From the IMG/VR virus record IMGVR_UViG_3300017971_000004, positions 1-64,000 of that record: a stretch of DNA of 64,000 nucleotides; one strand, given 5' to 3'. Both the position numbers and the translations under genes were made by a program. This document shows, in pieces, positions 1 to 64,000 of this stretch. Numbering within the stretch: position 1 is the stretch's first letter; every line of letters starts with the position of its first letter. This DNA is from a virus (lineage: Duplodnaviria > Heunggongvirae > Uroviricota > Caudoviricetes). The notes under the pieces were generated by a model. That model did no database searches and was not told where the DNA came from. It saw only the letters and a list, made by a program, of their open reading frames with translations.

Positions 1-2678
1 CGATGTTGCGCGGCGTTGTCACCTCCATCATGTTGACGCCGCTGCTCCAGGAAGTCGAAGTGGAACGTTCGCAACGGATCTGATTCCCGATGAACCGATG
101 GTTTCCGATGTTTCCAGAACCGCTGCCGCTGCCGCCCAACGAGATGAAGGTATCCGCAGCGGAGGAAGTGTAGTCGAGGTAGTTCTCCTCGATGACGCCC
201 TGCCGAGCTGCGCTCCCCAAGTAGATCTTCGCCGTCGAGGCGGCTCCGCTGGCCCCCGTTACCCGGTTACTACGAACGATGGGGCCATAAGTGGTGGTCG
301 CGTCCGGGATCCGGAAGAAGAACTGAGCGTCGCACGAGGCACTGTAGTTGTCCAGGACGCGGATCTGGTCCGCTCCCGCAGACGTGATCACGGCGGTTCC
401 GGACCCGGAGGGGGTCGAACTGAAGTTGTTGTTGCGGATCACCACCTCGTCGCAACCGCTCGCCACGTAGATGACACCCGCAGATGCTCCGGAAACGTCG
501 AACTCGCAGTTCTCGACAATTGACCCGGCAGCCCCCGAAGAGAAGTTGATCGCGTAGCTGGGCGGCGTGGCGCTCCAACCAGCACCGGTAAACTTGACAT
601 TCTCGATGTGGGACGGCGCGGCGATGGAGAAGTAGTTGTCCGCGTCGTCCTGCGTGAACCGGATCTCGGTGTCCGCCGAGGAGATCCCGATGATGTGGAT
701 GGACTGGTTGATCGAGGTCGCCGTGGTCCAGGTTATCGTGTAGGAACCCATCCCGAGCATGATCGTCGCCCCGCTGGTCGCGGTGACGATCAGGTAGCTC
801 AGGAGCTGCTCCAAACCGTTACCCGGAGGCACGTAATAGGTGCCGTCGATCTCGGACCAGGCATCCCCCGTCGTATTGGCCGTGAAGTTCGCGCCGCTCT
901 CGGGCGTGACCGCGACACCCCCCGTACTGGAAAAGGCGACGAGCGTATTGGCCGAAGTCCGCTTGATCGCTGCCGTATCCCCGGTGTCGTCGCTGTCGTA
1001 GGTCAGCGTCATCGACCCCGTGGCCGTGGCAGTCAAGACGCCTCCGTTGGCGTCGAGAGAGATGCCACCGTCGCTGTCGATGTCGATGTTACCGACATCC
1101 TGGACCGAGAAGACTCCCGAGCTGACGCTGACGCGGACAGTACCCCCAGTGGTAATCCCGAGACCTTCCGCACTGGCGAACATCGCCCAGTAGAGACCCG
1201 TCGTGGGATAATCACTGAAAGAATAAGCAGGGGCGGCAGCAGACCCTTCTGCTTCGAGCAAGATGCCTCTGCCGAGAATCTGGGCGGCTTCAGCCCCCGA
1301 TGCCGCAAATCCGCAAGCAGGAGACCCACTCACGGTCAGGTAGTACATCCCCGTAGTGGTGGCGGCACCAAAAGAATAGGAAGGCTCGCTGATGCTGCCA
1401 CTCCCGAGATGCCAAGGCTCGGTGCTCTCGTTGCGATCACCGTAGAAAGCCACCGTGGGAGAACCATCGATGTTGACACCCACGATAGCGGTCCCGTTCG
1501 TACTGTCGGCTCGCAGTACTACGGTGGCGTCCCCGGAAGTCGCGCCTACGTTGGTCGCGCGGATGGCGGTCTCGATGTTGGTCGCGGCGACGGCGTTGTA
1601 GGAATCGAGGGTGGCATTCCCAGATGCATCCACCTCCAGGACACCGTTGCCGTTCCGAAGAAGCTCGAAGATGCTACCGCTTCCAGTCGTGTCGTAATTC
1701 AACGACACTGCTGCGGCGATGTCCACGTCAAGACCACCGGCGCTGGCGTAGAGCCGAAGCGCGTCCGCGCCGGTACCGGCGGAGTTGAGGATCACCTGAT
1801 TCGCTCCGCCCCCGAGAGCTTCCAGACTCAAGCTCCGGTTGGCGGCAGTAACAGTGAAATTCGAGCCAGACGTTCCGTCGATGCTGACACCCGTGCCGTC
1901 GATGGTAACAGCTCCGGCAGCATCTACGACGATGTTTCCCGATGTCGTGGTAGACAGCGTCAAGGAGGAACCGGCCACCGTGAAGTTGGAAGCTCCACCG
2001 GCATCAAGCGTAATCGCGTCTGTGGAGTTCAGATCGATATCGCCCGCTCCCCCGGTCGAGACCTCGAAATTCTGACCGGAGACCGGTGTGAAAGTGATCT
2101 GTCCGACAGTGGAGATATTCATCCGGACGGCGGTCCCGTCCTGGAAGATGTTGAATTCACCAGTACCTGGAGAACCTACATCAAAGTGGAGATGAAGGTC
2201 ACCACCCCCACCGCTCTTGATCGTCGTATCGGTGACACCGCCCAGGAATCGGGAAGCACCGTTGACCTGGAGATCGAGCGTGTCAGAAGCGCCCCCATCG
2301 GTGTCGGCCTCGATGACGACTGAACCGATGGCGCGATAAGTCAAACGATCTATCCGAGACGTCAAGTCCAGCTCGGAACCATCGCTGCGAAGTCGAAAAT
2401 AGGAAGATCCAGTGGTAGTAAAATCTATGTCGAAGCCTTCGTTCGAGCTGACCGAATTGAGATCGGCGAGGATCGAACCCGCTCCGTTCGACTTGAGAGT
2501 GAGATCCTGTCCGGTCGCCGGCAGAACCTGCACGGCTCCGGCACTCGTCAGCTCGACCGTGCCAGAGCCGTACTTGAGGCCGGCGATCAAGGCATGATCG
2601 GCGTTCGCCAACTGCCGACGAATATTCTCGCCAGCAGAAGGCGAAGTCACCGAACCGTACAGGTACCGATCAGCCATT
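1..2678 (-). CDS. tail fibre / tailspike-like protein, partial (runs off window start)
   Basis: ATG at 2678 with AGGAG-like RBS ~8 nt upstream; reading frame stays open on minus strand to position 1, so it is absent from the ORF track (stop outside window). Gly/Ser/Thr/Asn-rich with repeated NNNFSS / IENCEFD / VIRNN-type parallel beta-helix-like motifs. Directly downstream of and co-oriented with the 2693..5404 fibre gene. Confidence 0.55.
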
Positions 2679-2692
2679 CAAGGCTCCTGCCG

Positions 2693-5404
2693 CTAGATCA
2701 GCGTCGGCTCACCGATGGTGATGACGATCTCCCGGCCCGAGCCGGTCGCCCAGCCGATCCGCTGCACCACGTCGCCCGAAGCGGACGGCGCGGTCGAAGT
2801 AGCCTCGCCCGCCGTGGTAGCCAGGTAGATCGCGTCCCCGCAAGCCCAGGCACCCACGTCCGAGGTGGCCACGGTCGCCTTGCCGCCCGACGCCACCGAG
2901 GCGGTGGCACTCTGGGCCGCGCCCACGGTGCAGACACCCACGACGAACTTCTTGCTCGCCGCGTTCGCGTCCGCGAGATCGAGGATGCCCGCCGCGTTCG
3001 CGTCGTCGAGGCAGACCACGTCGTTCGCGCTGATGCCGGCCACCGTGTCCACGACACCGGTCCACACGCCGACACCGCTGATCTCGCCCTTCAGCTCGTT
3101 CAGCGCGCCCACGATGGAGGTCGCGGTGAAACCGCTCAGCGTGGTGTCACCGGCCTCGTTGAGCGTGATGGTCGCAGCCCGGCCTCCGAGGGTCAGGTCC
3201 GCCGTCGCGCCGGTCACGGACAGTGTGGAGGCGTTCGCCACGTCGATGGTGAAGCCCGTGATACCGCTCTCGGTGAGAGCGCCGGAGCCGTCGAAGTTGA
3301 AGTAGCCGGTGTCGTCGCCGAACTGGCTCACGCCGCCGCCACGCAGGGTCAACGCGCCGGAGGGTGTGATGTCCGCGCTCACCAGAGCGGTCTCGGTGAG
3401 AGCGCCCGCGCCGTCCAGGTCGAGCTGGGCCACGCCGTCGTTCAGGTTGATGCCGCCAGTCCCGGACTGGAGATCGACCGCCGTCGCACCCGTGGAGTTG
3501 CCCACGGTGATCGTCCGGGCGGCAGCGCCCGTGCCGATGTTGATGGGCTGCGCGTTCCCGTCGTTGCCGATGCCGATGGAGCCGCCCGACGAGTTGATCT
3601 GAACCGCGCCGGAGCCGTCGAGATCGATGGTCGTGACGCCGCTGGTGCTGATCGCGCCGCTGCTCAGCTGGAACGAGGCGGTGCCGTCCTGGAGGTTGAC
3701 CGAGGTGGCGCTCGTGCTCACGCGGTTGCTGCCGCTGACCCGGAGGTTGGTGTTCTGGGTGGAATTGAGATAGAGGTTCGCATCCCCCGCGCCGATGTTC
3801 GCCGCCGAGATGGTGAAGGTCTGATCCGCTGCGTTGTTGTACTCGGAGTGGATGTCGTGACCGGTGGTCCCCGCACCAGCAAGCTTGATGCCGTAGCCGG
3901 TGCCGGCGTTGACGATGGAGAGCGCAGCGGGGTTGTTGGTGACGTCGTTCTGGGTCAGGGTGAGCGGGATGGCGTTCTCGGTGTCGTCCACCGTGATCGC
4001 CACGACATCGCCCGAGGTCTTCGGGCTCAGGACGCCAGCCGACTCCGACCAGTACGAGCTTCCCTCGGTGACCGCGTAGGTGATGGCCGCGACGAGGGAC
4101 ATCTCGCCGCCGAGAGCCGTCTCCAGGTCATCCCATTCGGAAGCGGCGTCGGAAAGGGTCCAGGACGCCGACCAAGTGGATCCCGTCCGGAAGTAGTCGT
4201 CCAACGTGAGCGTGTAGCCGTAGAGCCGTGTGAGAGACCCATTGCTGGCGTCGGCCACCTCGCCAATGGTGATCGTGCGCTGACCGCCGGATTCACTGGC
4301 CGTACCGATGTTGACAGCCGTCGAACCGTAGGCGGCAGAAGTCGAGGTGCAGATGTTGAACGCGCCGGTATCGTTGCAGTTCATGTTCACGGAACCGGTA
4401 CCGGTGTTGTTCAGGATGACGTTCCCGCTGTTGGTGGTCATGGAGAGACCCGCGCCACCATCCGCCGAGATGCTCACCCCTGCTCCCCCGATGGACAGCG
4501 CGCCCACGGCGTCGAGGGTGGCCGCGCCGGCAGAATTGATGTTGACGGTAGCACCGTCCAGGTCGAGATCCGCCACGGAGTTGATGTTGATGTCGCCCGT
4601 GGTCGTGGTCGTGATGTCGAGGTTGGCCGAATCGGAAGTGATCAGCCTGGAGCCGGCCCCTTGGAGATCGATGGCTGCCCCCGTACCGGCGTTGGAGACG
4701 ATGAGCGCGTCGGGGTTGTTGGTGACGTCGCTCTGGGTCAGCGTCAGGACCGCGATGTTCTGGGTATCGGCCACCGAGAACGCGATTGCGCCATCGCCGG
4801 AAGTGGCGGCGATGGTGTTGCCCTGCGCGTAGGCCTGCTGGAGGCTGTTGCCCGCCGAGGTGCCCGCCGTCTGCCAGGACGCGCCATTGTACCATTGGAG
4901 CGCGCCCGCGCCGTTCACCCGGATCGCACCGGTCGCCAAGTCGGCGGCAGCGTCGTCCGAGTCCGGAAGGATGAGCACCGACTCCGAATCCGCCGTGCGG
5001 TCGAAGATGATGCTCTTGTCCTGATCGACACCCATGTCCACCCGGAGGTTGACGTCGGTATCGCCGGAGGCGTGAGCCGTGCCGATGTTCACCACGTCGA
5101 CAGCGCTCACGTAGGAGCCGCCGAGGGTGATGACGTCGCCATCTCCGTTGCCGAGATCGACATCACCCTCCAAGGTGCTGGTGTCCAGCAGGGTGGTCGT
5201 ACCTTCGACCTCGAAGTTGCCCTTGACCGTCGTGAGCACGCCGGTCGAGCCGATGTCGATGGCCGTGGTGTTGGCGTCCGTGCCGATGGACATCCCACCG
5301 CTGTCAGCAGCTGTTCGTTGGATGCTGGCCGCGATCAGGGCGTCGGTCGAAATCAGATTCCTGATTTGACCGCCTTCCCTCGCCAGCGCGTACAGGTTTG
5401 CCAT
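2693..5404 (-). CDS. tail fibre protein (903 aa)
   Basis: Long G/T/S/A/N-rich low-complexity protein with internal repeats (e.g. AIPLTLTQNDVTNNPAAL... / NIAVLTLTQSDVTNNPDAL...). GAAGGAGAAGGG RBS before ATG at 5404. Fibre-like composition, no catalytic motifs. Confidence 0.6.
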   Translation of the reverse strand: MANLYALAREGGQIRNLISTDALIAASIQRTAADSGGMSIGTDANTTAIDIGSTGVLTTVKGNFEVEGTTTLLDTSTLEGDVDLGNGDGDVITLGGSYVSAVDVVNIGTAHASGDTDVNLRVDMGVDQDKSIIFDRTADSESVLILPDSDDAAADLATGAIRVNGAGALQWYNGASWQTAGTSAGNSLQQAYAQGNTIAATSGDGAIAFSVADTQNIAVLTLTQSDVTNNPDALIVSNAGTGAAIDLQGAGSRLITSDSANLDITTTTTGDININSVADLDLDGATVNINSAGAATLDAVGALSIGGAGVSISADGGAGLSMTTNSGNVILNNTGTGSVNMNCNDTGAFNICTSTSAAYGSTAVNIGTASESGGQRTITIGEVADASNGSLTRLYGYTLTLDDYFRTGSTWSASWTLSDAASEWDDLETALGGEMSLVAAITYAVTEGSSYWSESAGVLSPKTSGDVVAITVDDTENAIPLTLTQNDVTNNPAALSIVNAGTGYGIKLAGAGTTGHDIHSEYNNAADQTFTISAANIGAGDANLYLNSTQNTNLRVSGSNRVSTSATSVNLQDGTASFQLSSGAISTSGVTTIDLDGSGAVQINSSGGSIGIGNDGNAQPINIGTGAAARTITVGNSTGATAVDLQSGTGGINLNDGVAQLDLDGAGALTETALVSADITPSGALTLRGGGVSQFGDDTGYFNFDGSGALTESGITGFTIDVANASTLSVTGATADLTLGGRAATITLNEAGDTTLSGFTATSIVGALNELKGEISGVGVWTGVVDTVAGISANDVVCLDDANAAGILDLADANAASKKFVVGVCTVGAAQSATASVASGGKATVATSDVGAWACGDAIYLATTAGEATSTAPSASGDVVQRIGWATGSGREIVITIGEPTLI

Positions 5405-5444
5405 TTTCCCTTCTCCTTCCTAGAAGATCTTCTTCACCACCCTC

Positions 5445-5768
5445 CTACAGGATGTGGTGATGCGTCGTGTTCGCAGCGACCTCGACGAAAGGCCGTTTTT
5501 CCATGTGATCCGCGTAGTTGTGGTACGCGTGCGTAGGAACTCCTCCGGGATGGTGCTTGAGCGGCACCTTCGGCGGACGGTAGTTCAGCAGCGCCTGGTC
5601 CGCGATGGGATCGTCCTCGGTGCGAACGACCTCCTGATCCCGGATTACCAGCAACTTCTTGCCGGTCTTGGTCGGGACCTTCACCTTGAGAACAGTGTCC
5701 CCGCTGGCGTCCCGCTGAATCGAGGACGGAGTCTCCGACAGAAAAAACCTGAACTTACGCACCGTCAT
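5445..5768 (-). CDS. hypothetical protein (108 aa), start moved to internal ATG (MTVRK)
   Basis: Track ORF 5445..5873 has an Arg-rich unlikely N-terminus. ATG at 5768 overlaps the stop of the upstream gene (ATGA coupling). Confidence 0.4.
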   Translation of the reverse strand: MTVRKFRFFLSETPSSIQRDASGDTVLKVKVPTKTGKKLLVIRDQEVVRTEDDPIADQALLNYRPPKVPLKHHPGGVPTHAYHNYADHMEKRPFVEVAANTTHHHIL

Positions 5769-5772
5769 ATCG

Positions 5773-6450
5773 TCACCTCGTCGTGATCGTGGGCCGGAAA
5801 ACCATCGTGGTGGCGTTCCGGGCAAAACCAATCTCCTGTTGAACCGTCCAGCCAACCGGAGGCGTCGTCGCAAAACTTCCCGACGCCGCCAGAAAGTACG
5901 TAGCGCCGGGAGTCAGCGACCAGGCCCCGTTGGTGATTTCACTGCCGTAAGCGATGTCGCAGGTCGTGCCGCCCCCGTAGACGGAGATGACCATTCCCCG
6001 AGCCGCGCTGCCCACGACGGCATCCGCCGTGCTCACGGTATCGGCAGCGCTGATATAGACCAGATCTCCGACCGCCGTCCCCAGAGAGCAAGTGAATCCC
6101 GTCCCGATGAAGGCTACACCGCCCGAGACTCGAAGATCGTAGGTGACTCCCAGCTGGTCCGTAAACTTGATCGGATATCCGATGGCAGGTCCGGCAGAAG
6201 TATCGATCCAGAGAGTGGGCGCTCCAGGAGGACCCGGAGAGGACGCGTGACCGGTGGGGTCGAACTGGAGACCTCCGGTTCCAATGATCGGCAGATTGTC
6301 CAGATTGAGCTTCTGCTCCAAGGAGGTGATGGCGGAAGAGAGTGAATTCGGGTGGTTAGCGATGACCTCGTCCACGTTGTCGATCATCGCCGTCGAGAAA
6401 TTGTCGAAGGAGGTTGGATAGGTGCTCGGATACGGCCAGATCGTAGTCAT
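5773..6450 (-). CDS. hypothetical virion-module protein (225 aa)
   Basis: Minus-strand ORF inside the structural block, G/T/S-rich; promoter-like TGAAGTATACT element upstream (6480..6500). Confidence 0.5.
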   Translation of the reverse strand: MTTIWPYPSTYPTSFDNFSTAMIDNVDEVIANHPNSLSSAITSLEQKLNLDNLPIIGTGGLQFDPTGHASSPGPPGAPTLWIDTSAGPAIGYPIKFTDQLGVTYDLRVSGGVAFIGTGFTCSLGTAVGDLVYISAADTVSTADAVVGSAARGMVISVYGGGTTCDIAYGSEITNGAWSLTPGATYFLAASGSFATTPPVGWTVQQEIGFARNATTMVFRPTITTR

Positions 6451-6539
6451 CTCGGTAATCTGCTCCTGTCGACGTCATAGTATACTTCAGGAGCATTGCT
6501 CGTTTATAAAGATGAGGGGAGAAAACTGAAATCCGATAA

Positions 6540-7343
6540 TCAGCTGGCGAGCGCACCTACATCGAGCGGACCATCGTAGGGGAAAACTTCGCGGATGTTC
6601 CGATGGAAGTACTTGCCTTTGGACTCCGCGTTCAAGAGATCCGAAAAGATCTGCCCCGGAACATTGAAGTACCGGTAAAGAGTGCGCGGCGTATTTCGTT
6701 TGGGACGAAACGAGATATAGAGAATTTCCTCCTCCTCGTCGTAGCCCACCCCCTCCAGATTCGAAGATTCGACAGGATGCATGACAGGCATCTGAAAGGG
6801 TTCGATCGGTTCACCCGGAGGAATGGCTTCTGGTTCTCCTACCGGTGGAGGAACGTACTCCTCGAAGCGAGGGTACAGCTCATCGCTCTCCTCGATGTCC
6901 TCCTGAATATCTTCTTCGACAGTGGGAACTTCTTCCGGGATTGGACCTGGGGGAGCTTCGGGAGGTGGTTCGAAAACATCGTATTCCTCTTCAATGAAGT
7001 CCTCGGTCTCCTCCTCGCCCCAGCCGGTCCACTCCTTGATCTTGCGCTTGAGATTGTCCCACCAGCCGGCATTGCGTCGGAGTGCGGCCCGGACGATTCG
7101 GTCCTCGATGAAGGGATGGGGATCGAGCGGCTCGAAAGATTCCTTGCCGAAGAACCTATCGACGGCGGCGGAGCGGATTCCGGTCCGGGTGCCGATATCC
7201 AGCTCGACGAGCGCCATCGTGAAGGGATAGTGCTCCTCCTCAGAGAGCTGGGACAGGAGATCCTCGTAGTGTTGCTGGCGCAAGATTCTTTCCGCTCCGG
7301 CAGATATCTTGGCCGACTCGATTGCTTCATCCAGCGTGATCAT
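6540..7343 (-). CDS. KTSC-domain protein with acidic/Pro-rich linker
   Basis: C-terminus VESSNLEGVGYDEEEEILYISF...YRYFNVPGQIFSDLLNAESKGKYFHRNI matches the KTSC (Lys-tRNA-synthetase C-terminal-like) domain pattern. The N-terminus of the track ORF (MPLRDCLGRGC...) is Arg/Cys-rich junk, so start moved to ATG 7343 (MITLDEA). Confidence 0.55.
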   Translation of the reverse strand: MITLDEAIESAKISAGAERILRQQHYEDLLSQLSEEEHYPFTMALVELDIGTRTGIRSAAVDRFFGKESFEPLDPHPFIEDRIVRAALRRNAGWWDNLKRKIKEWTGWGEEETEDFIEEEYDVFEPPPEAPPGPIPEEVPTVEEDIQEDIEESDELYPRFEEYVPPPVGEPEAIPPGEPIEPFQMPVMHPVESSNLEGVGYDEEEEILYISFRPKRNTPRTLYRYFNVPGQIFSDLLNAESKGKYFHRNIREVFPYDGPLDVGALAS

Positions 7344-7494
7344 CACGTCCCTCCTCGCACGACTCGAACCAGTCGCCGCAGAGATCCTTCCGACAGAAGG
7401 AGCACTTCTGGTTATAACACGTCGGCGGTTGGGTTTCGTTAAGGTCGACCGATTCCTCGACCTCGATCTTCGGAACTGGCTTGCGTCTGGCCAT
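7328..7494 (-). CDS. small Cys-rich protein (55 aa)
   Basis: MARRKPVPKIEVEESVDLNETQPPTCYNQKCSFCRKDLCGDWFESCEEGRDDHAG; fills the gap between two genes, stop overlaps the KTSC gene start. Below the track length cutoff. Confidence 0.25.
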
Positions 7495-7549
7495 GTCAGC
7501 CTCCTCTTCTCAAGATACAAGAAGAGGAGCTGGCAGAAAACCGGAGATC

Positions 7550-8215
7550 CTACAGGAAGATACCTTCGATCTTCAGATCGCAGGTACCGGCGGTTCCGCT
7601 GTCGGCCCCGGCAACACCGACGTACAGCGTGGCGTTGTCGTCCACCGTGGCAATCGCCGTCGTGGTGACATCGATCTCCTTGACGATAGCCTCGCCGACA
7701 CCGACCGCCCCGAGACCCGTGAGAGCCGCAGCGTTGAGCCACTGCGTGCCGCCGGTCGAGGTTCCCAGATTGAGCGTGGCATCCCCGACCAAGGCAGTCG
7801 CGGAGCGGCAAATTGCGGTGGCGCGGAGCGGCAGGAACTTCTGGCTGCCATCACCCGGCAGGTTCACGGTCCACTCCGTGACCGCATCCTTCAGATCGAT
7901 GCCCTGGACGATGACCGAGGCGATACCCTCGGCCATGTCCGCCACGCCGTCCGAGTCCAGATCGAACAAGGTGCCGTTCTGGATCGCCGACATCTGGGAA
8001 GCAGTCAGGATGCGACCGCTCGCGTTGCCCACGCGGACCCGGATCTTGTTGTTGGTGATGAAGGTCGCACAGTCTTCGCAGAACTGCTTGTTGCCGAGCA
8101 CGTCCTTCACGTCGACGGTCGCGCTGGAAGCGCCGACGATCTTGACGTTCGGAAGACCTTCGTCCCCCGAAATGCTGATGTTCCCCGAAGTCAGACCCTC
8201 GATGTAGAGATTCAT
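7550..8215 (-). CDS. putative virion structural protein (221 aa)
   Basis: Strong AAGGAGAG RBS and an upstream TGATATACT extended -10-like element (8263..8278); A/G/T-rich beta-type composition; sits next to terminase. Confidence 0.5.
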   Translation of the reverse strand: MNLYIEGLTSGNISISGDEGLPNVKIVGASSATVDVKDVLGNKQFCEDCATFITNNKIRVRVGNASGRILTASQMSAIQNGTLFDLDSDGVADMAEGIASVIVQGIDLKDAVTEWTVNLPGDGSQKFLPLRATAICRSATALVGDATLNLGTSTGGTQWLNAAALTGLGAVGVGEAIVKEIDVTTTAIATVDDNATLYVGVAGADSGTAGTCDLKIEGIFL

Positions 8216-8262
8216 TTTCGCTCTCCTTGCCGATCCTACCGGGAAGTCTCTCCCATGATTCC

Positions 8263-8278
8263 GCGCCAGTATATCATG
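8263..8278 (-). promoter_or_regulatory. sigma70-like extended -10 (TGATATACT) upstream of structural gene 7550..8215
   Basis: Minus-strand GATCATGATATACTGG followed ~45 nt later by AAGGAGAG RBS and ATG. Confidence 0.3.
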
Positions 8279-8314
8279 ATCATTTTGGCTTTTCTAAAAA
8301 TCGCCGAACTTGAC

Positions 8315-10567
8315 CTACCAGTTCGCCGGACCCCGGAAGTTCATGCCGACCATCGAGGTATCCGTGGCGACCTGGCGCTTCCGAACGGCCCGGCGCTTCT
8401 TGGTCTCGGCCAGCTCGTCGACGATGGAGTTCTGCACCAGCTGGTGGACGCCGATGTAGCAGCGGGCCAGGTCGTCCGAGTCGCGACCGCGCATCTTTCC
8501 CTTGTTGGGATTGTGGAACTTCCGCAGATCAGGAGTTCGAGAGAGCTTCAGAAGCTCCACCAGAGCCACGGAGCGGCCCTCCATCTGCTCCTGAGGCGTT
8601 CCTACGACCAGACTACCCTTGTCGGATAAACCGACCATATCGTCCGTCCTGGGGGCCAGCAGGCTCACCCTGCCGTTGTAGGTCATCCGGAGGAATCCCA
8701 TGAAGTGCTCGGGCTTGAGCGTGACCTTGGTGGCCATGATTCCCATCGTCCTGATCTGCTGGATGGTCGACTCGGAGTTCCAGCGGTCGAAGGCGATGGA
8801 GGCGATCCTGATCTTCTTGCGCAGCTGCTCGATGACATTGACCACCGAGTTGAACCAGATGTCGCGCTCGTTGGTCGGGACGATGCGCACGGCGAAATCG
8901 ATGACGGTGGCCATCATCTCGCCACGATGATCGTAGGGGATATTGCCGGACGGCATCGCCGAGAATGCGCGCATCATCCTGCGCTGCTCCTGCTGCGAGG
9001 AGATGATCATCGGCGCGTCGGCGGCGACCGCCATCCCGGATCCGAGATAAGTGCCCATGTCCTCGGCCAGGACCACGTCGAACGGGGTCACCGGCTCGAT
9101 GCGTCCACGACCCGTCCCGATCTTCGAGAGCTTGCGGTCACCGTTCTCATCCTCATCCCCCTCCTCTTCGAGGTCCTCGGCACTGATCCACTCGGGATGG
9201 GCGCAGACGAGCGCGAAGGAGTCCCAGCTCAGACCGGCGTCACCGAAAATGTAGTAGGTGTTGACCTGATCGAGCTGACAGCGGTCCAAATCGATGCCGA
9301 CGTACTGCTTGCCAGTGGCGTCGTTCAAGTAGGTTTCGGCGAAGGTGGCGATGGGCTCCCTCTCCCAGTCGATGCTCTTCCAGAACCGGAGCGGATCATC
9401 GACGTAAGGCATGTCGGCATTCGGAGGAGAGGCCCCGAAGTCGCGCTCTGCGGCGATGGGATCTTTCACGTACTCCTCGTCGAAGAGATGTCGAGGCATG
9501 TGCGGATTGAACTCCCAGGTCGCCCCCTTCCAGCCGTAGGTCTTCTTCAGCTCGCCGGCCTCGGCCTTGTAGTAGGTCTGCATGGCAGGGTCATCCTGGG
9601 CAAGCGGACTCGTGACGTTGATCATCAGGCCCAGGAACGAAGGGAGGTGGTTCAGCTCCTGCGAGGCCCTGACGGTCTTCAACGACTGGTTGAGCACGCG
9701 GTACAGCTCCTGCGCAGACCGGGTGCCCTCGGTGTCGACGAGACGCGCCCACTCATCGATGGAGGCCATGATCCTGGTCTTGCCAGCGATGCCCGCCGAG
9801 TCGGAGGCGATCCGGTTGAACCGGCACATCAGGTAACCGTCCAAGATGGCGTCGTCGTTGATACGATATTTCCACTTATCGACGGCGTTGCCGATCTGCT
9901 TCTTCTCCTCAGCCCGGACCCACTCCATGTACTTGCGAATCCACGGAGAATTGTTCCGCATTTCTCGATACTTGGCATAGATGGTCTGAGCTGCCTGAGT
10001 CGCAGTCGATGCGGCGAAGGTCACCTCGAACCACTCGGATCTCTCCTGTTTGAGCAGCCGCTGGAGCGCACCCCTGCTGTCAACGCCTCGGGTGATGAGG
10101 AAGTGCTCGAAGTAGCCTCCAATGTGTGCGCCTGTGAAGCTCTTGCCCGAGCGCATGCCGGCGATGACGATCATCTCGTTGTACGGCAACAGGATGGCGT
10201 CTTCGTAGAACTCGCGCTGGGTGCTGCGGCAGCGGGGGCAGACGAAGTCCTGCTCCGACTCATTCCAGACGAGCAGAGTCTCCGACTCCAGGTAGAGCCG
10301 ACTCTTGCCCCAACAATCGATGTCCTCCGGCTTCATCGAGTTGCAGATAGGGCAGCGCAGGTTGAAGACGTCGCGCAGGATCTGATACTGGCGACTGTGA
10401 TCGAACGTGCTCGGAACATTCCAGTAGTCGATACCGGTAATCCACTCAATGATGTTCGGAGCCGGCCTCCGCAGATATTCAACATCGATGTCACGCTCGC
10501 GGCTCTTGCCTTTGATGACGCCGTCGATTCGCGACGTCATGCGGTCGATGAACTCGTGATTACTCAT
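8315..10567 (-). CDS. terL: terminase large subunit (750 aa)
   Basis: Walker A VIAGMRSGKSF; N-terminal Cys4 (CPICN...CPRC); C-terminal acidic nuclease-type region (IFGDAGLSWDSFALVCAH). Size and order (ATPase then nuclease) typical of TerL. Confidence 0.8.
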   Translation of the reverse strand: MSNHEFIDRMTSRIDGVIKGKSRERDIDVEYLRRPAPNIIEWITGIDYWNVPSTFDHSRQYQILRDVFNLRCPICNSMKPEDIDCWGKSRLYLESETLLVWNESEQDFVCPRCRSTQREFYEDAILLPYNEMIVIAGMRSGKSFTGAHIGGYFEHFLITRGVDSRGALQRLLKQERSEWFEVTFAASTATQAAQTIYAKYREMRNNSPWIRKYMEWVRAEEKKQIGNAVDKWKYRINDDAILDGYLMCRFNRIASDSAGIAGKTRIMASIDEWARLVDTEGTRSAQELYRVLNQSLKTVRASQELNHLPSFLGLMINVTSPLAQDDPAMQTYYKAEAGELKKTYGWKGATWEFNPHMPRHLFDEEYVKDPIAAERDFGASPPNADMPYVDDPLRFWKSIDWEREPIATFAETYLNDATGKQYVGIDLDRCQLDQVNTYYIFGDAGLSWDSFALVCAHPEWISAEDLEEEGDEDENGDRKLSKIGTGRGRIEPVTPFDVVLAEDMGTYLGSGMAVAADAPMIISSQQEQRRMMRAFSAMPSGNIPYDHRGEMMATVIDFAVRIVPTNERDIWFNSVVNVIEQLRKKIRIASIAFDRWNSESTIQQIRTMGIMATKVTLKPEHFMGFLRMTYNGRVSLLAPRTDDMVGLSDKGSLVVGTPQEQMEGRSVALVELLKLSRTPDLRKFHNPNKGKMRGRDSDDLARCYIGVHQLVQNSIVDELAETKKRRAVRKRQVATDTSMVGMNFRGPANW

Positions 10568-10848
10568 GCCGGCTCCAGGTAAAAGTTGTTGACCAAGTGC
10601 TTTCCCGCGCTGGTCTTCATCTTCAGAGCGGAGATGTCGTCGGGAAGCTTGTAGGGGATCCCGTCCACGTAGAACAAACGCCCCTTCAGCTTCATCATCT
10701 TCGCCAACGGGACAGTCATCAGCGCCACGGCTATCGGCTCGCCCTCCTCGTAGGAGCTGTCATCGACGAGAACGACGCGGCCCACGGGAAGCCCCTTCTG
10801 GTCGCGCAGGACGTGATCATGCCGAAACATCTTGGGCAGCCCGTTCAT
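10564..10848 (-). CDS. hypothetical protein (94 aa)
   Basis: Minus ORF, stop overlaps terL start (ATGA). Confidence 0.4.
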   Translation of the reverse strand: MNGLPKMFRHDHVLRDQKGLPVGRVVLVDDSSYEEGEPIAVALMTVPLAKMMKLKGRLFYVDGIPYKLPDDISALKMKTSAGKHLVNNFYLEPA

Positions 10849-11645
10849 TTGATGCCATACCTCACGGAGATAGCGTTGAGAACTTCCGGAATGGCCTGCT
10901 TCATCGTGTCACCGACTCGACTCCGGATAATCTGCGCCACCTGATCGGGCAACCGTGACCCTGGCAGCTCTCGTACCAGGAGCCTTTGAATTTCCTCCGC
11001 CACCGATTCGATGCGGGTCACAGTGGACTCGACAATCATCTCGACGGCCTCCTGGAGGGCCGTCCCTGCGACTTTGCTGCTGGATTCGATGGCCGCAGCT
11101 TCCTTCTTGAGCTTGAGCAGATCGGCAATGAGCTTCTGGAACGTGGTTATCTCGTTGAGATCCACTTTGGCCTCGCCACCGGCCTCGACGGCCTCGACCT
11201 CCTTGGTGGTCATCTGACGATTGAAGCCGTGGAGCCGCTGCTCGGCTGCGGCGATGAGCGCCTTCATCCGCTTGAAGTCGTCGACCTCCTCGGAGAGAGC
11301 CTGGCGCTCGACGATGTTGCGATACGCGGCCCGATGGATCTGGATGCGCCTGCTGCTCGGGTCCTGGATGGCGAAGCCGACGTTGATCGCCGAATCGACT
11401 TCTTCCAAGTTTGAGACATGTTTCTTGTTGAAGTGGTGATAGAAGTTGGCCTTGGTGAAGAGCGTGATCTTCCGATCTTCCGGCAGCAGCTCGTTCTTGA
11501 TCTCCAGGCGACCGTTCAGCCACCTGACGATCTGAGCATACGGCTGTTCCTCGTCGAAGACGCGCCTGTGGGTCTCGCGCCAGAGGTTCGCGTCCAAGTC
11601 GATCAGGCCACAAAGTTTGCAGCGCTCGCTGAGTATCACTCCCAT
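10845..11645 (-). CDS. putative DNA-binding protein / candidate terminase small subunit (266 aa)
   Basis: Immediately upstream of terL; N-terminal CxxC plus basic segment (CKLCGLIDLDANLWRETHRR), central coiled coil. Position-based guess only. Confidence 0.3.
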   Translation of the reverse strand: MGVILSERCKLCGLIDLDANLWRETHRRVFDEEQPYAQIVRWLNGRLEIKNELLPEDRKITLFTKANFYHHFNKKHVSNLEEVDSAINVGFAIQDPSSRRIQIHRAAYRNIVERQALSEEVDDFKRMKALIAAAEQRLHGFNRQMTTKEVEAVEAGGEAKVDLNEITTFQKLIADLLKLKKEAAAIESSSKVAGTALQEAVEMIVESTVTRIESVAEEIQRLLVRELPGSRLPDQVAQIIRSRVGDTMKQAIPEVLNAISVRYGIK

Positions 11646-11666
11646 ACTGATAATATACCAGACAGG

Positions 11667-12197
11667 TCACGGGTTGTTCTGAGTCCGCTGAGCGGTCTTC
11701 TGAGCCGCCCGGTTCGCGGCCTCCTCGATGATCTTCTCCATCGAGGCCGGAGGATGCTCGATCTTCTGTTCGAGCTTCTCCAACTTCTCCCCGTGAGCTT
11801 CGAGATGGAAGGCCACGCCGGCCAGATACCAGACGAAGCCGGCTCCGGTCGTAACCAGGAAGAGGAGCATCGCGGCGAGACCTCGGATGTACCAGCGATA
11901 GAGCTTTTTGCTCTCCTCGACACCGACCTTCGCGACTTCCCGGATGGTCTCCGTGTTCTCGCGAATGCCCTTCTTGTTGGCTGCGATGCTAGATTCCATC
12001 GCTTCAAAAGCTCCTTCCCGGAGACATTGGTGGCCTTCGCCGATCTTAGTCTTCAGGTCTTCGATGTCGCCATCGACCCGCTTGAACTCGGACTTGACAA
12101 CAGCGCGGTCGGACTTGTCCTTCTCGATCCTGTCGAGGCGCTTGTCTAGCCAGGAGGGGATCTTGGCCGTGAAACTAGTGCGGGCTTCGTCCGTCAT
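11667..12197 (-). CDS. membrane protein (176 aa), start moved to internal ATG (MTDEARTSF)
   Basis: Track ORF N-terminus runs into the low-GC non-coding island. C-terminal TM helix LAAMLLFLVTTGAGFVWYLAGVAF followed by a coiled coil. Confidence 0.4.
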   Translation of the reverse strand: MTDEARTSFTAKIPSWLDKRLDRIEKDKSDRAVVKSEFKRVDGDIEDLKTKIGEGHQCLREGAFEAMESSIAANKKGIRENTETIREVAKVGVEESKKLYRWYIRGLAAMLLFLVTTGAGFVWYLAGVAFHLEAHGEKLEKLEQKIEHPPASMEKIIEEAANRAAQKTAQRTQNNP

Positions 12198-12738
12198 CTG
12201 CTTCCATCCCGAGTAGGCTGCTCCACGGTATAGAATAGCACGACTCTTTTTGGAAAATCTAAGGACGCGACTCCCCCGAGCCAATCCGAGCCAATTCGAT
12301 CCAAGTTGAAAAAACCCTCTGATATACCCACCAACGATATCGAAAATCGAAGAACGAAATACATCGGGTTTGGAAAGACTTCCAAAATTCAACAAGATTT
12401 GCCAAGTTCTAACAACTCGATCCAATCTTGTTGTCTCACGACCATCCTGATCTGTATGAATCCAAGTCTACCAAGGCAAAGAATTCGGCATAGAGTTTCG
12501 AGAATCCTGACCGGAGTGAAGAATTCTGGAGCGTAGCGTAAGAATTCTGAACGTAGGGAAGGATTCGAAGAAACTCCTGCGGAAAACTTCGTTAACAGGT
12601 ACACTTTGGCGGTAATAATTCCGTTGAAGCTTTGAATCTTGGTGCCAGGAATCCCATCGATCCAAGACTTCCGGATGGCGGCGCATCGTATTACGATGTT
12701 ACTGAGGTTAGATCGTTAATATACAGGAACGGATCTTC
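12198..12738. other. 540-bp lower-GC non-coding island with iteron-like repeats
   Basis: Direct repeat CCGAGCCAAT x2 (12278..12297). TCGATCCAA at 12296, 12417 and 12657 (spacing ~120 and ~240 bp). 21-bp tandem AAGAATTCTG(G/A)A(G/A)CGTAG x2 (12519..12560), plus a third GAATTC at 12481. Only short, oddly composed ORFs on either strand. Confidence 0.5.
12714..12727 (-). promoter_or_regulatory. phage promoter-like motif CTGTATATTAAC
   Basis: Member of the recurring minus-strand motif family (see findings); sits at the upstream edge of the non-coding island. Confidence 0.35.
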
Positions 12739-12936
12739 CTACCGATCTTCTTTTTCGAAAAGTTGGATATGCTCGATGGCGAGCTGGATATGTACGGCTA
12801 TCTGGTTCTTGCAGTCCCCGTGAAGGACGCCGTCGAGGGCTTCGTGGAGATGTTTACGAGCTTTCTTCAACAGGTAGGATGGTCGCTCCCCAGTGACATC
12901 GTTCTTGGATCCATTCTTCGACGTATTCGATGACAT
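12739..12936 (-). CDS. hypothetical protein (65 aa)
   Basis: AGAGGAAG RBS 5 nt before ATG 12936. Overlaps 12854..13039 in another frame, so one of the two may be spurious. Confidence 0.3.
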   Translation of the reverse strand: MSSNTSKNGSKNDVTGERPSYLLKKARKHLHEALDGVLHGDCKNQIAVHIQLAIEHIQLFEKEDR

Positions 12937-13039
12937 CTTCCTCTATTAAGGTGCCGTCCTCTGCGAAGCAGCCCTCCGGCACCTCGACCTCCTCGGCGCA
13001 GCCGAACTTGAAATCACCGATCTCGATGTCCATCCACAT
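12854..13039 (-). CDS. hypothetical acidic protein (61 aa)
   Basis: Start moved to the MWMD ATG, directly after the stop of 13041..13460. Conflicts with 12739..12936. Confidence 0.25.
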   Translation of the reverse strand: MWMDIEIGDFKFGCAEEVEVPEGCFAEDGTLIEEDVIEYVEEWIQERCHWGATILPVEESS

Positions 13040-13040
13040 C

Positions 13041-13460
13041 TTAACTTTCTTGCGCCCGTTCACGAGATCCTCCCTTCTTGCCGCCATGTTTGTTCTGGGC
13101 CTGCTTGAGCAGCCAGTCCTCTCTTCTGCGGGCTTCTTCCTCCAGGTCGGCCTGGCAGGCCACGACCTCCCTCCAGAGCTTCAGGGCGGCTGTGACGCCC
13201 TCGTAGCGAAGGGTGTTGTCCGCGTTCGTAGGACCGCCTTCTCTCAGAACGAGAGACAGGCCGTAAGCCAGCTCGGCAGAGATCGTGTCCCGAATCTCGG
13301 TGAAGATGTCCTCTTCGCGGATGCCGGCACCGGAGAAGACCTCGATGATGTCTCGGTAGGTGATCTTGGTCGGGTCGATCTCGTTGGTTTCGGGGTTCTT
13401 GAGATGGTCACGCTCCAGGAAAGCGGAGACGACCTTGACGAGCTTCGATTCGCTGCTCAT
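13041..13460 (-). CDS. hypothetical protein (139 aa)
   Basis: Minus ORF with coding-like composition; no recognizable domain. Confidence 0.45.
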   Translation of the reverse strand: MSSESKLVKVVSAFLERDHLKNPETNEIDPTKITYRDIIEVFSGAGIREEDIFTEIRDTISAELAYGLSLVLREGGPTNADNTLRYEGVTAALKLWREVVACQADLEEEARRREDWLLKQAQNKHGGKKGGSRERAQES

Positions 13461-13465
13461 GCTCC

Positions 13466-13598
13466 CTCACTTCGACAAGTAGACCCCTAAGACGAACATC
13501 CCGAGGAGGATTAGGATGAAGACGAAGAATTCGATGAAGGTGTAGATCTTGCCCCGGATGGTTTCTCCCCTCGGATCGTGTTTGAACTCCAGGGTCAT
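13466..13598 (-). CDS. small membrane peptide (43 aa)
   Basis: MTLEFKHDPRGETIRGKIYTFIEFFVFILILLGMFVLGVYLSK; single TM; ATGA overlap with the upstream gene stop at 13595. Below the track cutoff. Confidence 0.3.
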
Positions 13599-13831
13599 TT
13601 CATTGGGCTCCAGAACCTTTCCTCGACCTCCTCGCCGCACAGATACTTGCAGTAGACGGTGCGCTCCAGCCGCCCTTTGTCGTCCTGCTGAATCATGGCT
13701 CCGCTGAGTTTGCAGACGGCGACGGGCGGGAACTTGGTGTAGGTCTCGACGTGCTCGCAGTCGTAGTCGCAGTAGTCATCGCCGAACTTCCGGCTCGTAG
13801 TGACGGTGGTCTCGATGTTCTTGACGGACAT
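13595..13831 (-). CDS. hypothetical Cys-rich protein (78 aa)
   Basis: Start moved to MSVKN (ATG 13831), which overlaps the stop of 13833..14147. Confidence 0.4.
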   Translation of the reverse strand: MSVKNIETTVTTSRKFGDDYCDYDCEHVETYTKFPPVAVCKLSGAMIQQDDKGRLERTVYCKYLCGEEVEERFWSPMK

Positions 13832-13832
13832 C

Positions 13833-14147
13833 TCACTCCTCCTCGGGCGGCATCGGGTACGGCAGGCTCCAGCGGGCTTTGATGCGCTCTCGCATCGAGC
13901 CATCCGACCAGACGCACGCATCCTTGTTGTTCTTGGCCCTCCGCGCCTTCTGGACACCCCTCTTCTCCACTCCCCGGAACTGGTAGCGGACCGGATAATA
14001 GCCCGGAAGCTCTGGCGGCGCGGTCGTCCATTCGCCGTTGACGAAGTTCTCCCAGGCTTCGAGATCGTCGTCTCCCCGCAGCTGGCAATGATCGCAGATG
14101 TCCTGGCCGTGGTCGCGCAGGACGAATACGTAGAGATTCTTGGGCAT
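13833..14147 (-). CDS. hypothetical protein (104 aa)
   Basis: Minus ORF in a coupled operon. Confidence 0.45.
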   Translation of the reverse strand: MPKNLYVFVLRDHGQDICDHCQLRGDDDLEAWENFVNGEWTTAPPELPGYYPVRYQFRGVEKRGVQKARRAKNNKDACVWSDGSMRERIKARWSLPYPMPPEEE

Positions 14148-14155
14148 GACTCCTC

Positions 14156-14467
14156 CTAGCCTTGCAGAACTATCTTGTCGAGGGTCTCGTGCTGGGAGAA
14201 ACGCTCCTCCAAAGCCTTGAGCCGATTCTCATGCTCTTCCAGGAGGATGCCGACCTCGTTGTTCAGAAGATCGATCTCCTTGCGAAACTTCTCGTTCGAG
14301 GACACCAGCTCCTCGTTGGTCTTGACGAGCTGCTCGTTCGTCTCGATGGCCTTCTTGAGCAACTCGGGCAGCTCGGCGAGTGACTTCGCGCCGGAGGTCG
14401 CCTGCTGAAGCGCCTTGCGGGCCTGCTTCTCCTTGGCCCGGCGCAACTTTCGTTCGGCGCTTCCCAT
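14156..14467 (-). CDS. coiled-coil protein (103 aa)
   Basis: Start moved to MGSAERK (ATG 14467, TGATG overlap with the upstream stop); heptad-rich (LLKKAIETNEQLVKTNEELVSSNEKFRKEIDLLNNEV). Confidence 0.45.
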   Translation of the reverse strand: MGSAERKLRRAKEKQARKALQQATSGAKSLAELPELLKKAIETNEQLVKTNEELVSSNEKFRKEIDLLNNEVGILLEEHENRLKALEERFSQHETLDKIVLQG

Positions 14468-14784
14468 CAGGTCTCCAGCGTCTTGATGCGCTCTTTCAAC
14501 TTCGCGACAAGGTCTTCGATTCGCGGATCCCTGGGTTCGCCGGGTCTCCATCCTTCGAGACCCAGGACCCGACCGATGGAGATGGCCGCGACTTCTTCGT
14601 ACAGTCGAAGTTCGAACAGCTTCTCATGGGTCTCCGTGAGGTCGTCGAAAGTCTTCCGAATATCGTTGATGGCTTGGAGAACGGCCATCTCCAAGGCATC
14701 CAGAACACGCTTCTGCTGAACTTCCAAGGCTTTGAACAAAGGGTCTTCCTCGACATTCACACCCGGACGCAGTTCATCTTCCAT
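14467..14784 (-). CDS. hypothetical protein (105 aa)
   Basis: Start MEDELRPG (ATG 14784), preceded by GAGGAGG RBS and the CTGTATATTAACC motif. Confidence 0.45.
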   Translation of the reverse strand: MEDELRPGVNVEEDPLFKALEVQQKRVLDALEMAVLQAINDIRKTFDDLTETHEKLFELRLYEEVAAISIGRVLGLEGWRPGEPRDPRIEDLVAKLKERIKTLET

Positions 14785-14805
14785 GACGGTCCTCCTCGTA
14801 GATCT

Positions 14806-14819
14806 ATGGTTAATATACA
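14806..14819 (-). promoter_or_regulatory. phage promoter-like motif CTGTATATTAACC
   Basis: 24 nt upstream of ATG 14784; lies between the stop of 14837..15406 and the GAGGAGG RBS. Confidence 0.4.
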
Positions 14820-14836
14820 GAGAAGCCGAGTTGAAC

Positions 14837-15406
14837 TTACATCTTTTCGAAGGGGATGCCCGGAGGAGCATCCACGCGTTCGAAGAGGGGACTCGCCTGG
14901 AAGAAGTTCTGAAGATACTCGGGGGAAACGGTCTCCGGCCTCCAGGCCACCGTGTTGGGAATCTTGCCGTAACCATCGACCTTGCCGGCTCCCGGCAGCG
15001 CGGCGTGGTACATGACGTGAGCCACGTACTCGGAGCAGAAGAGCCGATCGTCCCGATGAACCGGTTCCTTGGATTTGCGTCCGAACAACCGGTAGGCGAT
15101 GAGCTTGAAGAGTCCTCCGAGCAGCCCGAGCCAATCGTATCGTTCTCCGACAAAGTCCTTGGTGGCGCGGAGCGCCGGCCAGATGTCCTCGGAGCACTCG
15201 TAGCACTCCATGTAGCCGACGCGTGTGAGCTTGTCGACGGGGATCTTGTTGACGCCGCGCTCGTTGATCTCGACCGCCCACCAATCGCCCCATTCTTTCG
15301 ACTGGTACAGGACCAACGAATGGTTGATGTTGGACTTCATCGCCCATCTGAGGATCTTCGAGTACAGGGCGTTCGAGGTCGTCACCGCGAAGAGGACTCG
15401 ACTCAT
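14837..15406 (-). CDS. hypothetical protein (189 aa), possible Cys/His peptidase-like
   Basis: Start MSRVLFAV (ATG 15406, ATGA overlap). Contains LFCSEYVAHVMYHA (candidate Cys..His pair); assignment weak. Confidence 0.4.
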   Translation of the reverse strand: MSRVLFAVTTSNALYSKILRWAMKSNINHSLVLYQSKEWGDWWAVEINERGVNKIPVDKLTRVGYMECYECSEDIWPALRATKDFVGERYDWLGLLGGLFKLIAYRLFGRKSKEPVHRDDRLFCSEYVAHVMYHAALPGAGKVDGYGKIPNTVAWRPETVSPEYLQNFFQASPLFERVDAPPGIPFEKM

Positions 15407-16020
15407 GCAGTTTTCTCCAGGAGGGAGATGGCGTAATCGCGTACTTCCAGGCTCGTGGCCCCGTTCAGGTACCCTTGCAAGATGAACCGGTCCGGATTTC
15501 CAGGCTGGTTCTGGTTGGCCCAGAAGCTCACGATGGCCCATGCCCCCTCGGTATCAGGTAGCTCGATGTCCGCCGGGGTGCAGACGAGGCCGTCGCTCTC
15601 GCGGACAACCCGCAGCTTGGCCCCGGCCCCCACGGTCTTGATCTGTCCGCTCAGCCGGCCCCACGCCAGCGTCGGATCGGACACGAAGAAGGAGATGTTC
15701 GTGACCACCCCGCCCGCATCCTCCCATATGTCTGGAGACGTGATCGACTTGGGGCCTTCCAAGATCTTTGAAGAGGCTCGGAACTCAAAAGCAGGGGGAG
15801 GATCTCCTTGATGGTTGGCGACGATGTTGTCAAGAATCCCTATCTCCTCGGTCGAAAGCTCGTCGTCGAACCAGATGTAGCAGCTGTCGCCCCGCGTGAA
15901 GATGTAATCGAACGTCTTGGTGATATTGCTCGATATGATTTCGATCTTGAGTGAATCCGGATTGACTTTCTGATTCGGAAAGTCCTCCGAAATGCTGTAG
16001 AGATACTCCGTTGCTGCCAT
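15403..16020 (-). CDS. hypothetical virion-module protein (205 aa)
   Basis: Directly downstream of the 982-aa fibre gene and coupled to it. Confidence 0.45.
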   Translation of the reverse strand: MAATEYLYSISEDFPNQKVNPDSLKIEIISSNITKTFDYIFTRGDSCYIWFDDELSTEEIGILDNIVANHQGDPPPAFEFRASSKILEGPKSITSPDIWEDAGGVVTNISFFVSDPTLAWGRLSGQIKTVGAGAKLRVVRESDGLVCTPADIELPDTEGAWAIVSFWANQNQPGNPDRFILQGYLNGATSLEVRDYAISLLEKTA

Positions 16021-18968
16021 TACGTCACCTTCATGAGCACTATCCGCTTGGAACGGATGTAGGCGGTCGCCCCTTCGGTGTAGAAGTCGAAATCGAAGTT
16101 GTGGACACCGGCAGACGCAGACGTGAAGAAGAAGACACCACCCATCGTGTCGATTTCTGACGCGATCAGCGCCTCCGGTTCGAAAGCCCCTTCGGCGATG
16201 GTGGTGGTGTCGTCGATCTGGACTCGGACATGCACCCGGTACGACCCGGAGGAGCTAGTGTACTCGCAGTAGTACCAGACCAGATAGGTCGCGACCTCCA
16301 GAGTGGGGGAGTAACGCCACGCCTGGGTCCAGCTGGTGTTGGTCGTGGAGTCAAGCGCCTCTTCGGAGCCTTGCAGCATCGCCGGAACAGCAGAAGGCGT
16401 TCCCCATGAGACGGAGCCGAGGCCGTTCGTGGTCAAGACCTGCCCGGAGCTGCCGTCCGCGTTGGGCAGCGTATAGGCATCGCTGATACGGACGTTTCCG
16501 CCGATGTTGATATAGTTGTTGGAGCCGTGGGCCGTGATGTTGCCCCGCGTCCCCATGATGATGCTGTGGCCATTGTCGAGGCGGTAGTCCCCGCTGACAT
16601 GCATGTCCGCCTCGGAGTAGAGGTCGTCGTTGAAGCGGAACCTCGCGCCTCCCTCGTCCCAATAGAGCCACTTGGTTCGAGTCGTGTCGAAGGAGATGAG
16701 CCTGTTGTTCGTGTGGAAGTCTCCGTCCGGATCGAACTGGCAGAAAGTCCCGGACGGATTACCTATGCGCACCAGACCGGTGCCCTGGACCACGAGATCG
16801 AGATTGGCGTTGTTGTCCGGTGCGAGCGACAGCCGGTTGCCGCCCGCAGTCAGGTACGAGATGGAAGTGACGGCACCCCAGGAGATTCCCTTGTTGGCGT
16901 CCAGGTTGAAGTTCTCCGATGTGTAGACGTCGTCGTTGAACTCGAAGCGGTTATCCGTGGCACTGTCGTAGATGAGCGCGTGCGTCTTGGCGTCGTCGAA
17001 GTAAAGCTCTCCCGTCCACAGCTTCAGATCCTGGGCGATCAGGAGGTCGGCCCCAAAGATTTGAAGCTCGTTGCCACCCACCGTCGAGTACGCCATGCCG
17101 GCTGACTTGGCGGCACCGTTGAAGTAGATGCTCTTGTCGAGTCCGAGCACCATGTTGTCGGAGGCGTCGATCAGGATGCCGGAATCCTGGATCAACTTGC
17201 CGGTGGTCCCGTCGAACCGGACGATGGCGGTGTCGGTAGCCGACGCCGGTCCGACGACGTCCCCGGAACCGCTCCCAGCAGCCCAGGTCACGTTACCCAG
17301 ACCGTCTGTCGTGAGCGTCTGTCCGGAAGAGCCATCCGTAGTCGGCAGTGTGTAGGCTCCGACCGTCAGCGTGCCATTGACCTTCAACTTGGAGTTGAAC
17401 TCGAACTGGGAGTTCAGGCTGCTCCACTGGAGCGTCCTGGTCTTGGCCGTGTCGAAGGTGCTCGGCACGTCCGAGTCGACCTGGAAGCCGCCTGCGGCCT
17501 GGATCGCTCCGTTGGCGAACACTCGGTCGTTGAATTCGAATCTGGTGTTTCCGGCATCGTATTCGAGGGACTTGGTGTTTGTTCCGTAGTCGAACCAGAT
17601 CTTGGAGTCCGCCGCGATGTAGATGTCGTTGACGTCGACGACGATATTACCCCGGGCGACGACCGTGTCCATCAGGTGGATATCGTTGCCACCCCCTGCC
17701 AGCTCGACCTGGCCTGCGGTGGAGTTGTACGAGAGCCCTTTGTCCAGGTCGCTGTCGAGGTAGTAATGGCCATCCGGTGGCACGTACATTGAATCGGACC
17801 ACTCGATGGCCCCGACCGACGAGTTCCAGCGCACCGATTTCGAGACGGTCGGCGTACCGCTTCCAGTCGTATCGAAGTAGAGCCGTTGGTTGGGCGACAA
17901 GAAGAGGTTCTCGACGGTATAGATACCCTTGTTGACGTTCATCAGGCCGGTGAACGGATTGTCCGAGGTGACATCGAAGGTCCCCGATCCGCCATCGGTC
18001 ATGGTCATGTAGCCGCCGAGCTGAGTCTCTCCGAGAACAATCAGATCCTGGGCGGTGTAGACGTTCGCCCCCAGCTCGAACCGGTCGCTCGCGCTGTTCC
18101 AGCGGATCCCTTTGGCGTGCGAAGGACCATCGAAATAGCAGTACTCGTTGGAAGGCACCTGAAGATATGCGCCTGACCCCATGACCGCCAGCATCCCCTT
18201 CGAGGCATCGGCCTCCGCGTAGACGCGGATGTTGGAGGTACCCGGTTCGTAGAGCCCGAAGGAGTCGGCATAGAACTGGATGCCGGCGTTGTCGAAGCTG
18301 GCCAACATGTTTCCGGAGCCGTCCTTGATCCAGGACAAGTCGTCGGCTTGCAAACCTCCCTGGGTATGGACGTTCCGGTCGAAGTTGTAGCGGTTGTCGG
18401 CGTTGTTGTATCCGAAGTAGCGGTCGTAGGTGCCGCTACCTTTGAAACGGATGTGGGTACCGGCGTCGATGTTCTCGACGTAGAGGCTCGCCGTGCCGAA
18501 GTTGACGGAACCGAGCGTCGTGAAGCACAGCTCGTCGGCTCCATCGATCTGGAGATAGCCGCTCGAATTGAAGCGGATGCCGTAGTCCGTACCGGTCGAG
18601 AGATAGAGCCAATGGTTATCACCGAGATGAAGGTTGTTGGAATCGTCGATCCGAACGCCGGATCCCTGAAGGCAGGTTCCCGTCGTGCCGTCGAACCTTG
18701 GAATCGCGTTGTCAAGGGACGTACTTGGACCGAGTACGTCTCCCGCGCCGACTGCGCCGAGATCGGTGATGAGCACCCCGGAATCGTTCTTGAGAGTGAT
18801 GTATCCAGCCGTCAAGGCCGCATCGAGATCGACCGAGGAGAGCAGCTCGCCGAGCATGTACTCCGTCATCAAGTCGTAGTCGACGGTGGGATGGGGGAAC
18901 GACCGCTGTCCCAGGTCGTTCAGGACGACAGGATCGAGGGTGCCCGTAGTGGACAGGTAGAACGACAT
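16020..18968 (-). CDS. large tail fibre protein with internal repeats (982 aa)
   Basis: Repeated module GP(S/A)(T/A)S(L/T)D(N/T)AI(P/V)RFDGTTG..(L/I)Q.SG(V/I).IDD/S.N at ~aa 80 and ~aa 560; long G/N/D/S/T-rich beta-type sequence; C-terminal aromatic-rich presumed receptor-binding domain. Confidence 0.6.
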   Translation of the reverse strand: MSFYLSTTGTLDPVVLNDLGQRSFPHPTVDYDLMTEYMLGELLSSVDLDAALTAGYITLKNDSGVLITDLGAVGAGDVLGPSTSLDNAIPRFDGTTGTCLQGSGVRIDDSNNLHLGDNHWLYLSTGTDYGIRFNSSGYLQIDGADELCFTTLGSVNFGTASLYVENIDAGTHIRFKGSGTYDRYFGYNNADNRYNFDRNVHTQGGLQADDLSWIKDGSGNMLASFDNAGIQFYADSFGLYEPGTSNIRVYAEADASKGMLAVMGSGAYLQVPSNEYCYFDGPSHAKGIRWNSASDRFELGANVYTAQDLIVLGETQLGGYMTMTDGGSGTFDVTSDNPFTGLMNVNKGIYTVENLFLSPNQRLYFDTTGSGTPTVSKSVRWNSSVGAIEWSDSMYVPPDGHYYLDSDLDKGLSYNSTAGQVELAGGGNDIHLMDTVVARGNIVVDVNDIYIAADSKIWFDYGTNTKSLEYDAGNTRFEFNDRVFANGAIQAAGGFQVDSDVPSTFDTAKTRTLQWSSLNSQFEFNSKLKVNGTLTVGAYTLPTTDGSSGQTLTTDGLGNVTWAAGSGSGDVVGPASATDTAIVRFDGTTGKLIQDSGILIDASDNMVLGLDKSIYFNGAAKSAGMAYSTVGGNELQIFGADLLIAQDLKLWTGELYFDDAKTHALIYDSATDNRFEFNDDVYTSENFNLDANKGISWGAVTSISYLTAGGNRLSLAPDNNANLDLVVQGTGLVRIGNPSGTFCQFDPDGDFHTNNRLISFDTTRTKWLYWDEGGARFRFNDDLYSEADMHVSGDYRLDNGHSIIMGTRGNITAHGSNNYINIGGNVRISDAYTLPNADGSSGQVLTTNGLGSVSWGTPSAVPAMLQGSEEALDSTTNTSWTQAWRYSPTLEVATYLVWYYCEYTSSSGSYRVHVRVQIDDTTTIAEGAFEPEALIASEIDTMGGVFFFTSASAGVHNFDFDFYTEGATAYIRSKRIVLMKVT

Positions 18969-18970
18969 CC

Positions 18971-20899
18971 CTATCTCCTCTGGAGGTAGACGACTATGCT
19001 CGGGTTGTTGATGGCGCTCCCGTTGCAGTACATCTGGAGTTCATCCCCGGCATTGACATCCACGCTCGCGGACGTGTAACCCTTGTCGACCGCGCTCAAA
19101 GACAGCGAAGCGATGACCGTGGCCGTGTTGTTCTTGCGTACCTGCGCCACCCAGGTCTCGACGCCCGACGTGGCTGCTCCAATGCCGATGATCCTGGCAT
19201 TGAAAGGCAGCACGAAACCCGCCAGGTTCGTCGGAACCATCCCCGGCCCGTTGAGGTAGGCATTGGTGATACTGAATCGCCGCCCCGCTTGAAGAGCGAA
19301 CGTCTCTCCAGCTGCGGCGTTCACCCAGGAGAGGATCCCGCTGCCGTTGGTCTGAAGGATCTCGCCCGCAGCCCCATCGACGTTCGGGAATCGGAAAGGA
19401 TTCGGATTCGCCGTTCCGCACCAGAGGTAACGATCGACCGAAGCATCCCTGCCGAACCAACCGTCGCGTCCGACCCGGAGATCCTGCGACAGGCTGAAGT
19501 CTTGCGGAATGTCCGAATACGCGAAGTAGTGTCTGCCAGTGCTGGCGGCATCGACACCATCCTTGGCCAGAACCGCATCGAAGTGGCTCCAGAGACTGTC
19601 CGAAGCCAGGTGATAGGTGTAATAGTTGTTGTCGAAGCCCTCGACGCGGACATCGTTTCCCTTCGAGAAGACCTCTTCTCCGCCGGCCTGGTTCAGATAG
19701 TAGCAGTAGGCGTCTCCGCGTAGCCCCTGGAGATTGATGTAGTTGTTCTGAAAGCGCTTCTCGCGTCCCTGCGAGAGCGCGTTGTAGAAGACCACCGTTC
19801 CGGCATAACCTGCGTGGTACTGCTCGACCTCGACCCGGCAGTCGCGCATCTCGATGGCGCAGACGCCGCTGGGATCGTCATCAATGATGACGACGCGGTC
19901 GTCGACATCGTTGTTCCGCATCCGCAGCTCGGAGTTGAACACGCGCAGGGAAGCCCCATCGTTGACGTAGAACATCCGCTGGACGTTGGCTCCGATGGGT
20001 GTCGAGCCCGTGTCGCATAGGAAGGTGCAGTTGTCGAAGACGACGTTGCCCGACCGGAACTCCAGCGCGGTCCCGAAGCCGCCACCGAGATCGTACTGGA
20101 AGTGGCAGTTGAAGAAGCGCTGATCGTAGGCTCCGGCGCTGCTGGGAACGGTCATGATGGGATCGATACTGCCGGGATTGCCGCTTTTCCCGGAGATGAG
20201 CATGTTCTCGACGTAGAAATCGGAGAGAGGGGGGCACAGGAGCGCCCGCGCCGAGTCCTGGTGCAGCTCGACCGGCTGATGCTTGTCCCCGAGGCCCCGC
20301 AGATGGATCCAGTTCGTCATCGTCACGGTCTCGATGTAACGACCTGGACCGATCTGGATGACGTACTGCTTGTTTTGGGTCGCGTCTGTGATCGAGCTGA
20401 CAGCCGCCTGGATGGTCAGCTTGGCGTCGTAGATGGAGCGACCTCCGTTGGCGTCGTTGCCATGCTTGGCCACGTAGACAGTCTGGATCTCCGTCCAGGG
20501 TAGCACTCCTCCGGGAGCCGGCGCGAACCCGAAGGTGGTCGGCGTGAGAGCGGTCAGGACGTGGGTCGGAGTCAGCCCGGACGCGAGATGCATCGGACCG
20601 ACGAGATCATGAGGGACAACGGTGCCGAGGATCTCCGACAGGTCCCGTCTCCGCAGCTCGCGGATCTGGTTCGGTGTCAAGACCGTCGTGTCGATGATGG
20701 CCTGGACCTTACCGCGTTCGACATAGCTGGCCAACGTGTCGAGATAGAGCTTGTCGAACTGGACCAAGCGGACCGCGATGGAAACCGTGGTCTGGGGAGC
20801 CACCACGGTACGCGGTCCATCTTCTCCTTCACCCTCGATGGAGACGTTCTCGCCCCGCAGAATGAGACTTCGGATTCGGAGCAGTGTGTCCAAGCTCAT
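18971..20899 (-). CDS. tailspike / depolymerase-like protein with parallel beta-helix (642 aa)
   Basis: VYVAKHGNDANGGRS, then repeated N..F / NC.F rungs (FFNCHFQYD, VFDNCTFLCD, RVFNSELRMRNND) typical of pectate-lyase-fold tailspikes. Confidence 0.55.
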   Translation of the reverse strand: MSLDTLLRIRSLILRGENVSIEGEGEDGPRTVVAPQTTVSIAVRLVQFDKLYLDTLASYVERGKVQAIIDTTVLTPNQIRELRRRDLSEILGTVVPHDLVGPMHLASGLTPTHVLTALTPTTFGFAPAPGGVLPWTEIQTVYVAKHGNDANGGRSIYDAKLTIQAAVSSITDATQNKQYVIQIGPGRYIETVTMTNWIHLRGLGDKHQPVELHQDSARALLCPPLSDFYVENMLISGKSGNPGSIDPIMTVPSSAGAYDQRFFNCHFQYDLGGGFGTALEFRSGNVVFDNCTFLCDTGSTPIGANVQRMFYVNDGASLRVFNSELRMRNNDVDDRVVIIDDDPSGVCAIEMRDCRVEVEQYHAGYAGTVVFYNALSQGREKRFQNNYINLQGLRGDAYCYYLNQAGGEEVFSKGNDVRVEGFDNNYYTYHLASDSLWSHFDAVLAKDGVDAASTGRHYFAYSDIPQDFSLSQDLRVGRDGWFGRDASVDRYLWCGTANPNPFRFPNVDGAAGEILQTNGSGILSWVNAAAGETFALQAGRRFSITNAYLNGPGMVPTNLAGFVLPFNARIIGIGAATSGVETWVAQVRKNNTATVIASLSLSAVDKGYTSASVDVNAGDELQMYCNGSAINNPSIVVYLQRR

Positions 20900-20905
20900 C
20901 TCGGC

Positions 20906-21199
20906 CTACCTGTCGCCCTCCAGCACACGATGGGCCATCTGGGCGTCTCGCAAGTTCCGGGAGGTGTTGTCTTCCGGTTCGGCCACGACGGGCTCCATGA
21001 CCTCCCACTCGCTGTTCCACGGCTCTCCGGGAAGATCGGGGGCGATGTCGTCGCTCGAAGAGCTTTCCTCGACGAGGTCCTCGACCTCGACGGGCTCGCC
21101 CGACATCTCCATCTCGATCTCGACCTCGAACCCGGCTGTCTCGCGAGCCTTGCGCCGCAGCTCCTGGAGACTGGCGCTCGTCAGACCGGATTTTTTCAT
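20906..21199 (-). CDS. acidic hypothetical protein (97 aa)
   Basis: Minus ORF, Glu/Asp-rich. Confidence 0.4.
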   Translation of the reverse strand: MKKSGLTSASLQELRRKARETAGFEVEIEMEMSGEPVEVEDLVEESSSSDDIAPDLPGEPWNSEWEVMEPVVAEPEDNTSRNLRDAQMAHRVLEGDR

Positions 21200-21260
21200 G
21201 AGTATCCTCCTCGATGAAGGATACTATAGCACTCGACTGTTCGGATTCTTAAAGAGAGTC

Positions 21261-21578
21261 CTATTCGACTCGGAAAGTCGAACGAGCGAACTCGGGGACG
21301 AAGGAGATCTGCGCGATGACGGCCCTGGTCTTCGGATAGTAGACGACGCTCACCTCGATGCCGCCCGTCGAGGCGTCGATGGCGGTCCCCTCCTCGTATG
21401 GTTTCAGCGAATTGATGAGACTCATCACCGTGACATAGATGTCCTTCTCGGTGGGGACCTCTCCTCGATCCCAACCCCATCGCATCACGCGATAGAACGG
21501 AGCCACGCGCTCCGCGAAGTCGTTGGCCTTCAGCTCCAGCTGGGTCTTGGCCTGGTCCAGGATCTCTTGTGTGAGCAT
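21261..21578 (-). CDS. hypothetical protein (105 aa)
   Basis: AAGGAGGG RBS; two TGATATATAGACAG / TATATTGACAG promoter-like elements upstream (21590..21630). Confidence 0.45.
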   Translation of the reverse strand: MLTQEILDQAKTQLELKANDFAERVAPFYRVMRWGWDRGEVPTEKDIYVTVMSLINSLKPYEEGTAIDASTGGIEVSVVYYPKTRAVIAQISFVPEFARSTFRVE

Positions 21579-21637
21579 TTTGCCCTCCTTGATTCTGTCT
21601 ATATATCAAGAAGGGTGGGTTCTGTCAATATAGAAAG

Positions 21638-22126
21638 CTAGTAGCCGGCGTAGTCGAGGACCTCTTCCCAGAAGTCGTTCAGCCCACGTTCCGAGCGGAA
21701 GGTCTCGATATCGACGATGTCGACAGAGCGTCGGGCCGTGACCCGCAGAACAGCTCCGTCCTCGGGGTAGAGCAGGAAGCTCTCACGTCCGACTTTGACC
21801 TCGTCGGCAGGGTCCTCGTAGTAGAGCTGCTGCGCCAGCCGATAGGCCCAATCGTCCTCGATGTCTTCGAAATCGACATCGACGCCACCCTGTCGCATCG
21901 GAGGCATCGGACGACCCGGCAACGGAGTCGCTCCCGGCGGCAGGTTGCCGGAGGGCTGCGCGTTGGGGTTGTACGGTCCAAGCATGTGGGCATTCGCGCG
22001 AGCGTACTCGGAGGTGTTGGCTTCGATCCTCAGCAGGGAATCGTCCACGAGACCGAGATACGCCTCCTCGGGCTTGCCTTCGCAGAACCAACGGCCTTGA
22101 TGCGTTCCGATATCGTCTCGCGGCAT
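21638..22126 (-). CDS. hypothetical protein (162 aa)
   Basis: Minus ORF. Confidence 0.45.
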   Translation of the reverse strand: MPRDDIGTHQGRWFCEGKPEEAYLGLVDDSLLRIEANTSEYARANAHMLGPYNPNAQPSGNLPPGATPLPGRPMPPMRQGGVDVDFEDIEDDWAYRLAQQLYYEDPADEVKVGRESFLLYPEDGAVLRVTARRSVDIVDIETFRSERGLNDFWEEVLDYAGY

Positions 22127-22129
22127 GAT

Positions 22130-22528
22130 CTACTCCGCCATGATGTTCTCGGCGATCTCGTTCCAGTCCACCTCGGAGAGAGCGGCGTTCAGCAGATCGC
22201 TGAAGACCCCTTGGTCCTGCAACCCCATCTCGGAGGCCATCTCGTCGTGATAGTCCTTGAGCCGCTCCGCGAGTTCGTAGCGGACCAGATCATCGTCCGT
22301 GACGCTCTCCGGGGTGAACTCGCTGCGGAGCCCTTGATCCTGGGATTCCTCCCGCAGCTCCGCCAGAGTCTCTCGCCAGTACTCGTAGGAGCCCTGGTCG
22401 TTGTCGAGCCAGAGCGCTACCGCCCAGGTCTCGTAGTTCTTCCAGCCCTGGTAGCCTTCTTCCTGCGCCTTGACCTGCTTGGCGACCCGCTTCAGGCCCT
22501 CGTCCGCGATTCCACGTTCCATCGGCAT
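22130..22528 (-). CDS. hypothetical acidic protein (132 aa)
   Basis: Minus ORF. Confidence 0.45.
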   Translation of the reverse strand: MPMERGIADEGLKRVAKQVKAQEEGYQGWKNYETWAVALWLDNDQGSYEYWRETLAELREESQDQGLRSEFTPESVTDDDLVRYELAERLKDYHDEMASEMGLQDQGVFSDLLNAALSEVDWNEIAENIMAE

Positions 22529-22577
22529 TGTTCGTACCTCCGTAGAGATTAATCTATCATAACCACTGTCGGAAATC

Positions 22578-22997
22578 TTAATTCGTGGCGCACTCCCCGA
22601 AGCAGCGCTCGCAGAGCAAAATGTTGGGCTCGTCGGAAACCTCGACGGCTCCGCATCTCGGGCAGATGATGACCGGATCGATCATGGCGCGTAGGTTGGT
22701 GATCACACGACCCCGTACCTTGGACGCGGCCAGTACTTTTCGATGCAGCTCCGTCATCGCTTCCAGGGCTTGCGAGAAATAGCTCTCCGTCTTGTCCGAC
22801 CCCTCCTGGATGTACCGGAAGGTCTCGACCGTCCGCGAGGCTGTACGGGCCGTCTGGAGCGCCTCGTGGGCCGTCTGCTCCATCGCGGAGAGACGCCGTC
22901 GAGCATCTTCCAGATCGATCTCCAACTGGGCCGAGTGCTTCTCCTCTTCCTTCAGCCTCTTGACGAGCTGATCCTTGGTCAGGCGGTTCAAGCTCAT
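22578..22997 (-). CDS. coiled-coil protein with C-terminal Cys4 zinc ribbon (139 aa)
   Basis: CPRCG...CERCFGEC. Confidence 0.45.
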   Translation of the reverse strand: MSLNRLTKDQLVKRLKEEEKHSAQLEIDLEDARRRLSAMEQTAHEALQTARTASRTVETFRYIQEGSDKTESYFSQALEAMTELHRKVLAASKVRGRVITNLRAMIDPVIICPRCGAVEVSDEPNILLCERCFGECATN

Positions 22998-23031
22998 GCC
23001 ACACCTCCTACCTTGAAGATACAGGATTGGA

Positions 23032-23385
23032 TCAGTACAAGGTGACCGGATACGGATAGCTCTTGAAGTAGTCCTCCAACGAGCTTGGATCGTAGTCGGT
23101 CATGTAGCCGGTTTCGGCTGGAGTTGGTTCGGTGGGCGCGGTCTCGGGCGTCGTGATGTAGTCCTCCAGCATGTCGATCTCGGACTTGAGGGCGTCGAGT
23201 TCCTGCTGGGTGAGGATGTTGGTCTCGTTGAAGTAGTCGATCCACTGCCTGAGCGTGTCGATATCGCGCTGCATCTGGGCCATGTCGACCTCGGGAGCCG
23301 GCGGCTGCGACGGAACCGGACGAAGTGCCGGCGCGGCCTGCGCGATGCGCTTGAATCCTGCGGCGTCGATTCGTGGCAACCTCAT
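23032..23385 (-). CDS. hypothetical protein (117 aa)
   Basis: Minus ORF. Confidence 0.4.
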   Translation of the reverse strand: MRLPRIDAAGFKRIAQAAPALRPVPSQPPAPEVDMAQMQRDIDTLRQWIDYFNETNILTQQELDALKSEIDMLEDYITTPETAPTEPTPAETGYMTDYDPSSLEDYFKSYPYPVTLY

Positions 23386-23418
23386 GCTGCATAATGTATC
23401 ACGGCTCCTGTCGGAAAT

Positions 23419-24321
23419 CTAAACTATCGAAGTGCCTCGGACAACGTCTCGTAACTTGTTGATCTTCTTCGTCAGCTCGTTGCGGCGCTCCTGCTCGGCC
23501 TCGATCGTCTTGCGAACTTCCTCCAGCTCGGCTTCGAGCTTGGCCAGTTTGTGTTGCAGAATCTCGGTCAGCTCCTCCTCGTCCTCCATCAGAAACTCGA
23601 CGACAGGGTTGAGGCCGGTGGATCTTGGGCCGGTGGGAGGGGGAGGCGGCGCGGGATGAGGGTCGCGTTTGCCGCCCATTCCCGCAGTCAGCTGCATCTC
23701 CTGGATGCGCGTTTGCAGCACCTTTTCGACATAGGGCGTCAGACGGTGTATGCCAATGTAGTTGGCGACATTATCCAGGGAATCGAAGCCCTCGACAATC
23801 TCCTTGAACTCCTCGTCGGGGACGCTGCCGATGCGATGTCGCACTACTGACTGAAGGTCCGAGTAGTCGAGTCCCAACTCGATGAGACGGTCTCGGAGCA
23901 CGATGGAGTTCTTGCCGCCGAACTTCTCCTGGCCGATGGACTTGAAGACCTGCCGTAGCGAGGTTGCGCCCTTGAGATGCTTTCTCAGCTCCTCGACCGG
24001 AAAAGCCATGATCTTCTCATCGATGGAGCCATCCAGGTTTTTCATCGAGGTTTTCTCCTTCTCTTTGACCAGTTCGGAAATGGGGACCGAGAGACGCGTG
24101 GCGCGGTGACGCCTTGGTGGGGCGGGTTCTTTCTTGAGGTAGGGCAGTTTTAGCCCCAACGATTTTGCTCGTTTTCGGAACTTGCGGACGTTTCCGCTGA
24201 TGGTGGGGACATCCATCCGCGCCAGCGCCATCTCGATGTCGGATGAACTTTTTGCAGCCTCGCAGAAGACCTTGTCCGAGACATCGTTGATGCCCCGTTT
24301 TTTCCTTGGATTTTGCGTCAT
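23419..24321 (-). CDS. hypothetical protein (300 aa)
   Basis: Basic N-terminus, poly-Pro linker, C-terminal coiled coil. Confidence 0.45.
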   Translation of the reverse strand: MTQNPRKKRGINDVSDKVFCEAAKSSSDIEMALARMDVPTISGNVRKFRKRAKSLGLKLPYLKKEPAPPRRHRATRLSVPISELVKEKEKTSMKNLDGSIDEKIMAFPVEELRKHLKGATSLRQVFKSIGQEKFGGKNSIVLRDRLIELGLDYSDLQSVVRHRIGSVPDEEFKEIVEGFDSLDNVANYIGIHRLTPYVEKVLQTRIQEMQLTAGMGGKRDPHPAPPPPPTGPRSTGLNPVVEFLMEDEEELTEILQHKLAKLEAELEEVRKTIEAEQERRNELTKKINKLRDVVRGTSIV

Positions 24322-25001
24322 GTAGCCCTCATGAGTTCCTGGTAATCGAAGCCGTCCACGTCCTGGATGAAGATGGTGCTCGACGAGAAGCCCTGGACCA
24401 CGTTGTCCAGCAGGAAAACGTGCGATGGGATGCTGATCGTCCCGTGAACGAAGTCGATGCCCCTTGTCGTCGGCTTCCAGAGACCGCTGGTGCGCTTCTT
24501 GCCGGTCTCATCCACGCCGGTCATGGCCAACTTCCAGCAGGTGATGTAGCTGTAGTCGCGACCTCGGAACTTGCACTTCTGGTACGAGACCCAGTCGTGC
24601 GTCTCCTCGTAGAGCTTCACCAATGAGGTCAAGAACATCGCCATGTTGGCGTTGAGCTTGCGCTTGTAGAGCTTCACATACTGGCCGCAGCAGGGACACT
24701 CGATTCCCTTCTCGCGCCTGTGCTCAACCAGCTCCTTCGCCGCTGCGAGGCTCATTCCTTTCGCGTAGCCCTCGTAGGTGAAGCGCGGCCCCCATTCCTC
24801 TACGTATTTGGGATCGGTCGGGATGGTGAAGCCCTCCAGAGTCGAAATCAGCGTGACATTGCCGCCGACGAACTGGAGGAGGGCCGGCACGACGACCTGC
24901 ATGTTCTTGAGCTTGACCCAGCGGTACTGCTTGTCGGTTCGCTTGGTGCCATGATCGGTTCGGATAACAGGGGCCTCCAAGGACCAGTCCACGCTCTCCA
25001 T
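24318..25001 (-). CDS. hypothetical protein with CPCCG motif (227 aa)
   Basis: Minus ORF, ATGA-coupled. Confidence 0.45.
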   Translation of the reverse strand: MESVDWSLEAPVIRTDHGTKRTDKQYRWVKLKNMQVVVPALLQFVGGNVTLISTLEGFTIPTDPKYVEEWGPRFTYEGYAKGMSLAAAKELVEHRREKGIECPCCGQYVKLYKRKLNANMAMFLTSLVKLYEETHDWVSYQKCKFRGRDYSYITCWKLAMTGVDETGKKRTSGLWKPTTRGIDFVHGTISIPSHVFLLDNVVQGFSSSTIFIQDVDGFDYQELMRAT

Positions 25002-25082
25002 TTAGAACCTCCACATATAGGATCGCATACGCCCCCTCCTTATATCGGAAGAGACGTATGCTGTCAAGTAGATTAAGCTAGG

Positions 25083-25439
25083 TTAGAATAAGGGTGGGCT
25101 CTTAGTATGAACGTGAAAGCCCTCCATGTCGTCCAGATACTGCTGGCTGTACTCGCCGCAGTAGCAGGACCGGCAGAGAACGACCTTCAGGTTCTTGCCG
25201 CTCTTACGGACCCGGATGATGGAACCGGGCTCACCGCAGACAGAGCACTCCGGGGCCTCCAGCCAGTGCTCCAGGCACAGGACGCCCTCGGGAGTCTGCC
25301 GACAGTCGCGCTCGATGCAGCCTTCGATCAGGCAGGGAGCGGGATAGACCGGTTCCTCGAAACGAACCATCCACTCGACGGTCCGCTCGACATCCTCCGG
25401 CAGCCGCAGCGCTGCCTGCTGGTGTCGCATCCGAGGCAT
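25083..25439 (-). CDS. Cys-rich hypothetical protein (118 aa)
   Basis: Multiple CxxC pairs (CSVCG...CRSCYCG). Confidence 0.4.
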   Translation of the reverse strand: MPRMRHQQAALRLPEDVERTVEWMVRFEEPVYPAPCLIEGCIERDCRQTPEGVLCLEHWLEAPECSVCGEPGSIIRVRKSGKNLKVVLCRSCYCGEYSQQYLDDMEGFHVHTKSPPLF

Positions 25440-25574
25440 GTTTCGAAACCCATTGACTTCATGTTACCCAACGAGCTATTTTGTAGCTTCAGTGCCAGCG
25501 AGATGGCTTCAAAATCTCGACTCCCGTACACATTCTCATCAGATACTCATAGTGTCCGAAAGTTCCGAAACGGA

Positions 25575-26132
25575 CTACTTTTTCTTCATGATCTCGTCAA
25601 GCTTGTCGGGCAGGAGAGGACGCTGCTGCACCGGAGGCGGCTCAGGAGCGGCCAGGAGCTGTTCCAAGGGGCTGGGAACAGATTTGGGCATCTTGGGCTC
25701 GGGGAGCATCTCCGAGACGTCCTCGGCGGCTCCCTCACCGTAGAAGTCATCGGCGTCACCGTCCCCATCTCCATCGGCAGCCGCCGGAAGTCCGAACAGC
25801 TCTTCCGGCGACATCAGCTCTCCCGATCCACTTCCGAAGCCACCACCCATCATGGGATAGCCCATGCCACCACCCCATTGGTTCCCGACATACATGAGCA
25901 GCAACGACTTCCGGAGGTTCTGTATCTCCCCGTAAAGCCGGGTTTCGCTCTGCTTCAAGGAATCGATTTCGGCCTGGAGGACCTCGTAGCTGGTTTCGGC
26001 CTTCTCCCCGCCATTGTCCAGCCATGCGACGAATCCCGGCGTTGAGAGGACGGCGACGATGATCGTAGCCACGGAACCGACAGTAAAGTGTTTTCCAGTA
26101 ACTTTTCCAGGCGGTTGCGACTCGGAGTTCAT
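25575..26132 (-). CDS. membrane-anchored Gly/Met-rich protein (185 aa)
   Basis: Start MNSESQ (ATG 26132, ATGA overlap); TM helix VGSVATIIVAVLSTPGFVAW; GGGMGYPMMGGGFGSGSG low-complexity region. Confidence 0.4.
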   Translation of the reverse strand: MNSESQPPGKVTGKHFTVGSVATIIVAVLSTPGFVAWLDNGGEKAETSYEVLQAEIDSLKQSETRLYGEIQNLRKSLLLMYVGNQWGGGMGYPMMGGGFGSGSGELMSPEELFGLPAAADGDGDGDADDFYGEGAAEDVSEMLPEPKMPKSVPSPLEQLLAAPEPPPVQQRPLLPDKLDEIMKKK

Positions 26133-26428
26133 CGTTCGATCTCCTCTTCCGGCTCTTCTGGAAACAGCTCGGCCCCGCAATCATGACAGGTCTCCGGGGG
26201 CGGTTGCTGCACCGTAAAACCGGTCTCCGGATCTTCGGCATACTGCTCGTAGGGGTTGAAAGCTCCGCATTCGGGACAGACGGGAGCACCGAGCCCGAAG
26301 TCTTTGAGAACGGTGCGTCGAAACTGACCTCCAGGACCACGCTTCTGAACCAGCTTGGAAGGGCGCTTGTAGTCCTTCTGCGCGATGCGATGGAGACCTG
26401 CGTCGGTAAGAGTCGGATACCTCTTCAT
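26129..26428 (-). CDS. zinc-ribbon protein (99 aa)
   Basis: CPECG...CHDCG. Confidence 0.4.
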   Translation of the reverse strand: MKRYPTLTDAGLHRIAQKDYKRPSKLVQKRGPGGQFRRTVLKDFGLGAPVCPECGAFNPYEQYAEDPETGFTVQQPPPETCHDCGAELFPEEPEEEIER

Positions 26429-26429
26429 C

Positions 26430-26765
26430 TCACCTCCGCCAGTGCGCCCGCTTCTCGGCCTCCGCTTCCATCTCGTCCAGGTAGGTGTAGTAGTCGTCGA
26501 ACTCGGTCAGATGGTCGAGGGCGATCTCCAGGGCGACGTAAGGGTCGTCAGTATGCTCCATCTCGACTTCGACGCCCATCTTGAGTTGTTCGAGATCGAA
26601 GTCGGCAGGTCTGGCCCGGTCGCCGTAACCGCCCTCCAGCTCGTCCTCGAACTTGTCCATGTCGATGCCGAACTCCTCTTTCAGCATCTTCCGGCATGGA
26701 CAGCCTTCTTCGGCCATCTGGGAGAGCCGGCGACGATGCTCGGATGTGAGTCCTGGACGGCTCAT
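26430..26765 (-). CDS. hypothetical acidic protein (111 aa)
   Basis: Minus ORF. Confidence 0.4.
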   Translation of the reverse strand: MSRPGLTSEHRRRLSQMAEEGCPCRKMLKEEFGIDMDKFEDELEGGYGDRARPADFDLEQLKMGVEVEMEHTDDPYVALEIALDHLTEFDDYYTYLDEMEAEAEKRAHWRR

Positions 26766-27034
26766 TTCTCGCGCTCCTTGCGTTTCGCCCGCGCCGGCCC
26801 TCGGTAGCCGGGGAACAGGCCGACATCGTCGGCGAAGCGCTGAAGGACCAGCTGGGTCACGGTCGGCGACTCGCCCCGCAGCTCGGCACCGATCCTCTGG
26901 ATGATCTCCTCGGCGCGGGCTTCCTCTTCCGCGCCAACATCCGGCTGCGTCGGAATTTCGACGTCCATGCCGATTTCTTGAGCGATACGAGACATCGCTC
27001 GGTCCGACAGGTTGTGGTGCTCCTTGAACTCCAT
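26762..27034 (-). CDS. hypothetical protein (90 aa)
   Basis: Minus ORF, ATGA-coupled. Confidence 0.4.
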   Translation of the reverse strand: MEFKEHHNLSDRAMSRIAQEIGMDVEIPTQPDVGAEEEARAEEIIQRIGAELRGESPTVTQLVLQRFADDVGLFPGYRGPARAKRKEREK

Positions 27035-27193
27035 GACTACCTCCAGCGGTTAATGTATCACGAGTTCAGGTGGGATTTCTAAAATCCAACTTCTTGTTCT
27101 TGCGGTGCTGGACCCACTTGCAGACGGCGTAGCCCAGGCCGAACCCGCAGACGAGGAAGGCCAGGTGGGTGACGGCGAACAGGATGAGCCAGA

Positions 27194-27943
27194 TCATGCC
27201 AGGAGATCCCCGACGTAGTCGACCTCCTTGTCCCATGCGCAGAGGACGTAGTAGAAGTCGCCGAACGGGCTCTTGGCGAGCAGGATGGGGTCTCCCTTGG
27301 GAGTTTTTTCAAACAAATCCGGATGGGCGATGATGGAGAGCTTGACCTCGGGCTGTATGTCCAGGGCATCGGCGGTCACGCGTTCGAAGATCTCCTTGAA
27401 CCTCTTGATCTCTTCGAGAACCTCCTCTGGGAAATCTGCCAGGAACCGGCTCGTCGATTGGTGATCGAGCTTGTACTTCTTGCAGAGCGTGTCGATTCGT
27501 TCCTTGGTCGTAGTCTTCCAAGGGATGAGATGCTTGACCTTCGGATAGAGCTTCCGTGCCCGCAAGACCTCGATGGCATGCGCCAAGTCTACGGGAAGGC
27601 CGCTTCGGAGGGTTTCGGAGTAGAGGAGTGCTTTTTCCTCCAGGATACGAAGCTTTACGTCCAGATCTTCGACATTCACCTCGACGTTGGCCTCGACTTG
27701 GTGGATGATTTCGATGGGAAGCACTTTCGCACGGTCGTCCTCTAACTCACCAGCCGGCTCACCGGTCGTGAGCATCACGCTGTTGACGTTCGAAACCGCT
27801 TCGAACATCATCTCTCCTTCTTCTGCTCTCCTGAGTCGGGTGCGCCTTCCCATGACGGCAGCCGACAAGAAATGTGGACGCTTCGGATCCAGCGACTTCT
27901 TGAGCCTGCGTCGACGAAACCAATCCTTGATTCGTTGAAACAT
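27194..27943 (-). CDS. hypothetical protein (249 aa)
   Basis: Minus ORF; ATG 27943 lies 12 nt downstream of the tRNA. Confidence 0.45.
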   Translation of the reverse strand: MFQRIKDWFRRRRLKKSLDPKRPHFLSAAVMGRRTRLRRAEEGEMMFEAVSNVNSVMLTTGEPAGELEDDRAKVLPIEIIHQVEANVEVNVEDLDVKLRILEEKALLYSETLRSGLPVDLAHAIEVLRARKLYPKVKHLIPWKTTTKERIDTLCKKYKLDHQSTSRFLADFPEEVLEEIKRFKEIFERVTADALDIQPEVKLSIIAHPDLFEKTPKGDPILLAKSPFGDFYYVLCAWDKEVDYVGDLLA

Positions 27944-27954
27944 CGTGCACCTCC

Positions 27955-28029
27955 TGGTGACCCCAGCCGGAATCGAACCGGCGTTCCCAGATCGAAAGTC
28001 TGGTAGCCTAACCGCTAGCTGATGGGGCC
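27955..28029 (-). tRNA. tRNA-Glu (anticodon UUC), CCA encoded
   Basis: Reverse complement GGCCCCA-TC-AGCT-AGCGGTTA-GGCT-A-CCAGA-CTTTCGA-TCTGG-GAAC-GCCGG-TTCGATT-CCGGC-TGGGGTC-A-CCA folds as a canonical cloverleaf (7-bp acceptor with one G-U, canonical T-loop, anticodon loop C-U-UUC-G-A). Confidence 0.7.
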
Positions 28030-28422
28030 AGCTTCTCCTTTCAAGATGTCCTCGACTTCGCAGATGACGATCATCGCTGCGCCCATCCTGGTATCGGCGC
28101 GACTCTTGATACGCTCTTCCAGGTTAGGAGGAAAGCCTTCCACGAGGGCTTCCAACTGCTCGATGATCTCGTGGTAGTTCTTGGACGAAAAACCATACTC
28201 GTCCTTCGCCTGCTGGCTCAGCATGAGGCTCCGCGACTTGTAGTCGAGCCGGCGCAGCCACCCCTTCCTGGTGAGCGCTTTGAGATGGTCGATGACTCCA
28301 TTCGTGGACCGGATGTCGAAGGCTGCACCGATTTCCCGAATGGTGGGGGCCATCTCCTTCTCTCGCATGAACTCCACGATGAAGTCCATGATCGACTTCT
28401 GCCTGTTCGTCAGCCCGATCAT
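28015..28422 (-). CDS. LexA-like winged-HTH repressor, DNA-binding domain only (136 aa)
   Basis: [53 protein letters not shown] mirrors the LexA N-terminal domain (compare E. coli [51 protein letters not shown]). No S24 peptidase Ser/Lys dyad. 3' end overlaps the tRNA by ~15 nt. Confidence 0.55.
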
Positions 28423-46319: not shown

Positions 46320-46562
46320 TCAATTCTCCTCCAGCGCCACGCAGCCAGGTGCCCGTGTCGCTCTCGTGAGCTGCCAACCGGGGCCGCTCTCATCGATGTG
46401 ATCGAGCTGACCGAAGAGACGGCAGATGTGGATGCGCTCGTCGGGGTAGGCCTTGCGGACGTACCCGGGAACGCCGTCCGTGGTGTTCGTTAGGAACGGG
46501 CACTTGGGCGAGCAGTGCTCGCCGTCAGCGAGGATGTAGAGCTGGACTTTCTCGGCCATCAT
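46320..46562 (-). CDS. hypothetical Cys-containing protein (80 aa)
   Basis: Preceded by the sigma70-like promoter 46596..46624. Confidence 0.4.
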   Translation of the reverse strand: MMAEKVQLYILADGEHCSPKCPFLTNTTDGVPGYVRKAYPDERIHICRLFGQLDHIDESGPGWQLTRATRAPGCVALEEN

Positions 46563-46595
46563 ACTCTCACATACAGTTCCACGTACTGAACTCTT

Positions 46596-46624
46596 CCTAT
46601 ATCAAAAGGCTCCCTCAGAGTCAA
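46596..46624 (-). promoter_or_regulatory. sigma70-like promoter TTGACT-N17-TATAGG with extended TG
   Basis: Minus strand GGTTGACTCTGAGGGAGCCTTTTGATATAGGAAG; near-duplicate of the 35241..35269 element. Confidence 0.4.
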
Positions 46625-47532
46625 CCCGTTTCACCGAGAAGTCTCCGCAACCGGTCGAACACGGCCACTGCTCTTTCCGCTTCGGATGTCCAGTACGAAG
46701 TTCGATCCTTCTTCGGAAGCTTCAAGAGCGCCCGCTTCTCCGCGATGGTCAAGGGATCGTTCTCGTTGTAGTGGTCAACCAGGAAGTTTCCGAGATCATC
46801 GGTCTCCACCAGGCTCATGTATGCCACCGGCAGGAACAAGTTGAACAGGTCACACATCTTCCGCTGGAAGTCCCGCAGAACATGTCTGATCTGTTCGACC
46901 TCGTGCTTCGCCTTCGGGTCGTGCATCAGATCGTCCAGAACCTCCTCTACGCCTCCTGGAGCCTGCATCTCGTAGGGTCTGCCTCCGTGAGACCTGACGA
47001 ACGTCTCGACGTCGTGGCGGAAGCGGAGGTTGTCCTGGTATTCCAAGCTCTCTTCCAGGACCTTCTTCCGTATCTCGCTCTCCTCGCGCTTCTGGGACTT
47101 CTGAATAGACCGGCAGATCGACGCGACGAACTCGGCGTCCATCTCGGCAGTCGTCCGAGAGGCGTGGCGCACGATGGCGAGCCCGTCGCCGTGGGGTCTC
47201 ATCCAGCCGACGCCCTCGGGCAGTTCCTCCTCCTTGATGACGGTCTTGGATGCGACGAACCAGAACTCGTGGCACATCTGCCGAGCCCACTCGTTCTTAC
47301 CCGGATTCTGAAGCTCGTTGAGAAAATCGCTCCGACTGGCCTTGACCTCGAAGGCGCAGCGCGTGAGACCGTCGCTCGGCCAGAGGTAGACGACGATGGC
47401 GTCGACCCAGCTGCTCGCGGCCCAACCGGTCCCATTGGCCACCTGCTCGAAGAGAGCATACCGCTGCGACTCTCCGAACTTGTTTCGGAGGCGCTGGATG
47501 AGGTCCTCGGCAGTGTACTTCTTGGGTGGCAC
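46621..47532 (-). CDS. putative PD-(D/E)xK-fold nuclease-like protein, GTG start (303 aa)
   Basis: D...E.K core (WVDAIVVYLWPSDGLTRCAFEVKASRSDF). The track start at 47610 would overlap the upstream gene by 79 nt; an in-frame GTG at 47532 overlaps the upstream TAG (TAGTG) with GGAG 13 nt upstream. Confidence 0.35.
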   Translation of the reverse strand: MPPKKYTAEDLIQRLRNKFGESQRYALFEQVANGTGWAASSWVDAIVVYLWPSDGLTRCAFEVKASRSDFLNELQNPGKNEWARQMCHEFWFVASKTVIKEEELPEGVGWMRPHGDGLAIVRHASRTTAEMDAEFVASICRSIQKSQKREESEIRKKVLEESLEYQDNLRFRHDVETFVRSHGGRPYEMQAPGGVEEVLDDLMHDPKAKHEVEQIRHVLRDFQRKMCDLFNLFLPVAYMSLVETDDLGNFLVDHYNENDPLTIAEKRALLKLPKKDRTSYWTSEAERAVAVFDRLRRLLGETG

Positions 47533-47978
47533 TAGTTCTTGATCTCCAAGATTTCCTGCACCTTCTTCAGGTCGCAGCTTTCCTTGCACTCCTCCAGCCC
47601 CCATTGGCACTGCTGAAGCTCCAAGGTGCAGTCACTCAAGGTCTCCTCCCATTCCTCGTGACCACTCCTGGTCTCATAGAAATCGACAATCTCGTCGATC
47701 TCCTCGTTGCACACCTCGATGGGGATGGAGCCGAAAGTCTCGTACTGCATCTCCAGCATCCAGAGATTGCTCATGTACCAAGGAGGATCGCAGTTGCAGA
47801 GGTCGCCACACTCGTCGTAGAGAGTCTGCTGACACCACTCCAGATCACTTCGGAGCTTTCCGATTCCGTAGTTCTTACTGAGCCAGAACCCTAGAACGCC
47901 TGCTGCTCCAGCAAGGATGAGCGCCAGTCCGATCATCTGTGCGGGGCTGATGAGCTTGATGCGATGAGGATTCTTCAT
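47532..47978 (-). CDS. membrane-anchored Cys-rich protein (148 aa)
   Basis: N-terminal TM helix IGLALILAGAAGVLGFWL; 10 Cys in the ectodomain. Confidence 0.4.
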   Translation of the reverse strand: MKNPHRIKLISPAQMIGLALILAGAAGVLGFWLSKNYGIGKLRSDLEWCQQTLYDECGDLCNCDPPWYMSNLWMLEMQYETFGSIPIEVCNEEIDEIVDFYETRSGHEEWEETLSDCTLELQQCQWGLEECKESCDLKKVQEILEIKN

Positions 47979-47979
47979 C

Positions 47980-48198
47980 TCAACCCCACCCTCTCCTCAC
48001 CTCGATTTCGAAGTAACCCTGGCAGTGAGGGCAGTGGACCGTGGTGACGCCCCTCTCCAGCTTGTTCATGCCCTTGTGGCGGACGATGCCTTCGCAGCGG
48101 GGACAGACGACGGGGACTTGAGTCTTGAGCAGCTCAAGAACGCGGTCCACCTTCGAGCCCACCTCCCTGATCAGTTGCTCCTCGATAGTGGCCATCAC
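47980..48198 (-). CDS. zinc-ribbon protein (72 aa)
   Basis: CPRCEG...CPHCQG. Confidence 0.4.
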   Translation of the reverse strand: MMATIEEQLIREVGSKVDRVLELLKTQVPVVCPRCEGIVRHKGMNKLERGVTTVHCPHCQGYFEIEVRRGWG

Positions 48199-48668
48199 TG
48201 ACTCTCCACCTTCCGGGCAGTTGCCACGACGCCCTCCAGATCCTCCAGCCAGCGCGGGCTGAACTGAGAGACGAGGAACCAGTTCTCATCATCTTCAATA
48301 TACAGTTCAGCCACCATCCCCTTCCTACCATCTGGATCGAGAAGACGTTCGGTGAGCCGGATGCCAAAGATGCGCCCGGAGATCGTGATGTGCTTCTTCT
48401 TGAGAGGTAGGTAGCGTTCGGTCTCCCAGTCGTAGATACGCATGTCCGTGAAGATCTTCGGCAGTTCGACCGGAGGGGCCGTACCGCCCTTGAGGTCCCG
48501 GATCTCGTCTTCGAGCATCTCGACCTCGTCCTCCAGCTCCACGATGCGCTGCTGCTCTTCCTCCCGCTCGCACTCCCCGCAGAACCAGCGGTCTTCCTGA
48601 CCCTGGTACATGGAGTTGTCGCCGTGGTTGGTGATCCAGTCGCGCGGACACTTCGGCTTCTCGTTCAT
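48195..48668 (-). CDS. hypothetical protein (157 aa)
   Basis: Minus ORF; N-terminal CPRD...CGEC. Confidence 0.45.
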   Translation of the reverse strand: MNEKPKCPRDWITNHGDNSMYQGQEDRWFCGECEREEEQQRIVELEDEVEMLEDEIRDLKGGTAPPVELPKIFTDMRIYDWETERYLPLKKKHITISGRIFGIRLTERLLDPDGRKGMVAELYIEDDENWFLVSQFSPRWLEDLEGVVATARKVESQ

Positions 48669-49045
48669 TCCAGCACCAGCTTTCTTGCGACTTCAGGCGT
48701 CGTATTGCAGGTGGCCGCGACGAACACGGCGAACTTGTCCAGCTCCATCTCGGCCTCCACCAGCTGCTCGCGCAGGTAGATCGCCGCCTCGGACATCTTG
48801 CCGGTGCCCCGGCACATGCAGGGTTTCTTCGAAAGAGGTTCGCCAGCTCCCAGGCAGACGTCACAGATGTTGTCGGCCTTGGCCTCCTGGTAGGCATGCA
48901 CGAGCCAATTCGCCATCTCCAGGAGCGCAGAGTACGGGTCCTTGTATCCACCCGTCTGATGAAGCTCCTTGTCATCAACCTTGAGCGTGATGACAGAGTA
49001 GGGATCCTCGTTCTTGCCTTTGGTGGTGAGGATGATCTGGTGCAT
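48665..49045 (-). CDS. hypothetical protein (126 aa)
   Basis: Start moved to MHQIILTT; CDVCLG...CMCRG zinc-binding pairs. Confidence 0.45.
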   Translation of the reverse strand: MHQIILTTKGKNEDPYSVITLKVDDKELHQTGGYKDPYSALLEMANWLVHAYQEAKADNICDVCLGAGEPLSKKPCMCRGTGKMSEAAIYLREQLVEAEMELDKFAVFVAATCNTTPEVARKLVLE

Positions 49046-49455
49046 CAGTCGGCCTGCGGCGGCGTGTAGTCGAGCAGAACGTCGCCGTCCTTGAACGGAG
49101 CGTGGTGCATCCAGGAGTTGGTATTGCGGACGACCTTGGGAGTGTGGCTCCGCATGTTGGAGAGCAGGATCTCCTGGTCCGGCTTGTTCTCGCGCTCCAC
49201 GTCTTCGACGGTCAGCAGCTCGCCGCCGAGGTGGTACGTGCAACTCGTCGCCGTCCGCTTGCTGTCGAAGTCGTCGTCTCCCCGAGTCCGGGTCGTGAAG
49301 TAGAAGGCGTAGGGAGTCGCGCCGTAGCGCTCCTTGACCGATGCGGCCATCTCCATCGCCTTCTGGACGTCCCAGCTGTCGATCTCGTAGGTCGACTCCT
49401 CGGACACGAAAGTTCCCGGACTCAGGAACGTGACGAAATGCTTCTCGATTTCCAT
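49045..49455 (-). CDS. hypothetical protein (136 aa)
   Basis: Minus ORF. Confidence 0.45.
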   Translation of the reverse strand: MEIEKHFVTFLSPGTFVSEESTYEIDSWDVQKAMEMAASVKERYGATPYAFYFTTRTRGDDDFDSKRTATSCTYHLGGELLTVEDVERENKPDQEILLSNMRSHTPKVVRNTNSWMHHAPFKDGDVLLDYTPPQAD

Positions 49456-49456
49456 C

Positions 49457-49720
49457 TCAGGCCTCCTCGAAGGTCATGTCCTTCAGCTTCTGGATCTTCT
49501 TCTCCAGATTGGCGATTTTCTTCAACCGGAGTTCCTCGGCGCGCTTGGCGGCATCGGCCTTGTTCTCAAAGGCATCTCTCCCCATCCTCAAGAAGACGCC
49601 CCAAGAGCCGTCCTGCTTGAAGTACACCTTGAGGTTGTTATTGACATCGCTTGAAAATTGACCTTCGAGCTGCTGAAGACCCTTCGTCTCCCATCTTTTC
49701 ACTGACCAAACCTTGGCCAT
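49457..49720 (-). CDS. hypothetical protein (87 aa)
   Basis: Minus ORF. Confidence 0.4.
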   Translation of the reverse strand: MAKVWSVKRWETKGLQQLEGQFSSDVNNNLKVYFKQDGSWGVFLRMGRDAFENKADAAKRAEELRLKKIANLEKKIQKLKDMTFEEA

Positions 49721-49721
49721 C

Positions 49722-50069
49722 TCAATCCTCCTCGTCGACCTTGTCGACTCCGGCCTGCTTGAACAGGTCGCCCAGACTCGTACCGATCTTCACCCCGGAC
49801 CTCTTCTTTTTCTTCCGCTGCGGAAGATCGACCTCGACGGACTCCATCTTGAATCCGTGCAGCTTCCGATACGCTGCGCGTCCGCGCTTGACTTGCCGCA
49901 GCTCCTCCTCGCGGTCCTCTGCCAGCGCCGCCAACATGGCCTTGGCCCCGGCGTCGATGACGATGTCGAGGGGATTGGCGAACTCGTCGTTCTTTTCGTC
50001 TGCCGCAGCAGTCGCAGATGAAAGTCGGACTTTGGCAGAAACGACCGAGACCATCCCTCCAAAATCCAT
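49722..50069 (-). CDS. hypothetical protein (115 aa)
   Basis: Minus ORF. Confidence 0.4.
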   Translation of the reverse strand: MDFGGMVSVVSAKVRLSSATAAADEKNDEFANPLDIVIDAGAKAMLAALAEDREEELRQVKRGRAAYRKLHGFKMESVEVDLPQRKKKKRSGVKIGTSLGDLFKQAGVDKVDEED

Positions 50070-50135
50070 TGGAATCTTGCCACATCTCGTCCGGTGGCGT
50101 CGGAGAACCCGGGACTTCGAAGACTTCGTACATCT

Positions 50136-50546
50136 TCAGCTCTTCTTCCTGCGGATCACGTCTCCGCGTTCTACGGCGTACAGGAACTGCGGATACCAGA
50201 TTTTCCACTCGCCCTCGGAGTCAAGACCCTTGTAGGGCTTGGCCGTCAAGTCGGACAGGACGCGTCCGATGAGATCTTCCGACCGATGTGGCTGTTGCCC
50301 GTTGTAGAGGCTCGTGGTTCCCGGCATCTGGAGCGGCTTGCCGTTGCCCTCCTCGCGCCCCACACGCTCGCGTAGACGCCCCAGCGCGATGTCACGCCCC
50401 CGAACCCGGTTGAACATGTCGGTCGGGGCACAGAAGGCCGCTCCGAAGAGCCAGAGGTCGCTGTCCTCGTCGAGCCGTTTATAGGCTAAGGTGACCGCAC
50501 CGTTCTTCTCGGTACGGACGTGCATGAACTTCACTCCGTTCCTCAT
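50136..50546 (-). CDS. hypothetical protein (136 aa)
   Basis: Minus ORF. Confidence 0.4.
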   Translation of the reverse strand: MRNGVKFMHVRTEKNGAVTLAYKRLDEDSDLWLFGAAFCAPTDMFNRVRGRDIALGRLRERVGREEGNGKPLQMPGTTSLYNGQQPHRSEDLIGRVLSDLTAKPYKGLDSEGEWKIWYPQFLYAVERGDVIRRKKS

Positions 50547-50547
50547 A

Positions 50548-51297
50548 TCAATCTTTCCTCGCTTTCTTTCGTTCCAGCTGCCCCCTCAGCGTGTTGGCGT
50601 AGCGTGTGCTCAACCCGCTTGTTTCCATGAACTTCGGATGGACGGAGAGAACTCCGTGATCGACAAAAACCTCTGCATGACCGTACCAACTTTTCGAAAG
50701 AGGCGAGCAGAAGTTGACGTACCGATTGTTTATCCAGATTCGATCCTTCTGTTCCTTGGTGACGTACATATCCACTTCGGAAGCAAGCTCTGCGATCTGC
50801 TTCTTGAAGTGGGGAGTCAAGGCACTCGCAGGCACGATAACCACGATGCCGGTTCCGGGCTCGTAAGTACCGTCCATCCGTTTGAGATAATCGAGAGCAT
50901 CCAGCAGCATCGTGGTGCTACGCCCCGTTCCGATCAGCTCTTCCTCGGAGAGATGCGAGTATTCGCCGGCACGATGCCGTTTCACTACGGACCAATTTAT
51001 CATTTTCAGTCCTCCATCTTCATCTCGACGGTCAGCCTTTTGAGCGGCTTCTCCAGAACCAGCGTCCCCCTGACAGCGTGCCTTGAGCCTGTCCTCCATC
51101 TTCCCGGTGAAGGTGATGTTGCCACGCCGATCGAAGTCGGAGAACTCTTCCAGAAAGTGGTTCCAGGGCAAACCGGCGAAGGTCCACCGGGCGCGCTTCT
51201 CCTCGGCCACCACGACGCACTCGAAGTGACGTTGGCCGATCTGGGCCGTCCCCACGAGAATACCGTTCTGCCTGCGCTCCCAGCTCATCTCGGGCAT
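50548..51297 (-). CDS. hypothetical protein (249 aa)
   Basis: Minus ORF. Confidence 0.45.
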   Translation of the reverse strand: MPEMSWERRQNGILVGTAQIGQRHFECVVVAEEKRARWTFAGLPWNHFLEEFSDFDRRGNITFTGKMEDRLKARCQGDAGSGEAAQKADRRDEDGGLKMINWSVVKRHRAGEYSHLSEEELIGTGRSTTMLLDALDYLKRMDGTYEPGTGIVVIVPASALTPHFKKQIAELASEVDMYVTKEQKDRIWINNRYVNFCSPLSKSWYGHAEVFVDHGVLSVHPKFMETSGLSTRYANTLRGQLERKKARKD

Positions 51298-51298
51298 C

Positions 51299-51910
51299 TC
51301 AGTCTTTCCCTCCTGGGGGCCTCAGCGCCTCGTTCCAGGACACCGGATGCAGCCGCAGGAACTCGTACCGGACTCCCTTGTCCTGGGCAGCTCGGTCGAA
51401 GCAGGATGGGCACAGGACGACGTCGGGGTCGCCCACGACTTCCATCCAGATGTCGTCTTCGATTTCGAAGCCGATCACGTTCCGATCGCCGCACCGGTAG
51501 CAGGTCTCGCAGGGCCACTCCTCCAACGAGTCGCGTCGAGGGACCTGACGCTTGAGATTATTGTGGACCGTGGTCTCCTCGCACTGTGCCAGCAACCCGC
51601 AGATCCGATCCGCCGGAGAGGGCACCGGGAGCACGACACGATGCTCGCTGACGAGCGACTTCACCACGACCTTCTCGTGCATCGTATCTTCGACGATGAG
51701 CACTCCACCGAACTCAGGAGGGCTCCAAGGGACCTTGTAGTAGAGAACATGCGCCGTCCCGTGCCAGCCGGGTTCCCGATGGAGAATTGCGGCCATCGTT
51801 CCCAACGGAGCCAGGATCACCATATGGTTGCGTCGGATGCAGCTCTTTTCGACTTCGATGATGGCGTCCAGGAGGTCTTGTGCTCGAAGCTCTTTCATTT
51901 CCTCCACCAT
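51299..51910 (-). CDS. hypothetical protein with C-terminal CxxC pairs (203 aa)
   Basis: CETCYRCG...CPSC. Confidence 0.45.
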   Translation of the reverse strand: MVEEMKELRAQDLLDAIIEVEKSCIRRNHMVILAPLGTMAAILHREPGWHGTAHVLYYKVPWSPPEFGGVLIVEDTMHEKVVVKSLVSEHRVVLPVPSPADRICGLLAQCEETTVHNNLKRQVPRRDSLEEWPCETCYRCGDRNVIGFEIEDDIWMEVVGDPDVVLCPSCFDRAAQDKGVRYEFLRLHPVSWNEALRPPGGKD

Positions 51911-52056
51911 TCCTCGGCCAGGACGAAGAAGATGACTCCCACCGTCAGGAACAGCCCCATCACCGTGAGCGGGAATATCTTGAAGATGGAGCCCACGAAG
52001 AAGAACGCGGGACCGGCCAAGAGAGGAATCAACCGAGCCAGCTTACCCCAGTTCAT
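51895..52056 (-). CDS. small two-TM membrane protein (53 aa)
   Basis: MNWGKLARLIPLLAGPAFFFVGSIFKIFPLTVMGLFLTVGVIFFVLAEEWWRK; holin-like topology, function unknown. Confidence 0.35.
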   Translation of the reverse strand: MNWGKLARLIPLLAGPAFFFVGSIFKIFPLTVMGLFLTVGVIFFVLAEEWWRK

Positions 52057-52058
52057 GC

Positions 52059-52580
52059 TCACTTCTCCTCGGGCGGATTCATCATGACGTGGCCTTTCCA
52101 CTGACGACCGCCGATGCTCGCCGTCCTGATGTCCTTGAGCAGCAGCGCCAGGTCCTCGACGGACGTGTCGACACGCGGCTCGTCGCCGAGCAGCTCCTGG
52201 ATAAGGTGGACTCGCCGGGTCATCTCGTTCGGATCATCATCCGGAGCGCTCAGCGTCTCAAACACCCATTCGGCTTTCAAATACTCGTCGTTCCATCCGG
52301 GATGAGTCTCTGGCTGCATTCCGAGCACGGTGACGATCTGCTGTTCCCGTTCCGCGAGTCGACTTTGAAGTCGATGCAGCTCCTTGAGCGCGTCTGGAAT
52401 AGAATCGAAGCCGGCGTCGAACAACGATTTCTTTGCAGTATTGACTACATCTTGAAGCCAATCCCGCGCCTTCTCCAACTCGGCGATGCGGTCGTCCTGG
52501 GACTCGATGTAGTCGAGCACATCTTCCATTACCTGCTTGCCCTCCATGAGGGCTTCGGCCATGTCGCGCTTACTCGTCAT
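52059..52580 (-). CDS. hypothetical protein (173 aa)
   Basis: Minus ORF. Confidence 0.45.
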   Translation of the reverse strand: MTSKRDMAEALMEGKQVMEDVLDYIESQDDRIAELEKARDWLQDVVNTAKKSLFDAGFDSIPDALKELHRLQSRLAEREQQIVTVLGMQPETHPGWNDEYLKAEWVFETLSAPDDDPNEMTRRVHLIQELLGDEPRVDTSVEDLALLLKDIRTASIGGRQWKGHVMMNPPEEK

Positions 52581-53040
52581 CGTCCTTCTCCAGCACCTCC
52601 GTGTTCAGCTTGGGGAACACCGGGATACCGCGCGCCTCCAGCTCGCGACGGAGGTGCAGGTTCTCCTCCTCCAGCTCACCGCATTTCTGAAGCGCATCAT
52701 TCAGCTGTTTCGTAAGCGTTACCGCCTCCTGCTCGGACGAGACGTATTCCGACAACGAGTACCACCACTCGACACCCTCTTTGGGAACCGAAGTGTAGCC
52801 CCAGAAGCTCCCGTCGACCGGGACTGCCGGAACGAGGTTGCCGATCTGATCGCTACCCGGCTGTAGCTGTTCACCTTGATCCGTCTCGGCGCAGGAGCGG
52901 CAGAGTAACTCGATGCAGCTAGCAACGGTTTGATACTGCCGCCAGAGGCGTACTCCGTGGGCTCCGCAGCCCAGACATTTGTAGTCTGCGGGTAGATAGC
53001 CGGGAGGATACTGGGCCTTGTTCGTCGGATGCGCTTCCAT
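52570..53040 (-). CDS. hypothetical protein (156 aa)
   Basis: Start moved to MEAHPTNK; the track start at 53196 is a TTG. Confidence 0.4.
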   Translation of the reverse strand: MEAHPTNKAQYPPGYLPADYKCLGCGAHGVRLWRQYQTVASCIELLCRSCAETDQGEQLQPGSDQIGNLVPAVPVDGSFWGYTSVPKEGVEWWYSLSEYVSSEQEAVTLTKQLNDALQKCGELEEENLHLRRELEARGIPVFPKLNTEVLEKDDDE

Positions 53041-53211
53041 TGTTTTCAGCCTTCCTGGACAACGCTCCACGGTCCGCCGACGAAGTCGGCCTTGTCCCGC
53101 GACCAGAATGGAGCCACCGGCAGCATCAAGGAAGTCCCGTGGTACCAAGGCCCCTTCGCCAGCCGGCGATACCAGCGGAAGTCTCCGAGCATCCAATCGA
53201 GGAACTTCATC

Positions 53212-53769
53212 TCACTTCTCCCGTCCGGGCCAAGTCGCACCATGCTCGACCATCCACTCGAAGAAGCGGTGCAGATAGTCCGCTTCCGACTCATCTTCCC
53301 GGCGCGGGTTCTCGCGCACGAAGGTGTCAACATATCGTTCCATGTTGGATTCCTCCCTCGGCTTCAGCGTGTTCACGCTGCGGTACACGGGCAGTGGTTC
53401 GGGCTCCGACTTCTCCAAGGCATTCATCAAGATCAGCACGGACCGGAGGTCTTCCTGCACTTCAAGCGCGTCCACGCGTCCTGGATGGCCGTACTTGAGG
53501 CAGAGGTACTGGAGACGGTCTACACCGGCTGCGAGGTCTCGTTCGGCCTTCCCGGTCCGCAGCAGCCATTCGCTCGCCGTCAAGCCCTCCTTGGTCTTCA
53601 CGTTGAGCGCCACCGCCCGCTCCTCCTTCAGACGGTCGTTCTCATCGAGAAGATCGAGGTACTCATTCCGAAGACAATCAGGACACCACCAAGCGTTGAC
53701 TTCAAGCAAAAATCGAAGCTCGTCATGCTCTTCACCACAATTATCGCAGCATCCTTCTTGATCGTTCAT
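53212..53769 (-). CDS. hypothetical protein (185 aa)
   Basis: Start moved to MNDQEGCCDNCGEE. Confidence 0.4.
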   Translation of the reverse strand: MNDQEGCCDNCGEEHDELRFLLEVNAWWCPDCLRNEYLDLLDENDRLKEERAVALNVKTKEGLTASEWLLRTGKAERDLAAGVDRLQYLCLKYGHPGRVDALEVQEDLRSVLILMNALEKSEPEPLPVYRSVNTLKPREESNMERYVDTFVRENPRREDESEADYLHRFFEWMVEHGATWPGREK

Positions 53770-53770
53770 C

Positions 53771-54130
53771 TCAACAACCCCTCTCGAAACGGCCACACTG
53801 ACACCGATCCGGACCAGTTCCTTCGGTCGACCGACCGCCCTCGGGGCAGATGTGGACGCGCTCCAGCACCTCGTACAGATCGTCTATCTGGGTCTTGAGC
53901 TTCTCGTTCTCGGCCTCGGCTGCTTCGGCGCGCACCAGGACTCTTCCGACCTTGTCGTTCTCTTCGTGGAGCAGCTTGACCAGCTCGACGACGCGATCAC
54001 GAAGGCGATTACGCTCGTTGACGACGAGTTCGTAGAGAGGGACGCAGTCCTTCTGAACCAGGAGGGTACCCGACGAGCCCCCATCTTCGTGCCGTTCGTC
54101 GAACGGCACTTTCACGCATTCAAGACGCAT
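53771..54130 (-). CDS. hypothetical coiled-coil protein (119 aa)
   Basis: Minus ORF. Confidence 0.4.
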   Translation of the reverse strand: MRLECVKVPFDERHEDGGSSGTLLVQKDCVPLYELVVNERNRLRDRVVELVKLLHEENDKVGRVLVRAEAAEAENEKLKTQIDDLYEVLERVHICPEGGRSTEGTGPDRCQCGRFERGC

Positions 54131-54778
54131 CTACTTCTCCAGTTCGGCCCAATACTTTTTGTGGGCAGCCACCTGCTCCTCGATCTTCAACGGCTCGCCC
54201 TTCAGGTGCCGCTGGAACGAGGTCAGGATCAGGCTGCTCATGTCGTCGGCGTGCTCCAGCCCCAGCTCGACCATGTACCTGTGAATAAGGGTCTCGGGTC
54301 GGTCGCCGCTAGGATCGTACCAGAGGCCCCACTCGTTGCGTAGGAGCCGACCGAGCCCGTGGTGGTATTCTACTGGGTCGTGCTGCTTGAACTCTTCGAG
54401 ATTCTCCGAACTCCCCATGTTCTTCAGAATTCGGAAACAGTCCTCCAGATCCTTGGGCTGTTCGATAACCAACGGGTCGACATCCGAGACAGTCGTACCG
54501 GCCAGCTCCTCCAGCCGGACGTTGCAGGGAGACGACTTGCGCCATATCTGCTCCCCGATCTTCTCCAGATCGAGGGGGAACCGGAAGACGATCGTCAGCT
54601 CGCCTAGGCCGTCCTTGTTCGTGACGTAAGCCGTCCCGCAGCGAGGGTGCTCGTATCGCTCCAGATTGTCACCTACCCAGGAACGGAAGACCTCTTTGAA
54701 CACAGGCATCAAGGCTCCGTCCTCACCGTGCTCCAGATCCTCAACGGAAACGTCTATCGTGATTTCCGATTTCTTCAT
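54131..54778 (-). CDS. hypothetical protein (215 aa)
   Basis: Minus ORF. Confidence 0.45.
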   Translation of the reverse strand: MKKSEITIDVSVEDLEHGEDGALMPVFKEVFRSWVGDNLERYEHPRCGTAYVTNKDGLGELTIVFRFPLDLEKIGEQIWRKSSPCNVRLEELAGTTVSDVDPLVIEQPKDLEDCFRILKNMGSSENLEEFKQHDPVEYHHGLGRLLRNEWGLWYDPSGDRPETLIHRYMVELGLEHADDMSSLILTSFQRHLKGEPLKIEEQVAAHKKYWAELEK

Positions 54779-54779
54779 C

Positions 54780-55091
54780 TCAGTCCTCCATCATTTCGTG
54801 TTGCATCAACTCGTCCAGCTCGGGATCACAGGTCCAGCTGGATGCGCGCAGCTCTTTCACGATTCGAGCAGCGATTTCAGCCACCGCTGGAACTGCGTCT
54901 CCCATGAAGAAGGTAGACGCTACTATGTCGCCGGGTCTGAACCGTATCTCCACTCCCCCGTTTCCCAAGAAGTAGTAGATATTGCCGCCAACCGTGTACG
55001 GGGAGTATTCGATTTTGTGAGCAGCACAAAAGGCGTCCCATTTATCCGGCTCGACTGGTTCCTCGAACTTCATGTAGATCGCACTGCTCAT
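54780..55091 (-). CDS. hypothetical protein (103 aa)
   Basis: Start MSSAIYMKF forms an ATGA overlap with the stop of 55088..55288. Confidence 0.4.
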   Translation of the reverse strand: MSSAIYMKFEEPVEPDKWDAFCAAHKIEYSPYTVGGNIYYFLGNGGVEIRFRPGDIVASTFFMGDAVPAVAEIAARIVKELRASSWTCDPELDELMQHEMMED

Positions 55092-55288
55092 CCCCTCCTC
55101 CGATCTCGCAACGACGCAGGCATCCGAGACACATAAGGTGCGCGCTCCGGAAGATACTCCCAACCCAAGAAAACGGGCTGGAGCACGAACTGCCCGTTAC
55201 ACAGCTTGAGCAGCTTGAAGTACTTCTTTGAGAAGATCGGCTGCCCACGCCTTGGGTACTCGTGACTGTCGTAGTCACCCCACGCCAT
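55088..55288 (-). CDS. hypothetical protein (66 aa)
   Basis: Minus ORF. Confidence 0.3.
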   Translation of the reverse strand: MAWGDYDSHEYPRRGQPIFSKKYFKLLKLCNGQFVLQPVFLGWEYLPERAPYVSRMPASLRDRRRG

Positions 55289-55289
55289 C

Positions 55290-55598
55290 TCAGTCCTCCA
55301 CTGCCGGTCCCAGAACCTCGTTGAAAGACCTGTGCTCGAACTCGATCATCGAGATGCGAGCCCGAAGAGTGCGCCTCCATTTGTCGGCTGCGGCGCAGCC
55401 CTCACATTTCGCGATCTGATCTGAACTGTATCTATCCACCCGGTCGGTATGATGTTTTCGATCGCTCCTTGCGCCGTTCTCGTGCCGGCACAGACGGCGC
55501 TCGTACCACCTACGCCGCTCCTTGTAGGGAAAGAGGAGGAGCAGCACGAGCATCGCGAACAAACGTGGCAGGTAGACAAACATCAGGTCGTAGAGCAT
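55290..55598 (-). CDS. membrane protein (102 aa)
   Basis: N-terminal TM helix FVYLPRLFAMLVLLLLF. Confidence 0.4.
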   Translation of the reverse strand: MLYDLMFVYLPRLFAMLVLLLLFPYKERRRWYERRLCRHENGARSDRKHHTDRVDRYSSDQIAKCEGCAAADKWRRTLRARISMIEFEHRSFNEVLGPAVED

Positions 55599-55599
55599 C

Positions 55600-55833
55600 T
55601 CAATCCTCCATCTTCTTCATCACCAACTGAATCTCCTGTACCGTTAAGGAACCGTCCTCGCCGCAGCCGGAATATCGCGTGAGATAAATTTCGCCGTTGT
55701 CGAGCGCCCGGTCGAGTGCATCATCATCGAGACCTAGCGCTTCTTTTATCTGCTTCCGAAGCGACAATGCCAGGTCGCAGACGCAGGTATTGCGGTCGCG
55801 CCGACCTCCGCAGTGCTCACAAATTTCGGACAT
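55600..55833 (-). CDS. Cys-rich small protein (77 aa)
   Basis: CEHCGG...CVCD. Confidence 0.4.
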   Translation of the reverse strand: MSEICEHCGGRRDRNTCVCDLALSLRKQIKEALGLDDDALDRALDNGEIYLTRYSGCGEDGSLTVQEIQLVMKKMED

Positions 55834-55947
55834 CTCGATCTTCCTCTCAACTATCAGCTGTTATGCGGGGGTCGCATCAACCAGCATCTCGTCCAGATCG
55901 GCCAGGCCCCGTCGGTCATGACGATCTTCGCTCCGGGCTTCTTCTCG

Positions 55948-56166
55948 TCAGCCATCATCGTTCTCTAAGAGCTTCTTCTGACGCTTCACTTCCAGGCCAC
56001 CCATCCAGTGAAATTCCTCGTCCGGCTCGATGGGCTTCTCGCACACTGCACACGGGAAAGGCTTGAAGCTGATCAGCCCCAAACAGATCTCCGGGAACCC
56101 TTCGGGGTAGGCACGATCCCAACACTCCTTGCAAACCGTCAGGTTATCGTAAGCATCAGCCCCCAT
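55948..56166 (-). CDS. Cys-rich small protein (72 aa)
   Basis: CKECW...CAVCE. Confidence 0.4.
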   Translation of the reverse strand: MGADAYDNLTVCKECWDRAYPEGFPEICLGLISFKPFPCAVCEKPIEPDEEFHWMGGLEVKRQKKLLENDDG

Positions 56167-56167
56167 C

Positions 56168-56524
56168 TCAGCTCACCTTGAACCTCTTGTAGAAGTTCTC
56201 GTACTCTTTCCGGATGTTCCGACCCAGCAGATCCGAGCAGACCCGGACCGCGTACTCGTTGGCGTGCTTCTCGCTCTGATACCTCCGAGCCAGCCTGCCG
56301 AACCGGTAGCCGCGCGGATAGGTGTAGATGTGCCCCATCTCATGCGCGAGCACGAAGAGCTTCTCCAGCGCGCTGAAGCCCGGCGCGATGACGATGGTGT
56401 ACTGGCATTCGATGTGGGGGACGACATAGCCGTACTTCTCCAGATCGAACACCACGATGCAAGGGCGCTCGGCCCCCAGCTGGTTCTTCACCATCGCGAC
56501 GGCGGCAGGAGGAGAGAGCTTCAT
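56168..56524 (-). CDS. ImmA/IrrE-family metallopeptidase-like protein (118 aa)
   Basis: FVLAHEMGHIY HExxH motif in a small protein; start moved to MKLSPPAAV. Confidence 0.5.
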   Translation of the reverse strand: MKLSPPAAVAMVKNQLGAERPCIVVFDLEKYGYVVPHIECQYTIVIAPGFSALEKLFVLAHEMGHIYTYPRGYRFGRLARRYQSEKHANEYAVRVCSDLLGRNIRKEYENFYKRFKVS

Positions 56525-56526
56525 CT

Positions 56527-56775
56527 TCAATCTCCCGCCAGCTTCCGTAGGGCCTTGACCACCTTCTTCTTGGTCTCGGGGTCCATGATGGCCTGGTTGG
56601 TCCAGGCCCACTGTACGCGCCGCCTCATGTGGGGAGCCGGGGGCTCGAACGCGCCGTTGGCCACGAGCTTGTCCATCCGAGGATGCAGCACCGTGAAGCG
56701 CCCGTTCTGGAAGTACCGCACCTCCAGCTGCGTCGAGTACGAGACCTTGGCCGTCGCGATTTCGAGTTGAGGCAC
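56527..56775 (-). CDS. hypothetical protein (82 aa)
   Basis: Minus ORF. Confidence 0.4.
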   Translation of the reverse strand: MPQLEIATAKVSYSTQLEVRYFQNGRFTVLHPRMDKLVANGAFEPPAPHMRRRVQWAWTNQAIMDPETKKKVVKALRKLAGD

Positions 56776-56776
56776 C

Positions 56777-57451
56777 TCAGTCTCCAGGCTTCCTGTCGCG
56801 GGCCTGGAGGCGCTCCAGGCTCTCCTCCAGCGTCAGGCCGACGAAGGCCATGAAGAGCACGGTGCCGTCCTCTGCGAGCCCCCTGAGCGTCTGGGAGGGC
56901 AGCTCCTCGTTTATCCTGATCTCGGCGGTGGCGAGATAGTCGGGAACCTTCGTCGACATCCTGCCGACGAGGCCCTCGGCAATCTCTGCCCGGGAAAGCG
57001 ACGGCTCGATGATCGCGGACATGTTCTGAACCACATCGCTCATCAGCGACCGGTTCAGCTCGATCTTCGCCGTCGTGCGCCCGTTGCACACCGCGTCGAG
57101 CGTGTCGAGGGTGAGCGCAGGGATGCGGTCGGGCTTGTAGGGAGCGCCTTCCACCTCGACCACGGGCACGTTCGGCTTCCAACCGCCGCAGTTCCAGTGA
57201 GCCGCTGTGTAGGGCCACTGGGAGAGGCCGAAGTTCTCGTCGGTAGTGTCGATCAGGTGCGCGTAGTTCCAGATGACGTGAGGCGGCGCTCGGCGACAGG
57301 GCTGCATCACAACGTCGGTGCCCTCCAGCTTGCGCGGCTCGTCCTTGGGGGCCATGCCCCAGGCCCGACAGTTGTCGCACCTGCGCGGCCAAGGCTCGTC
57401 GTCGGACAGCTCGAATCCCATCGCCTCCGCGTACTCTTTCTTGCTTTCCAT
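56777..57451 (-). CDS. hypothetical protein (224 aa)
   Basis: Minus ORF. Confidence 0.45.
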   Translation of the reverse strand: MESKKEYAEAMGFELSDDEPWPRRCDNCRAWGMAPKDEPRKLEGTDVVMQPCRRAPPHVIWNYAHLIDTTDENFGLSQWPYTAAHWNCGGWKPNVPVVEVEGAPYKPDRIPALTLDTLDAVCNGRTTAKIELNRSLMSDVVQNMSAIIEPSLSRAEIAEGLVGRMSTKVPDYLATAEIRINEELPSQTLRGLAEDGTVLFMAFVGLTLEESLERLQARDRKPGD

Positions 57452-57466
57452 CTCAGCTCCTCAACT

Positions 57467-58819
57467 TCAATCTTCCGTGAGCGCGGCCTCGACCTCGTCG
57501 AGCCTGAAACGTTGGAGACGGTCAGGACCCAGGTAGTGGACCGGAATGCTTCCTTGGTCCACCCACTTCTGTACCTTCTTCACGGTCGTCGAGAAGTGCT
57601 GTGCGATCGTTTCGATGTCAACAAACTTTCCCGGAGACACCGAAGGCGGAGCTGAAGAAGGTTCGTTCTCCGTCACCTCCTCCTGTTCCGGCTGCGAAGG
57701 AGGTTCAGACGGAACATCGAGGATCCGGATGATGGTTCTCCGATTCCTCCCCTTTCCGTTTTCGATCAACTTCGCGCCTCGCAGCTTTCGGAACACTCCG
57801 GTGACCGTGCTCAGGTGCAAACTCAACGCGGTGCCGAAGTCCGCAGCCCGGGTTGCAACGACATGAGAGGGGGACTTAGCTGCCTCCTTCCAGAGATAAA
57901 GCGCGACCTTGAGCACCGAGTCACCCCGAAGCTCCTGAACACGCTGGAACCACTCCCAAGGGAAGTCCTCGGCCCACTTGAAGTGATCGTCCGACAAAAC
58001 CGGAGGCACCTCCACCTGCTGCTCAGGAAGATCAACTTCTTTCGAGGGCGTCTTCTTTTTCGAAGATGCCTTTTTCGTAGGTACAGACGGTTCCTCGAAG
58101 GGAGCGATCTGGAGGTCCTGATCAGGATCCAACGCCTGCATGCGGATGAGATCCTGAGCCGCCTGGAAGTCGATTGCCACGGTCGACGATCTCCGAGAAG
58201 AGCGTCCGGGAATGTGCAACGACGCCGCGTAGTGCTTGGTATTCTTGAACTTCCCGTGAAAGGTGGGATAAAGAATCTTCACCGCATCCGCGACGTCCTG
58301 TAGAAGATACGGCTTCGCTTCGGGAAGGGTGTTGTCCGGCAGCAACTTGCACTTACTGATCGCCTTCTTCACATCTTCGACCTTGAAGAACGCGGTGGCG
58401 AAGTCAGGATCCAAAGGCCTGTGCCGCTCCCGAAGTCCGCAGTAGAACGCGAGATGGCAGACCATGTCCCGAGTGAGCTTCGTCTCTTGAAGCAGCTCCT
58501 TCAAAGGGAGCCAAGCCGTATCTTTGAGATCCGCGAGCCCGTACTTCTGGAGAACGGCGCTCAGATCTTGCGCCGAGATTTCCTGAACTTCGGGAAGCGT
58601 GTCAGGGGGGTAACCGTCTCCCGTCCCGGGGGGCGCAGCATCAGGCACAGGCGGCGTGACTGCTTCTCCGATCGGCTGCCCTATACCCAACGAAGGAGGA
58701 GCCTGTGCAGGAACAGGAGGGAGTTCCGCTTTCTGCTCCGGGTTATCCTGGGTGTTGTCACTCTCGGGGTTGTTCTGGTCTCGATTCTTTTCATCTTCGG
58801 ACATCTCGTACTCCTCCAT
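57467..58819 (-). CDS. DNA-binding protein with winged-helix and C-terminal excisionase-type HTH (450 aa)
   Basis: C-terminal FVDIETIAQHFSTTVKKVQKWVDQGSIPVHYLGPDRLQRFRLDEVEAAL (HTH_17-like); acidic/Pro-rich low-complexity N-terminus. Lies immediately downstream of the CRISPR array. Confidence 0.5.
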   Translation of the reverse strand: MEEYEMSEDEKNRDQNNPESDNTQDNPEQKAELPPVPAQAPPSLGIGQPIGEAVTPPVPDAAPPGTGDGYPPDTLPEVQEISAQDLSAVLQKYGLADLKDTAWLPLKELLQETKLTRDMVCHLAFYCGLRERHRPLDPDFATAFFKVEDVKKAISKCKLLPDNTLPEAKPYLLQDVADAVKILYPTFHGKFKNTKHYAASLHIPGRSSRRSSTVAIDFQAAQDLIRMQALDPDQDLQIAPFEEPSVPTKKASSKKKTPSKEVDLPEQQVEVPPVLSDDHFKWAEDFPWEWFQRVQELRGDSVLKVALYLWKEAAKSPSHVVATRAADFGTALSLHLSTVTGVFRKLRGAKLIENGKGRNRRTIIRILDVPSEPPSQPEQEEVTENEPSSAPPSVSPGKFVDIETIAQHFSTTVKKVQKWVDQGSIPVHYLGPDRLQRFRLDEVEAALTED

Positions 58820-58917
58820 GTCGTGGCTCGGTTGTTCTCCGTTCTCGACCTCGCGTACCTTCCTTGACCAGAGGAAGGGGAGTAGCTAGTTCCCGCGAAG
58901 TTCTCCTTTTCCACAAA

Positions 58918-58952
58918 CTCTTTCTCAACATACAGTGAACAGATCTCTCGAT
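58918..58952. repeat. left 35-bp inverted repeat flanking the CRISPR array
   Basis: ctctttctcaacatacagtgaacagatctctcgat; 32/35 identical to the reverse complement of 59866..59900. Confidence 0.8.
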
Positions 58953-58967
58953 GTCATGGACCGTGCT

Positions 58968-59730
58968 GTCGAGACTTCTAACCCGTCTCGCAGGGATTGA
59001 AGGATCGAACTCCCAAGATCTGGAGGCCCGCGATGCCGAAGTCGAGACTTCTAACCCGTCTCGCAGGGATTGAAGGGCGGTGCGGGTCCTATCATCGCTA
59101 CTTGGGACATCGGTGTCGAGACTTCTAACCCGTCTCGCAGGGATTGAAGGAAATGGAGTCCATCGAACCCAACATCGTCGAAATGTCGAGACTTCTAACC
59201 CGTCTCGCAGGGATTGAAGGTAACTAGACTGAGAATAGCTTGGTTATGTGAAATGCGTCGAGACTTCTAACCCGTCTCGCAGGGATTGAAGAAACGTGTT
59301 GAAAACGTGCTACGAGCCGGACAACATGTCGAGACTTCTAACCCGTCTCGCAGGGATTGAAGGGAAGCTACCGTCGCCTACGCGACCAGCGAGCCCATCT
59401 GTCGAGACTTCTAACCCGTCTCGCAGGGATTGAAGGATCGATAGCCGGGCGGCGCACGCCTCCGTTGCGCTGTCGAGACTTCTAACCCGTCTCGCAGGGA
59501 TTGAAGGCGGAGCGATCTCGCCGGGCAGTTCGAGCCACAACTCCGGGGGTCGAGACTTCTAACCCGTCTCGCAGGGATTGAAGGCGGTTTTCCGCCTCGG
59601 TACCCGAGGTCGGATCAAGATGTCGAGACTTCTAACCCGTCTCGCAGGGATTGAAGGGAGTGAAAAGATCGACGCCCTCTCGTGATGCTGCTTCGTCGAG
59701 ACTTCTAACCCGTCTCGCAGGGATTGAAGG
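58968..59730 (-). CRISPR. CRISPR array, 11 x 36-bp repeats, 10 spacers (34-41 bp)
   Basis: Plus-strand repeat GTCGAGACTTCTAACCCGTCTCGCAGGGATTGAAGG at 58968, 59041, 59115, 59185, 59257, 59328, 59401, 59472, 59549, 59622, 59695. All are identical except repeat 5, whose last G is A. Repeat contains a 6-bp hairpin CGAGAC/GTCTCG. Strand call is minus because the hairpin then sits at the 3' end of the repeat next to the spacer, and the array is co-directional with the cas12-like gene. Confidence 0.9.
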
Positions 59731-59865
59731 GGCGCGTTCCGCGACTTCAATGATCGCGGCGAGATAACCACCCGATTTCGAGCGGTCCGTTTTTCGCTCG
59801 AACGCGCTCCCGATTTTTTCAATCATTTCGAACGATGAACTCCTCCACCGATCCACCGCTCGAAA

Positions 59866-59900
59866 ATCGAGAGATCTGTTCACTGCATGTTGTCAAAGAG
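59866..59900. repeat. right 35-bp inverted repeat flanking the CRISPR array
   Basis: atcgagagatctgttcactgcatgttgtcaaagag; ends 11 nt before the cas12-like stop codon. Confidence 0.8.
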
Positions 59901-59911
59901 CTTTCGAACTT

Positions 59912-62110
59912 CTAAGACTCTAGAGGAGCCGGGCCTTCGCCGTTCCGCTCCTCTTCTTCCTTTTTCCGCTTCCGAACGACTTTCTTCCCCTTGTTCCGGT
60001 TCTTCTGAGCGTCCGACATCTCCCGCACGAGCACGCTGCCATCGGCTATCTTGACGATCTTGTTCTCTCGGTACAGCCGCATCATGTTCCGGGCCGCGTT
60101 CGCGTCCTGGTCCCAGGTGCGACCGCACTTCTCGCAGGTGTGCTCCACCTTCGGAATCGGGTCCCAGGGCGCATCGTGCCCGCAGTCGAAGCAGCGCTGG
60201 GTGGTCATGGCCGGGTTCACCCAGACGACCGTGCCGCCACGCGAGAGGAACGCCTGGATGAGCGTCTCGCGGAACTCGGAGAGCGCCGCTTCTTTCTGCT
60301 GCCGCCGCGCCCGCCGGATCTCGACCTTGTCGCTTCCCGGAAGCTCATGCTTCTGCATCTTGCTCAGATCGATATTTTCGAGCACGAGGACCTTGAACTC
60401 CCGCGCCAGCGCAGAGTCCACGCACCGGTAGTGATCCTCGCGCTGCAACAGCGACTTGCGCCGCTGGCTCTCCTGCCACTGCCAGAGGTGCCGGTCGCCG
60501 CCTTCGAGACGCCGCGCCTCCTCGTCGTAGACGCCTCGCTGCCAGCGGTCCAGGATCTCGAAGCCCCGTTCGTCCCCCTTCCACCGCGACTCCCTCCAGA
60601 GCCGCAGCAGCCACGCGAACCGCTTGGGGGCCTCCCACTTGGCGATGCCCCGGGTCGACTCCCTGAACCACTTCGGCAGCGCGCTGCGCCGCGCCTTGAT
60701 CCACGCCCGAAGCTCGGCCAGCATTTCGTTCTGCTTCAGCTGCCGGGTCTGCTGGAGCGTTTCGACGCGCTGGAACCCGGCGACCACCTTCGACGACATG
60801 CACTGCTCGTGGCCCACCTCACCCTCGTCCGGGTTCTTAAGATAGGCGGCGTACTCTCGATCATCGATCAGGTACGCGATCCGGATTCGGGGCACCTCCA
60901 CCTCCTGCTTCCGCAGCCCCCGCTTCTTCCGCTTCCTACCCATCTCCACCGTCTCGGTCCCTCGCTTGCGCCAACCGATATCGACGGCCACGACCCCGCG
61001 CCCCGTCCCGTAGTCCTTGTGACAATCCCCCGAATCCACCTCCAGATGGAGGTGCAACGTCCACCGGAGCCGGGTGGTGATCTTCTCCCGCTTCACGACC
61101 GCCCACTTGATGCGCGCCTTCGGAGGCAGCGGACGATGCATGATCACTGGGAACTCCGCCCAGATGGGATCACGACCGCTCTTTCCGCCGCTGCCGACCC
61201 GGATTCGAGCGATGCCGCGTCGACGTATCCTCCGATGCCGGAGCACCTCCTCCCCCATCTCGGGCTCCATGTCCAGCTGGAACATGGTGTTCTGGCAGTT
61301 CAGGACGCGCTCGACGGAATCCCCCTTCTGGAGTTCGACGCCGAAGATCACCTCATCATCGAGACTCTTGAACTTGGGGTCTCGCTCGACCCAGATGCCC
61401 TTCTCCTCGTTCCACTTCCAGAGGCTGTCCCTCAGCGACATCCGAGAAGCCTCCCGCGCCCTGTTCACCAGGAGATAGGTCCCCCAGTAGAGCTTCCCCA
61501 GCTCCTCGTCCGTCTCGGTCACCTTCTCGTAGGTTCCATCCTTGAATTGCACGTAGGCTTCGTGCAACTCCTGCTTCTCCCGCTGCTGGGCTTCCGCGCG
61601 CCGAGCCTTCAACTCGTCGCTTAACTCCACCTTCTTCCTCGGCTCCTCCTTCCCCGGCTCGTCGTCCGACTCGGAACCGTTCTTCAACTCCCGCAGCTTT
61701 GCCCACGCCTCGTTCTTGAGATCGCGCACCTCCCGGAGACGCATCCGCTCCTGCGGGGTGTCGGACCGGGATCGAGACCTCTTGCGCTTCGTCCTGAGAT
61801 CCTCCTGCATCTCCCGGAGGAGCTTTTCGAGACGCTTGACCTCGGTGAAGGCTTCCCGCATCTCGTCGCTCGCCCCCATCAGGTCCAGAGTGTGCTGCTG
61901 GTAGATTTCCCGAAGAGTCGCCCGCAGACGACGCTCCGCCTCCACACACTGGTTGTTGTACCGCTGCGACAGGACGATCTGCTTCTCCACCAGTTCGGCG
62001 TTCTTCGTCGGACCGAACGGCAGCCCATACACATAGGCGAGCTGGGGACCTCGGACCCTCGGCTTGCCCGGCTTCTTCTTCCGTTTCGTCTTCGATGTCT
62101 TGCGCGTCAT
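59912..62110 (-). CDS. cas12: Cas12-family (TnpB-derived) type V CRISPR effector candidate (732 aa)
   Basis: RuvC-I GVVAVDIGWRKRG; RuvC-II VLVLENIDLSKMQK; Zn ribbon CFDCGHDAPW...HTCEKCGRT followed by RuvC-III WDQDANAARNMM (compare ISDra2 TnpB AGVDVGI / IGTEHLKPDNM / CHDCG...CPNCGETHDRDENAALNI). N-terminal TnpB-like segment QLAYVYGLPFGPTKNAELVEKQIVLSQRYNNQC. A K/R/E-rich coiled-coil insertion of ~300 aa gives Cas12 size. Directly abuts the CRISPR array. GGGAGA RBS plus the CTTGTATATTAAC motif upstream. Confidence 0.75.
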   Translation of the reverse strand: MTRKTSKTKRKKKPGKPRVRGPQLAYVYGLPFGPTKNAELVEKQIVLSQRYNNQCVEAERRLRATLREIYQQHTLDLMGASDEMREAFTEVKRLEKLLREMQEDLRTKRKRSRSRSDTPQERMRLREVRDLKNEAWAKLRELKNGSESDDEPGKEEPRKKVELSDELKARRAEAQQREKQELHEAYVQFKDGTYEKVTETDEELGKLYWGTYLLVNRAREASRMSLRDSLWKWNEEKGIWVERDPKFKSLDDEVIFGVELQKGDSVERVLNCQNTMFQLDMEPEMGEEVLRHRRIRRRGIARIRVGSGGKSGRDPIWAEFPVIMHRPLPPKARIKWAVVKREKITTRLRWTLHLHLEVDSGDCHKDYGTGRGVVAVDIGWRKRGTETVEMGRKRKKRGLRKQEVEVPRIRIAYLIDDREYAAYLKNPDEGEVGHEQCMSSKVVAGFQRVETLQQTRQLKQNEMLAELRAWIKARRSALPKWFRESTRGIAKWEAPKRFAWLLRLWRESRWKGDERGFEILDRWQRGVYDEEARRLEGGDRHLWQWQESQRRKSLLQREDHYRCVDSALAREFKVLVLENIDLSKMQKHELPGSDKVEIRRARRQQKEAALSEFRETLIQAFLSRGGTVVWVNPAMTTQRCFDCGHDAPWDPIPKVEHTCEKCGRTWDQDANAARNMMRLYRENKIVKIADGSVLVREMSDAQKNRNKGKKVVRKRKKEEEERNGEGPAPLES

Positions 62111-62137
62111 CTCAATCTCCCATAGCTCGCATCCTCA

Positions 62138-62152
62138 GTTAATATACAAGAA
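62138..62152 (-). promoter_or_regulatory. phage promoter-like motif CTTGTATATTAAC upstream of the cas12-like gene
   Basis: 27 nt upstream of ATG 62110, in the 80-bp intergenic gap. Confidence 0.4.
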
Positions 62153-62189
62153 CCACTCAAGTACTGATCACCTCTCTAAGTTGCAGGGA

Positions 62190-62873
62190 TCACTTCGTTC
62201 CGCCAAGTTCCATTCCGCCAACTTGCTCCAGCGCCAACTTGAACATCTCGATGGTGCAGCCCCGCTCGCGGACGGGGTTCGTGAGCAAGTTCATCATCTG
62301 GCCCATCGTGTCCGTGTCGTGAACTTCGAGGATGCCATTCGGCTCGACCAGCTGGACTTCGCCCTTCTTGACGATGTACTCGACGACGGGATGTGTGTCC
62401 TCCTCGCACTGCTCGCCGTCGAAGAGCTGGCAGCGGAGATCGAGGTACGGGAACATCTCGGCGATCTTCTTCCACTCCTCCAGGACGTACTTCACGCTGG
62501 GCCACTTCCCGATGTTGTAGTCGTTGCAGAAGATGTTGCCGCTCCAGTCGCACCAGCCGTGGGGACCTCCGACGTAAGCCGATGCAACTCGATGGTTGGC
62601 CAGGAACTCCAGCGAGAGGTGCCCGAAGCCCTTCCCGACCTTCTCCAGCTCGTCCCAGTCGTAGTGGGGGTAGCCTTCGTGCTTCCACTCCAGTCCCATC
62701 GCGCGGACCAGCTGGCGCTCCCAGTCCTCGTCGTTGGTGGAGATGTAGTCGAAGACCGAATCGGTCTTCATGATGATCTCCCGAGCCTGCTCGTCGGTCA
62801 CCTTCTTGCCGCGCACCGACAGCGCCGGCCACTTCGGCAGACCACGGTCCAGGAGTTCCTCTTGGGTTGACAT
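62190..62873 (-). CDS. hypothetical protein (227 aa)
   Basis: Start moved to MSTQEELL; Trp/Cys-containing, no recognizable domain. Confidence 0.45.
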   Translation of the reverse strand: MSTQEELLDRGLPKWPALSVRGKKVTDEQAREIIMKTDSVFDYISTNDEDWERQLVRAMGLEWKHEGYPHYDWDELEKVGKGFGHLSLEFLANHRVASAYVGGPHGWCDWSGNIFCNDYNIGKWPSVKYVLEEWKKIAEMFPYLDLRCQLFDGEQCEEDTHPVVEYIVKKGEVQLVEPNGILEVHDTDTMGQMMNLLTNPVRERGCTIEMFKLALEQVGGMELGGTK

Positions 62874-62874
62874 C

Positions 62875-63174
62875 TCAATCCTCCGGCAGCAGACCGGCCT
62901 CACGGGCGCGCTGCATCACGTCCGCGCAATCGGTCAGCATGTACATCCCACTCGCCGTCACAGCGGCCTCGACCGCCTTCTCCTTGCTCTCACGACGAGC
63001 CTCCTCGACCGTCTCCTTGAAGCCGTCGATCAGCTCCTGGCAGCTGGCGACCTCTTCGGAGCTGGGCGCGTCGAGCTGGGCCACCACCTCGCTCGGCGAG
63101 CCGCCCGCGCTCAGCCAGATGACCAGCAGCCCCATGATCGTGACGAGCCCAATCAGTATCGCGATGATCTTCAT
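62875..63174 (-). CDS. secreted/membrane-anchored small protein (99 aa)
   Basis: Start MKIIAILIGLVTIMGLLVIWL (signal/TM); preceded by the repeated hairpin-RBS element. Confidence 0.35.
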   Translation of the reverse strand: MKIIAILIGLVTIMGLLVIWLSAGGSPSEVVAQLDAPSSEEVASCQELIDGFKETVEEARRESKEKAVEAAVTASGMYMLTDCADVMQRAREAGLLPED

Positions 63175-63175
63175 C

Positions 63176-63448
63176 TCATTCCTCCTGTCCCGGCACGGGC
63201 CGGTCGTTACACCAGCCACCCTTGCACGTAACTGAGTCCAGGGCGTGCGTCGGCATCAACAGTGAGCAAACAACTACCCCGGTTATCATGACGCCGCCGA
63301 TGATCGCCCACATCGCCGTCTGGTACAGGTGGTGGTTCTTGATCTTCCGGTTCAGCACCTTGCTGACCCAGATCAGAAACGCGGCTGCGGGGAAGGCATA
63401 GAACGAGATGAGCAGGATTGTGCCTTCTACCGATTCGAAAAAACTCAT
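63176..63448 (-). CDS. two-TM membrane protein (90 aa)
   Basis: LLISFYAFPAAAFLIWV and WAIIGGVMITGVVVCSLLM helices; C-terminal tail DRPVPGQEE. Confidence 0.4.
   Translation of the reverse strand: MSFFESVEGTILLISFYAFPAAAFLIWVSKVLNRKIKNHHLYQTAMWAIIGGVMITGVVVCSLLMPTHALDSVTCKGGWCNDRPVPGQEE

Positions 63449-64000: not shown

Follow-up and report, generated by a model that had tools for sequence, protein, structure and literature searches.

A conserved word upstream of genes of an uncultured phage, including a cas12-like gene, is a probable −35-independent promoter

The DNA analysed here (the window) is a 64,000-nt stretch that makes up about one third of the ~188-kb (188,555-bp) genome of an uncultured phage, and a 13-base word, tTCT[G/T]GTATATTA, lies close upstream of many of its genes. 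The word consists of a core, GTATATT(A/G), with a pyrimidine block (tTCTK) in front of it, giving the full form tTCT(G/T)GTATATT(A/G). One copy lies 30 nt 5′ of the ATG of a cas12-like gene (59912-62110), whose product carries a Cas12f1-like TNB domain, and another precedes thyX, whose product carries a Thy1 domain; in the orthologous gap of the related genome L036, CTTCCGGTATATTAC is found 5′ of thyX. The copy at 29566..29578 is located 24 nt upstream of a 204-aa gene that is the first gene of an operon holding a gene for a LexA-type DNA-binding domain (DBD), and the copy at 11643..11663 precedes a 266-aa gene that is the first in the TerL operon and has no Shine-Dalgarno (SD) sequence. The copy at 12717..12729 heads a conserved gene-free region (12198-12853) and is kept in L003-L006 and L029, while the ORF downstream of it shows no conservation in relatives. 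All sites are listed in Table 1 together with those of two other classes of putative promoter.

Table 1 Positions of the word, of its partial copies and of the other putative promoters in the window
Class	Sequence	Position	Strand	PWM score (bits)	Context
B	TTCTTGTATATTA	62140..62152	minus	23.8	intergenic
B	CTCCTGTATATTG	37512..37524	minus	17.7	21 nt 5′ of thyX (36841-37491)
B	TCTCGGTATATTA	29566..29578	minus	18.3	
B	TCTCTGTATATTA	14811..14823	minus	18.6	27 nt 5′ of 105-aa gene (14467-14784)
B	TTCCTGTATATTA	12717..12729	minus	22.2	
B	GTCTGGTATATTA + 6 nt + ATG (11645-11643)	11643..11663	minus	22.4	
B, variant	TTCTTGTATCTTG	7511..7523	minus	16.7	17 nt 5′ of 55-aa gene (7327-7494); orthologous gaps in L003, L004 and L006 have TCGTATATTGAG or CTGTATATTACG
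B, weak variant	ATCCTGTATCTTC	23015..23027	minus	9.9	18 nt 5′ of gene 22578-22997; L003 ortholog has TTCCTGTATCTTC
Exact core in ORF	GTATATT	48297..48303	minus	<8	no upstream TTCT block
Exact core in ORF	GTATATT	34407..34413	minus	10.2	coding, weak context
Degenerate copy	TCACTGTATGTTG	58926..58938	minus	8.1	inside CRISPR-flanking inverted-repeat arm
C	TTTAGAAATCCCACC…TGATACATT	27052..27083	minus		variant 1 of the sequence-only reading; conserved in L036 and L037
C	TTTAGATTTCCGACAG…TGATACATT	23393..23423	minus		variant 2 of the sequence-only reading
C	TTAAGATTTCCGACAG…TGATAGATT	22551..22581	minus		variant 3 of the sequence-only reading; L003 ortholog at 838
C	TTTAAGAATCCGAACAG…TGCTATAGT	21223..21253	minus		5′ of tail-fibre cluster
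C-like	TTAGATTTTCCAAAAAG…TGCTATTCTATAC	12228..12262	minus		5′ of gene 11667-12197
C	TTTAGAAAAGCCAAAA…TGATATACT	8268..8298	minus		3′ of TerL; orthologs in L003, L004 and L006
C-like	TTTATAAACGAGCAA…TGAAGTATACT	6479..6510	minus		orthologs in L003 and L004
A	TTGACT-N17-TATAGG	46596..46624	minus		sigma-70-type; −10 slot of the L036 ortholog taken by the class B word
A	TTGACA-N18-TAGACA	40758..40787	minus		5′ of tRNA-Cys
A	TTGACT-N17-TATAAG	35241..35269	minus		
A	TTGACA-N17-TATAAG	25039..25067	minus		
A	TTGACA-N17-TATATA	21600..21628	minus		

A sequence-only reading of the window had reported five near-identical minus-strand sites, all of which we recovered within a few bases of the positions it gave (cores at 62147-62141, 37519-37513, 29573-29567, 14818-14812 and 12724-12718). 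Its consensus, (C/G)TG(T/A)TA(T/C)ATTAAC, is mis-registered, with 13 positions against examples of 12 nt, and a literal search for TGWTAYATTAA returns only three sites that it had listed as variants and none of the main five. Nor is the preceding TG that it described a conserved part of the element: the base before the G varies (T, G or C), and it is the TTCT block farther 5′ that is conserved. Sites at 11658 (6 nt from an ATG), 7518 and 23022 (the last two both GTATCTT) were absent from that reading. The in-ORF copy that it placed at ~48296 is present (48303-48297) but is not the only one, a second exact copy being found at 34413-34407; judged from their sequence context, both are probably non-functional. 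A degenerate copy noted before 46562 reads TGTATGTGAG, lies 3′ of a TTGACT-type promoter and occurs again at 35221-35230. Degenerate copies also exist, as had been reported, in the inverted repeat that flanks the CRISPR array (arms at 58915-58952 and 59866-59903), one on the minus strand and the other, GCATGTT, on the plus strand of the other arm; the two face outward from the array.

The word is not a product of chance, and the motif is real. With a position weight matrix (PWM) trained on relatives only, seven matches of at least 14 bits were found in the window, all of them in the sense orientation and none antisense, and all seven are intergenic although intergenic DNA accounts for 8.1% of the window. 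Shuffled sequence gave a mean of 0.31 matches, and a maximum of 3, at the lower threshold of 12 bits. An unbiased ranking of 7-mers by intergenic enrichment placed TATATTA, TGATATA and GTATATT at the top. In the non-redundant DNA of the clade (282 kb), 37 sense and 2 antisense copies of GTATATT were counted, and this 7-mer ranks first among the 105 permutations of the same letters (next best 19, median 5); many of these sites are orthologous, so the independent events are fewer than the site count. Positions outside the selection criterion are also constrained, with T−4 and C−3 each present in 17 of 21 sites, a pyrimidine at −2 in 21 of 21 and an A after the core in 13 of 21. Farther upstream (offsets −45 to −9) no position carries more than 0.7 bit of information, and most carry less than 0.3.

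The word (class B) is one of three interleaved classes of putative promoter recognised by sequence, the others being class A (TTGACW-N17-18-TAKANN, TATAAG-type) and class C (TTTAGAAnTCCnAA…TGnTAnAnT). Three sites near 27045, 23391 and 22545 (GTGATACATTAAC/ATGATAGATTAAT) that had previously been grouped with the main motif belong instead to the separate, bipartite class C, and have a conserved −35-like box, TTTAGA/TTAAGA, together with TCCnA. Because these variants carry a −35-like box, the earlier statement that there is no conserved −35 is true of the GTATATT class only. Most of the unambiguous intergenic gaps of at least 30 nt between about 6 and 47 kb hold a site of one class only; the exceptions are two gaps with two sites and some, 5405-5444 and 25431-25574 among them, that have none. 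The genes behind the three classes do not obviously sort by function or by time of expression.

Comparison with related phages indicates how the word is likely to be read. In eight orthologous gaps from genomes of 34-62% GC, no columns are invariant except those of GTATATT and of an ATG that follows after exactly 6 nt, and none of the eight contains a Shine-Dalgarno sequence. In a second orthologous set, comprising five gaps that correspond to the 14811..14823 site, GTATATTA forms the invariant block. In L036, CTCTCTGTATATTGA is positioned exactly 17 nt after TTGACT, so that TATATT occupies the sigma-70 −10 slot; the window ortholog there has TTGACT-N17-TATAGG, and a similar TTGACA-N15-TATATT is found in the phage analysed here, just past the right end of the window. 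The bare word has no strand bias in AT-rich relatives (32-41% GC), and its conservation there consequently rests on single orthologous sites. In L017 and L027, whose TerL is 64% identical, the exact word is absent near TerL and only a TTGTATGGTA variant is found. Variants of the word change position −9 of the hexamer only (TATCTT, TATGTT), and −9 belongs to the middle three positions, which are the least conserved in −10 elements.

These observations bear on the possibility that the word acts in RNA, where an endoribonuclease or an RNA-binding regulator, of host or phage origin, would cut or bind at GUAUAUUA and polycistronic transcripts would be processed 5′ of their ribosome sites, as by RNase E (RN|WUU) or T4 RegB. 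The word is strictly sense-strand and intergenic and lies just 5′ of SD sequences, AUAUU within the core matches the RNase E preference, and the genes are dense and co-oriented with no enrichment of intrinsic terminators (11 found, 14.6 expected), all as such a site would have it. However, the canonical 17-nt spacing of the hexamer from TTGACT in a relative and the exact 6 nt to a leaderless-type ATG are promoter geometry, and the hexamer varies at −10 position −9 alone. Moreover, the bipartite promoter classes A and C occupy equivalent gaps, seldom together with class B, and 13 nt of DNA-type conservation that includes the TTCT block exceeds known RNase sites. We consider an RNA-level role very improbable.

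A link to the SOS response, which the sequence-only reading had raised, is further still from what we observe. According to this idea the word would be a half-site-like operator of the phage LexA-like protein (28015-28422, 135 aa), and indeed 5 of the 9 sites in the window have CTGTAT, which is similar to the CTGT half-site of the E. coli SOS box, and the protein matches LexA_DNA_bind (E=1.3e-22). Of the LexA model the protein matches residues 1-75 only, with 69.6 bits where the family cut-off is 110.95, and it is, as predicted from its sequence, a DNA-binding domain only. The word is asymmetric and strand-specific, in contrast to dimeric LexA operators; a dyad partner (ACAG or ATAC) at fixed spacing was found at 0 of 29 sites, and in orthologs CTGT is replaced by CGGT, TCGT, TTGT or TGGT. 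That the word is a LexA operator is thus next to inconceivable.

Taken together, the strand and intergenic restriction, the conservation in orthologous gaps, the constant 6 nt that precede an SD-less ATG in eight genomes and the −10 slot after TTGACT in a relative uphold the earlier proposal of a −10-like, −35-less class distinct from TTGACW/TGATATAAG, and we think it likely that tTCT(G/T)GTATATT(A/G) is a −35-independent promoter. A sigma-70-family holoenzyme of RNA polymerase (RNAP) would recognise TATATT as its −10 hexamer (T−12, A−11, T−7), with the invariant G−13 and TTCT (about −18 to −15) forming a non-canonical ‘extended −10’ that may supply contacts normally given by the −35 box; the canonical TGn register (T−15, G−14) is seen at only about one site in three, so that this compensating contact is hypothetical. 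Transcription would start ~7 nt past the hexamer, giving most genes 5′ UTRs of 11-24 nt with a GGAGG ribosome site, whereas the 266-aa gene heading the terminase operon would have a leaderless mRNA whose first base is the A of its ATG. The predicted +1 is a purine at 16 of 19 sites, a proportion not clearly above that of its purine-rich neighbours, and A specifically is enriched (13 of 19). In the window, seven or more operons would begin at the word, namely the cas12-like, thyX/nucleotide metabolism and LexA-DBD-gene operons and, as further units, two virion-region operons, the terminase operon and the gene-free region. The reader may be the host primary sigma, either alone or after a phage factor has disabled −35 recognition or remodelled sigma.

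Alternatively, the word could be the recognition element of a phage-encoded sigma-like factor resembling phiEco32 gp36, which has no region 4, or T4 gp55, a phage sigma-like factor, and would then mark a phage-autonomous class of middle or late promoters, not recognised by host primary sigma. The single-element architecture without −35 information, the departure of the conserved G−13/TTCT block from the canonical extended −10, and conservation across relatives of 34-62% GC, which probably have different hosts, would all suit such a factor, and phiEco32 gp36 promoters (tAATGTAtA) share both the single-element design and the TGTAT core (PMC8948821). Yet the hexamer is a near-consensus primary-sigma −10, and its occurrence in a relative at 17 nt 3′ of TTGACT implies that it is compatible with a region 4-bearing sigma. 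Furthermore, Pfam, NCBIfam and PDB sequence searches detected no sigma or RNAP domain in any protein of the window, 64 kb of a ~188-kb genome, and the L001 gene table lists none. A dedicated phage sigma therefore seems to us unlikely, though distinctly more credible than a role in RNA.

Phage promoters that are independent of a −35 box are already known, and the word is a fairly ordinary regulatory signal of that sort. T4 late promoters (TATAAATA, gp55/gp33/gp45) are likewise −10-only phage promoters but differ in sequence, and no gp55 or gp33 homologue was found within the window. Extended −10 promoters (TGnTATAAT) are favoured by phages that block −35 recognition (T4 AsiA, Thermus P23-45 gp39); like the word they are −35-independent and combine a near-consensus −10 hexamer with an extra conserved block upstream, and with both, disabling sigma region 4 would give a means of switching expression over time. 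They differ in that the conserved bases are T−15/G−14 rather than the invariant G−13 and the TTCT at −18 to −15, and no AsiA- or gp39-like protein was identified. The middle and late promoters read by phiEco32 gp36 are reminiscent of the word, being a single element (tAATGTAtA) without a −35 and with a TGTAT core, located 5′ of middle or late phage operons, with starts 6-8 bp downstream (PMC8948821). The two sequences differ outside TGTAT, however, the phiEco32 host is an enterobacterium, and the phage sigma that reads the phiEco32 element has been identified and lacks region 4; no counterpart of its gene was seen in the window. In the Thermus phage Lalka27a, late promoters have a −10 hexamer, TAGGGT, and no −35, 5′ ends map 6 nt downstream, transcripts are mostly leaderless and promoters are dense in collinear clusters (bioRxiv 10.64898/2026.04.20.719267). 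Lalka27a is unrelated and much smaller (a Lalka-like prophage interval is ~73 kb), its 5′ ends were mapped by sRNA-seq whereas those at the word are predicted, its hexamer is accompanied by a conserved C at −25 rather than joined to G−13 and TTCT as TATATT is here, and its mostly leaderless transcripts contrast with the SD-containing leaders of most genes here, where there is one conserved leaderless case. Nevertheless, the late promoters of Lalka27a (and phiYS40) share with the word a class-specific −10-type hexamer and the lack of a −35 box, and the two phages have in common dense promoters in collinear gene clusters without terminators, leaderless transcripts (predicted here), no recognisable sigma or RNAP gene (in Lalka27a and in this window), and a type V cas12 gene with a CRISPR array and a LexA-like regulator.

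The window has a GC content of ~59%, carries nearly all of its genes on the minus strand, and comes from the genome of an uncultured phage of about 188 kb; a 188,555-bp contig encodes identical proteins. A megablast search with 20 kb returned no nucleotide match among INPHARED phages, and among named viruses the closest is Rctr197k, which derives from a DAMO enrichment culture and has a TerL identity of 38%. Searches with TerL led to a clade of relatives (identity 87% to about 50%) on contigs of 158-212 kb and GC 32-62%, whose TerL proteins fall into the Pfam family MJ0330_N; the sole hints at a host are TerL relatives placed in MAG bins of Kiritimatiellae (58%) and Desulfatiglandales (49%). 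We compared the TerL neighbourhoods of these relatives and the thyX region in two of them, handles of the form L001-L039 denoting the contigs and loci. The 982-aa tail-fibre-like protein was a poor marker for finding relatives, and exact look-up of a 903-aa protein found it not on record. The 916-aa protein contains Major Vault Protein shoulder and repeat domains (E=3e-26) and is kept in two relatives (L036 and L037); as a query in IMG/VR it found no relatives. Long plus-strand open reading frames near the window's left end (region 1-2692) have low third-position GC (GC3), like shadow ORFs; past the right end, only ~2 kb of sequence remains up to the end of the contig.

Features of the window discussed in the text, with their positions
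Feature	Position	Remark
Minus-strand gene	1-2692	apparent start near 2675; runs off the left end
TerL	8315-10567	identified gene
176-aa gene	11667-12197	ahead of the terminase operon
Gene-free region	12198-12853	just upstream of the 176-aa gene
Palindrome ATCGTAATACGAT	12685-12697	~30 nt after the class B word
Solitary CRISPR-repeat-like hairpin GTCGAGATTTTGAAGCCATCTCGCTGG	25495-25521	minus strand; intergenic
LexA DNA-binding-domain protein	28015-28422
916-aa vault-like protein	30586-33336
Element TGTATGTGAG downstream of class A promoters	35221-35230, 46566-46575
Gene overlapped by a class C-like site	37533-37868
Class C-like site TTTAGATCCGACC…TGTACAATG	37866-37898	−10-like TACAAT overlaps the called ATG
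CRISPR array	58968-59721	11 repeats
38-nt inverted repeat	58915-58952 / 59866-59903	89% complementary; brackets the array
Cas12f1-like-TNB protein, 732 aa	59912-62110	adjoins the 11-repeat CRISPR array
Tail-fibre and baseplate-like genes, thyX, UvrD-like helicase		identified in the window

A sequence-only reading of the window had proposed that a recurrent promoter-like motif precedes many minus-strand genes. We confirmed the five near-identical sites it named, all minus-strand and no more than a few bases from where it had placed them, and it had overlooked further sites at 11658, 7518 and 23022. Its written consensus was mis-registered, and a literal search retrieves only three sites that it had regarded as variants and that we assign to another class. 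Aligned across genomes, the sites give the consensus tTCT(G/T)GTATATT(A/G), hereafter the class B word. In an unbiased ranking of 7-mers by intergenic enrichment, with the CRISPR array masked, TATATTA, TGATATA, GTATATT and ATATTAA came out on top, each of them rare or absent in the reverse complement. The relaxed core [TG]GTATNT[TG] has 15 copies in the window, all on the coding strand and 11 of them intergenic; exact copies of the core inside open reading frames number two (48303 and 34413). Because circularity was to be avoided, we built a 15-nt position weight matrix (PWM) from 21 sites in relatives only and then ran it over the window. At a threshold of at least 14 bits it returned 7 matches, none antisense and none coding; all seven lie in the sense orientation within intergenic DNA, which makes up 8.1% of the window. 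Dinucleotide shuffles gave a mean of 0.31 and a maximum of 3 matches at 12 bits or more.

In 282 kb of non-redundant clade DNA (GC content at least about 45%), we counted GTATATT 37 times sense versus 2 antisense, many class B sites being orthologous to one another rather than independent events, and it is the commonest of all 105 permutations of the same letters (next 19, median 5). These strand and permutation controls exclude chance or an AT-rich intergenic composition as the source of the word. Among AT-rich relatives the bare word shows no strand bias.

The 21 sites in relatives were chosen on GTATATT alone, and conservation of their flanks thus lies outside the selection. Reading towards the G, the four preceding positions are T (17/21), C (17/21), a pyrimidine (21/21) and a base other than A, and the core is followed by A in 13 of 21. 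TATATT, in the 7 window sites and the 21 sites of relatives, provides T−12, A−11 and T−7 of a −10 hexamer; variants alter only position −9 (TATCTT, TATGTT), TATGGT in L017 and L027 being listed with them. From −45 to −9, no position in the relatives exceeds 0.7 bit of information and most stay below 0.3, with no conserved −35-type block, and a generic two-hexamer sigma-70 scan detected none of the class B sites. A canonical extended −10 promoter, TGnTATAAT, carries T−15 and G−14 and can dispense with a −35 box. Class B sites resemble such promoters in the lack of a conserved −35 box. They depart from the T−15/G−14 register, which is confined to TGGTATATT-type sites: of the 21 sites, 11 have G, 6 have T and 4 have C at −14, and the invariant base is G−13. 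The TG emphasised in the sequence-only reading is accordingly not the conserved feature. An UP element or activator box was also considered, TCGAAAAAGA lying ~22 nt upstream of the sites at 14818, 12724 and 29573, and was rejected: at 14818 it encodes the conserved C terminus (PFEK*) of the preceding gene product, it is not a general feature of the sites, and the relatives hold almost no information upstream of −20.

Orthologous gaps preserve the word. The 266-aa gene heading the TerL operon is preceded by a 21-nt gap in which 8 genomes of GC 34-62% have nothing in common but GTATATT and, exactly 6 nt after it, an ATG; none of them has a Shine-Dalgarno sequence there. On sequence grounds, a −10 hexamer at −12 to −7 whose +1 coincides with the A of the start codon would show this arrangement, so that the predicted mRNA of the 266-aa gene would be leaderless. 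The gap after the 189-aa gene contains an invariant block, GTATATTA, in 5 genomes, and the word is kept as well before the 55-aa gene, before thyX in L036 and at the head of the gene-free region. In L036, moreover, the word CTCTCTGTATATTGA stands exactly 17 nt downstream of TTGACT at a site whose window orthologue is TTGACT-N17-TATAGG, and just past the right end of the window, in the window's own genome (L001), we find TTGACA-N15-TATATT. These two hybrids, the only cases seen, imply that TATATT, if a −35 box accompanies it, takes up a sigma-70-type −10 slot, which is expected 16-18 nt after a TTGACA-type box. Sigma-70-family transcription starts ~7 nt downstream of the −10 element, usually at a purine. 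The predicted +1 is A in 13 of 19 sites; since the whole stretch from −4 to +3 is purine-rich, we do not regard a purine at +1 as a discriminating promoter signature.

Taken together, our comparisons indicate that the word is a real, conserved signal of promoter type. We propose that it acts as a promoter independent of a −35 box, in which TATATT would be the −10 hexamer, G−13 and the TTCT tract would form a non-canonical upstream extension and transcription would start ~7 nt downstream of the hexamer. With word-to-ATG distances of 30, 21, 24, 18, 27, 6 and 17 nt, the predicted 5′UTRs would span 0-24 nt. Besides the cas12-like gene, and probably the array that follows it, such a promoter would drive the operons of thyX/deoxyribosyltransferase, of the LexA-DBD gene and of terminase, and several in the virion region. 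The outline of the sequence-only reading, a −10-like element without a −35 box, thus holds, and its details (the register, the merging of distinct classes and the resemblance to an SOS box) do not. We disfavour the alternative that the word is processed or bound at the RNA level: its placement 17 nt from TTGACT and its fixed 6-nt distance to the ATG speak against this, as does the finding that class B stands largely apart from two plainly bipartite classes. An archaeal TATA box, considered in view of the TerL Pfam family, which takes its name from a Methanocaldococcus protein, was rejected on account of five sigma-70-type TTGACW-N17-18 sites, word-to-ATG distances down to 6 nt, and LexA- and UvrD-type genes.

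As for the SOS resemblance, a LexA operator is a dyad, for example CTGT-N8-ACAG. The class B word has no dyad and is asymmetric and strand-specific: an ACAG or ATAC partner at a fixed spacing was found at 0 of 29 sites, and orthologous sites have CGGT, TCGT, TTGT or TGGT in place of CTGT. The LexA-like protein itself is a DNA-binding domain only (residues 1-75 matched, 69.6 bits versus a cut-off of 110.95).

What reads the word may be approached from two sides. The hybrids that place the hexamer in a −10 slot argue that a region-4-containing primary sigma factor can use it, and the absence of a −35 box together with the unusual upstream block leaves room for a phage factor. If starts lie where predicted here, a single element without a −35 box would fit the architecture of phage-sigma promoters of the phiEco32 gp36 or T4 gp55 type, in which the element stands about 6-8 bp upstream of the start. 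No sigma or RNAP domain was detected among the proteins of the window, which covers 64 of ~188 kb, and the idea that its HTH proteins are cryptic sigma factors found no support in PDB or NCBIfam; "Serglycin" Pfam matches in a concatenated-protein scan were an artefact of GS linkers. We consider it rather unlikely that the word is the target of a clade-conserved, phage-encoded specificity factor that runs a largely host-independent programme and acts through G−13/TTCT on cas12/CRISPR and a leaderless terminase operon. Were this so, the factor would be sigma-like, or would remodel or appropriate sigma, and transcription would be largely host-independent in uncultured phages of ~160-210 kb, spanning GC 32-62% and having TerL relatives in Kiritimatiellae and Desulfatiglandales MAG bins.

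Two further classes accompany the word. Class A, TTGACW-N17-18-TAKANN, has 5 copies, all sense, mostly with TATAAG or TATAGG and usually preceded by TGA. Class C is distinct and bipartite (TTTAGAA/TTAAGA plus TCCnAA, then after 8-9 nt TGnTAnAnT) and takes in the supposed variants near 27045, 23391 and 22545 together with their AGATTTCCGACAG block; the claim that no −35 is conserved, which is correct for class B, fails for them, as they have a −35-like box. The strict class C pattern has 5 copies in the window (7 when relaxed), all sense and intergenic, with none antisense, and the class is conserved in L003-L006, L008, L017, L027, L036 and L037. The generic sigma-70 scan yielded 5 sites versus 5.6 expected, no more than chance, the sole plausible ones being two members of class C. 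Most unambiguous gaps of at least 30 nt between ~6 and 47 kb hold one class of the three; two gaps hold two sites and a few none. There is no obvious partition of the classes by gene function, and no temporal assignment is therefore possible. A conserved element (AGAGTCTGG…ATGTGAGG in relatives: L036 595-661 and 9858-9930; L037 1347-1420) lies 10-25 nt downstream of class A promoters and may be an operator or a 5′UTR element. At the class C-like site overlapping a called ATG, the true start codon may lie further downstream.

Around the CRISPR array, each arm of the flanking inverted repeat contains, as had been noted from the sequence, one degenerate word, directed away from the array. Solitary intergenic hairpins resembling the array repeat (GTCGAGACTTCTAACCCGTCTCGCAGG) occur in the window and in relatives (L004 6945; L036 1766, 11907 and 18020); their stem changes are compensatory (GAGAT/ATCTC, GAGCT/AGCTC), and they lie on the gene-sense strand, opposite to the array repeats as written on the plus strand. 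They could be regulatory crRNA-like or anti-CRISPR-like units. In the Logan assembly SRR6963591_19578 (L001/L002), which has the same phage as a 60,342-bp contig, the array region has at least one strict-pattern repeat match and the interval from cas12 to the next gene is ~380 nt versus ~1,100 nt in the window; the array there is probably collapsed or shorter.

The gene-free region, 400-600 nt long, keeps its position in all close relatives. It has a class B word at its start and a class C site at its end, and contains a conserved palindrome and repeated CAGAATTCTT-like words. Behind the 12724 site there is a small 72-aa ORF, which we discarded as a gene since its protein is not conserved (5-82 aa in relatives). 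Rfam gave no match in this region and, at the gathering threshold, only two tRNAs and no other RNA family in the whole window. The region could be a noncoding RNA, a packaging (pac/cos) region or iterons.

These results provide a working, predicted three-class promoter map for a large clade of uncultured phages without a cultured relative, pinpoint the likely promoter of a phage-borne cas12-like gene and flag, for the terminase operon, a conserved start of leaderless type. Being short, sharp and conserved, the word can be used to annotate operons in related metagenomic contigs, for reporter or in vitro transcription tests, and in the search for the factor that reads it. The word changes no concept: phage promoters that are class-specific and independent of a −35 box are well documented, as are leaderless mRNAs of phages. 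The −35-less word has two published precedents. The late promoters of Lalka27a have a TAGGGT −10 element, no −35 and mapped starts 6 nt downstream, in a phage with dense promoters, mostly leaderless transcripts and no phage sigma (bioRxiv 10.64898/2026.04.20.719267). The phiEco32 gp36 promoters consist of a single element, tAATGTAtA, with starts 6-8 bp downstream, and are read by a sigma factor without region 4 (PMC8948821).

What the first reader, a model, noticed from the sequence alone, without database searches (positions are those of the whole stretch)
12198..12738. Iteron-rich 540-bp non-coding island upstream of the terminase cluster
The region has lower GC, no credible ORF (track ORFs 12306..12536, 12389..12604 and 12468..12686 have non-coding composition), and several repeat sets. 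There is a tandem CCGAGCCAAT x2. TCGATCCAA occurs three times with ~120/240-bp phasing and contains GATC. There is a 21-bp tandem AAGAATTCTG(G/A)A(G/A)CGTAG x2, with three GAATTC sites within 70 bp. It is flanked by the CTGTATATTAAC motif. Phased iterons next to the packaging genes suggest a pac/cos recognition region or a replication origin; a long structured 5' leader or ncRNA is an alternative.
Basis: seen in the sequence. Interest (0 to 1): 0.5.

Follow-up and report, generated by a model that had tools for sequence, protein, structure and literature searches.

The report
Conserved hairpin leader before phage terminase genes
The 540-bp gap is a real non-coding control region at the head of a huge phage's DNA-packaging genes; its core is a phage promoter followed by a long hairpin kept by compensating mutations in related phages, and the "iterons" are mostly the two arms of that hairpin.

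Summary
The region (12198-12738) is non-coding and 45% GC in a 59.5% GC phage. It lies between two minus-strand genes, directly upstream of a 176-aa / 266-aa / 94-aa / large-terminase block.

- CTGTATATTAAC belongs to a strand-specific promoter-like motif. GTATATT occurs 8 times, all on the coding strand.
- The "21-bp tandem with EcoRI sites" is the two arms of a ~100-nt imperfect hairpin (12484-12584).
- Relatives with 58-72% identical terminase have a low-GC island at the same place. Most of its sequence is unalignable, but the module order is conserved: promoter, a box 29 nt downstream, the hairpin, then a 5'UTR.
- The hairpin has 13 of 17 pairs with compensatory changes and invariant loops. 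It is single-copy and has no Rfam match.
- The short TTGG(A/C)TCG(A/G) repeats are real but weak.

Best reading (about 0.4): a transcribed, structured leader of the packaging operon.

Main rival: a DNA-level element, either a single-strand initiation signal or origin, or pac. The complementary strand folds better and its apex matches the GCGNAGC/CCGAAGG "mini-hairpin DNA" consensus.

GC skew, DnaA boxes and GATC density give no support for an origin.

The parts
12715..12726 (-). Promoter-like motif CTGTATATTAAC (core GTATATT 12718-12724) at the 5' edge of the island, 13 nt after the stop of the upstream gene
   Evidence: Six matches with at most 2 mismatches, all on the minus strand, against 0.45 expected. 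GTATATT occurs 8 times, all on the minus strand, against 0.5 expected. Five of the other seven copies sit about 4-25 nt upstream of a start codon, four of them with a visible Shine-Dalgarno sequence. The motif is conserved at the same place in L076, L077, L066, L056, L001 and L012.
12677..12697 (-). Conserved box ATCGTAATACGAT-GCGCCGCC (palindrome ATCG-N5-CGAT plus a GC-rich tail)
   Evidence: CGATGC starts exactly 29 nt after GTATATT in W, L076, L077 and L066. The box is also present in L001, L006, L012 and L056. Positions flanking the palindrome centre change together: TAATA in W becomes TGGCA in L066.
12586..12622 (-). Conserved block GGAATTATTACCGCCAAAGTGTACCTGTTAACGAAG just upstream of the hairpin (a T-rich CCTGTTTTT tract in more distant relatives)
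   Evidence: Aligned in W, L076, L077 and L078. YCTGTT plus a T-run precedes the hairpin in L009, L014 and L066.
12484..12584 (.). Long imperfect hairpin. It has 7-8-bp helices separated by TC/TC internal loops on the coding strand, which are GA/GA on the plus strand. The arms AGAATTCT lie at 12520-12527 and 12541-12548. The apex GCGTAGC lies at 12531-12537 on the plus strand.
   Evidence: Stability:
- RNA fold is -34.0 kcal/mol, z -5.2, on the minus strand and -45.1 kcal/mol on the plus strand.
- DNA fold gives z -4.4 (plus) and -2.9 (minus).
- It is the most structured 110-nt segment of the plus strand in the whole window.

Conservation:
- Homologous hairpins in relatives show 13 of 17 pairs with compensatory changes.
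- The covariance model hits only the syntenic sites.
12390..12433 (-). Second hairpin with perfect 10-bp arms (CAACAAGATT / AATCTTGTTG) enclosing one TTGGATCGA copy
12276..12305 (-). Three tandem 10-bp units, TTGGATCGAA TTGGCTCGGA TTGGCTCGGG, 80-108 nt upstream of the ATG. Dispersed copies of TTGGATCGA lie at 12417-12425 and 12657-12665.
   Evidence: Similar TTGGCnnGG tandems lie at the same distance from the ATG in L078 and L009, and related motifs occur in L066.
12319..12328 (-). Second, weaker promoter-like motif GGTATATCAG
   Evidence: not conserved in the alignment
12198..12246 (-). Most conserved stretch of the island: the 5'UTR of the 176-aa gene (GTCGTGCTATTCTATACC...GGAGCAGCCTACTCGGGATGGAAGCAG-ATG). 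It contains a small stem, GAG...CUC, which is GCG...CGC in L076.
8315..12197 (-). Downstream co-directional block: 176-aa membrane protein (11667-12197), 266-aa protein (10845-11645, with its own GGTATATTAT motif at 11650-11659), 94-aa protein (10564-10848) and large terminase (8315-10567)
   Evidence: GC3 is 0.77-0.84. TerL matches phrog_17415 at 4.6e-41. The block is syntenic in relatives.

Best explanation
The island is the transcribed, non-coding control region at the head of the phage's packaging-gene block.

Proposed mechanism:
- A phage promoter (GTATATT type, a single -10-like element) at its 5' edge starts a transcript near 12708.
- That transcript runs about 510 nt through a conserved box, a long hairpin and a conserved 5'UTR into the 176-aa gene and on towards the 266-aa, 94-aa and large-terminase genes.
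- The hairpin, whose loops are invariant and whose stems covary, is the recognition or processing site of a regulator that sets the amount or timing of packaging-gene expression.
- The short TTGG(A/C)TCG(A/G) repeats are probably extra binding sites for a protein.

Shown:
- The region is non-coding.
- Its position is conserved.
- The promoter-like motif is strand-specific and recurrent.
- The order and spacing of the modules are conserved.
- The hairpin covaries and is single-copy.
- The 5'UTR is conserved.

Inferred:
- The motif is an active promoter.
- The element acts as RNA.
- What binds it.
For: Context:
- The region is non-coding and has no tRNA or Rfam family.
- All neighbouring genes are on the same strand, so the island is transcribed in the sense direction in any case.

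Promoter and box:
- GTATATT occurs 8 times, all on the coding strand. Five of the other seven copies sit just upstream of a start codon, four of them with a visible Shine-Dalgarno sequence.
- The same motif lies at the 5' edge of the island in six lineages.
- The box sits at a fixed 29 nt after the motif in four lineages.

Hairpin:
- z is -5.2 in W and -4.7 to -5.4 in L009 and L014.
- On alignment A7, 94% of cells are paired, 13 of 17 pairs have changes on both sides, none is one-sided, and the loops are invariant.
- The covariance model finds it only at the syntenic site, in the sense orientation, in 8 loci representing about 5 lineages, within 475 kb. That includes a lineage that was not used to build the model, L056 at E 4e-8.

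5'UTR and linkage:
- The last ~50 nt before the ATG are the best conserved part and carry a small covarying stem next to the ribosome-binding site.
- The island stays attached to the first gene of the packaging block even where the 176-aa gene is absent, in L066 and L056.
Against: Strand asymmetry:
- The hairpin is more stable on the opposite (plus) strand in 8 of 8 lineages, with both RNA and DNA parameters.
- On the coding strand its loops are destabilising pyrimidine mismatches and a UUC triloop.
- On the other strand they are tandem G.A loops, and the apex matches GCGNAGC or CCGAAGG, the 'mini-hairpin DNA' consensus known from single-strand initiation sites (PMC13037366).

Other points:
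- No G.U pair occurs among the confident homologues.
- Apart from the hairpin and the UTR stem, the leader has little conserved RNA structure.
- Relatives L009, L010 and L014 carry large DNA-type iteron arrays in the same island.
- No transcription data are available.
Confidence: 0.4

Rival explanations
1. DNA-level replication element. When the low-GC island is unwound, helped by the adjacent promoter, the plus strand extrudes the hairpin as single-stranded DNA. Its GNA-capped apex serves as a single-strand initiation signal for a phage primase, or as part of an origin. The short repeats, and the large arrays in relatives, bind an initiator.
For: Hairpin strand preference:
- The plus strand folds better in 8 of 8 lineages.
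- The apex is GCGTAGC, GCGAAGC or CCGAAGG in 8 of 9 lineages. CCGAAGG is the same mini-hairpin sequence as the apex of RSF1010 ssiA, and GCGNAGC is the consensus type that also covers N4 early promoters; the related GCGNNAGC type caps the G4/St-1 complementary-strand origins.
- Covariation is strictly Watson-Crick.

Surroundings:
- The island is low-GC, with a T-rich tract next to the hairpin.
- True iteron arrays exist in L009, L011, L014 and L010: 9 copies of a 12-nt-spaced unit and 22-bp perfect palindromes.
- Repeats in W lie at 10-bp spacing.
Against: - There is no GC-skew inflection at 12.2-12.7 kb.
- There are no DnaA boxes and no GATC enrichment.
- The flanking genes have no replication annotation, and the DNA-metabolism genes lie 20-35 kb away.
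- The repeats in W are only 9-10 bp and few.
- The large arrays are missing from W and its closest relatives.
- No primase gene was identified here.
Confidence: 0.25
2. Packaging recognition site (pac or cos). The small terminase binds the short phased repeats and/or the dyad, and cutting or packaging starts here.
For: - The island always lies directly upstream of the first gene of the block that ends in the large terminase.
- Short repeats lie at 10-bp spacing.
- The 266-aa protein next to it has a conserved N-terminal CxxC...H motif plus a coiled coil. That would suit a DNA-binding small terminase, but this is inference only.
- Two independent assemblies (L006, L047) end at the same nucleotide 330 nt upstream of their island, and L011 breaks inside its repeat array.
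Against: - No reads are available, so termini are untested.
- The ~200-kb contigs of relatives run straight through the island.
- The contig ends fall inside a gene, and strain variation or repeats explain them as well.
- The arms of the dyad vary while the spacers are invariant, which is the opposite of what a protein-bound duplex palindrome shows.
- No small terminase was identified.
Confidence: 0.15
3. A separate small non-coding RNA gene. A ~200-230-nt RNA runs from the promoter to the hairpin, which ends or stabilises it. The packaging genes use their own promoters further down.
For: - In L006 the equivalent hairpin is followed by a run of 7 T and looks like an intrinsic terminator.
- The promoter, box and hairpin are the conserved parts, and the stretch after the hairpin is variable.
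- A second promoter-like motif lies at 12319-12328, and another lies before the 266-aa gene.
Against: - No T-run follows the hairpin in W, L076, L077, L078, L009 or L014.
- The terminator scan finds none on the minus strand.
- There is no Rfam match.
- The sequence between box and hairpin is poorly conserved.
Confidence: 0.1
4. Remnant of a mobile element (an IS200/IS605-type end or palindrome-associated element, or REP-like repeat) or neutral junk at a recombination hotspot.
For: - TnpB-type genes are around. L005 has an IS605 OrfB between the 176-aa and 266-aa homologues, and the window has a Cas12m-like gene.
- Such elements use single-strand DNA hairpins.
- The island sequence evolves fast.
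Against: - The hairpin is single-copy in 475 kb. The only extra exact-pattern hit in IMG/VR is a chance match without complementarity.
- It is kept at the same place, with compensatory changes, in lineages whose terminases are only 58-72% identical.
- The L005 TnpB is not in the island.
Confidence: 0.05

Closest known systems
Long structured 5' leaders or processing hairpins of phage late and early operons (lambda pR'-6S-tR' region, HK022 put RNAs, T7 RNase III sites). Recalled from established knowledge, not tested here.
   Same: A promoter is followed by conserved RNA-foldable elements ahead of a block that contains a possible lysis-type membrane protein and the terminase. The hairpin is long with internal loops. 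A conserved element sits at a fixed short distance from the promoter.
   Different: There is no terminator T-run except in one relative, no sequence or Rfam relationship, the regulator is unknown, and the hairpin is more stable on the non-transcript strand.
Mini-hairpin DNA sites: G4/St-1/alpha3 complementary-strand origins, RSF1010 oriV ssiA (CCGAAGG), N4 virion-RNAP early promoters (GCGGAGC) (PMC13037366)
   Same: The apex on the plus strand is GCGTAGC, GCGAAGC or CCGAAGG, closed by C-G with a GNA triloop. RSF1010 oriV also combines iterons, an AT-rich stretch and ssi hairpins.
   Different: Here the mini-hairpin caps a much longer (50-100 nt) helix with periodic GA/GA loops. The genome is a ~190-kb double-stranded phage. 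No RepB'-type primase or N4-type RNAP was found in the window. Single-strandedness is unproven.
Iteron origins (lambda ori, plasmid oriV) and repeat-containing packaging sites (lambda cosB R sites, P1 pac hexamers)
   Same: A low-GC non-coding region with short direct repeats, some at helical spacing, next to the terminase genes. Relatives have real iteron arrays.
   Different: In the window the repeats are 9-10 bp in 3+2 copies. There is no initiator gene, no DnaA boxes, no GATC clustering and no skew signal, and termini are not mapped.
T4-type late promoters (a single TATAAATA-like -10 element without a -35)
   Same: A single short AT-rich element, strictly on the coding strand, lies a short distance upstream of ribosome-binding sites of several genes.
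   Different: The sequence differs (c/tGTATATTaa). The sigma factor or RNA polymerase that reads it is unknown, and activity is untested.

Membership tests
Iteron-type replication origin | Three or more direct repeats of about 17-22 bp at helical phasing | tested here: not met
   In the window there are only 9-10-bp motifs: 3 tandem and 2 dispersed. The 21-bp 'tandem' is the two hairpin arms. The feature is met only in relatives L009, L011, L014 and L010.
Iteron-type replication origin | Adjacent AT-rich unwinding region | tested here: inconclusive
   The island is 45% GC against 59.5%. A T-rich tract lies next to the hairpin in relatives. No discrete unwinding element could be defined.
Iteron-type replication origin | Initiator gene next to or around the repeats; DnaA boxes | tested here: not met
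   Flanking proteins have no Pfam or PHROG replication hit. There is no TTWTNCACA in the island.
Iteron-type replication origin | GC-skew change at the site | tested here: not met
   There is no inflection at 12.2-12.7 kb. The test is weak, because nearly all genes share one strand and only 64 kb is seen.
pac/cos packaging site | Lies in or just upstream of the terminase genes | tested here: met
   It lies 1.6-2.2 kb upstream of TerL, at the head of the co-directional block, and is syntenic in relatives.
pac/cos packaging site | Physical DNA ends or a coverage step map to it | not testable with these tools
   No reads are available. Contig ends near the island are ambiguous.
Single-strand initiation signal / mini-hairpin DNA | Hairpin capped by GCGNAGC or CCGAAGG on one strand | tested here: met
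   The plus-strand apex is GCGTAGC in the window, GCGAAGC in L076, L077, L066 and L001, and CCGAAGG in L009, L078 and L056. The consensus is taken from PMC13037366.
Single-strand initiation signal / mini-hairpin DNA | Cognate primase or hairpin-reading polymerase, and use as single-stranded DNA | not tested
   Only 30 proteins of the window were scanned against PHROGs (10 of them also against Pfam); a helicase was found, but no primase or N4-type RNAP. The biochemistry is not testable here.
Cis-regulatory RNA leader | Promoter on the same strand upstream, with no ORF | tested here: met
Cis-regulatory RNA leader | Conserved secondary structure with covariation | tested here: met
   The hairpin has 13 of 17 pairs compensatory, and there is a small stem in the 5'UTR. 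The rest of the leader has none.
Cis-regulatory RNA leader | Signal specific to the transcript strand (better fold, G.U pairs) | tested here: not met
   The opposite strand folds better in 8 of 8 lineages. There are no G.U pairs in A7.
Any Rfam family | Covariance-model match | tested here: not met
   No match even at E <= 10.
Intrinsic terminator | GC-rich hairpin followed by a T-run | tested here: not met
   There is none on the minus strand. Only L006 has a T-run after its hairpin.
Dispersed palindromic repeat (REP, MITE, IS200/605 end) | Many copies per genome | tested here: not met
   One copy per locus in 475 kb. The IMG/VR pattern scan gives only the known lineage plus one chance hit.

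The most novel reading that the evidence does not exclude
The hairpin works as single-stranded DNA on the strand opposite the genes. It would be a primase-loading or initiation signal, or a hairpin promoter, capped by a GNA mini-hairpin and stiffened by periodic tandem G.A pairs. That would mark a replication (or transcription) start of a ~190-kb phage from which synthesis would proceed co-directionally with almost all genes. Such a signal is so far known only from small single-stranded phages, RSF1010-type plasmids and N4.
Probability: 0.2. Interest if true: 0.7.

Novelty: new variant of a known kind. Interest (0 to 1): 0.45.

Why it matters
Almost nothing is known about how huge, uncultivated phages start packaging-gene expression, replication or packaging.

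This island offers:
- a concrete promoter motif for the phage;
- a conserved cis element with a clear structure, namely 7-bp helices, invariant TC/TTC loops and covarying stems. This could be used to find the same control point in related genomes and to fish for its binding protein.

If the element turns out to act as single-stranded DNA, it would extend mini-hairpin initiation signals to large double-stranded phages.

Tried and rejected
- Dam/GATC cluster as in P1 pac or oriC. GATC is not enriched: 6 in the island against a mean of 4.6 per 541 nt, and the results in relatives are mixed.
- A small gene or leader peptide starting at the conserved ATG in the box (12686). An ORF is open in W, L076 and L077, but it is read in different frames across identical nucleotides, is cut short in L066, has no Shine-Dalgarno sequence and has GC3 0.49 (frames read).
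- An IS605/TnpB remnant. The TnpB in L005 lies between the 176-aa and 266-aa homologues, not in the island, and the hairpin is single-copy.
- Long-range pairing of the 5' box with the ribosome-binding site. The partners differ between relatives.
- A sigma-70-like promoter on the plus strand at 12592-12619. Its hexamers are kept in L076 and L077 but not in L078, and it points away from the hairpin.
- A pile-up of contig ends 2.2-2.7 kb upstream of TerL. Gene order differs among those contigs, so this is uninformative.
- Direct DNA similarity to known phages: none. BLASTN of the island against relatives gave nothing, and nhmmer gave only a weak hit.
- Identifying the 266-aa protein as a small terminase: no Pfam, PHROG or PDB match.
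- The exact look-up of the window's own proteins found no source contig.
- One fold script timed out.

Full report
**Observation**

The window is a 59.5% GC phage sequence in which nearly all genes lie on the minus strand.

The finding (12198-12738) is the gap between two minus-strand genes:
- a 65-aa gene, 12739-12936, whose stop is at 12739-12741;
- a 176-aa membrane-protein gene, 11667-12197, whose ATG is at 12197.

Downstream follow a 266-aa gene, a 94-aa gene and the large terminase at 8315-10567 (phrog_17415, 4.6e-41).

The gap is 45% GC. Its ORFs have GC3 of 0.43-0.49 against 0.75-0.85 in real genes. None of their peptides is conserved in related loci.

- TCGATCCAA occurs three times in 64 kb, all in the island.
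- Five of the six TTGGMTCGR matches are in the island.
- Short-repeat content exceeds shuffles.

There is no tRNA and no Rfam family, even at E 10.

**The flanking motif is a promoter-like signal**

- CTGTATATTAAC has six matches with at most 2 mismatches, all on the minus strand, against 0.45 expected.
- Its core GTATATT has eight matches, all on the minus strand, against 0.5 expected.
- Five of the other seven copies lie 4-25 nt upstream of a start codon, and four of those have a visible ribosome-binding site. These genes include the 266-aa gene and a Cas12m-like gene.
- In the island the motif sits 13 nt after the upstream stop codon and 518 nt before the next real start. Transcription from it would therefore cross the whole island.

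**Relatives**

No known phage record matches the DNA. The terminase is distantly related to those of jumbo phages.

Scans of IMG/VR and of metagenomes with the terminase gave about 70 loci. A protein search with the 266-aa protein gave three closer relatives, L076, L077 and L078.

The 176 / 266 / 94 / TerL block is syntenic in these loci. In L066 and L056 the block lacks the 176-aa gene.

Where the upstream DNA is held, relatives that keep this block show a low-GC non-coding island of 400-1100 nt directly upstream of its first gene (nine lineages examined).

Sequence similarity across the island is almost nil beyond the closest relatives. nhmmer finds only a weak syntenic match to L009 and L011.

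**A conserved module order**

Reading the coding strand:
1. The GTATATT motif.
2. Exactly 29 nt later in W, L076, L077 and L066 (22-32 nt in L056, L001 and L012), the box ATCG-N5-CGATGCGCCGCC. The bases next to the palindrome centre change together.
3. A variable stretch, then a conserved or T-rich block.
4. A long hairpin.
5. A variable stretch of about 250-300 nt that carries TTGGCnnGG-type repeats. These are tandem at 10-bp spacing, 80-110 nt before the ATG, in W, L078 and L009.
6. A well conserved ~50-nt 5'UTR with a small covarying stem next to the ribosome-binding site.

**The hairpin**

In the window, 12484-12584 folds into one ~100-nt imperfect hairpin: -34 kcal/mol, z -5.2. Its inner arms are the two AAGAATTCT 'tandem' units.

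The equivalents in L009, L014 and L001 are also strongly structured. In each relative the island holds the strongest local fold within +/-1.5 kb.

A gap-free alignment of L076, L077, L078 and L014 gives 17 pairs:
- 94% of cells are paired.
- 13 pairs have changes on both sides and none has a change on one side only.
- No shuffle reaches the observed values for percentage paired, pairs and cells with two-sided changes, or covariation score, and the slid controls collapse.
- All loop columns (TCA, TC, TTC, TC, YTC) are invariant.

A covariance model built from this alignment was run over 475 kb. It hits only the syntenic site, always in the sense orientation:
- the four seed sequences;
- L056, a lineage not used to build the model (E 4e-8);
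- L009, L011 and L057 (E 6e-7);
- two half-length hits in the window (12501-12526 and 12540-12566). The window's version is therefore a duplicated, extended form.

The element is single-copy. A strict pattern scan of IMG/VR finds only the known lineage plus one chance hit.

Arms that vary while the spacers stay fixed and non-palindromic is the reverse of what a protein-bound duplex palindrome shows. The element is therefore a folded single strand, either RNA or DNA.

**Which strand?**

This is unresolved and matters for function.
- The opposite (plus) strand folds better in 8 of 8 lineages, with RNA and with DNA parameters.
- The plus-strand segment 12481-12590 is the most structured 110-nt segment of the whole window, z -4.2.
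- On that strand the internal loops are tandem G.A.
- The apex is GCGTAGC in the window, GCGAAGC in four lineages and CCGAAGG in three. These match the 'mini-hairpin DNA' consensus reviewed in PMC13037366. That review finds CCGAAGG at the apex of RSF1010 ssiA, GCGGAGC at phage N4 early promoters, and the related GCGNNAGC type at the G4/St-1 complementary-strand origins.
- On the coding strand the same positions are pyrimidine mismatches and a UUC triloop.

**Tests of the origin and pac ideas**

Tests that gave no support:
- GC skew shows no change at the island.
- There are no DnaA boxes.
- GATC is not enriched.
- The flanking genes have no replication annotation. The DNA-metabolism genes lie at 33-47 kb, while tail and terminase genes surround the island.

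Points that keep a DNA role alive:
- Relatives L009, L011, L014 and L010 carry large true iteron arrays at the far side of their islands: nine 12-nt-spaced units and 22-bp perfect palindromes. In L009 and L057 these lie next to a 95-aa protein of phrog_13625. The window and its closest relatives lack both.
- Two assemblies end at the same nucleotide 330 nt upstream of the L006/L047 island, and L011 breaks inside its array. However, ~200-kb contigs run through the island, so this is weak.

**Verdict**

Calling the repeats phased iterons overstates them.

The best-supported description is a conserved, transcribed control region at the head of the packaging genes: a promoter, a fixed-distance box, a covarying hairpin and a conserved 5'UTR. 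I take an RNA-level leader function as most likely (about 0.4), because sense transcription is close to certain and the order of modules fits.

The strand asymmetry of the hairpin keeps a single-strand-DNA initiation role or origin (about 0.25) and pac (about 0.15) as serious rivals.

The hairpin family is not in Rfam, and I know of no described equivalent. I rate it a new variant of a known kind, of moderate interest.

Noticed in passing
window 58960-59725 (minus strand) and 59912-62110 (minus strand): A CRISPR array of about 12 copies of the 36-nt repeat CTTCAATCCCTGCGAGACGGGTTAGAAGTCTCGAC with ~36-37-nt spacers. It lies directly downstream of a 732-aa protein with a TnpB/RuvC C-terminus, whose best solved relative is Cas12m (23vw_A, E 3.5e-47). 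The gene is preceded by the promoter-like motif TTGTATATTAAC at 62138-62149. This is a phage-borne type V CRISPR system.
   Followed up: partly
L009 615-850 (also L057 2160-2400, L011 1-130, L014 2400-2500, L010 2640-2830): Large arrays of iterons in the relatives' islands. There are 9 copies of a 23-nt unit built on TACCTTGAACCC, several at 12-nt spacing, and perfect 22-bp palindromes TACCTTGAAGACCTTCAAGGTA. In L009 and L057 they start right after a 95-aa gene of phrog_13625 (unknown function). They are absent from the window.
   Followed up: partly
window 12739-12936 and 12854-13087 (minus strand): The 65-aa and 77-aa ORFs overlap by 83 nt in different frames. The same overlap is seen in relatives L006 and L047. 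Possible explanations are overlapping genes or a programmed frameshift.
   Followed up: no
L005 345-1550: A TnpB (IS605 OrfB; PF01385 3e-23, PF07282 2.8e-23) is inserted between the homologues of the 176-aa and 266-aa genes in a relative with an 81% identical terminase. The GGTATATT motif before the 266-aa gene is retained.
   Followed up: partly
L006 position 1 and L047 position 1: A 139,861-nt contig and a 7,571-nt contig from different samples end at exactly the same nucleotide, inside a gene, 330 nt upstream of their island. This could be a genome end, a repeat boundary or a strain-variation breakpoint.
   Followed up: no
window 40652-40724 (minus strand): ARAGORN calls a tRNA-Cys with anticodon ACA rather than the usual GCA. 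A tRNA-Glu (TTC) lies at 27955-28029.
   Followed up: no
window 10845-11645 (minus strand): The 266-aa protein family next to the terminase has invariant C9, C12, W22, H26, H71 and H76 (a zinc-finger-like N-terminus) and a coiled-coil centre. It has no Pfam, PHROG or PDB match. It is a candidate small terminase or DNA-binding protein.
   Followed up: partly
window about 44521-44630 (minus strand), 7441-7550 (plus strand) and 2481-2710 (both strands): These are the other strongest local folds in the window after GC correction, with z -5.4, -4.1 and about -3.3 to -4.3. They were not examined.
   Followed up: no

Follow-up and report, generated by a model that had tools for sequence, protein, structure and literature searches.

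Does a phage of roughly 200 kb that carries an effector gene next to a repeat array encode a new Cas12 subtype, and what would such a system do for a virus? A preliminary description of the 64,000-nt stretch of DNA analysed here (hereafter the window) had read the locus as a phage-borne single-effector type V CRISPR-Cas system with an array and without adaptation genes, which our analysis bears out. It had further proposed that the effector matches no known family and may represent a new Cas12 subtype. This proposal did not hold: profile searches, comparison with the sequences of solved structures and fold searches all led to Cas12m (V-U1, now V-M). As the protein falls into this described family, a new subtype is ruled out, and the locus is a compact CRISPR system that adds a further phage-borne example to the known Cas12m (type V-M) family. 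Wu et al. 2022 is among the studies on Cas12m / type V-M (formerly V-U1). Taken as a whole, we explain the locus as a phage Cas12m effector with an array that would mediate crRNA-guided DNA binding without cutting, a reading to which we assign a probability of about 85%.

The cas12m gene is located on the minus strand (59912..62110) and encodes a protein of 732 aa, in which the motifs VVAVDIGW (D377), LVLENIDLS (E578), CFDCG...CEKCG and DQDANAARNM (D667/D669) are present as originally claimed. A profile search with PADLOC returned a known family, with a match of residues 24-680 to positions 4-530 of the 533 positions of the Cas12u1 model (E=3.1e-76). The best PDB sequence match was 23vw_A, named ‘Cas12m’ (E=3.5e-47), and further Cas12m PDB chains were matched at 1e-16 and 3.4e-11. 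The PADLOC model PDLC01692 (532 positions), labelled ‘Cas12f’, also matched over the full length (3.6e-70); since it spans almost the same stretch as the Cas12u1 model, its label probably lumps V-U1 sequences. Solved Cas12f chains matched in the Zn-ribbon region only (1e-4 to 1e-5; target TM 0.41-0.56). Cas12f effectors measure about 400-550 aa, are dimeric and depend on a tracrRNA; no anti-repeat was found here. The CasPhi chain 7odf_A (CasPhi-3) was matched at E=1.5e-4 and only along residues 574-716 at the RuvC C-terminus, while no sequence match to CasLambda was found at E<=10 among PDB chains. An identical 732-aa protein is also present on a contig of 188,555 bp.

The idea that the protein represents a Cas12 subtype of its own, with no relation to families already described, could draw on the outcome of less specific searches: Pfam detected the TNB domain only (PF07282, E=1.1e-13), NCBIfam yielded only sub-threshold TnpB matches (NF040570, 60.6 bits vs a cut-off of 100; NF038280, 40.5 vs 350) and a word-indexed protein search returned 4 relatives only. 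It is refuted by the full-length Cas12u1 match, the Cas12m PDB matches, the Cas12m fold and the Cas12m repeat family, as well as by 900 family representatives at E<=1e-30, of which nearly all have 570-650 aa and the closest is 51% identical, so that we regard its probability as negligible.

The fold points in the same direction. In the AlphaFold2 (AF2) model of the protein (pLDDT 88.9, pTM 0.84), we recognised the two lobes of the Cas12m layout, including the helices of the REC ‘Roof’, a RuvC domain that carries a helical insertion, and a Zn finger. The best four Foldseek matches were Cas12m structures (E=4e-24 to 2e-18, target TM 0.77-0.80), with 8hhl and 8pm4 at the top (target TM 0.77-0.78); the matched cryo-EM structures are those of Cas12m2 and GoCas12m. 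Cas12f and TnpB followed at 1e-8. The model is far from CasPhi-2 (7lyt_A, target TM 0.23) and CasLambda (8dc2_A, 0.30; 9izm_A, 0.26), so the structure prediction, too, does not uphold the claim of an unrecognised family, and a specific kinship to CasPhi/Cas12j or CasLambda is refuted by sequence and fold searches alike. Based on sequence and predicted fold, the protein thus belongs to the Cas12m family over its full length.

Within an alignment of 92 family members, among which the 732-aa protein is the longest, the RuvC triad D377/E578/D669 is intact. Asp377 of RuvC-I (codon 60980..60982, minus strand, as are all following codons) falls into a column with D in 77/92 members (N or H in the rest), Glu578 of RuvC-II (60377..60379) into a column with E in 82/92, and Asp669 of RuvC-III (WDQDANAA, 60104..60106) is invariant in all 92 sequences; D-E-D is the majority state at each position. 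The Zn ribbon CxxC...CxxC (60125..60193, minus strand) is part of the TNB domain recognised by PF07282; C640, C643 and C659 are invariant in the 92 aligned sequences, and C662 is found in 89, with gaps in the remaining three. The AF2 model places the long helices of the REC lobe at residues of about 38-191 (61538..61999, minus strand; H38-78, H82-112, H119-148, H165-191), and in this model they are the counterpart of the Arg-rich ‘Roof’ described for GoCas12m (PMC11013384). What had been taken for an insertion of ~300 K/R/E-rich residues is the REC lobe common to the whole Cas12m family; the lineage-specific part comprises only about 96 residues, spread over eight short inserts. Two tip inserts of 15 residues each (149-163, 187-201) lengthen the REC helices, and a basic insert (residues 392-408, RKRKKRGLRKQEVEVPR) lies beside RuvC-I.

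The array (58968..59730) is located downstream of the gene, likewise on the minus strand, and its first repeat is separated from the stop codon by 181 nt, close to the ~180 nt given before. It consists of eleven 36-nt repeats (CCTTCAATCCCTGCGAGACGGGTTAGAAGTCTCGAC, minus strand), ten of which are identical while one differs in a single base, and of ten spacers of 34-41 nt with GC contents of 36% to 71%. Read on the gene's strand, the repeat has a 5' segment CAAxCCC, forms a 6-bp hairpin and ends with GAC directly before the spacer; the GGG of the hairpin loop is able to pair with CCC as a pseudoknot. It aligns with the published handles of Ms, Tf, Ap, Un and Go Cas12m. When these five handles were aligned with 29 repeats of three related phage-contig loci (27 being variants within one array), compensatory changes were seen in all six hairpin pairs, and pseudoknot pair 9-24 covaried (C-G in the window, G-C or A-U elsewhere); 95.5% of the cells were paired, compared to 81% in shuffles and 20-52% with slid partners. 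The repeat is thus one of the Cas12m repeat family, so that the Cas12u1 profile match is joined by a matching repeat family, a pairing at odds with the proposed novelty. In about 3.5 kb to each side, the best complementary stretch in a search for a tracrRNA anti-repeat scored 9 (shuffled mean 9.7, maximum 13), so that none stood out from the shuffled control. The repeat core was not found in GTDB genomes, hence a host array carrying it is not known, and the exact repeat was not found in the JGI metagenome collection. In a sister lineage, the array was altered through an internal deletion. A Logan contig (L001) shows the array with a single repeat; we did not take it as evidence for array variation, since it is probably an assembly collapse, the repeat of 36 nt likely exceeding the k-mer of the assembler.

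Between gene and array lies a leader (59731..59865, minus strand), which extends from an inverted-repeat arm to the first repeat. Pairwise alignment with locus L003 revealed the conserved blocks TCGAAA..ATTGAA.AAAT, GGACCGCTCGAAATC and GCGCC. No sigma-70 -10 box was recognisable after the conserved leader TTGACA, and scans for promoters and terminators gave sites no more frequent than in shuffled sequence. The inverted repeat near the stop codon exists as first described, with corrected dimensions: it measures 38 nt (34/38 complementary) rather than 35, and its proximal arm (59866..59903) begins 8 nt past the stop codon of cas12m instead of 11. This arm includes TCTTTGACAA, which the nearest relative has kept in its leader, and the inner 22 nt of the arm are an insertion compared to the leader of L003. 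The distal arm (58915..58952) starts 15 nt past the last repeat, so that the pair brackets leader and array; the distal arm is also found in L001, an independent assembly. Neither arm has further copies in the window (0 expected by chance), and among 42 cas12m-array loci examined the bracketing inverted repeat was found in this lineage only, being absent in the 41 others.

We consider it a tentative and rather improbable idea that this 38-nt inverted repeat is functional, either as a stem that closes the pre-crRNA or as a pair of DNA-inversion sites. As a stem, the arms on the sense transcript would pair into a long double strand around the entire pre-crRNA, so that a host enzyme of the RNase III type might excise the array out of a long same-strand phage transcript, similar to rRNA precursors, which are flanked by processing stems. 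As inversion sites, the arms would allow guide production to be toggled on and off. If true, either function would be a new mode of control for a CRISPR array in a virus.

The inverted repeat could also be read as the ends of a transposable element, with the protein as a transposon-associated TnpB (an accessory gene of IS200/IS605 or IS607) and the array as incidental. TnpB has the WED-RuvC-Zn-ribbon core in common with our protein, and its omega-RNA core is resembled by the Cas12m crRNA pseudoknot. In favour of this reading, the inverted repeat adjoins the gene and the C-terminal half of the protein matches TnpB models (NF040570, 1.6e-16; PHROG ‘transposase’, 1.4e-18). However, these matches are partial, confined to residues of about 525-712 and below curated cut-offs (60.6 vs 100 bits), and the 38-nt inverted repeat that adjoins the gene encloses the array and not the gene itself. 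Gene calls and the Pfam scan revealed neither a transposase domain nor TnpA near cas12m, and the transposon context is thus absent. A CRISPR array with the Cas12m crRNA handle in its repeat takes the place of an omega-RNA, and an array-like repeat run directly follows the gene in 49 of 63 viral homologues. We therefore regard a TnpB origin of the locus as extremely improbable.

The phage context given in the preliminary description was confirmed: we found the gene for the large terminase (phrog_17415, E=4.6e-41), matches to tail-fibre and baseplate proteins, a helicase, ThyX and two tRNAs. The DNA of the locus gave no similarity match to known phages. The reported lack of cas1, cas2 and cas4 was confirmed for the window ORFs and gene calls scanned, with no Cas1, Cas2 or Cas4 Pfam domain either among concatenated ORFs of 70-420 aa from 270 to about 50,000 (with ten large ORFs in addition checked against PHROGs) or among precomputed gene calls over 49.9-64 kb. 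The cas12m locus itself is embedded in a run of small same-strand genes, including some with HTH, IrrE/ImmA-like and LexA-type DNA-binding domains.

The proposed check of the spacers against possible targets returned no protospacer for any spacer in the collections searched. Within the 64-kb window, the best match of the ten spacers was 16 nt with one mismatch, which is chance level, and all ten were without target among INPHARED phages and PLSDB plasmids. The same was true for spacers 10, 9 and 4 (5' 22 nt) against IMG/VR, spacer 7 against 185,579 GTDB species genomes and spacer 10 against JGI metagenomes. Nor did the arrays of the window, L006 and L002 target the available sequences of one another's phages above chance level. 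The phage probably did not acquire its spacers itself; they would have been inherited and reshuffled via recombination.

What does the system do with its guides? Previous studies (Omura et al. 2023, PMC10442227; Bigelyte et al. 2024, PMC11013384) have shown that Cas12m shows PAM-dependent binding to dsDNA without cleavage, thereby silencing transcription or replication, and that it processes its pre-crRNA by itself (PMC11013384). Binding without cleavage was found for Cas12m proteins with D-E-D, H-D-D and N-D-D residues; the Ms, Tf, Ap and Un proteins are all D-E-D, bind PAM-dependently and do not cleave dsDNA (PMC11013384). UnCas12m originates from an IMG/VR scaffold. Since D-E-D Cas12m proteins bind without cutting, RNA-guided silencing is the likeliest mechanism here. 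Following the characterised family members, transcription of the array would start from, or run through, the leader, and Cas12m would trim the pre-crRNA to guides of about 50 nt. The resulting RNP would recognise a PAM-flanked DNA target, remain bound and block its transcription or replication without cutting it. Likely targets are competing phages or plasmids, possibly also host genes.

The nuclease role implied in the preliminary description is doubtful by comparison: the triad is intact, but all Cas12m proteins tested so far bind and none cuts (PMC11013384). Could this Cas12m nevertheless have kept or regained its RuvC nuclease and destroy target DNA in the manner of CasPhi from other huge phages? 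Such an activity would fit the intact D377/E578/D669 triad and Zn ribbon and the exceptional length of the protein, the longest of 92 members, with its extra basic inserts beside RuvC-I and in the REC helices. A preprint on MvCas12m also speculates that the retained triad means nuclease activity (bioRxiv 10.64898/2026.09.14.751636). The intact triad alone, however, does not predict cleavage, as the published D-E-D Cas12m proteins are inactive on dsDNA, and D-E-D is the majority state of a family that does not cut (77, 82 and 92 of 92). We thus judge a cutting enzyme to be quite improbable.

Somewhat less improbable, though still unlikely, is a role as phage gene regulator, a natural CRISPRi acting on host or own genes rather than a defence against rival mobile elements. 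The family silences via binding, the small same-strand genes around the locus include some with DNA-binding domains, and no phage or plasmid target was found. Against this role speak the spacers themselves, which lack a match in the window beyond chance, gave nothing for the single spacer compared to the species genomes and vary in GC content in a way that fits varied foreign sources.

Compared to MmCas12m, GoCas12m, MsCas12m and UnCas12m, the protein shares full-length homology, fold, Zn ribbon and helical REC ‘Roof’, and with Ms, Tf, Ap and Un Cas12m also the D-E-D triad. The 36-nt repeat, which forms hairpin and pseudoknot and ends in GAC, the order of gene and array, and the lack of tracrRNA and adaptation genes are likewise typical of Cas12m. 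It differs by its length of 732 aa (about 570-630 aa in the others), to which eight inserts contribute about 96 extra residues, by an identity of <=51% to any relative found, by the inverted repeat around its array and by its carrier, a jumbo phage with structural genes. MvCas12m of myxophage MV-1 was reported in September 2026 as the first phage Cas12m (bioRxiv 10.64898/2026.09.14.751636). It resembles our system as a phage-encoded V-M effector with retained RuvC triad and adjacent array, without cas1/2/4 or tracrRNA and with spacer targets not found, but has 610 aa and 8 spacers instead of 732 aa and 10. The 610-aa protein of IMG/VR locus L002 was considered as a candidate for MvCas12m based on its equal length; we did not equate the two, as its RuvC residues are 310 and 478 compared to the reported 305 and 463.

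CasPhi (Cas12j) and CasLambda are likewise compact single-effector type V systems of large phages with arrays and without an adaptation module. These enzymes cut DNA. They have no specific relationship to our protein, as the target TM values of 0.23 and 0.26-0.30 vs 0.77-0.80 for Cas12m illustrate.

The locus opens no new class of system. Dozens of comparable loci are already contained in IMG/VR, where Cas12m loci number at least 63 and 49 of these have an array next to the gene. Owing to its extended REC helices and basic inserts, the protein, which is the largest Cas12m among 92 relatives, could be of interest for engineers of base and epigenome editors. The locus is a further well-supported case, with phage structural genes on one contig with it, of the binding-only Cas12m systems whose presence in phages was recently noted; such systems suggest that viruses use programmable silencing instead of cutting against their rivals or hosts.

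The locus belongs to the known type V-M (Cas12m) family, as a new, enlarged member carried by a jumbo phage. Its 732-aa open reading frame (59912..62110, minus strand) contains all motifs listed in the preliminary description (RuvC-I VVAVDIGW, RuvC-II LVLENIDLS, the Cys4 zinc ribbon CFDCG...CEKCG and RuvC-III DQDANAARNM), but the new Cas12 subtype proposed there gives way to a Cas12u1 profile match, Cas12m chains in the PDB, a Cas12m fold and a matching repeat family. Pfam recognised only a Cas12f1-like TNB domain, and TnpB matches in NCBIfam were all sub-threshold and confined to the C-terminal third. The PADLOC Cas12u1 model gave a full-length match at E=3.1e-76 (residues 24-680 versus profile positions 4-530 of 533); subtype V-M, with Cas12m as effector, was earlier called V-U1 (PMC11013384). 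In a search of all PDB sequences, the top chains were all Cas12m (23vw_A, 3.5e-47; 23vu_A, 1e-16), including Cas12m2 (8hhl, 3.4e-11) and GoCas12m (8pm4, 2.5e-10), whereas CasPhi-3 reached just 1.5e-4 at the RuvC C-terminus only and CasLambda gave no match. An exhaustive HMMER search of 1.84 billion cluster representatives recovered 900 relatives with E<=1e-30. Nearly all measure 570-650 aa, and the nearest, a 642-aa protein (P0006), is 51% identical. An AlphaFold2 model built from a 92-sequence alignment was confident (mean pLDDT 88.9, pTM 0.84), and Foldseek against the PDB placed Cas12m cryo-EM structures on ranks 1-4 (E=4e-24 to 2e-18, target-normalised TM 0.77-0.80), followed by Cas12f and TnpB at about 1e-8; TM values for CasPhi-2 (0.23) and CasLambda (0.26-0.30) were far lower.

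Among the 92 aligned sequences, the protein is the longest (median 612 aa). Eight short inserts specific to its lineage make up the surplus of about 96 residues. The N-terminus is extended by a basic segment, two inserts of 15 residues (149-163 and 187-201) sit at the tips of the long REC helices, and the hairpin that follows RuvC-I carries a basic insert of 17 residues (392-408); several others are smaller. The K/R/E-rich insertion of about 300 aa described earlier is instead the ordinary REC lobe of the Cas12m family, modelled as four long helices (residues 38-191) and corresponding to the arginine-rich helical 'Roof' of GoCas12m (PMC11013384). The RuvC-I column at D377 holds D in 77/92 sequences and N in 13/92, the RuvC-II column at E578 holds E in 82/92, and D669 of RuvC-III is invariant; the protein thus shares the D-E-D triad of most family members. 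Three of the four zinc-ribbon cysteines are invariant, the fourth (C662) being present in 89/92. With this triad intact, a nuclease-active variant is conceivable, yet we consider it unlikely; four published D-E-D Cas12m proteins showed PAM-dependent DNA binding but did not cleave dsDNA (PMC11013384). One of them, UnCas12m, derived from an IMG/VR scaffold. By analogy with the family, the protein most likely binds DNA under RNA guidance: the array would be transcribed with or after cas12m, the guides would be matured by Cas12m, and the complex would bind PAM-flanked DNA and block transcription or replication of the target without cutting. Pre-crRNA processing by Cas12m is independent of RuvC (PMC11013384), and both PMC10442227 and the PmCas12m preprint agree with that study on the Cas12m mechanism.

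Downstream of cas12m and on the same strand, the array (58968..59730, minus) comprises eleven 36-nt repeats, ten identical and one with a single-base variant, and ten spacers of 34-41 nt (36-71% GC). The first repeat lies 181 nt from the stop codon, in agreement with the distance of about 180 nt originally noted. On the gene's strand the repeat reads CCUUCAAUCCCUGCGAGACGGGUUAGAAGUCUCGAC, and published Cas12m crRNA handles share its layout, for example those of Un (UUGCAAUGCCUGGCUCAGGGGUUAUAGAACUGAGAC) and Ap (UGACAAAGCCCUGUGCAGCGGGCUCAAAGCUGCGAC; PMC11013384, Table S5). We aligned 35 repeats (the window repeat, two variants from the related metagenome contig L003, 27 from contig L002 and five published handles) and found compensatory changes in 6/6 hairpin pairs. 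Column 9 and the loop position proposed as its pseudoknot partner also covary (G-C 19, G-U 6, A-U 4, C-G in the window only). Across the alignment, 95.5% of cells are paired, versus 81% after shuffling and 20-52% with partners slid. This covariation fixes the transcribed strand and assigns the repeat to a matching repeat family. The flanking sequence, about 3.5 kb to each side, contains no anti-repeat (score 9 versus a shuffled mean of 9.7), as expected for a tracrRNA-free system.

An inverted repeat brackets the leader and the whole array (arms 59866-59903 and 58915-58952, the latter lying 15 nt past the last repeat). Its presence near the cas12m stop had been recognised before, with a length of 35 rather than the 38 nt (34 complementary) measured here. 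The window contains no further copy of either arm (chance expectation, 0). Of the 42 cas12m-array loci whose flanks were long enough to compare, the window is the only one with such a structure (score 26, others <=12). A second, independent assembly of this phage (Logan, L001) also has both arms, with a single repeat (6340-6375) between the same flanks; this probably reflects k-mer assembly collapse, with a natural single-repeat variant as a possible alternative to such a collapse. The window leader (59731-59865) is homologous to that of L003 (2260-2418), with the common blocks TCTTTGACAA, TCGAAA..ATTGAA.AAAT and the 15-nt GGACCGCTCGAAATC. The first and last of these are identical though the two effectors share only 51% identity; no recognisable -10 box is present. 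Compared with the L003 leader, the 22 nt on the inner side of the proximal arm are inserted sequence, and the trailers of the two arrays are not alignable. In the fold predicted for the 1-kb transcript, the array is closed by the stem of the two arms, as expected from their complementarity. In minus-strand RNA, G-U pairing would accommodate two of the four mismatches between the arms. The inverted repeat could act as an RNase III-type processing stem or an inversion switch, provide paired regulator sites, or simply be a neutral inverted duplication; neither the Pfam ORF scan nor the precomputed gene calls showed a recombinase domain in the window.

The window is phage DNA, as the surrounding genes had indicated. 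Its products include a large terminase (phrog_17415, E=4.6e-41), a helicase, ThyX, a protein with a LexA-type DNA-binding domain, a DHH phosphoesterase and two tRNAs, together with weak matches to tail-fibre and baseplate proteins. The terminase is nearest to that of the 197-kb Virus Rctr197k (38% identity), followed by those of other phages about 200 kb in size. Beyond about 5 kb nearly all genes lie on the minus strand, and contigs as long as 188,555 bp have been recorded with an identical copy of the Cas12-like protein. One tRNA (40652-40724, minus) is predicted as tRNA-Cys; its anticodon is ACA (loop CUACAGA), with an A34 unusual for this tRNA, whose anticodon is normally GCA. Directly downstream of the array (56168-58819, minus) lies a 450-aa protein with weak C-terminal HTH matches (HTH_Crp_2, HTH_17), followed past a 224-aa ORF by a 147-aa protein that carries an M78 peptidase domain of the IrrE/ImmA-like type; the two could form a regulatory module. 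The reported lack of cas1, cas2 and cas4 holds for the sequences scanned, namely 54 concatenated ORFs of 70-420 aa between 270 and about 50,000 (Pfam) and the precomputed gene calls of 49.9-64 kb, as well as the immediate neighbours. Protospacers for the ten spacers were absent from the window, INPHARED phages and PLSDB plasmids, as were those for smaller sets from IMG/VR (5' 22 nt of three spacers), 185,579 GTDB genomes (one spacer) and JGI metagenomes (one). Cross-targeting between the window, L006 and L002 arrays and the available DNA of the phages that carry them gave nothing above chance.

Three IMG/VR contigs (129, 192 and 206 kb) contain the repeat core; two of them (L004 and L006) carry a P0006-type protein and 17 repeats. 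The same array is present in three samples: on the 6.4-kb contig L003 (2419-2948) it lacks spacers 4-13 of the long form, in which spacer 3 is duplicated as spacer 13. The loss falls between the two copies of the duplicated spacer, without gain at the leader end, and thus arose by recombination, not leader-end acquisition. The third contig, L002 (IMGVR_UViG_3300036761_001580, 205.6 kb), encodes a 610-aa protein (36% identity) and about 35 repeats. Unlike a normal, homogeneous CRISPR array, nearly every repeat copy in this one (7841-10295) differs in sequence, the stems varying through compensatory pairs, and the spacing is irregular (47-75 nt). Scanning IMG/VR with a single conserved peptide pattern revealed 63 viral-contig loci with Cas12m relatives. 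In 49 of them the gene is immediately followed by an array-like run of repeats, and many of the contigs measure 100-210 kb; one 152.9-kb contig has two Cas12m copies. The 610-aa MvCas12m of a myxophage was reported as the first phage Cas12m in a preprint of September 2026 (bioRxiv 10.64898/2026.09.14.751636). Together with this report, the 63 loci indicate that virus-associated V-M loci are frequent in public data and that their description is just starting; the locus analysed here is a further, divergent example.

Follow-up and report, generated by a model that had tools for sequence, protein, structure and literature searches.

An inverted repeat around the leader and CRISPR array of a Cas12m-like locus in a jumbo phage

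Cas12m, the effector of type V-M CRISPR systems, is guided by crRNA alone, is reported to process its own pre-crRNA, and binds DNA without cleaving it. Type V-M loci combine a Cas12m homologue with an array that lies directly downstream on the same strand and whose 36-nt repeats carry a hairpin at the 3' end, and the phage locus described here has the same effector homology and array layout. However, the phage protein is larger than the solved Cas12m proteins (732 aa versus approximately 580-615 aa), and the locus differs from known type V-M loci in being located on a 188-kb phage contig and in having its leader and array bracketed by an inverted repeat, an arrangement seen in no relative. The RNase III stalks of rRNA operons and the sites in T7 polycistronic mRNA resemble this bracket in that the flanks of a non-coding RNA are complementary over more than 20 bp, and a helix of 27 bp is a standard RNase III substrate. 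To our knowledge, no CRISPR system is known in which an entire array is excised by means of flanking complementarity. A search of the literature returned no description of array-bracketing inverted repeats or of RNase III stalks around arrays, and its match on inverted-repeat flanks was a 30-kb invertible region in cyanophages. In type VI systems, hairpins formed between leader and repeat block extraneous crRNAs (PMC13187072).

Organization of the phage locus

The DNA analyzed is a stretch of 64,000 nucleotides, referred to as the window. It is phage DNA, with genes for a helicase, the large subunit of the terminase, and proteins of the tail fibre and baseplate. Contigs of up to 188.5 kb carry the identical Cas protein. 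The main features of the CRISPR locus are as follows:

57467..58819, minus strand: next gene after the array, 450 aa, or 445 aa from the ATG at 58804, with weak HTH hits
58968..59730, minus strand: CRISPR array, made up of 11 repeats (36 nt each) and 10 spacers (34-41 nt)
59731..59865, minus strand: 135-nt leader of the array, with a homologous counterpart in the closest relative (L008)
59912..62110, minus strand: gene of the cas12m-like effector (732 aa); the protein has a zinc-ribbon TNB domain at its C-terminus and the D/E/D triad of RuvC
62141..62148, minus strand: promoter-like TGTATATT, with a -10-like TATATT, preceding the cas12m-like ATG by about 30 nt

When compared with solved structures, the effector matches Cas12m best (PDB 23vw_A, E=3.5e-47), followed by Cas12m2 (8hhl, E=3.4e-11), and its Pfam match is to Cas12f1-like_TNB (PF07282, 1.1e-13). 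Residues E578, D667/D669 and C643/C659/C662 (CxxC pairs) are invariant across six relatives. Based on effector homology and layout, we assign the locus to the type V-M (Cas12m) kind.

The array starts 182 nt past the cas stop codon and is co-oriented with cas12m. Its repeat, which reads CCTTCAATCCCTGCGAGACGGGTTAGAAGTCTCGAC on the minus strand, carries a hairpin at the 3' end, as in type V systems with a 5' handle. From the position of this hairpin, the location of the leader on the cas side, and the related loci in which the array lies downstream of cas on the same strand, we infer that the array is read in the cas12m direction. The leader contains a conserved GGACCGCTCGAAATC (59774-59788) and a repeat-like hairpin (59777-59802). 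Neither the 10 spacers, nor the tail past the last repeat, nor the "pseudo-spacer" of the leader had an above-noise match in the window or in loci L001-L087, and self-targeting or regulatory spacers were rejected on this basis. Also rejected was an extraneous crRNA from the last repeat aimed at the right arm of the inverted repeat, since its match is limited to PAM-distal positions. The CRISPR locus, at approximately 1.1 kb, is the largest non-coding stretch of the window.

The promoter-like site at 62141..62148 is followed by an RBS-like GGGAGATTGAG and then by the ATG at 62110, and it is likely the start of a transcript running through cas12m and the array. All 31 genes called in the 16 kb around the locus on an independently assembled Logan contig of the same phage (SRR6963591, hereafter L002) are on the minus strand. 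HTH-like proteins are encoded by the next gene and also by a gene upstream, and no homologues of the 450-aa next-gene product were found outside this phage. The L002 assembly retains the leader and both arms of the inverted repeat but only one CRISPR repeat, which could be due to k-mer collapse or to a deletion between repeats.

A metagenome scan with an alignment of six relatives yielded 80 Cas12m-like loci. The array lies directly after the cas gene in nearly all of the 80, a layout common to the 46 with complete arrays, and in many relatives the first repeat is found only 4-20 nt past the cas stop codon. This spacing leaves no room for a separate promoter, so that co-transcription looks like the family norm and the array normally appears to form the 3' part of the cas12m transcript. 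Several of the approximately 80 Cas12m-like loci are located on phage contigs of 180-245 kb.

The inverted repeat and the make-up of its arms

A repeat scan placed the arms at 58915-58952 and 59866-59903; each is 38 nt long, and they are complementary at 34 of 38 positions (89%) and lie 913 nt apart. The first-pass annotation had described slightly shorter 35-nt arms (58918-58952 and 59866-59900) complementary at 32/35 positions, a count that was reproduced on recomputing, and had proposed that these enclose exactly the array and its proximal region of about 135 bp; the 135-nt leader, 11 repeats and 10 spacers are indeed what lies inside. The arms and their parts are as follows:

58915..58952, minus strand: left arm, minus-strand reading ATCGAGAGATCTGTTCACTGTATGTTGAGAAAGAGTTT, the 3' arm in a read-through RNA and, as DNA, the putative promoter module of the next gene
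58927..58935, minus strand: left-arm promoter core CTGTATGTT, with a -10-like TATGTT at 58932-58927
58953..58967, minus strand: linker of 15 nt from the last repeat, which is intact, to the left arm
59866..59903, minus strand: right arm, minus-strand reading AAGCTCTTTGACAACATGCAGTGAACAGATCTCTCGAT, the 5' arm in a read-through RNA
59867..59888, minus strand: lineage-specific inner right arm, 22 nt, ATGCAGTGAACAGATCTCTCGA on the minus strand
59889..59902, minus strand: family-conserved leader-start motif AGCTCTTTGACAAC, the outer 14 nt of the right arm

The inverted repeat around the CRISPR array is real. The arm alignment has a score of 56, corresponding to z=20 against shuffled flanks, and the 20-nt core ATCGAGAGATCTGTTCACTG occurs in the window only at the two arm sites with up to 3 mismatches allowed (0.01 sites expected). 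The 64-kb window contains no second strong inverted repeat with arms up to 5 kb apart, the next best reaching 71-83%. Both arms are letter-identical in L002, which excludes an assembly artefact. A gap of 15 nt separates the last repeat from the left arm, and one of 8 nt separates the cas stop codon from the right arm; extension of the repeat past 38 nt, either toward the 3' end of cas12m or toward the array, is not significant (p=0.05-0.15 for the outer and inner flanks).

The left arm resembles the phage's own promoters. A recurring CTGTAT[A/G]TT motif, pointed out in the first-pass annotation, is present at five exact sites, all on the minus strand (0.11 expected), and its reported presence in both arms also holds, as CTGTATGTT on the minus strand of the left arm and CTGCATGTT on the plus strand of the right arm. 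In addition, all nine TATATT sites in the window and 9 of the 10 TGTAT[AG]T sites are on the minus strand, and at least six promoter-like sites, the one ahead of cas12m among them, sit roughly 25-40 nt ahead of a start codon. A reading of CTGTAT... as a LexA box was rejected for want of an ACAG partner at the proper spacing. In the left arm, the core is preceded by AGATCT, as is also the case at sites 12725 and 37520 (AGATCY element), and the TATGTT lies 107 nt ahead of the next-gene ATG. Given the family core, the AGATCY element and an orientation facing the gene at 57467-58819, the left arm is best read as the promoter module of that gene. The other promoters of this phage have little in common beyond the -10 core. 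The caveat that the repeats might be a generic intergenic element thus applies to the 8-9-nt promoter core, which is generic in this phage, but not to the 38-nt sequence, which is unique to the two arms.

The right arm is composed of two parts. Its outer 14 nt contain a leader-start motif, with the consensus (T)CTTTGA(C/A)AA(Y)nT(R), that begins about 10 nt past the cas stop codon here and is found 2-48 nt past the stop codons of approximately 11 distinct divergent Cas12m-like genes (25-47% identity). The loci concerned are L001, L003, L004, L008/9, L056, L080 and L081, with a TTGAAAA variant in L067/68/77, L072 and L078. Across both strands of 1.18 Mb of fetched loci, 14 of the 22 hits to the motif regex lie 2-48 nt past a cas stop codon on the cas strand, and TTTGACAA occurs once in the 64-kb window. 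From its recurrence and placement, we read this motif as a signal that is conserved in the family and tied to one position, the beginning of the array leader. The TTGACA within it was considered as the -35 element of a sigma-70 array promoter and rejected, since no -10-like hexamer is present at 16-19 nt in the 11 motif loci. The opposite strand of the motif, YAnRTT-GTCAAAGA, looks similar to the -10 used by the phage itself.

The inner part of the right arm (22 nt) repeats the left-arm promoter module as its reverse complement and is absent from L008, where it corresponds to a clean 22-column gap in an alignment of leaders that can otherwise be aligned over their whole length (75% column identity, and 15/15 at GGACCGCTCGAAATC). 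On the plus strand, the right arm reads CATGTT, with a C at the first -10 position, where all 10 minus-strand sites have a T; no TATATT site and no credible downstream gene are found on the plus strand at this arm. The arms differ at 4 of 38 positions, 3 of which lie within the 35-nt core, while the other 32 core positions are identical. These 3 core differences are located at the TTGACA of the leader motif and at the first -10 base, and at each of them the right arm holds the family motif (TTGACA) and the left arm holds the promoter consensus (TATGTT, TTGAGA). Three of the four arm differences thus sit where each arm fits its own DNA motif, a distribution that fits DNA-level constraints as well as RNA pairing. 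Overall, we take the inverted repeat to be an inverted duplication that is specific to this lineage and links two resident control elements, and not a pair of transposon ends.

A search for the same arrangement at related loci, as proposed in the first-pass annotation, was made by comparing the stretch between cas stop codon and array with the reverse complement of the 350 nt beyond the array in the 46 loci with complete arrays. None of the 45 other loci is bracketed (0/45), the best of them having z=2.7 versus 20 here. In database searches, the DNA from 58400 to 60400 had no match to public phage genomes in a distant-mode search, and exact scans of IMG/VR and of 185,579 GTDB genomes returned 0 hits for the arm core; exact scans for the CRISPR repeat likewise returned 0 hits in IMG/VR and the GTDB genomes, giving no clue to the host. 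Searches with the Cas protein and the downstream 450-aa protein recovered no relative above 47% identity except the same phage, and searches with neighbouring proteins recovered the same Logan contig or nothing, and hence no variants for a covariation test. For comparison, 653 kb of related sequence contained approximately 7 distinct inverted repeats whose arms measured at least 28 nt, were at least 85% identical and lay 60-3000 nt apart (about 1 per 90 kb).

RNA pairing and rival explanations

All elements from the promoter-like site at 62148 through cas12m, leader and array to the next gene are co-directional, and no terminator-like site was found on the minus strand between the cas stop codon and the left arm, except for a weak one inside a spacer. 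Because these elements share one direction with no terminator between them, the two arms would pair in a read-through RNA. Co-directional transcription of cas, array and next gene, and with it RNA pairing, was not part of the first-pass annotation. Both the minimum free energy and the centroid folds of the 1016-nt minus-strand RNA contain the long-range arm stem, in which the 38 positions are predicted to form 9 bp, a 2x2 internal loop and 27 bp, closing off the leader and array. The duplex is stronger on the minus strand (-57.6 kcal/mol) than on the plus strand (-50.0 kcal/mol), because the two transitions between the arms yield G·U on the transcribed strand, as against C·A on the opposite one. 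The most plausible effect of the repeat, according to these folding models, is that it would fold the read-through RNA into a long double-stranded stem.

As to what such a stem might do, the leading mechanism, to which we tentatively assign a probability of roughly 0.35, is an RNase III-type processing or insulating stalk. A read-through transcript initiated at the cas12m promoter would carry both arms, and the arm stem would serve, like the stalks of rRNA operons, to process or insulate the RNA. Cleavage of the stem by the host's RNase III would free a leader-array precursor from the cas12m mRNA and from the downstream RNA, and Cas12m itself would then dice this precursor into crRNAs. RNA initiated at the left-arm promoter would include only the last few nucleotides of the arm and would escape cleavage. 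That the phage would benefit from such a stalk is something that we infer. This mechanism is favoured by arms that are real, sharply bounded and unique, and that differ at only 4 of 38 positions when other promoters of the phage are alike in the -10 core only. Against it, the stem is not conserved in relatives, and the leader of L008 is without the inner right arm. The system works without a stalk, to judge from the relatives that have no bracket (0/45, and L008), and RNase III is not required, given that Cas12m-family effectors are reported to process their own pre-crRNA. It should also be noted that the leader's conserved GGACCGCTCGAA could point to an internal array promoter, in which case the transcripts arising there would be without the right arm, and that the G·U argument is based on two positions (p=0.25 by chance). 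The more specific proposal, in which the array and leader of the phage sit in an rRNA-operon-style stalk, RNase III excises the pre-crRNA and the 3' arm doubles as a DNA promoter, is possible but somewhat doubtful.

Two alternatives do without a processing function for the stem. Both are serious rivals, although we give each a somewhat lower probability than the stalk. In the first, the arms would be twin DNA regulatory sites, both copies of one promoter/operator module of the phage: the left arm would drive the next gene, the right arm would either fire weakly, as an antisense promoter, toward the 3' end of cas12m or offer the same factor another binding site, and the array, cas12m and next gene would come under coupled control, possibly through DNA looping. 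The left arm does fit the promoter family in both its core and the upstream AGATCY element, and the same promoter module is present on the plus strand of the right arm, although its first -10 position is the deviant C and the plus strand there offers neither a TATATT site nor a credible gene to transcribe. Just outside the right arm is a TCGAAAA, which is also found upstream of the promoters at 12758, 14850 and 29607 and of a plus-strand site at 2393, but at the right arm its spacing is 19 nt instead of 26-28 nt, and coding sequence often contains TCGAAAA. The HTH-like proteins of the next gene and of a gene upstream, as well as the resemblance of the opposite strand of the family motif to a -10 (YAnRTT), are also in keeping with twin sites. 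Promoter function, however, does not call for 34/38 identity, as the phage's other promoters are alike only in the core. Of similar probability, in our view, is the second, that the repeat is a functionless scar, left by a recent inverted duplication or template switch (quasi-palindrome correction) between two intergenic regions that began from a pre-existing short inverted similarity (CTCTTTGACAA versus TTGAGAAAGAG) and was tolerated in the largest non-coding stretch. The confinement of the bracket to one lineage and the inner right arm being an indel relative to the closest relative are what such an origin would leave, and, at about 1 comparable inverted repeat per 90 kb, finding one in 64 kb is not extraordinary; moreover, since both arms must be non-coding, bracketing of the array follows almost automatically. 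A neutral origin fits less well with the restriction of the 3 core differences to two functional motifs while 32 other positions are identical, and with the G·U form that both transitions take on the transcribed strand; a scar, too, would pair in the read-through RNA, with physical consequences.

Two further explanations invoke DNA rearrangement, of which an invertible switch is very unlikely. Recombination between the arms would flip the leader and array and turn crRNA production off or on, and inverted repeats of 35-38 bp around approximately 0.9 kb are geometrically like known invertible promoters and segments; once flipped, the array would be antisense to the cas12m transcript. On the other hand, both independent assemblies have the same orientation, the arrangement is found in no relative, and no recombinase Pfam family was detected among the 31 genes of the 16-kb L002 locus (about 4 kb upstream and 10 kb downstream of cas12m), most of which are without annotation. 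The mobile array cassette suggested in the first-pass annotation, in which the arms would be the terminal inverted repeats (TIRs) of a MITE-like or transposon-borne array, hardly retains any credibility, even though the arms have TIR-like geometry (38 nt, 89% complementary) and the effector descends from TnpB. The right arm holds the family leader motif at its usual position, and so is not foreign DNA, and the enclosed leader is homologous to that of the arm-less L008; we also know of no use of terminal inverted repeats by IS200/IS605-TnpB elements. The target-site duplication (TSD) that was to be looked for outside the arms is absent, no direct repeat being shared between ...TTCTCCTTTTCCAC on the left and TCGAACTTCTAAG... 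on the right. With no such duplication, arms that are single-copy in the window, IMG/VR and GTDB, brackets at 0/45 related loci, and arms built from resident motifs, the MITE or transposon reading was rejected. Nothing was found in support of a recombination site for array swapping, leaving duplicated regulatory elements as the sole survivor of the three options originally put forward.

Comparison with known systems

The architecture is real and unusual, but is found in one lineage only. If the repeat is only a scar, the value of the locus lies in the motif that follows cas12m, the leader element, the jumbo-phage promoter family and the approximately 80 Cas12m-like loci. Under either outcome, the idea of a transposable array cassette can be dropped. 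MITEs and TIR transposons likewise have inverted repeats, here of 35-38 bp, around approximately 0.9 kb without a protein-coding gene, but the phage arms have no TSD and no other copies and are made of resident regulatory motifs. In the fimS and Hin/Gin invertible segments, inverted repeats also flank approximately 1 kb with expression signals; unlike these, the phage locus has a single observed orientation, and no recombinase was found nearby, over the 16 kb of L002.

Closer parallels exist at the level of RNA. The type VI hairpin (PMC13187072) is comparable in that an RNA structure flanking the array shapes which crRNAs arise, and the left arm of the phage covers most of the guide of the extraneous crRNA expected from the intact last repeat. 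The type VI hairpin is local and includes the repeat, whereas the phage stem is long-range, excludes the repeats and involves both ends of the array. Functionally, our analysis suggests that the bracket most resembles the processing stalks of rRNA operons, but it is not conserved among the related loci, and for that reason we do not class it as an established element. Like the rRNA stalks, the phage stem of 9+27 bp is long-range, spanning approximately 950 nt; unlike them, it is a predicted stem, it encloses a CRISPR array, it is unconserved, and one of its arms doubles as a putative promoter. If the stalk is functional, the phage would insulate a guide-RNA cassette inside an operon, an arrangement that could aid the design of arrays in polycistronic constructs, and the locus would represent a new route to pre-crRNA, in which RNase III acts on the flanks of the array and not on duplexes between tracrRNA and repeat.

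Conserved elements around the array

The leader between the cas gene and the array carries an element, GGACC(G/T)CTCG(A/C)AA, that is present in at least 12 loci whose CRISPR repeats differ; it precedes the first repeat by approximately 40-60 nt. In the window, the 3' half of a hairpin that resembles a repeat (TTCGAGCG-N10-CGCTCGAA) consists of this element, which could act as an internal array promoter, mark a transcription start or function as a regulatory RNA of repeat-like form. The leader DNA of the window (59725-59915) is 75% identical to that of the closest relative, L008 (7918-8095), whereas the Cas proteins of this pair share only 47% identity, indicating that the leader is under stronger constraint than the effector.

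Leader element and hairpin
59774-59788, minus strand, window: leader element
59777-59802, minus strand, window: repeat-like hairpin
8032-8046, L008: leader element
Leaders of L011, L036-38, L044-46, L053 and L057: leader element

A second motif, (T)CTTTGA(C/A)AA(Y)nT(R), is specific in position, falling 2-48 nt past the stop codon of approximately 11 distinct, divergent Cas12m-like genes. When both strands of the 1.18 Mb of fetched loci were searched with a regular expression, this post-stop position accounted for 14 of the 22 matches. The sense strand of the motif resembles a -35 element, for which no -10 partner was found in the loci carrying it, and the antisense strand resembles a -10 element (YAnRTT).

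Post-stop motif, right after the cas stop codon
59889-59902, minus strand, window
7809-7822, L001
7939-7951, L008
L003, L004, L056, L067, L072, L078, L080 and L081

Variation in arrays and flanking repeats

The terminal repeat of the window array (58968-59003) is intact, which would allow an 'extraneous' crRNA. Such a crRNA could carry a guide spanning the linker and left arm (58915-58967), the region read as the promoter of the gene that follows, and in read-through RNA the predicted stem would sequester most of this guide. In the independent Logan assembly of the same phage (L002, SRR6963591; 6158-6440), a single repeat remains of the array while the leader and both arms are intact, reflecting either an assembly collapse at k=31 or a real repeat-repeat deletion variant. 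L001 carries an array of approximately 35 repeats (7841-10295) downstream of its Cas12m-like gene. These repeats are heterogeneous, with compensatory changes in their hairpin stems (GGGAT/ATCCC, GAGAC/GTCTC, GGGAC/GTCCC), and one effector may serve several repeat families.

A perfect 97-nt inverted repeat also occurs at L073 (6118-6214 and 8383-8479), its first arm starting where a Cas12m/TnpB-like gene has its stop codon and its second lying at the contig end. No CRISPR array is present between these arms; the structure may be an IS-like element or may have arisen by fold-back during assembly.

Promoter-like sites of the phage and genomic setting

The promoter-like family TATATT / TGTATATT is found exclusively on the minus strand of the window, and three promoter-like sites have TCGAAAA(A)GA in common as an element upstream of them. 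The hexamer at 11657 precedes an ATG by only 6 nt, suggesting a leaderless mRNA.

TATATT / TGTATATT sites, minus strand
11652-11657, 12718-12726, 14812-14820, 21627-21632
29567-29572, 37513-37521, 48297-48305, 62141-62148

Contigs of 180-245 kb repeatedly carry a Cas12m-like effector and an array, with adaptation genes absent nearby: the viral contig L001 (205 kb), L008 (192 kb), L012 (180 kb), L070 (184 kb), L083 (245 kb) and the window's own contig (188.5 kb). This recurrence suggests a jumbo-phage clade carrying this DNA-binding type V system.

Follow-up and report, generated by a model that had tools for sequence, protein, structure and literature searches.

How does a phage use a CRISPR array that lies beside a single effector gene: which family does the effector belong to, from which strand are the crRNAs read, and is a tracrRNA required? 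These questions are raised by a locus in a 64,000-nt stretch of viral DNA (the window), in which an array at positions 58968–59730 is accompanied by an effector gene; the repeat hairpin had been likened to that of Cas12a and CasPhi crRNAs in an earlier, sequence-only reading. We conclude that the array and effector very probably form a type V-M (Cas12m) system, with crRNA on the minus strand and no tracrRNA. The window is part of a phage genome, with tail fibre and baseplate wedge genes alongside those for the large terminase, a helicase and a DHH phosphoesterase; it also encodes two tRNAs, and the majority of its genes lie on the minus strand. Contigs that encode an identical effector protein reach 188,555 bp.

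The array and its effector

The array (58968–59730, minus strand) consists of 11 repeats of 36 nt, separated by 10 spacers. The repeat reads GTCGAGACTTCTAACCCGTCTCGCAGGGATTGAAGG on the plus strand and CCUUCAAUCCCUGCGAGACGGGUUAGAAGUCUCGAC in crRNA sense; its copies start at 58968, 59041, 59115, 59185, 59257, 59328, 59401, 59472, 59549, 59622 and 59695, giving a period of 70–77 nt. Several elements of the sequence-only reading were confirmed by direct inspection, including the 6-bp stem CGAGAC/GTCTCG within the 36-bp repeat, the location of the minus-strand hairpin 2 nt from the spacer, and the identity of ten of the eleven repeats. The single variant (59257–59292, minus strand) carries A for G at 59292, its first base in crRNA sense being U rather than C. 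Spacers measure, in order, 37, 38, 34, 36, 35, 37, 35, 41, 37 and 37 nt; they are heterogeneous in composition as well as in length (36–71% GC, 34–41 nt), as had been remarked, and spacer 4 (59221–59256) is indeed AT-rich, at 36% GC against 59.5% for the window. A covariance model built from 22 V-M repeats scored every array repeat at 36.7–37.3 bits, on the minus strand only.

The effector gene (59912–62110, minus strand) immediately precedes the array, so that gene and array are co-directional, with the array downstream, as had been observed. The predicted 732-aa protein contains the RuvC motifs VAVDIGW, LVLEN and WDQDANAARN, which make up a D-E-D triad, and a C-terminal zinc-ribbon TNB domain; its Pfam match is PF07282 (E 1.1e-13). 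When the PDB was searched with this protein (phmmer), the top match was the Cas12m structure 23vw_A (E 3.5e-47) and the best five matches were all Cas12m, while TnpB, Cas12f and CasPhi structures matched the C-terminal part only, at E 1e-5 or worse. The best PADLOC model was Cas12u1 (E 3.1e-76), the former name of V-M (V-U1), with residues 24–680 aligned to profile positions 4–530 of 533. By homology, the effector is a member of the Cas12m/V-U1 (type V-M) family, and these PDB and PADLOC matches replace the earlier comparison with Cas12a and CasPhi. It is nonetheless divergent: in an alignment that took in the Ms, Mk and Pp Cas12m proteins together with phage relatives, identity reached at most 47% to any relative found, and at most 30% to characterised Cas12m.

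The locus does share with CasPhi (Cas12j) and Cas12a the general properties of a single-effector type V system, namely the lack of a tracrRNA, a precursor processed by the effector, and a repeat hairpin at the 3′ end, beside the guide. Similarity at the protein level, however, is limited to the C-terminal RuvC/zinc-ribbon region: only residues 574–716 match Cas_phi3, at E 1.5e-4 (vs 3.5e-47 for Cas12m), which falls short of Cas12j homology, and the handle of the window's crRNA combines a stem with a pseudoknot, as in TnpB and Cas12m. No Pfam match to cas1, cas2 or cas4 was obtained at E <= 1e-5 among the 85 open reading frames (ORFs) of the window, which represents 64 kb of a ~188-kb genome, and none of the three was among the PADLOC families listed (25 of 34). 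Likewise, neither Cas6 nor class 1 (type I/III) Cas proteins were found among the 85 ORFs (Pfam) or the PADLOC families listed. The features by which type V-M is recognised are therefore found together here: full-length Cas12m homology, a ~36-nt handle ending in AC, a co-directional array and, within the window, no adaptation module.

Strand of the crRNA

In minus-strand RNA the repeat follows the plan CAAU-CCC-UG-[CGAGAC]-GGG-loop-[GUCUCG]-AC, in which CCC (positions 9–11) pairs with GGG (20–22) in the stem loop, giving the family's typical pseudoknot. This sequence is collinear with the repeat parts of eight experimental Cas12m crRNAs (Bigelyte 2024, Table S5), all defined by sequencing of protein-bound RNA; the repeat of the Mk Cas12m crRNA, for example, is UUACAAACCCUGCUCAUUGGGUUGGUUAAUGAGAC (Bigelyte 2024, PMC11013384). 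It also fits the layout of the solved 36-nt MmCas12m2 scaffold, whose stem joins positions -22 to -17 to positions -8 to -3, with A(-2) and C(-1) after it (Omura 2023, PMC10442227). The CCC/GGG pseudoknot is a feature absent from the first description of the repeat.

Covariation supports this fold. The window, two relatives in phages and four published systems together supplied 43 repeats, in which 95% of cells were paired and 58 double changes were counted, a level reached by 0 of 500 shuffles. With one repeat per locus (22 loci), pairing rose to 99%, with compensatory changes at 9 of 9 pairs, compared with 29–42% pairing in slid controls. The stem was part of the criterion by which repeats were selected, making its 100% pairing partly circular, whereas the pseudoknot helix, which lay outside that criterion, was 97% paired over the same 22 loci, with compensatory changes at all three of its pairs. 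The alignment also distinguishes the strands, as the 43 repeats in gene sense contain 27 G.U cells vs 4 A.C cells. Since the window's own repeats contain no G.U pair, the strand call here rests on homology and on the relatives.

The arrangement of related loci points in the same direction. In a structural scan of 36 IMG/VR loci encoding relatives of the effector, with both strands treated equally, arrays were detected in 23, all of them downstream of and co-directional with the gene and none in the opposite orientation; the same layout is seen in L002, L007, phage Rctr197k, and the Ms, Mk and Pp plasmids. The closest relatives, L017 and L014 (effector identity 47%), have the repeat CTTACAATACCTGCGAGACGGTTTAGAAGTCTCGAC, and the L017 array ends, on the gene-distal side, in a truncated, degenerate repeat. 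L051, a metagenomic variant with the leader and repeat of L017, shares one distal spacer with it and differs in nine of nine leader-proximal spacers. Taken together, the truncated distal repeat and the L051/L017 spacer comparison indicate that spacers enter at the gene-side end; a further array, L054, has lost an internal stretch lying between two copies of the same spacer. On the combined grounds of repeat homology, covariation, G.U asymmetry, family synteny and polarity in relatives, the array is read on the minus strand, in agreement with the strand originally proposed.

The leader and the question of a tracrRNA

The region between array and effector (59731–59865, minus strand) has a homologue in the leader of L017, a locus whose effector shows 47% identity. 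Blocks common to the two leaders are TCGAAA..ATTGAA.AAAT, GGACCGCTCGAAATC, and GCGCC directly before repeat 1. The small hairpins and the echo of the repeat's CTTCAAT that had been pointed out in this region do exist; the echo could have arisen by chance (local alignment against 1000 shuffles, P=0.07), the stability of the leader RNA is unremarkable (z -1.4), and there is no Rfam match in 58800–60000. Degenerate inverted repeats in the leader were rejected on the same comparison (P=0.07).

Pairing between the repeat and either flank, on either strand, gave duplex energies equal to those of dinucleotide shuffles (fraction at least as good, 0.38–0.52); pairing of the repeat with 59731–59865, which the sequence-only reading had raised in connection with a tracrRNA, is thus no better than in shuffled sequence. 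Elsewhere in the window, the longest exact complement to the repeat is 11–12 nt long and tens of kilobases away. At sequence level, then, flanks and window are tracrRNA-free in the manner of type V-M, where the RNA bound to characterised proteins is a single crRNA of 50–60 nt, self-processed without a tracrRNA, which in its mature form comprises ~33 nt of repeat and ~17 nt of guide. Of the two roles earlier suggested for this region, that of leader is upheld by the L017 homology, and that of tracr-like RNA is not, given flank pairing at shuffle level. Judged by these comparisons, 59731–59865 is a conserved leader, not a tracrRNA.

Two rival readings bear on strand and tracrRNA. The array could be transcribed from the plus strand and processed as in type I/III systems, in which case the repeat would end in ..GGGATTGAAGG, with a terminus (ATTGAAGG) like the Cas6 8-nt 5′ handle motif; moreover, the plus-strand repeat folds about equally well alone (-9.0 vs -8.7 kcal/mol). 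Yet ATTGAAG is simply the complement of the 5′ segment (CUUCAAU / UUGCAAU / UGUCAAC) that is conserved in V-M repeats, the G.U excess of the relatives (27 vs 4) falls on the gene-sense strand, no Cas6 or type I/III protein was found among the 85 ORFs, and every related array is co-directional with a Cas12m gene. The combination of cas6 genes and an ATTGAAA(N) end that identifies a class 1 Cas6 array is not found, and the strand evidence is opposite, so that we regard plus-strand processing as extremely improbable. A tracrRNA-like partner, encoded in 59731–59865 or elsewhere as in types V-B, V-E, V-F and V-K, has a similarly slight chance of being correct. The leader has two 7-nt stretches, GAUUGAA and AUUGAAG, capable of pairing with the repeat's 5′ end, and the minimum-energy fold contains one of these pairings, but this 5′ end is disordered in the MmCas12m2 structure (Omura 2023, PMC10442227) and loses its first 2–3 nt in PmCas12m; a tracrRNA is, in addition, absent from the RNA bound to Cas12m proteins, and the shuffle-level flank duplexes and short, distant complements described above offer no candidate partner.

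An inverted-repeat bracket and a post-stop box

Leader and array of the minus-strand system are enclosed by a 38-nt inverted repeat (34/38 complementary), of which only two copies occur in the 64 kb. The proximal arm (59866–59903, minus strand) contains, in its outer part, a box, CTCTTTGACAA (59890–59900), with a perfect TTGACA hexamer; the distal arm (58915–58952, plus strand) lies 15 nt past the last repeat and has TTCTCA where the proximal arm has TTGACA. The box, with the consensus CT[C/A]TTTGACAA, is present once per locus, directly 3′ of the effector stop codon, in the window and in L001, L002, L007, L009, L014 and L017; L003 has a variant of it. All close phage relatives examined carry the box, and the Ms, Mk and Pp plasmid loci do not. 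Because the inner 22 nt of the proximal arm are an insertion relative to L017, and the bracket was not found in L002, L014 or L017, the distal arm is a derived inverted copy. We rejected the idea that a mobile element had inserted here with the arms as its ends, since L017, which has no arms, carries a leader homologous to the enclosed one and the outer part of the arms is the ancestral box.

Both A/G differences between the arms become G.U pairs in the minus-strand transcript, and the arm duplex is calculated at -61.4 kcal/mol in minus-strand RNA vs -51.8 in plus-strand RNA; folded at minimum energy, the 1092-nt transcript has its arms paired. The bracket may be a stem that processes or insulates the RNA, a switch for DNA inversion, or a neutral scar. 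As RNA, the 38-bp long-range stem could excise the pre-crRNA from a polycistronic transcript, or insulate it; at the DNA level, the arms could alternatively permit inversion of the cassette. Literature searches on CRISPR arrays flanked by inverted repeats returned nothing relevant.

Examined as a sigma-70 promoter, the TTGACA box has no -10 element at 16–18 nt in any locus examined, and no convincing -10 element accompanies either the box or the leader. The promoter region of a stand-alone repeat elsewhere in the window (see below) aligns with the box region, which suggests that the box is a -35 element. A second motif, TCGAAA-N3-5-TTGA, occurs four times in the window vs 0.38 expected, with three of the four copies upstream of crRNA units and on the crRNA strand.

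A stand-alone repeat unit

Outside the array, the covariance model produced a single strong match in the window, a solitary V-M-type repeat (GCTTCAGTGCCAGCGAGATGGCTTCAAAATCTCGAC; 25486–25521, plus strand; 34 bits, E 2e-6) with the stem CGAGAT/ATCTCG, a GCC/GGC pseudoknot and a terminal GAC. A predicted sigma-70-like promoter (25453–25482, plus strand; TTGACT, 18 nt, TATTTT) ends 3 nt before this repeat, one such site having been found vs 0.1 expected, and the upstream sequence that includes it aligns with the box region 3′ of cas12m (P=0.004). On the other side (25522–25587, plus strand), the repeat is followed by a guide-like stretch of 30 nt (TCCCGTACACATTCTCATCAGATACTCATA), then a hairpin and a T-run, all of it native intergenic sequence. 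The same 25522–25587 stretch is present in L056, L057 and L059, relatives of the site recovered by homology search (neighbouring genes 81% and 60% identical), which do not contain the ~80-nt promoter and repeat. As the downstream sequence is kept in relatives without these elements, the guide is native flanking DNA. A conserved 118-aa gene follows closely on the uninserted site, which lies in its 5′ UTR and flanks the guide sequence with CTC or TTT; in this phage the flank is the GAC that ends the repeat. These CTC/TTT flanks fit the YTN PAM of PmCas12m.

The region 25453–25587 may be a self-contained crRNA gene, born by insertion of a ~80-nt promoter and repeat beside native sequence. Such a unit was found only in this window; beyond the window, the search with the repeat model covered L001 and L056–L060, the relatives at this site. 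As for targets of its guide, the best match within the window was at chance level (13/17), and IMG/VR yielded none. There are precedents for parts of this arrangement. CRISPR-associated transposons of type V-K carry delocalised crRNAs, and the guide of a TnpB omega-RNA is the DNA flanking the inserted element, and so matches copies of the site without the insertion. Like V-K delocalised crRNAs and viral mini-arrays, the unit is a single repeat plus guide away from the array, and, as with TnpB, its guide is the flanking DNA of an inserted element. It differs from all three in having its own sigma-70-like promoter and in belonging to a phage V-M system; neither a transposase nor transposon ends accompany it. 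Viruses also carry mini-arrays (reviewed in PMC11656645) and solitary repeat units.

By the empty-site logic of TnpB, the stand-alone guide may match only sibling phages without the insertion, and so serve in competition between phages. If expressed, the unit would be a natural single-guide arrangement that joins TnpB-style flank targeting to CRISPR. That this phage employs its Cas12m with two unconventional RNA arrangements, a delocalised crRNA gene and a stem-bracketed array, is a tentative proposal that we consider rather doubtful.

Targets and predicted mode of action

The sequence-only reading had called for a protospacer search, and no match was obtained in the phage, plasmid, IMG/VR or GTDB sets searched, including for spacer 4, whose AT-richness had been read as a sign of a lower-GC target. 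With the whole array as query, blastn found nothing in GenBank phages, and PLSDB plasmids gave chance-level matches only (E >= 0.7). Exact 22–24-mers from spacers 1, 4, 9 and 10 in IMG/VR, and from spacer 7 in GTDB genomes, likewise returned none, and no protospacer was present in the window itself or in 55 fetched loci. The exact repeat was not found in IMG/VR and JGI metagenomes, nor a degenerate form of it in GTDB genomes. The authors who described a myxophage Cas12m similarly found no targets (bioRxiv 10.64898/2026.09.14.751636).

In the mechanism we propose, transcription would proceed on the minus strand from the leader and box side, next to cas12m, toward 58968. Each repeat would fold into a Cas12m handle composed of the 6-bp stem CGAGAC/GUCUCG, a 3-bp CCC/GGG pseudoknot, and the AC abutting the guide. 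Cas12m would itself process the precursor, removing the first few nucleotides of each repeat and cutting the spacer back to ~17–20 nt, yielding crRNAs of ~50 nt with no need for a tracrRNA. The resulting complex would bind PAM-flanked dsDNA of competing phages, plasmids or the host, and interference would be achieved chiefly by blocking transcription or replication, not by cutting. For self-processing, the length of the guide and binding that does not lead to cleavage, this scheme relies on characterised family members, including ones with a D-E-D triad.

That triad argues for the contrary possibility, an effector that truly cuts its target rather than a binding-only silencer: it is intact in the window's RuvC domain, and DNA hydrolysis by D-E-D clades was put forward as a possibility in the paper on the MmCas12m2 structure (Omura 2023, PMC10442227). 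In the same study, however, restoring D-E-D in MmCas12m2 did not restore cleavage (Omura 2023, PMC10442227), and four D-E-D variants of Cas12m that have been tested biochemically bind dsDNA and do not cut it; a target-cutting nuclease is thus unlikely. A different objection is that the array might be an inactive relic or decoy, carried by the phage but neither transcribed nor used. Failure to find targets, or adaptation genes in the window, would be in keeping with this, as would the second assembly with an identical effector, L001, which has a single repeat between the same arms. Against it stand the identity of 10 of the 11 repeats, at odds with the visibly degenerate arrays of relatives, as well as an intact effector ORF, a leader conserved with that of a relative whose effector is 47% identical, and turnover of leader-end spacers in sister arrays. 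A relic is very unlikely in our estimation, and we retain an active system whose complex would bind and silence its targets.

Relation to known Cas12m systems

The characterised V-M set comprises MmCas12m2, GoCas12m, MsCas12m, MkCas12m, PpCas12m and PmCas12m (Wu 2022; Omura 2023, PMC10442227; Bigelyte 2024, PMC11013384; bioRxiv 10.64898/2026.03.26.714355). The window's system resembles these in effector family; in a 36-nt repeat with a 6-bp stem, 9-nt loop, 3–4-bp pseudoknot and terminal AC; in a downstream, co-directional array; and in the absence of a tracrRNA and of nearby adaptation genes. It differs in being phage-borne rather than plasmid-borne, and in an effector of 732 aa, rather than ~577–664 aa, with basic tails at both the N- and C-termini and internal insertions. 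In contrast to the degenerate repeats of the Ms array, those of the window are homogeneous, and the Ms, Mk and Pp loci lack three things present in the window: the long leader, the bracket of inverted repeats and the TTGACAA box. With its 732 aa, its insertions, and identity of no more than 47% to relatives, the effector may not behave as the ~600-aa Cas12m proteins do.

Further parallels are provided by phage Cas12m loci, including MvCas12m of MV-1, Rctr197k (KX853510) and 37 IMG/VR loci identified in this analysis. In these, too, a large phage carries cas12m and an adjoining co-directional array; cas1, cas2 and cas4 are missing, targets could not be identified, and many of the effectors have D-E-D. 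Five of the loci (L002, L007, L009, L014 and L017) have the post-stop box in common with the window; the bracket is missing from the two closest, L014 and L017 (47% effector identity), and from L002. A 2026 preprint describes the MvCas12m of myxophage MV-1 as the first case (bioRxiv 10.64898/2026.09.14.751636); prophage Cas12m cases are mentioned in a 2024 review, and in GenBank phage Rctr197k (KX853510, 2016) the CRISPR is annotated and cas12m is annotated as transposase-like. Phage-borne Cas12m is thus already on record, and the array described here is a divergent addition to the V-M family, with the bracket and the delocalised unit as candidates for variant biology.

The 37 IMG/VR loci, together with the GenBank phage, show that large phages commonly carry Cas12m systems. 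The turnover of leader-end spacers in sister arrays, where no adaptation genes lie nearby, raises the question of who inserts the spacers. Fixing the family and the strand also defines the crRNA to be used for expression, a handle of ~33 nt ending in GUCUCGAC and followed by the guide. Finally, the repeat of ApCas12m (Bigelyte 2024) is the same as that of IMG/VR locus L043.

The CRISPR locus and its flanking elements

The 11-repeat array (58968-59730, minus strand) and its leader (59731-59865) are enclosed exactly by the two arms of a 38-nt inverted repeat (58915-58952 and 59866-59903; 89% complementary), of which the minus-strand RNA is the more stable form. This inverted repeat was not found in L002, L014 or L017, the latter two being the closest relatives by effector. 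In a second assembly (L001, 6160-6440; SRR6963591), an identical 732-aa protein is accompanied by the same arms and leader, with a single repeat and zero spacers between the arms; either the allele has genuinely collapsed, or k-mer assembly has produced an artefact.

Directly 3' of the effector stop codon lies a conserved box, CT[C/A]TTTGACAA (59890-59900, minus strand), which recurs in L002 (6809-6819), L007 (7651-7661), L009 (~5603-5613) and L017 (~5440-5450), and is kept among phage-borne loci with effector identity of only 27-47%. The box is missing from the characterised Ms, Mk and Pp plasmid loci, and no -10 element was found downstream of it. The motif TCGAAA-N3-5-TTGA occurs four times in the window (0.38 copies expected): at 25443, 59819 and 59893 on the crRNA strands, and at 58032; three of the four copies sit upstream of crRNA units.

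A stand-alone unit resembling a crRNA gene is located 34 kb from the array (25453-25587, plus strand), where the genes on either side run in the other direction. The unit comprises, in order, a sigma-70-like promoter, one V-M (Cas12m-type) repeat scoring 34 bits, a 30-nt putative guide, a hairpin and a T-run. The guide is native intergenic sequence, and relatives of this site (L056-L060) are without the ~80 nt that hold promoter and repeat.

Array variation among relatives

Repeats are strongly heterogeneous in many V-M arrays, phage and plasmid alike (L002, 6840-9290; L007, 7667-8366; L009, 5627-7200; L010, 4125-4665), their fold being kept via compensatory changes; the homogeneous array of the window is, in contrast, the exception. 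Sister-lineage arrays (L017, 5587-6792; L051; L054) have leader and repeat in common. Because, on this shared background, the leader-proximal spacers of L051 are all different and L054 differs by a deletion between duplicated spacers, these sequences point to ongoing spacer acquisition in the sister lineage, with no adaptation genes in the 8 kb covered of these loci.

Phage-borne Cas12m and other genes of the window

A 2026 preprint (bioRxiv 10.64898/2026.09.14.751636) claims the first report of phage Cas12m. This claim is contradicted, because Cas12m-like genes are carried by at least 37 IMG/VR viral contigs (L014-L050) and by the GenBank phage Virus Rctr197k (KX853510.1, 110803-114219), deposited in 2016, where the locus is annotated as 'similar to transposase' plus a CRISPR feature.

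Just downstream of the array, a 450-aa gene (57467-58819, minus strand) shows no more than weak Crp-like and HTH_17 helix-turn-helix matches; its product could be a DNA-binding regulator adjoining the CRISPR locus. Among the 85 ORFs scanned across the window, single ORFs gave matches to the shoulder and repeat domains of the major vault protein (E 3e-26), to ARPP-1/ARPP-2, to ThyX, to KTSC and to a LexA DNA-binding domain. Phages do not usually carry vault-like or ARPP proteins.
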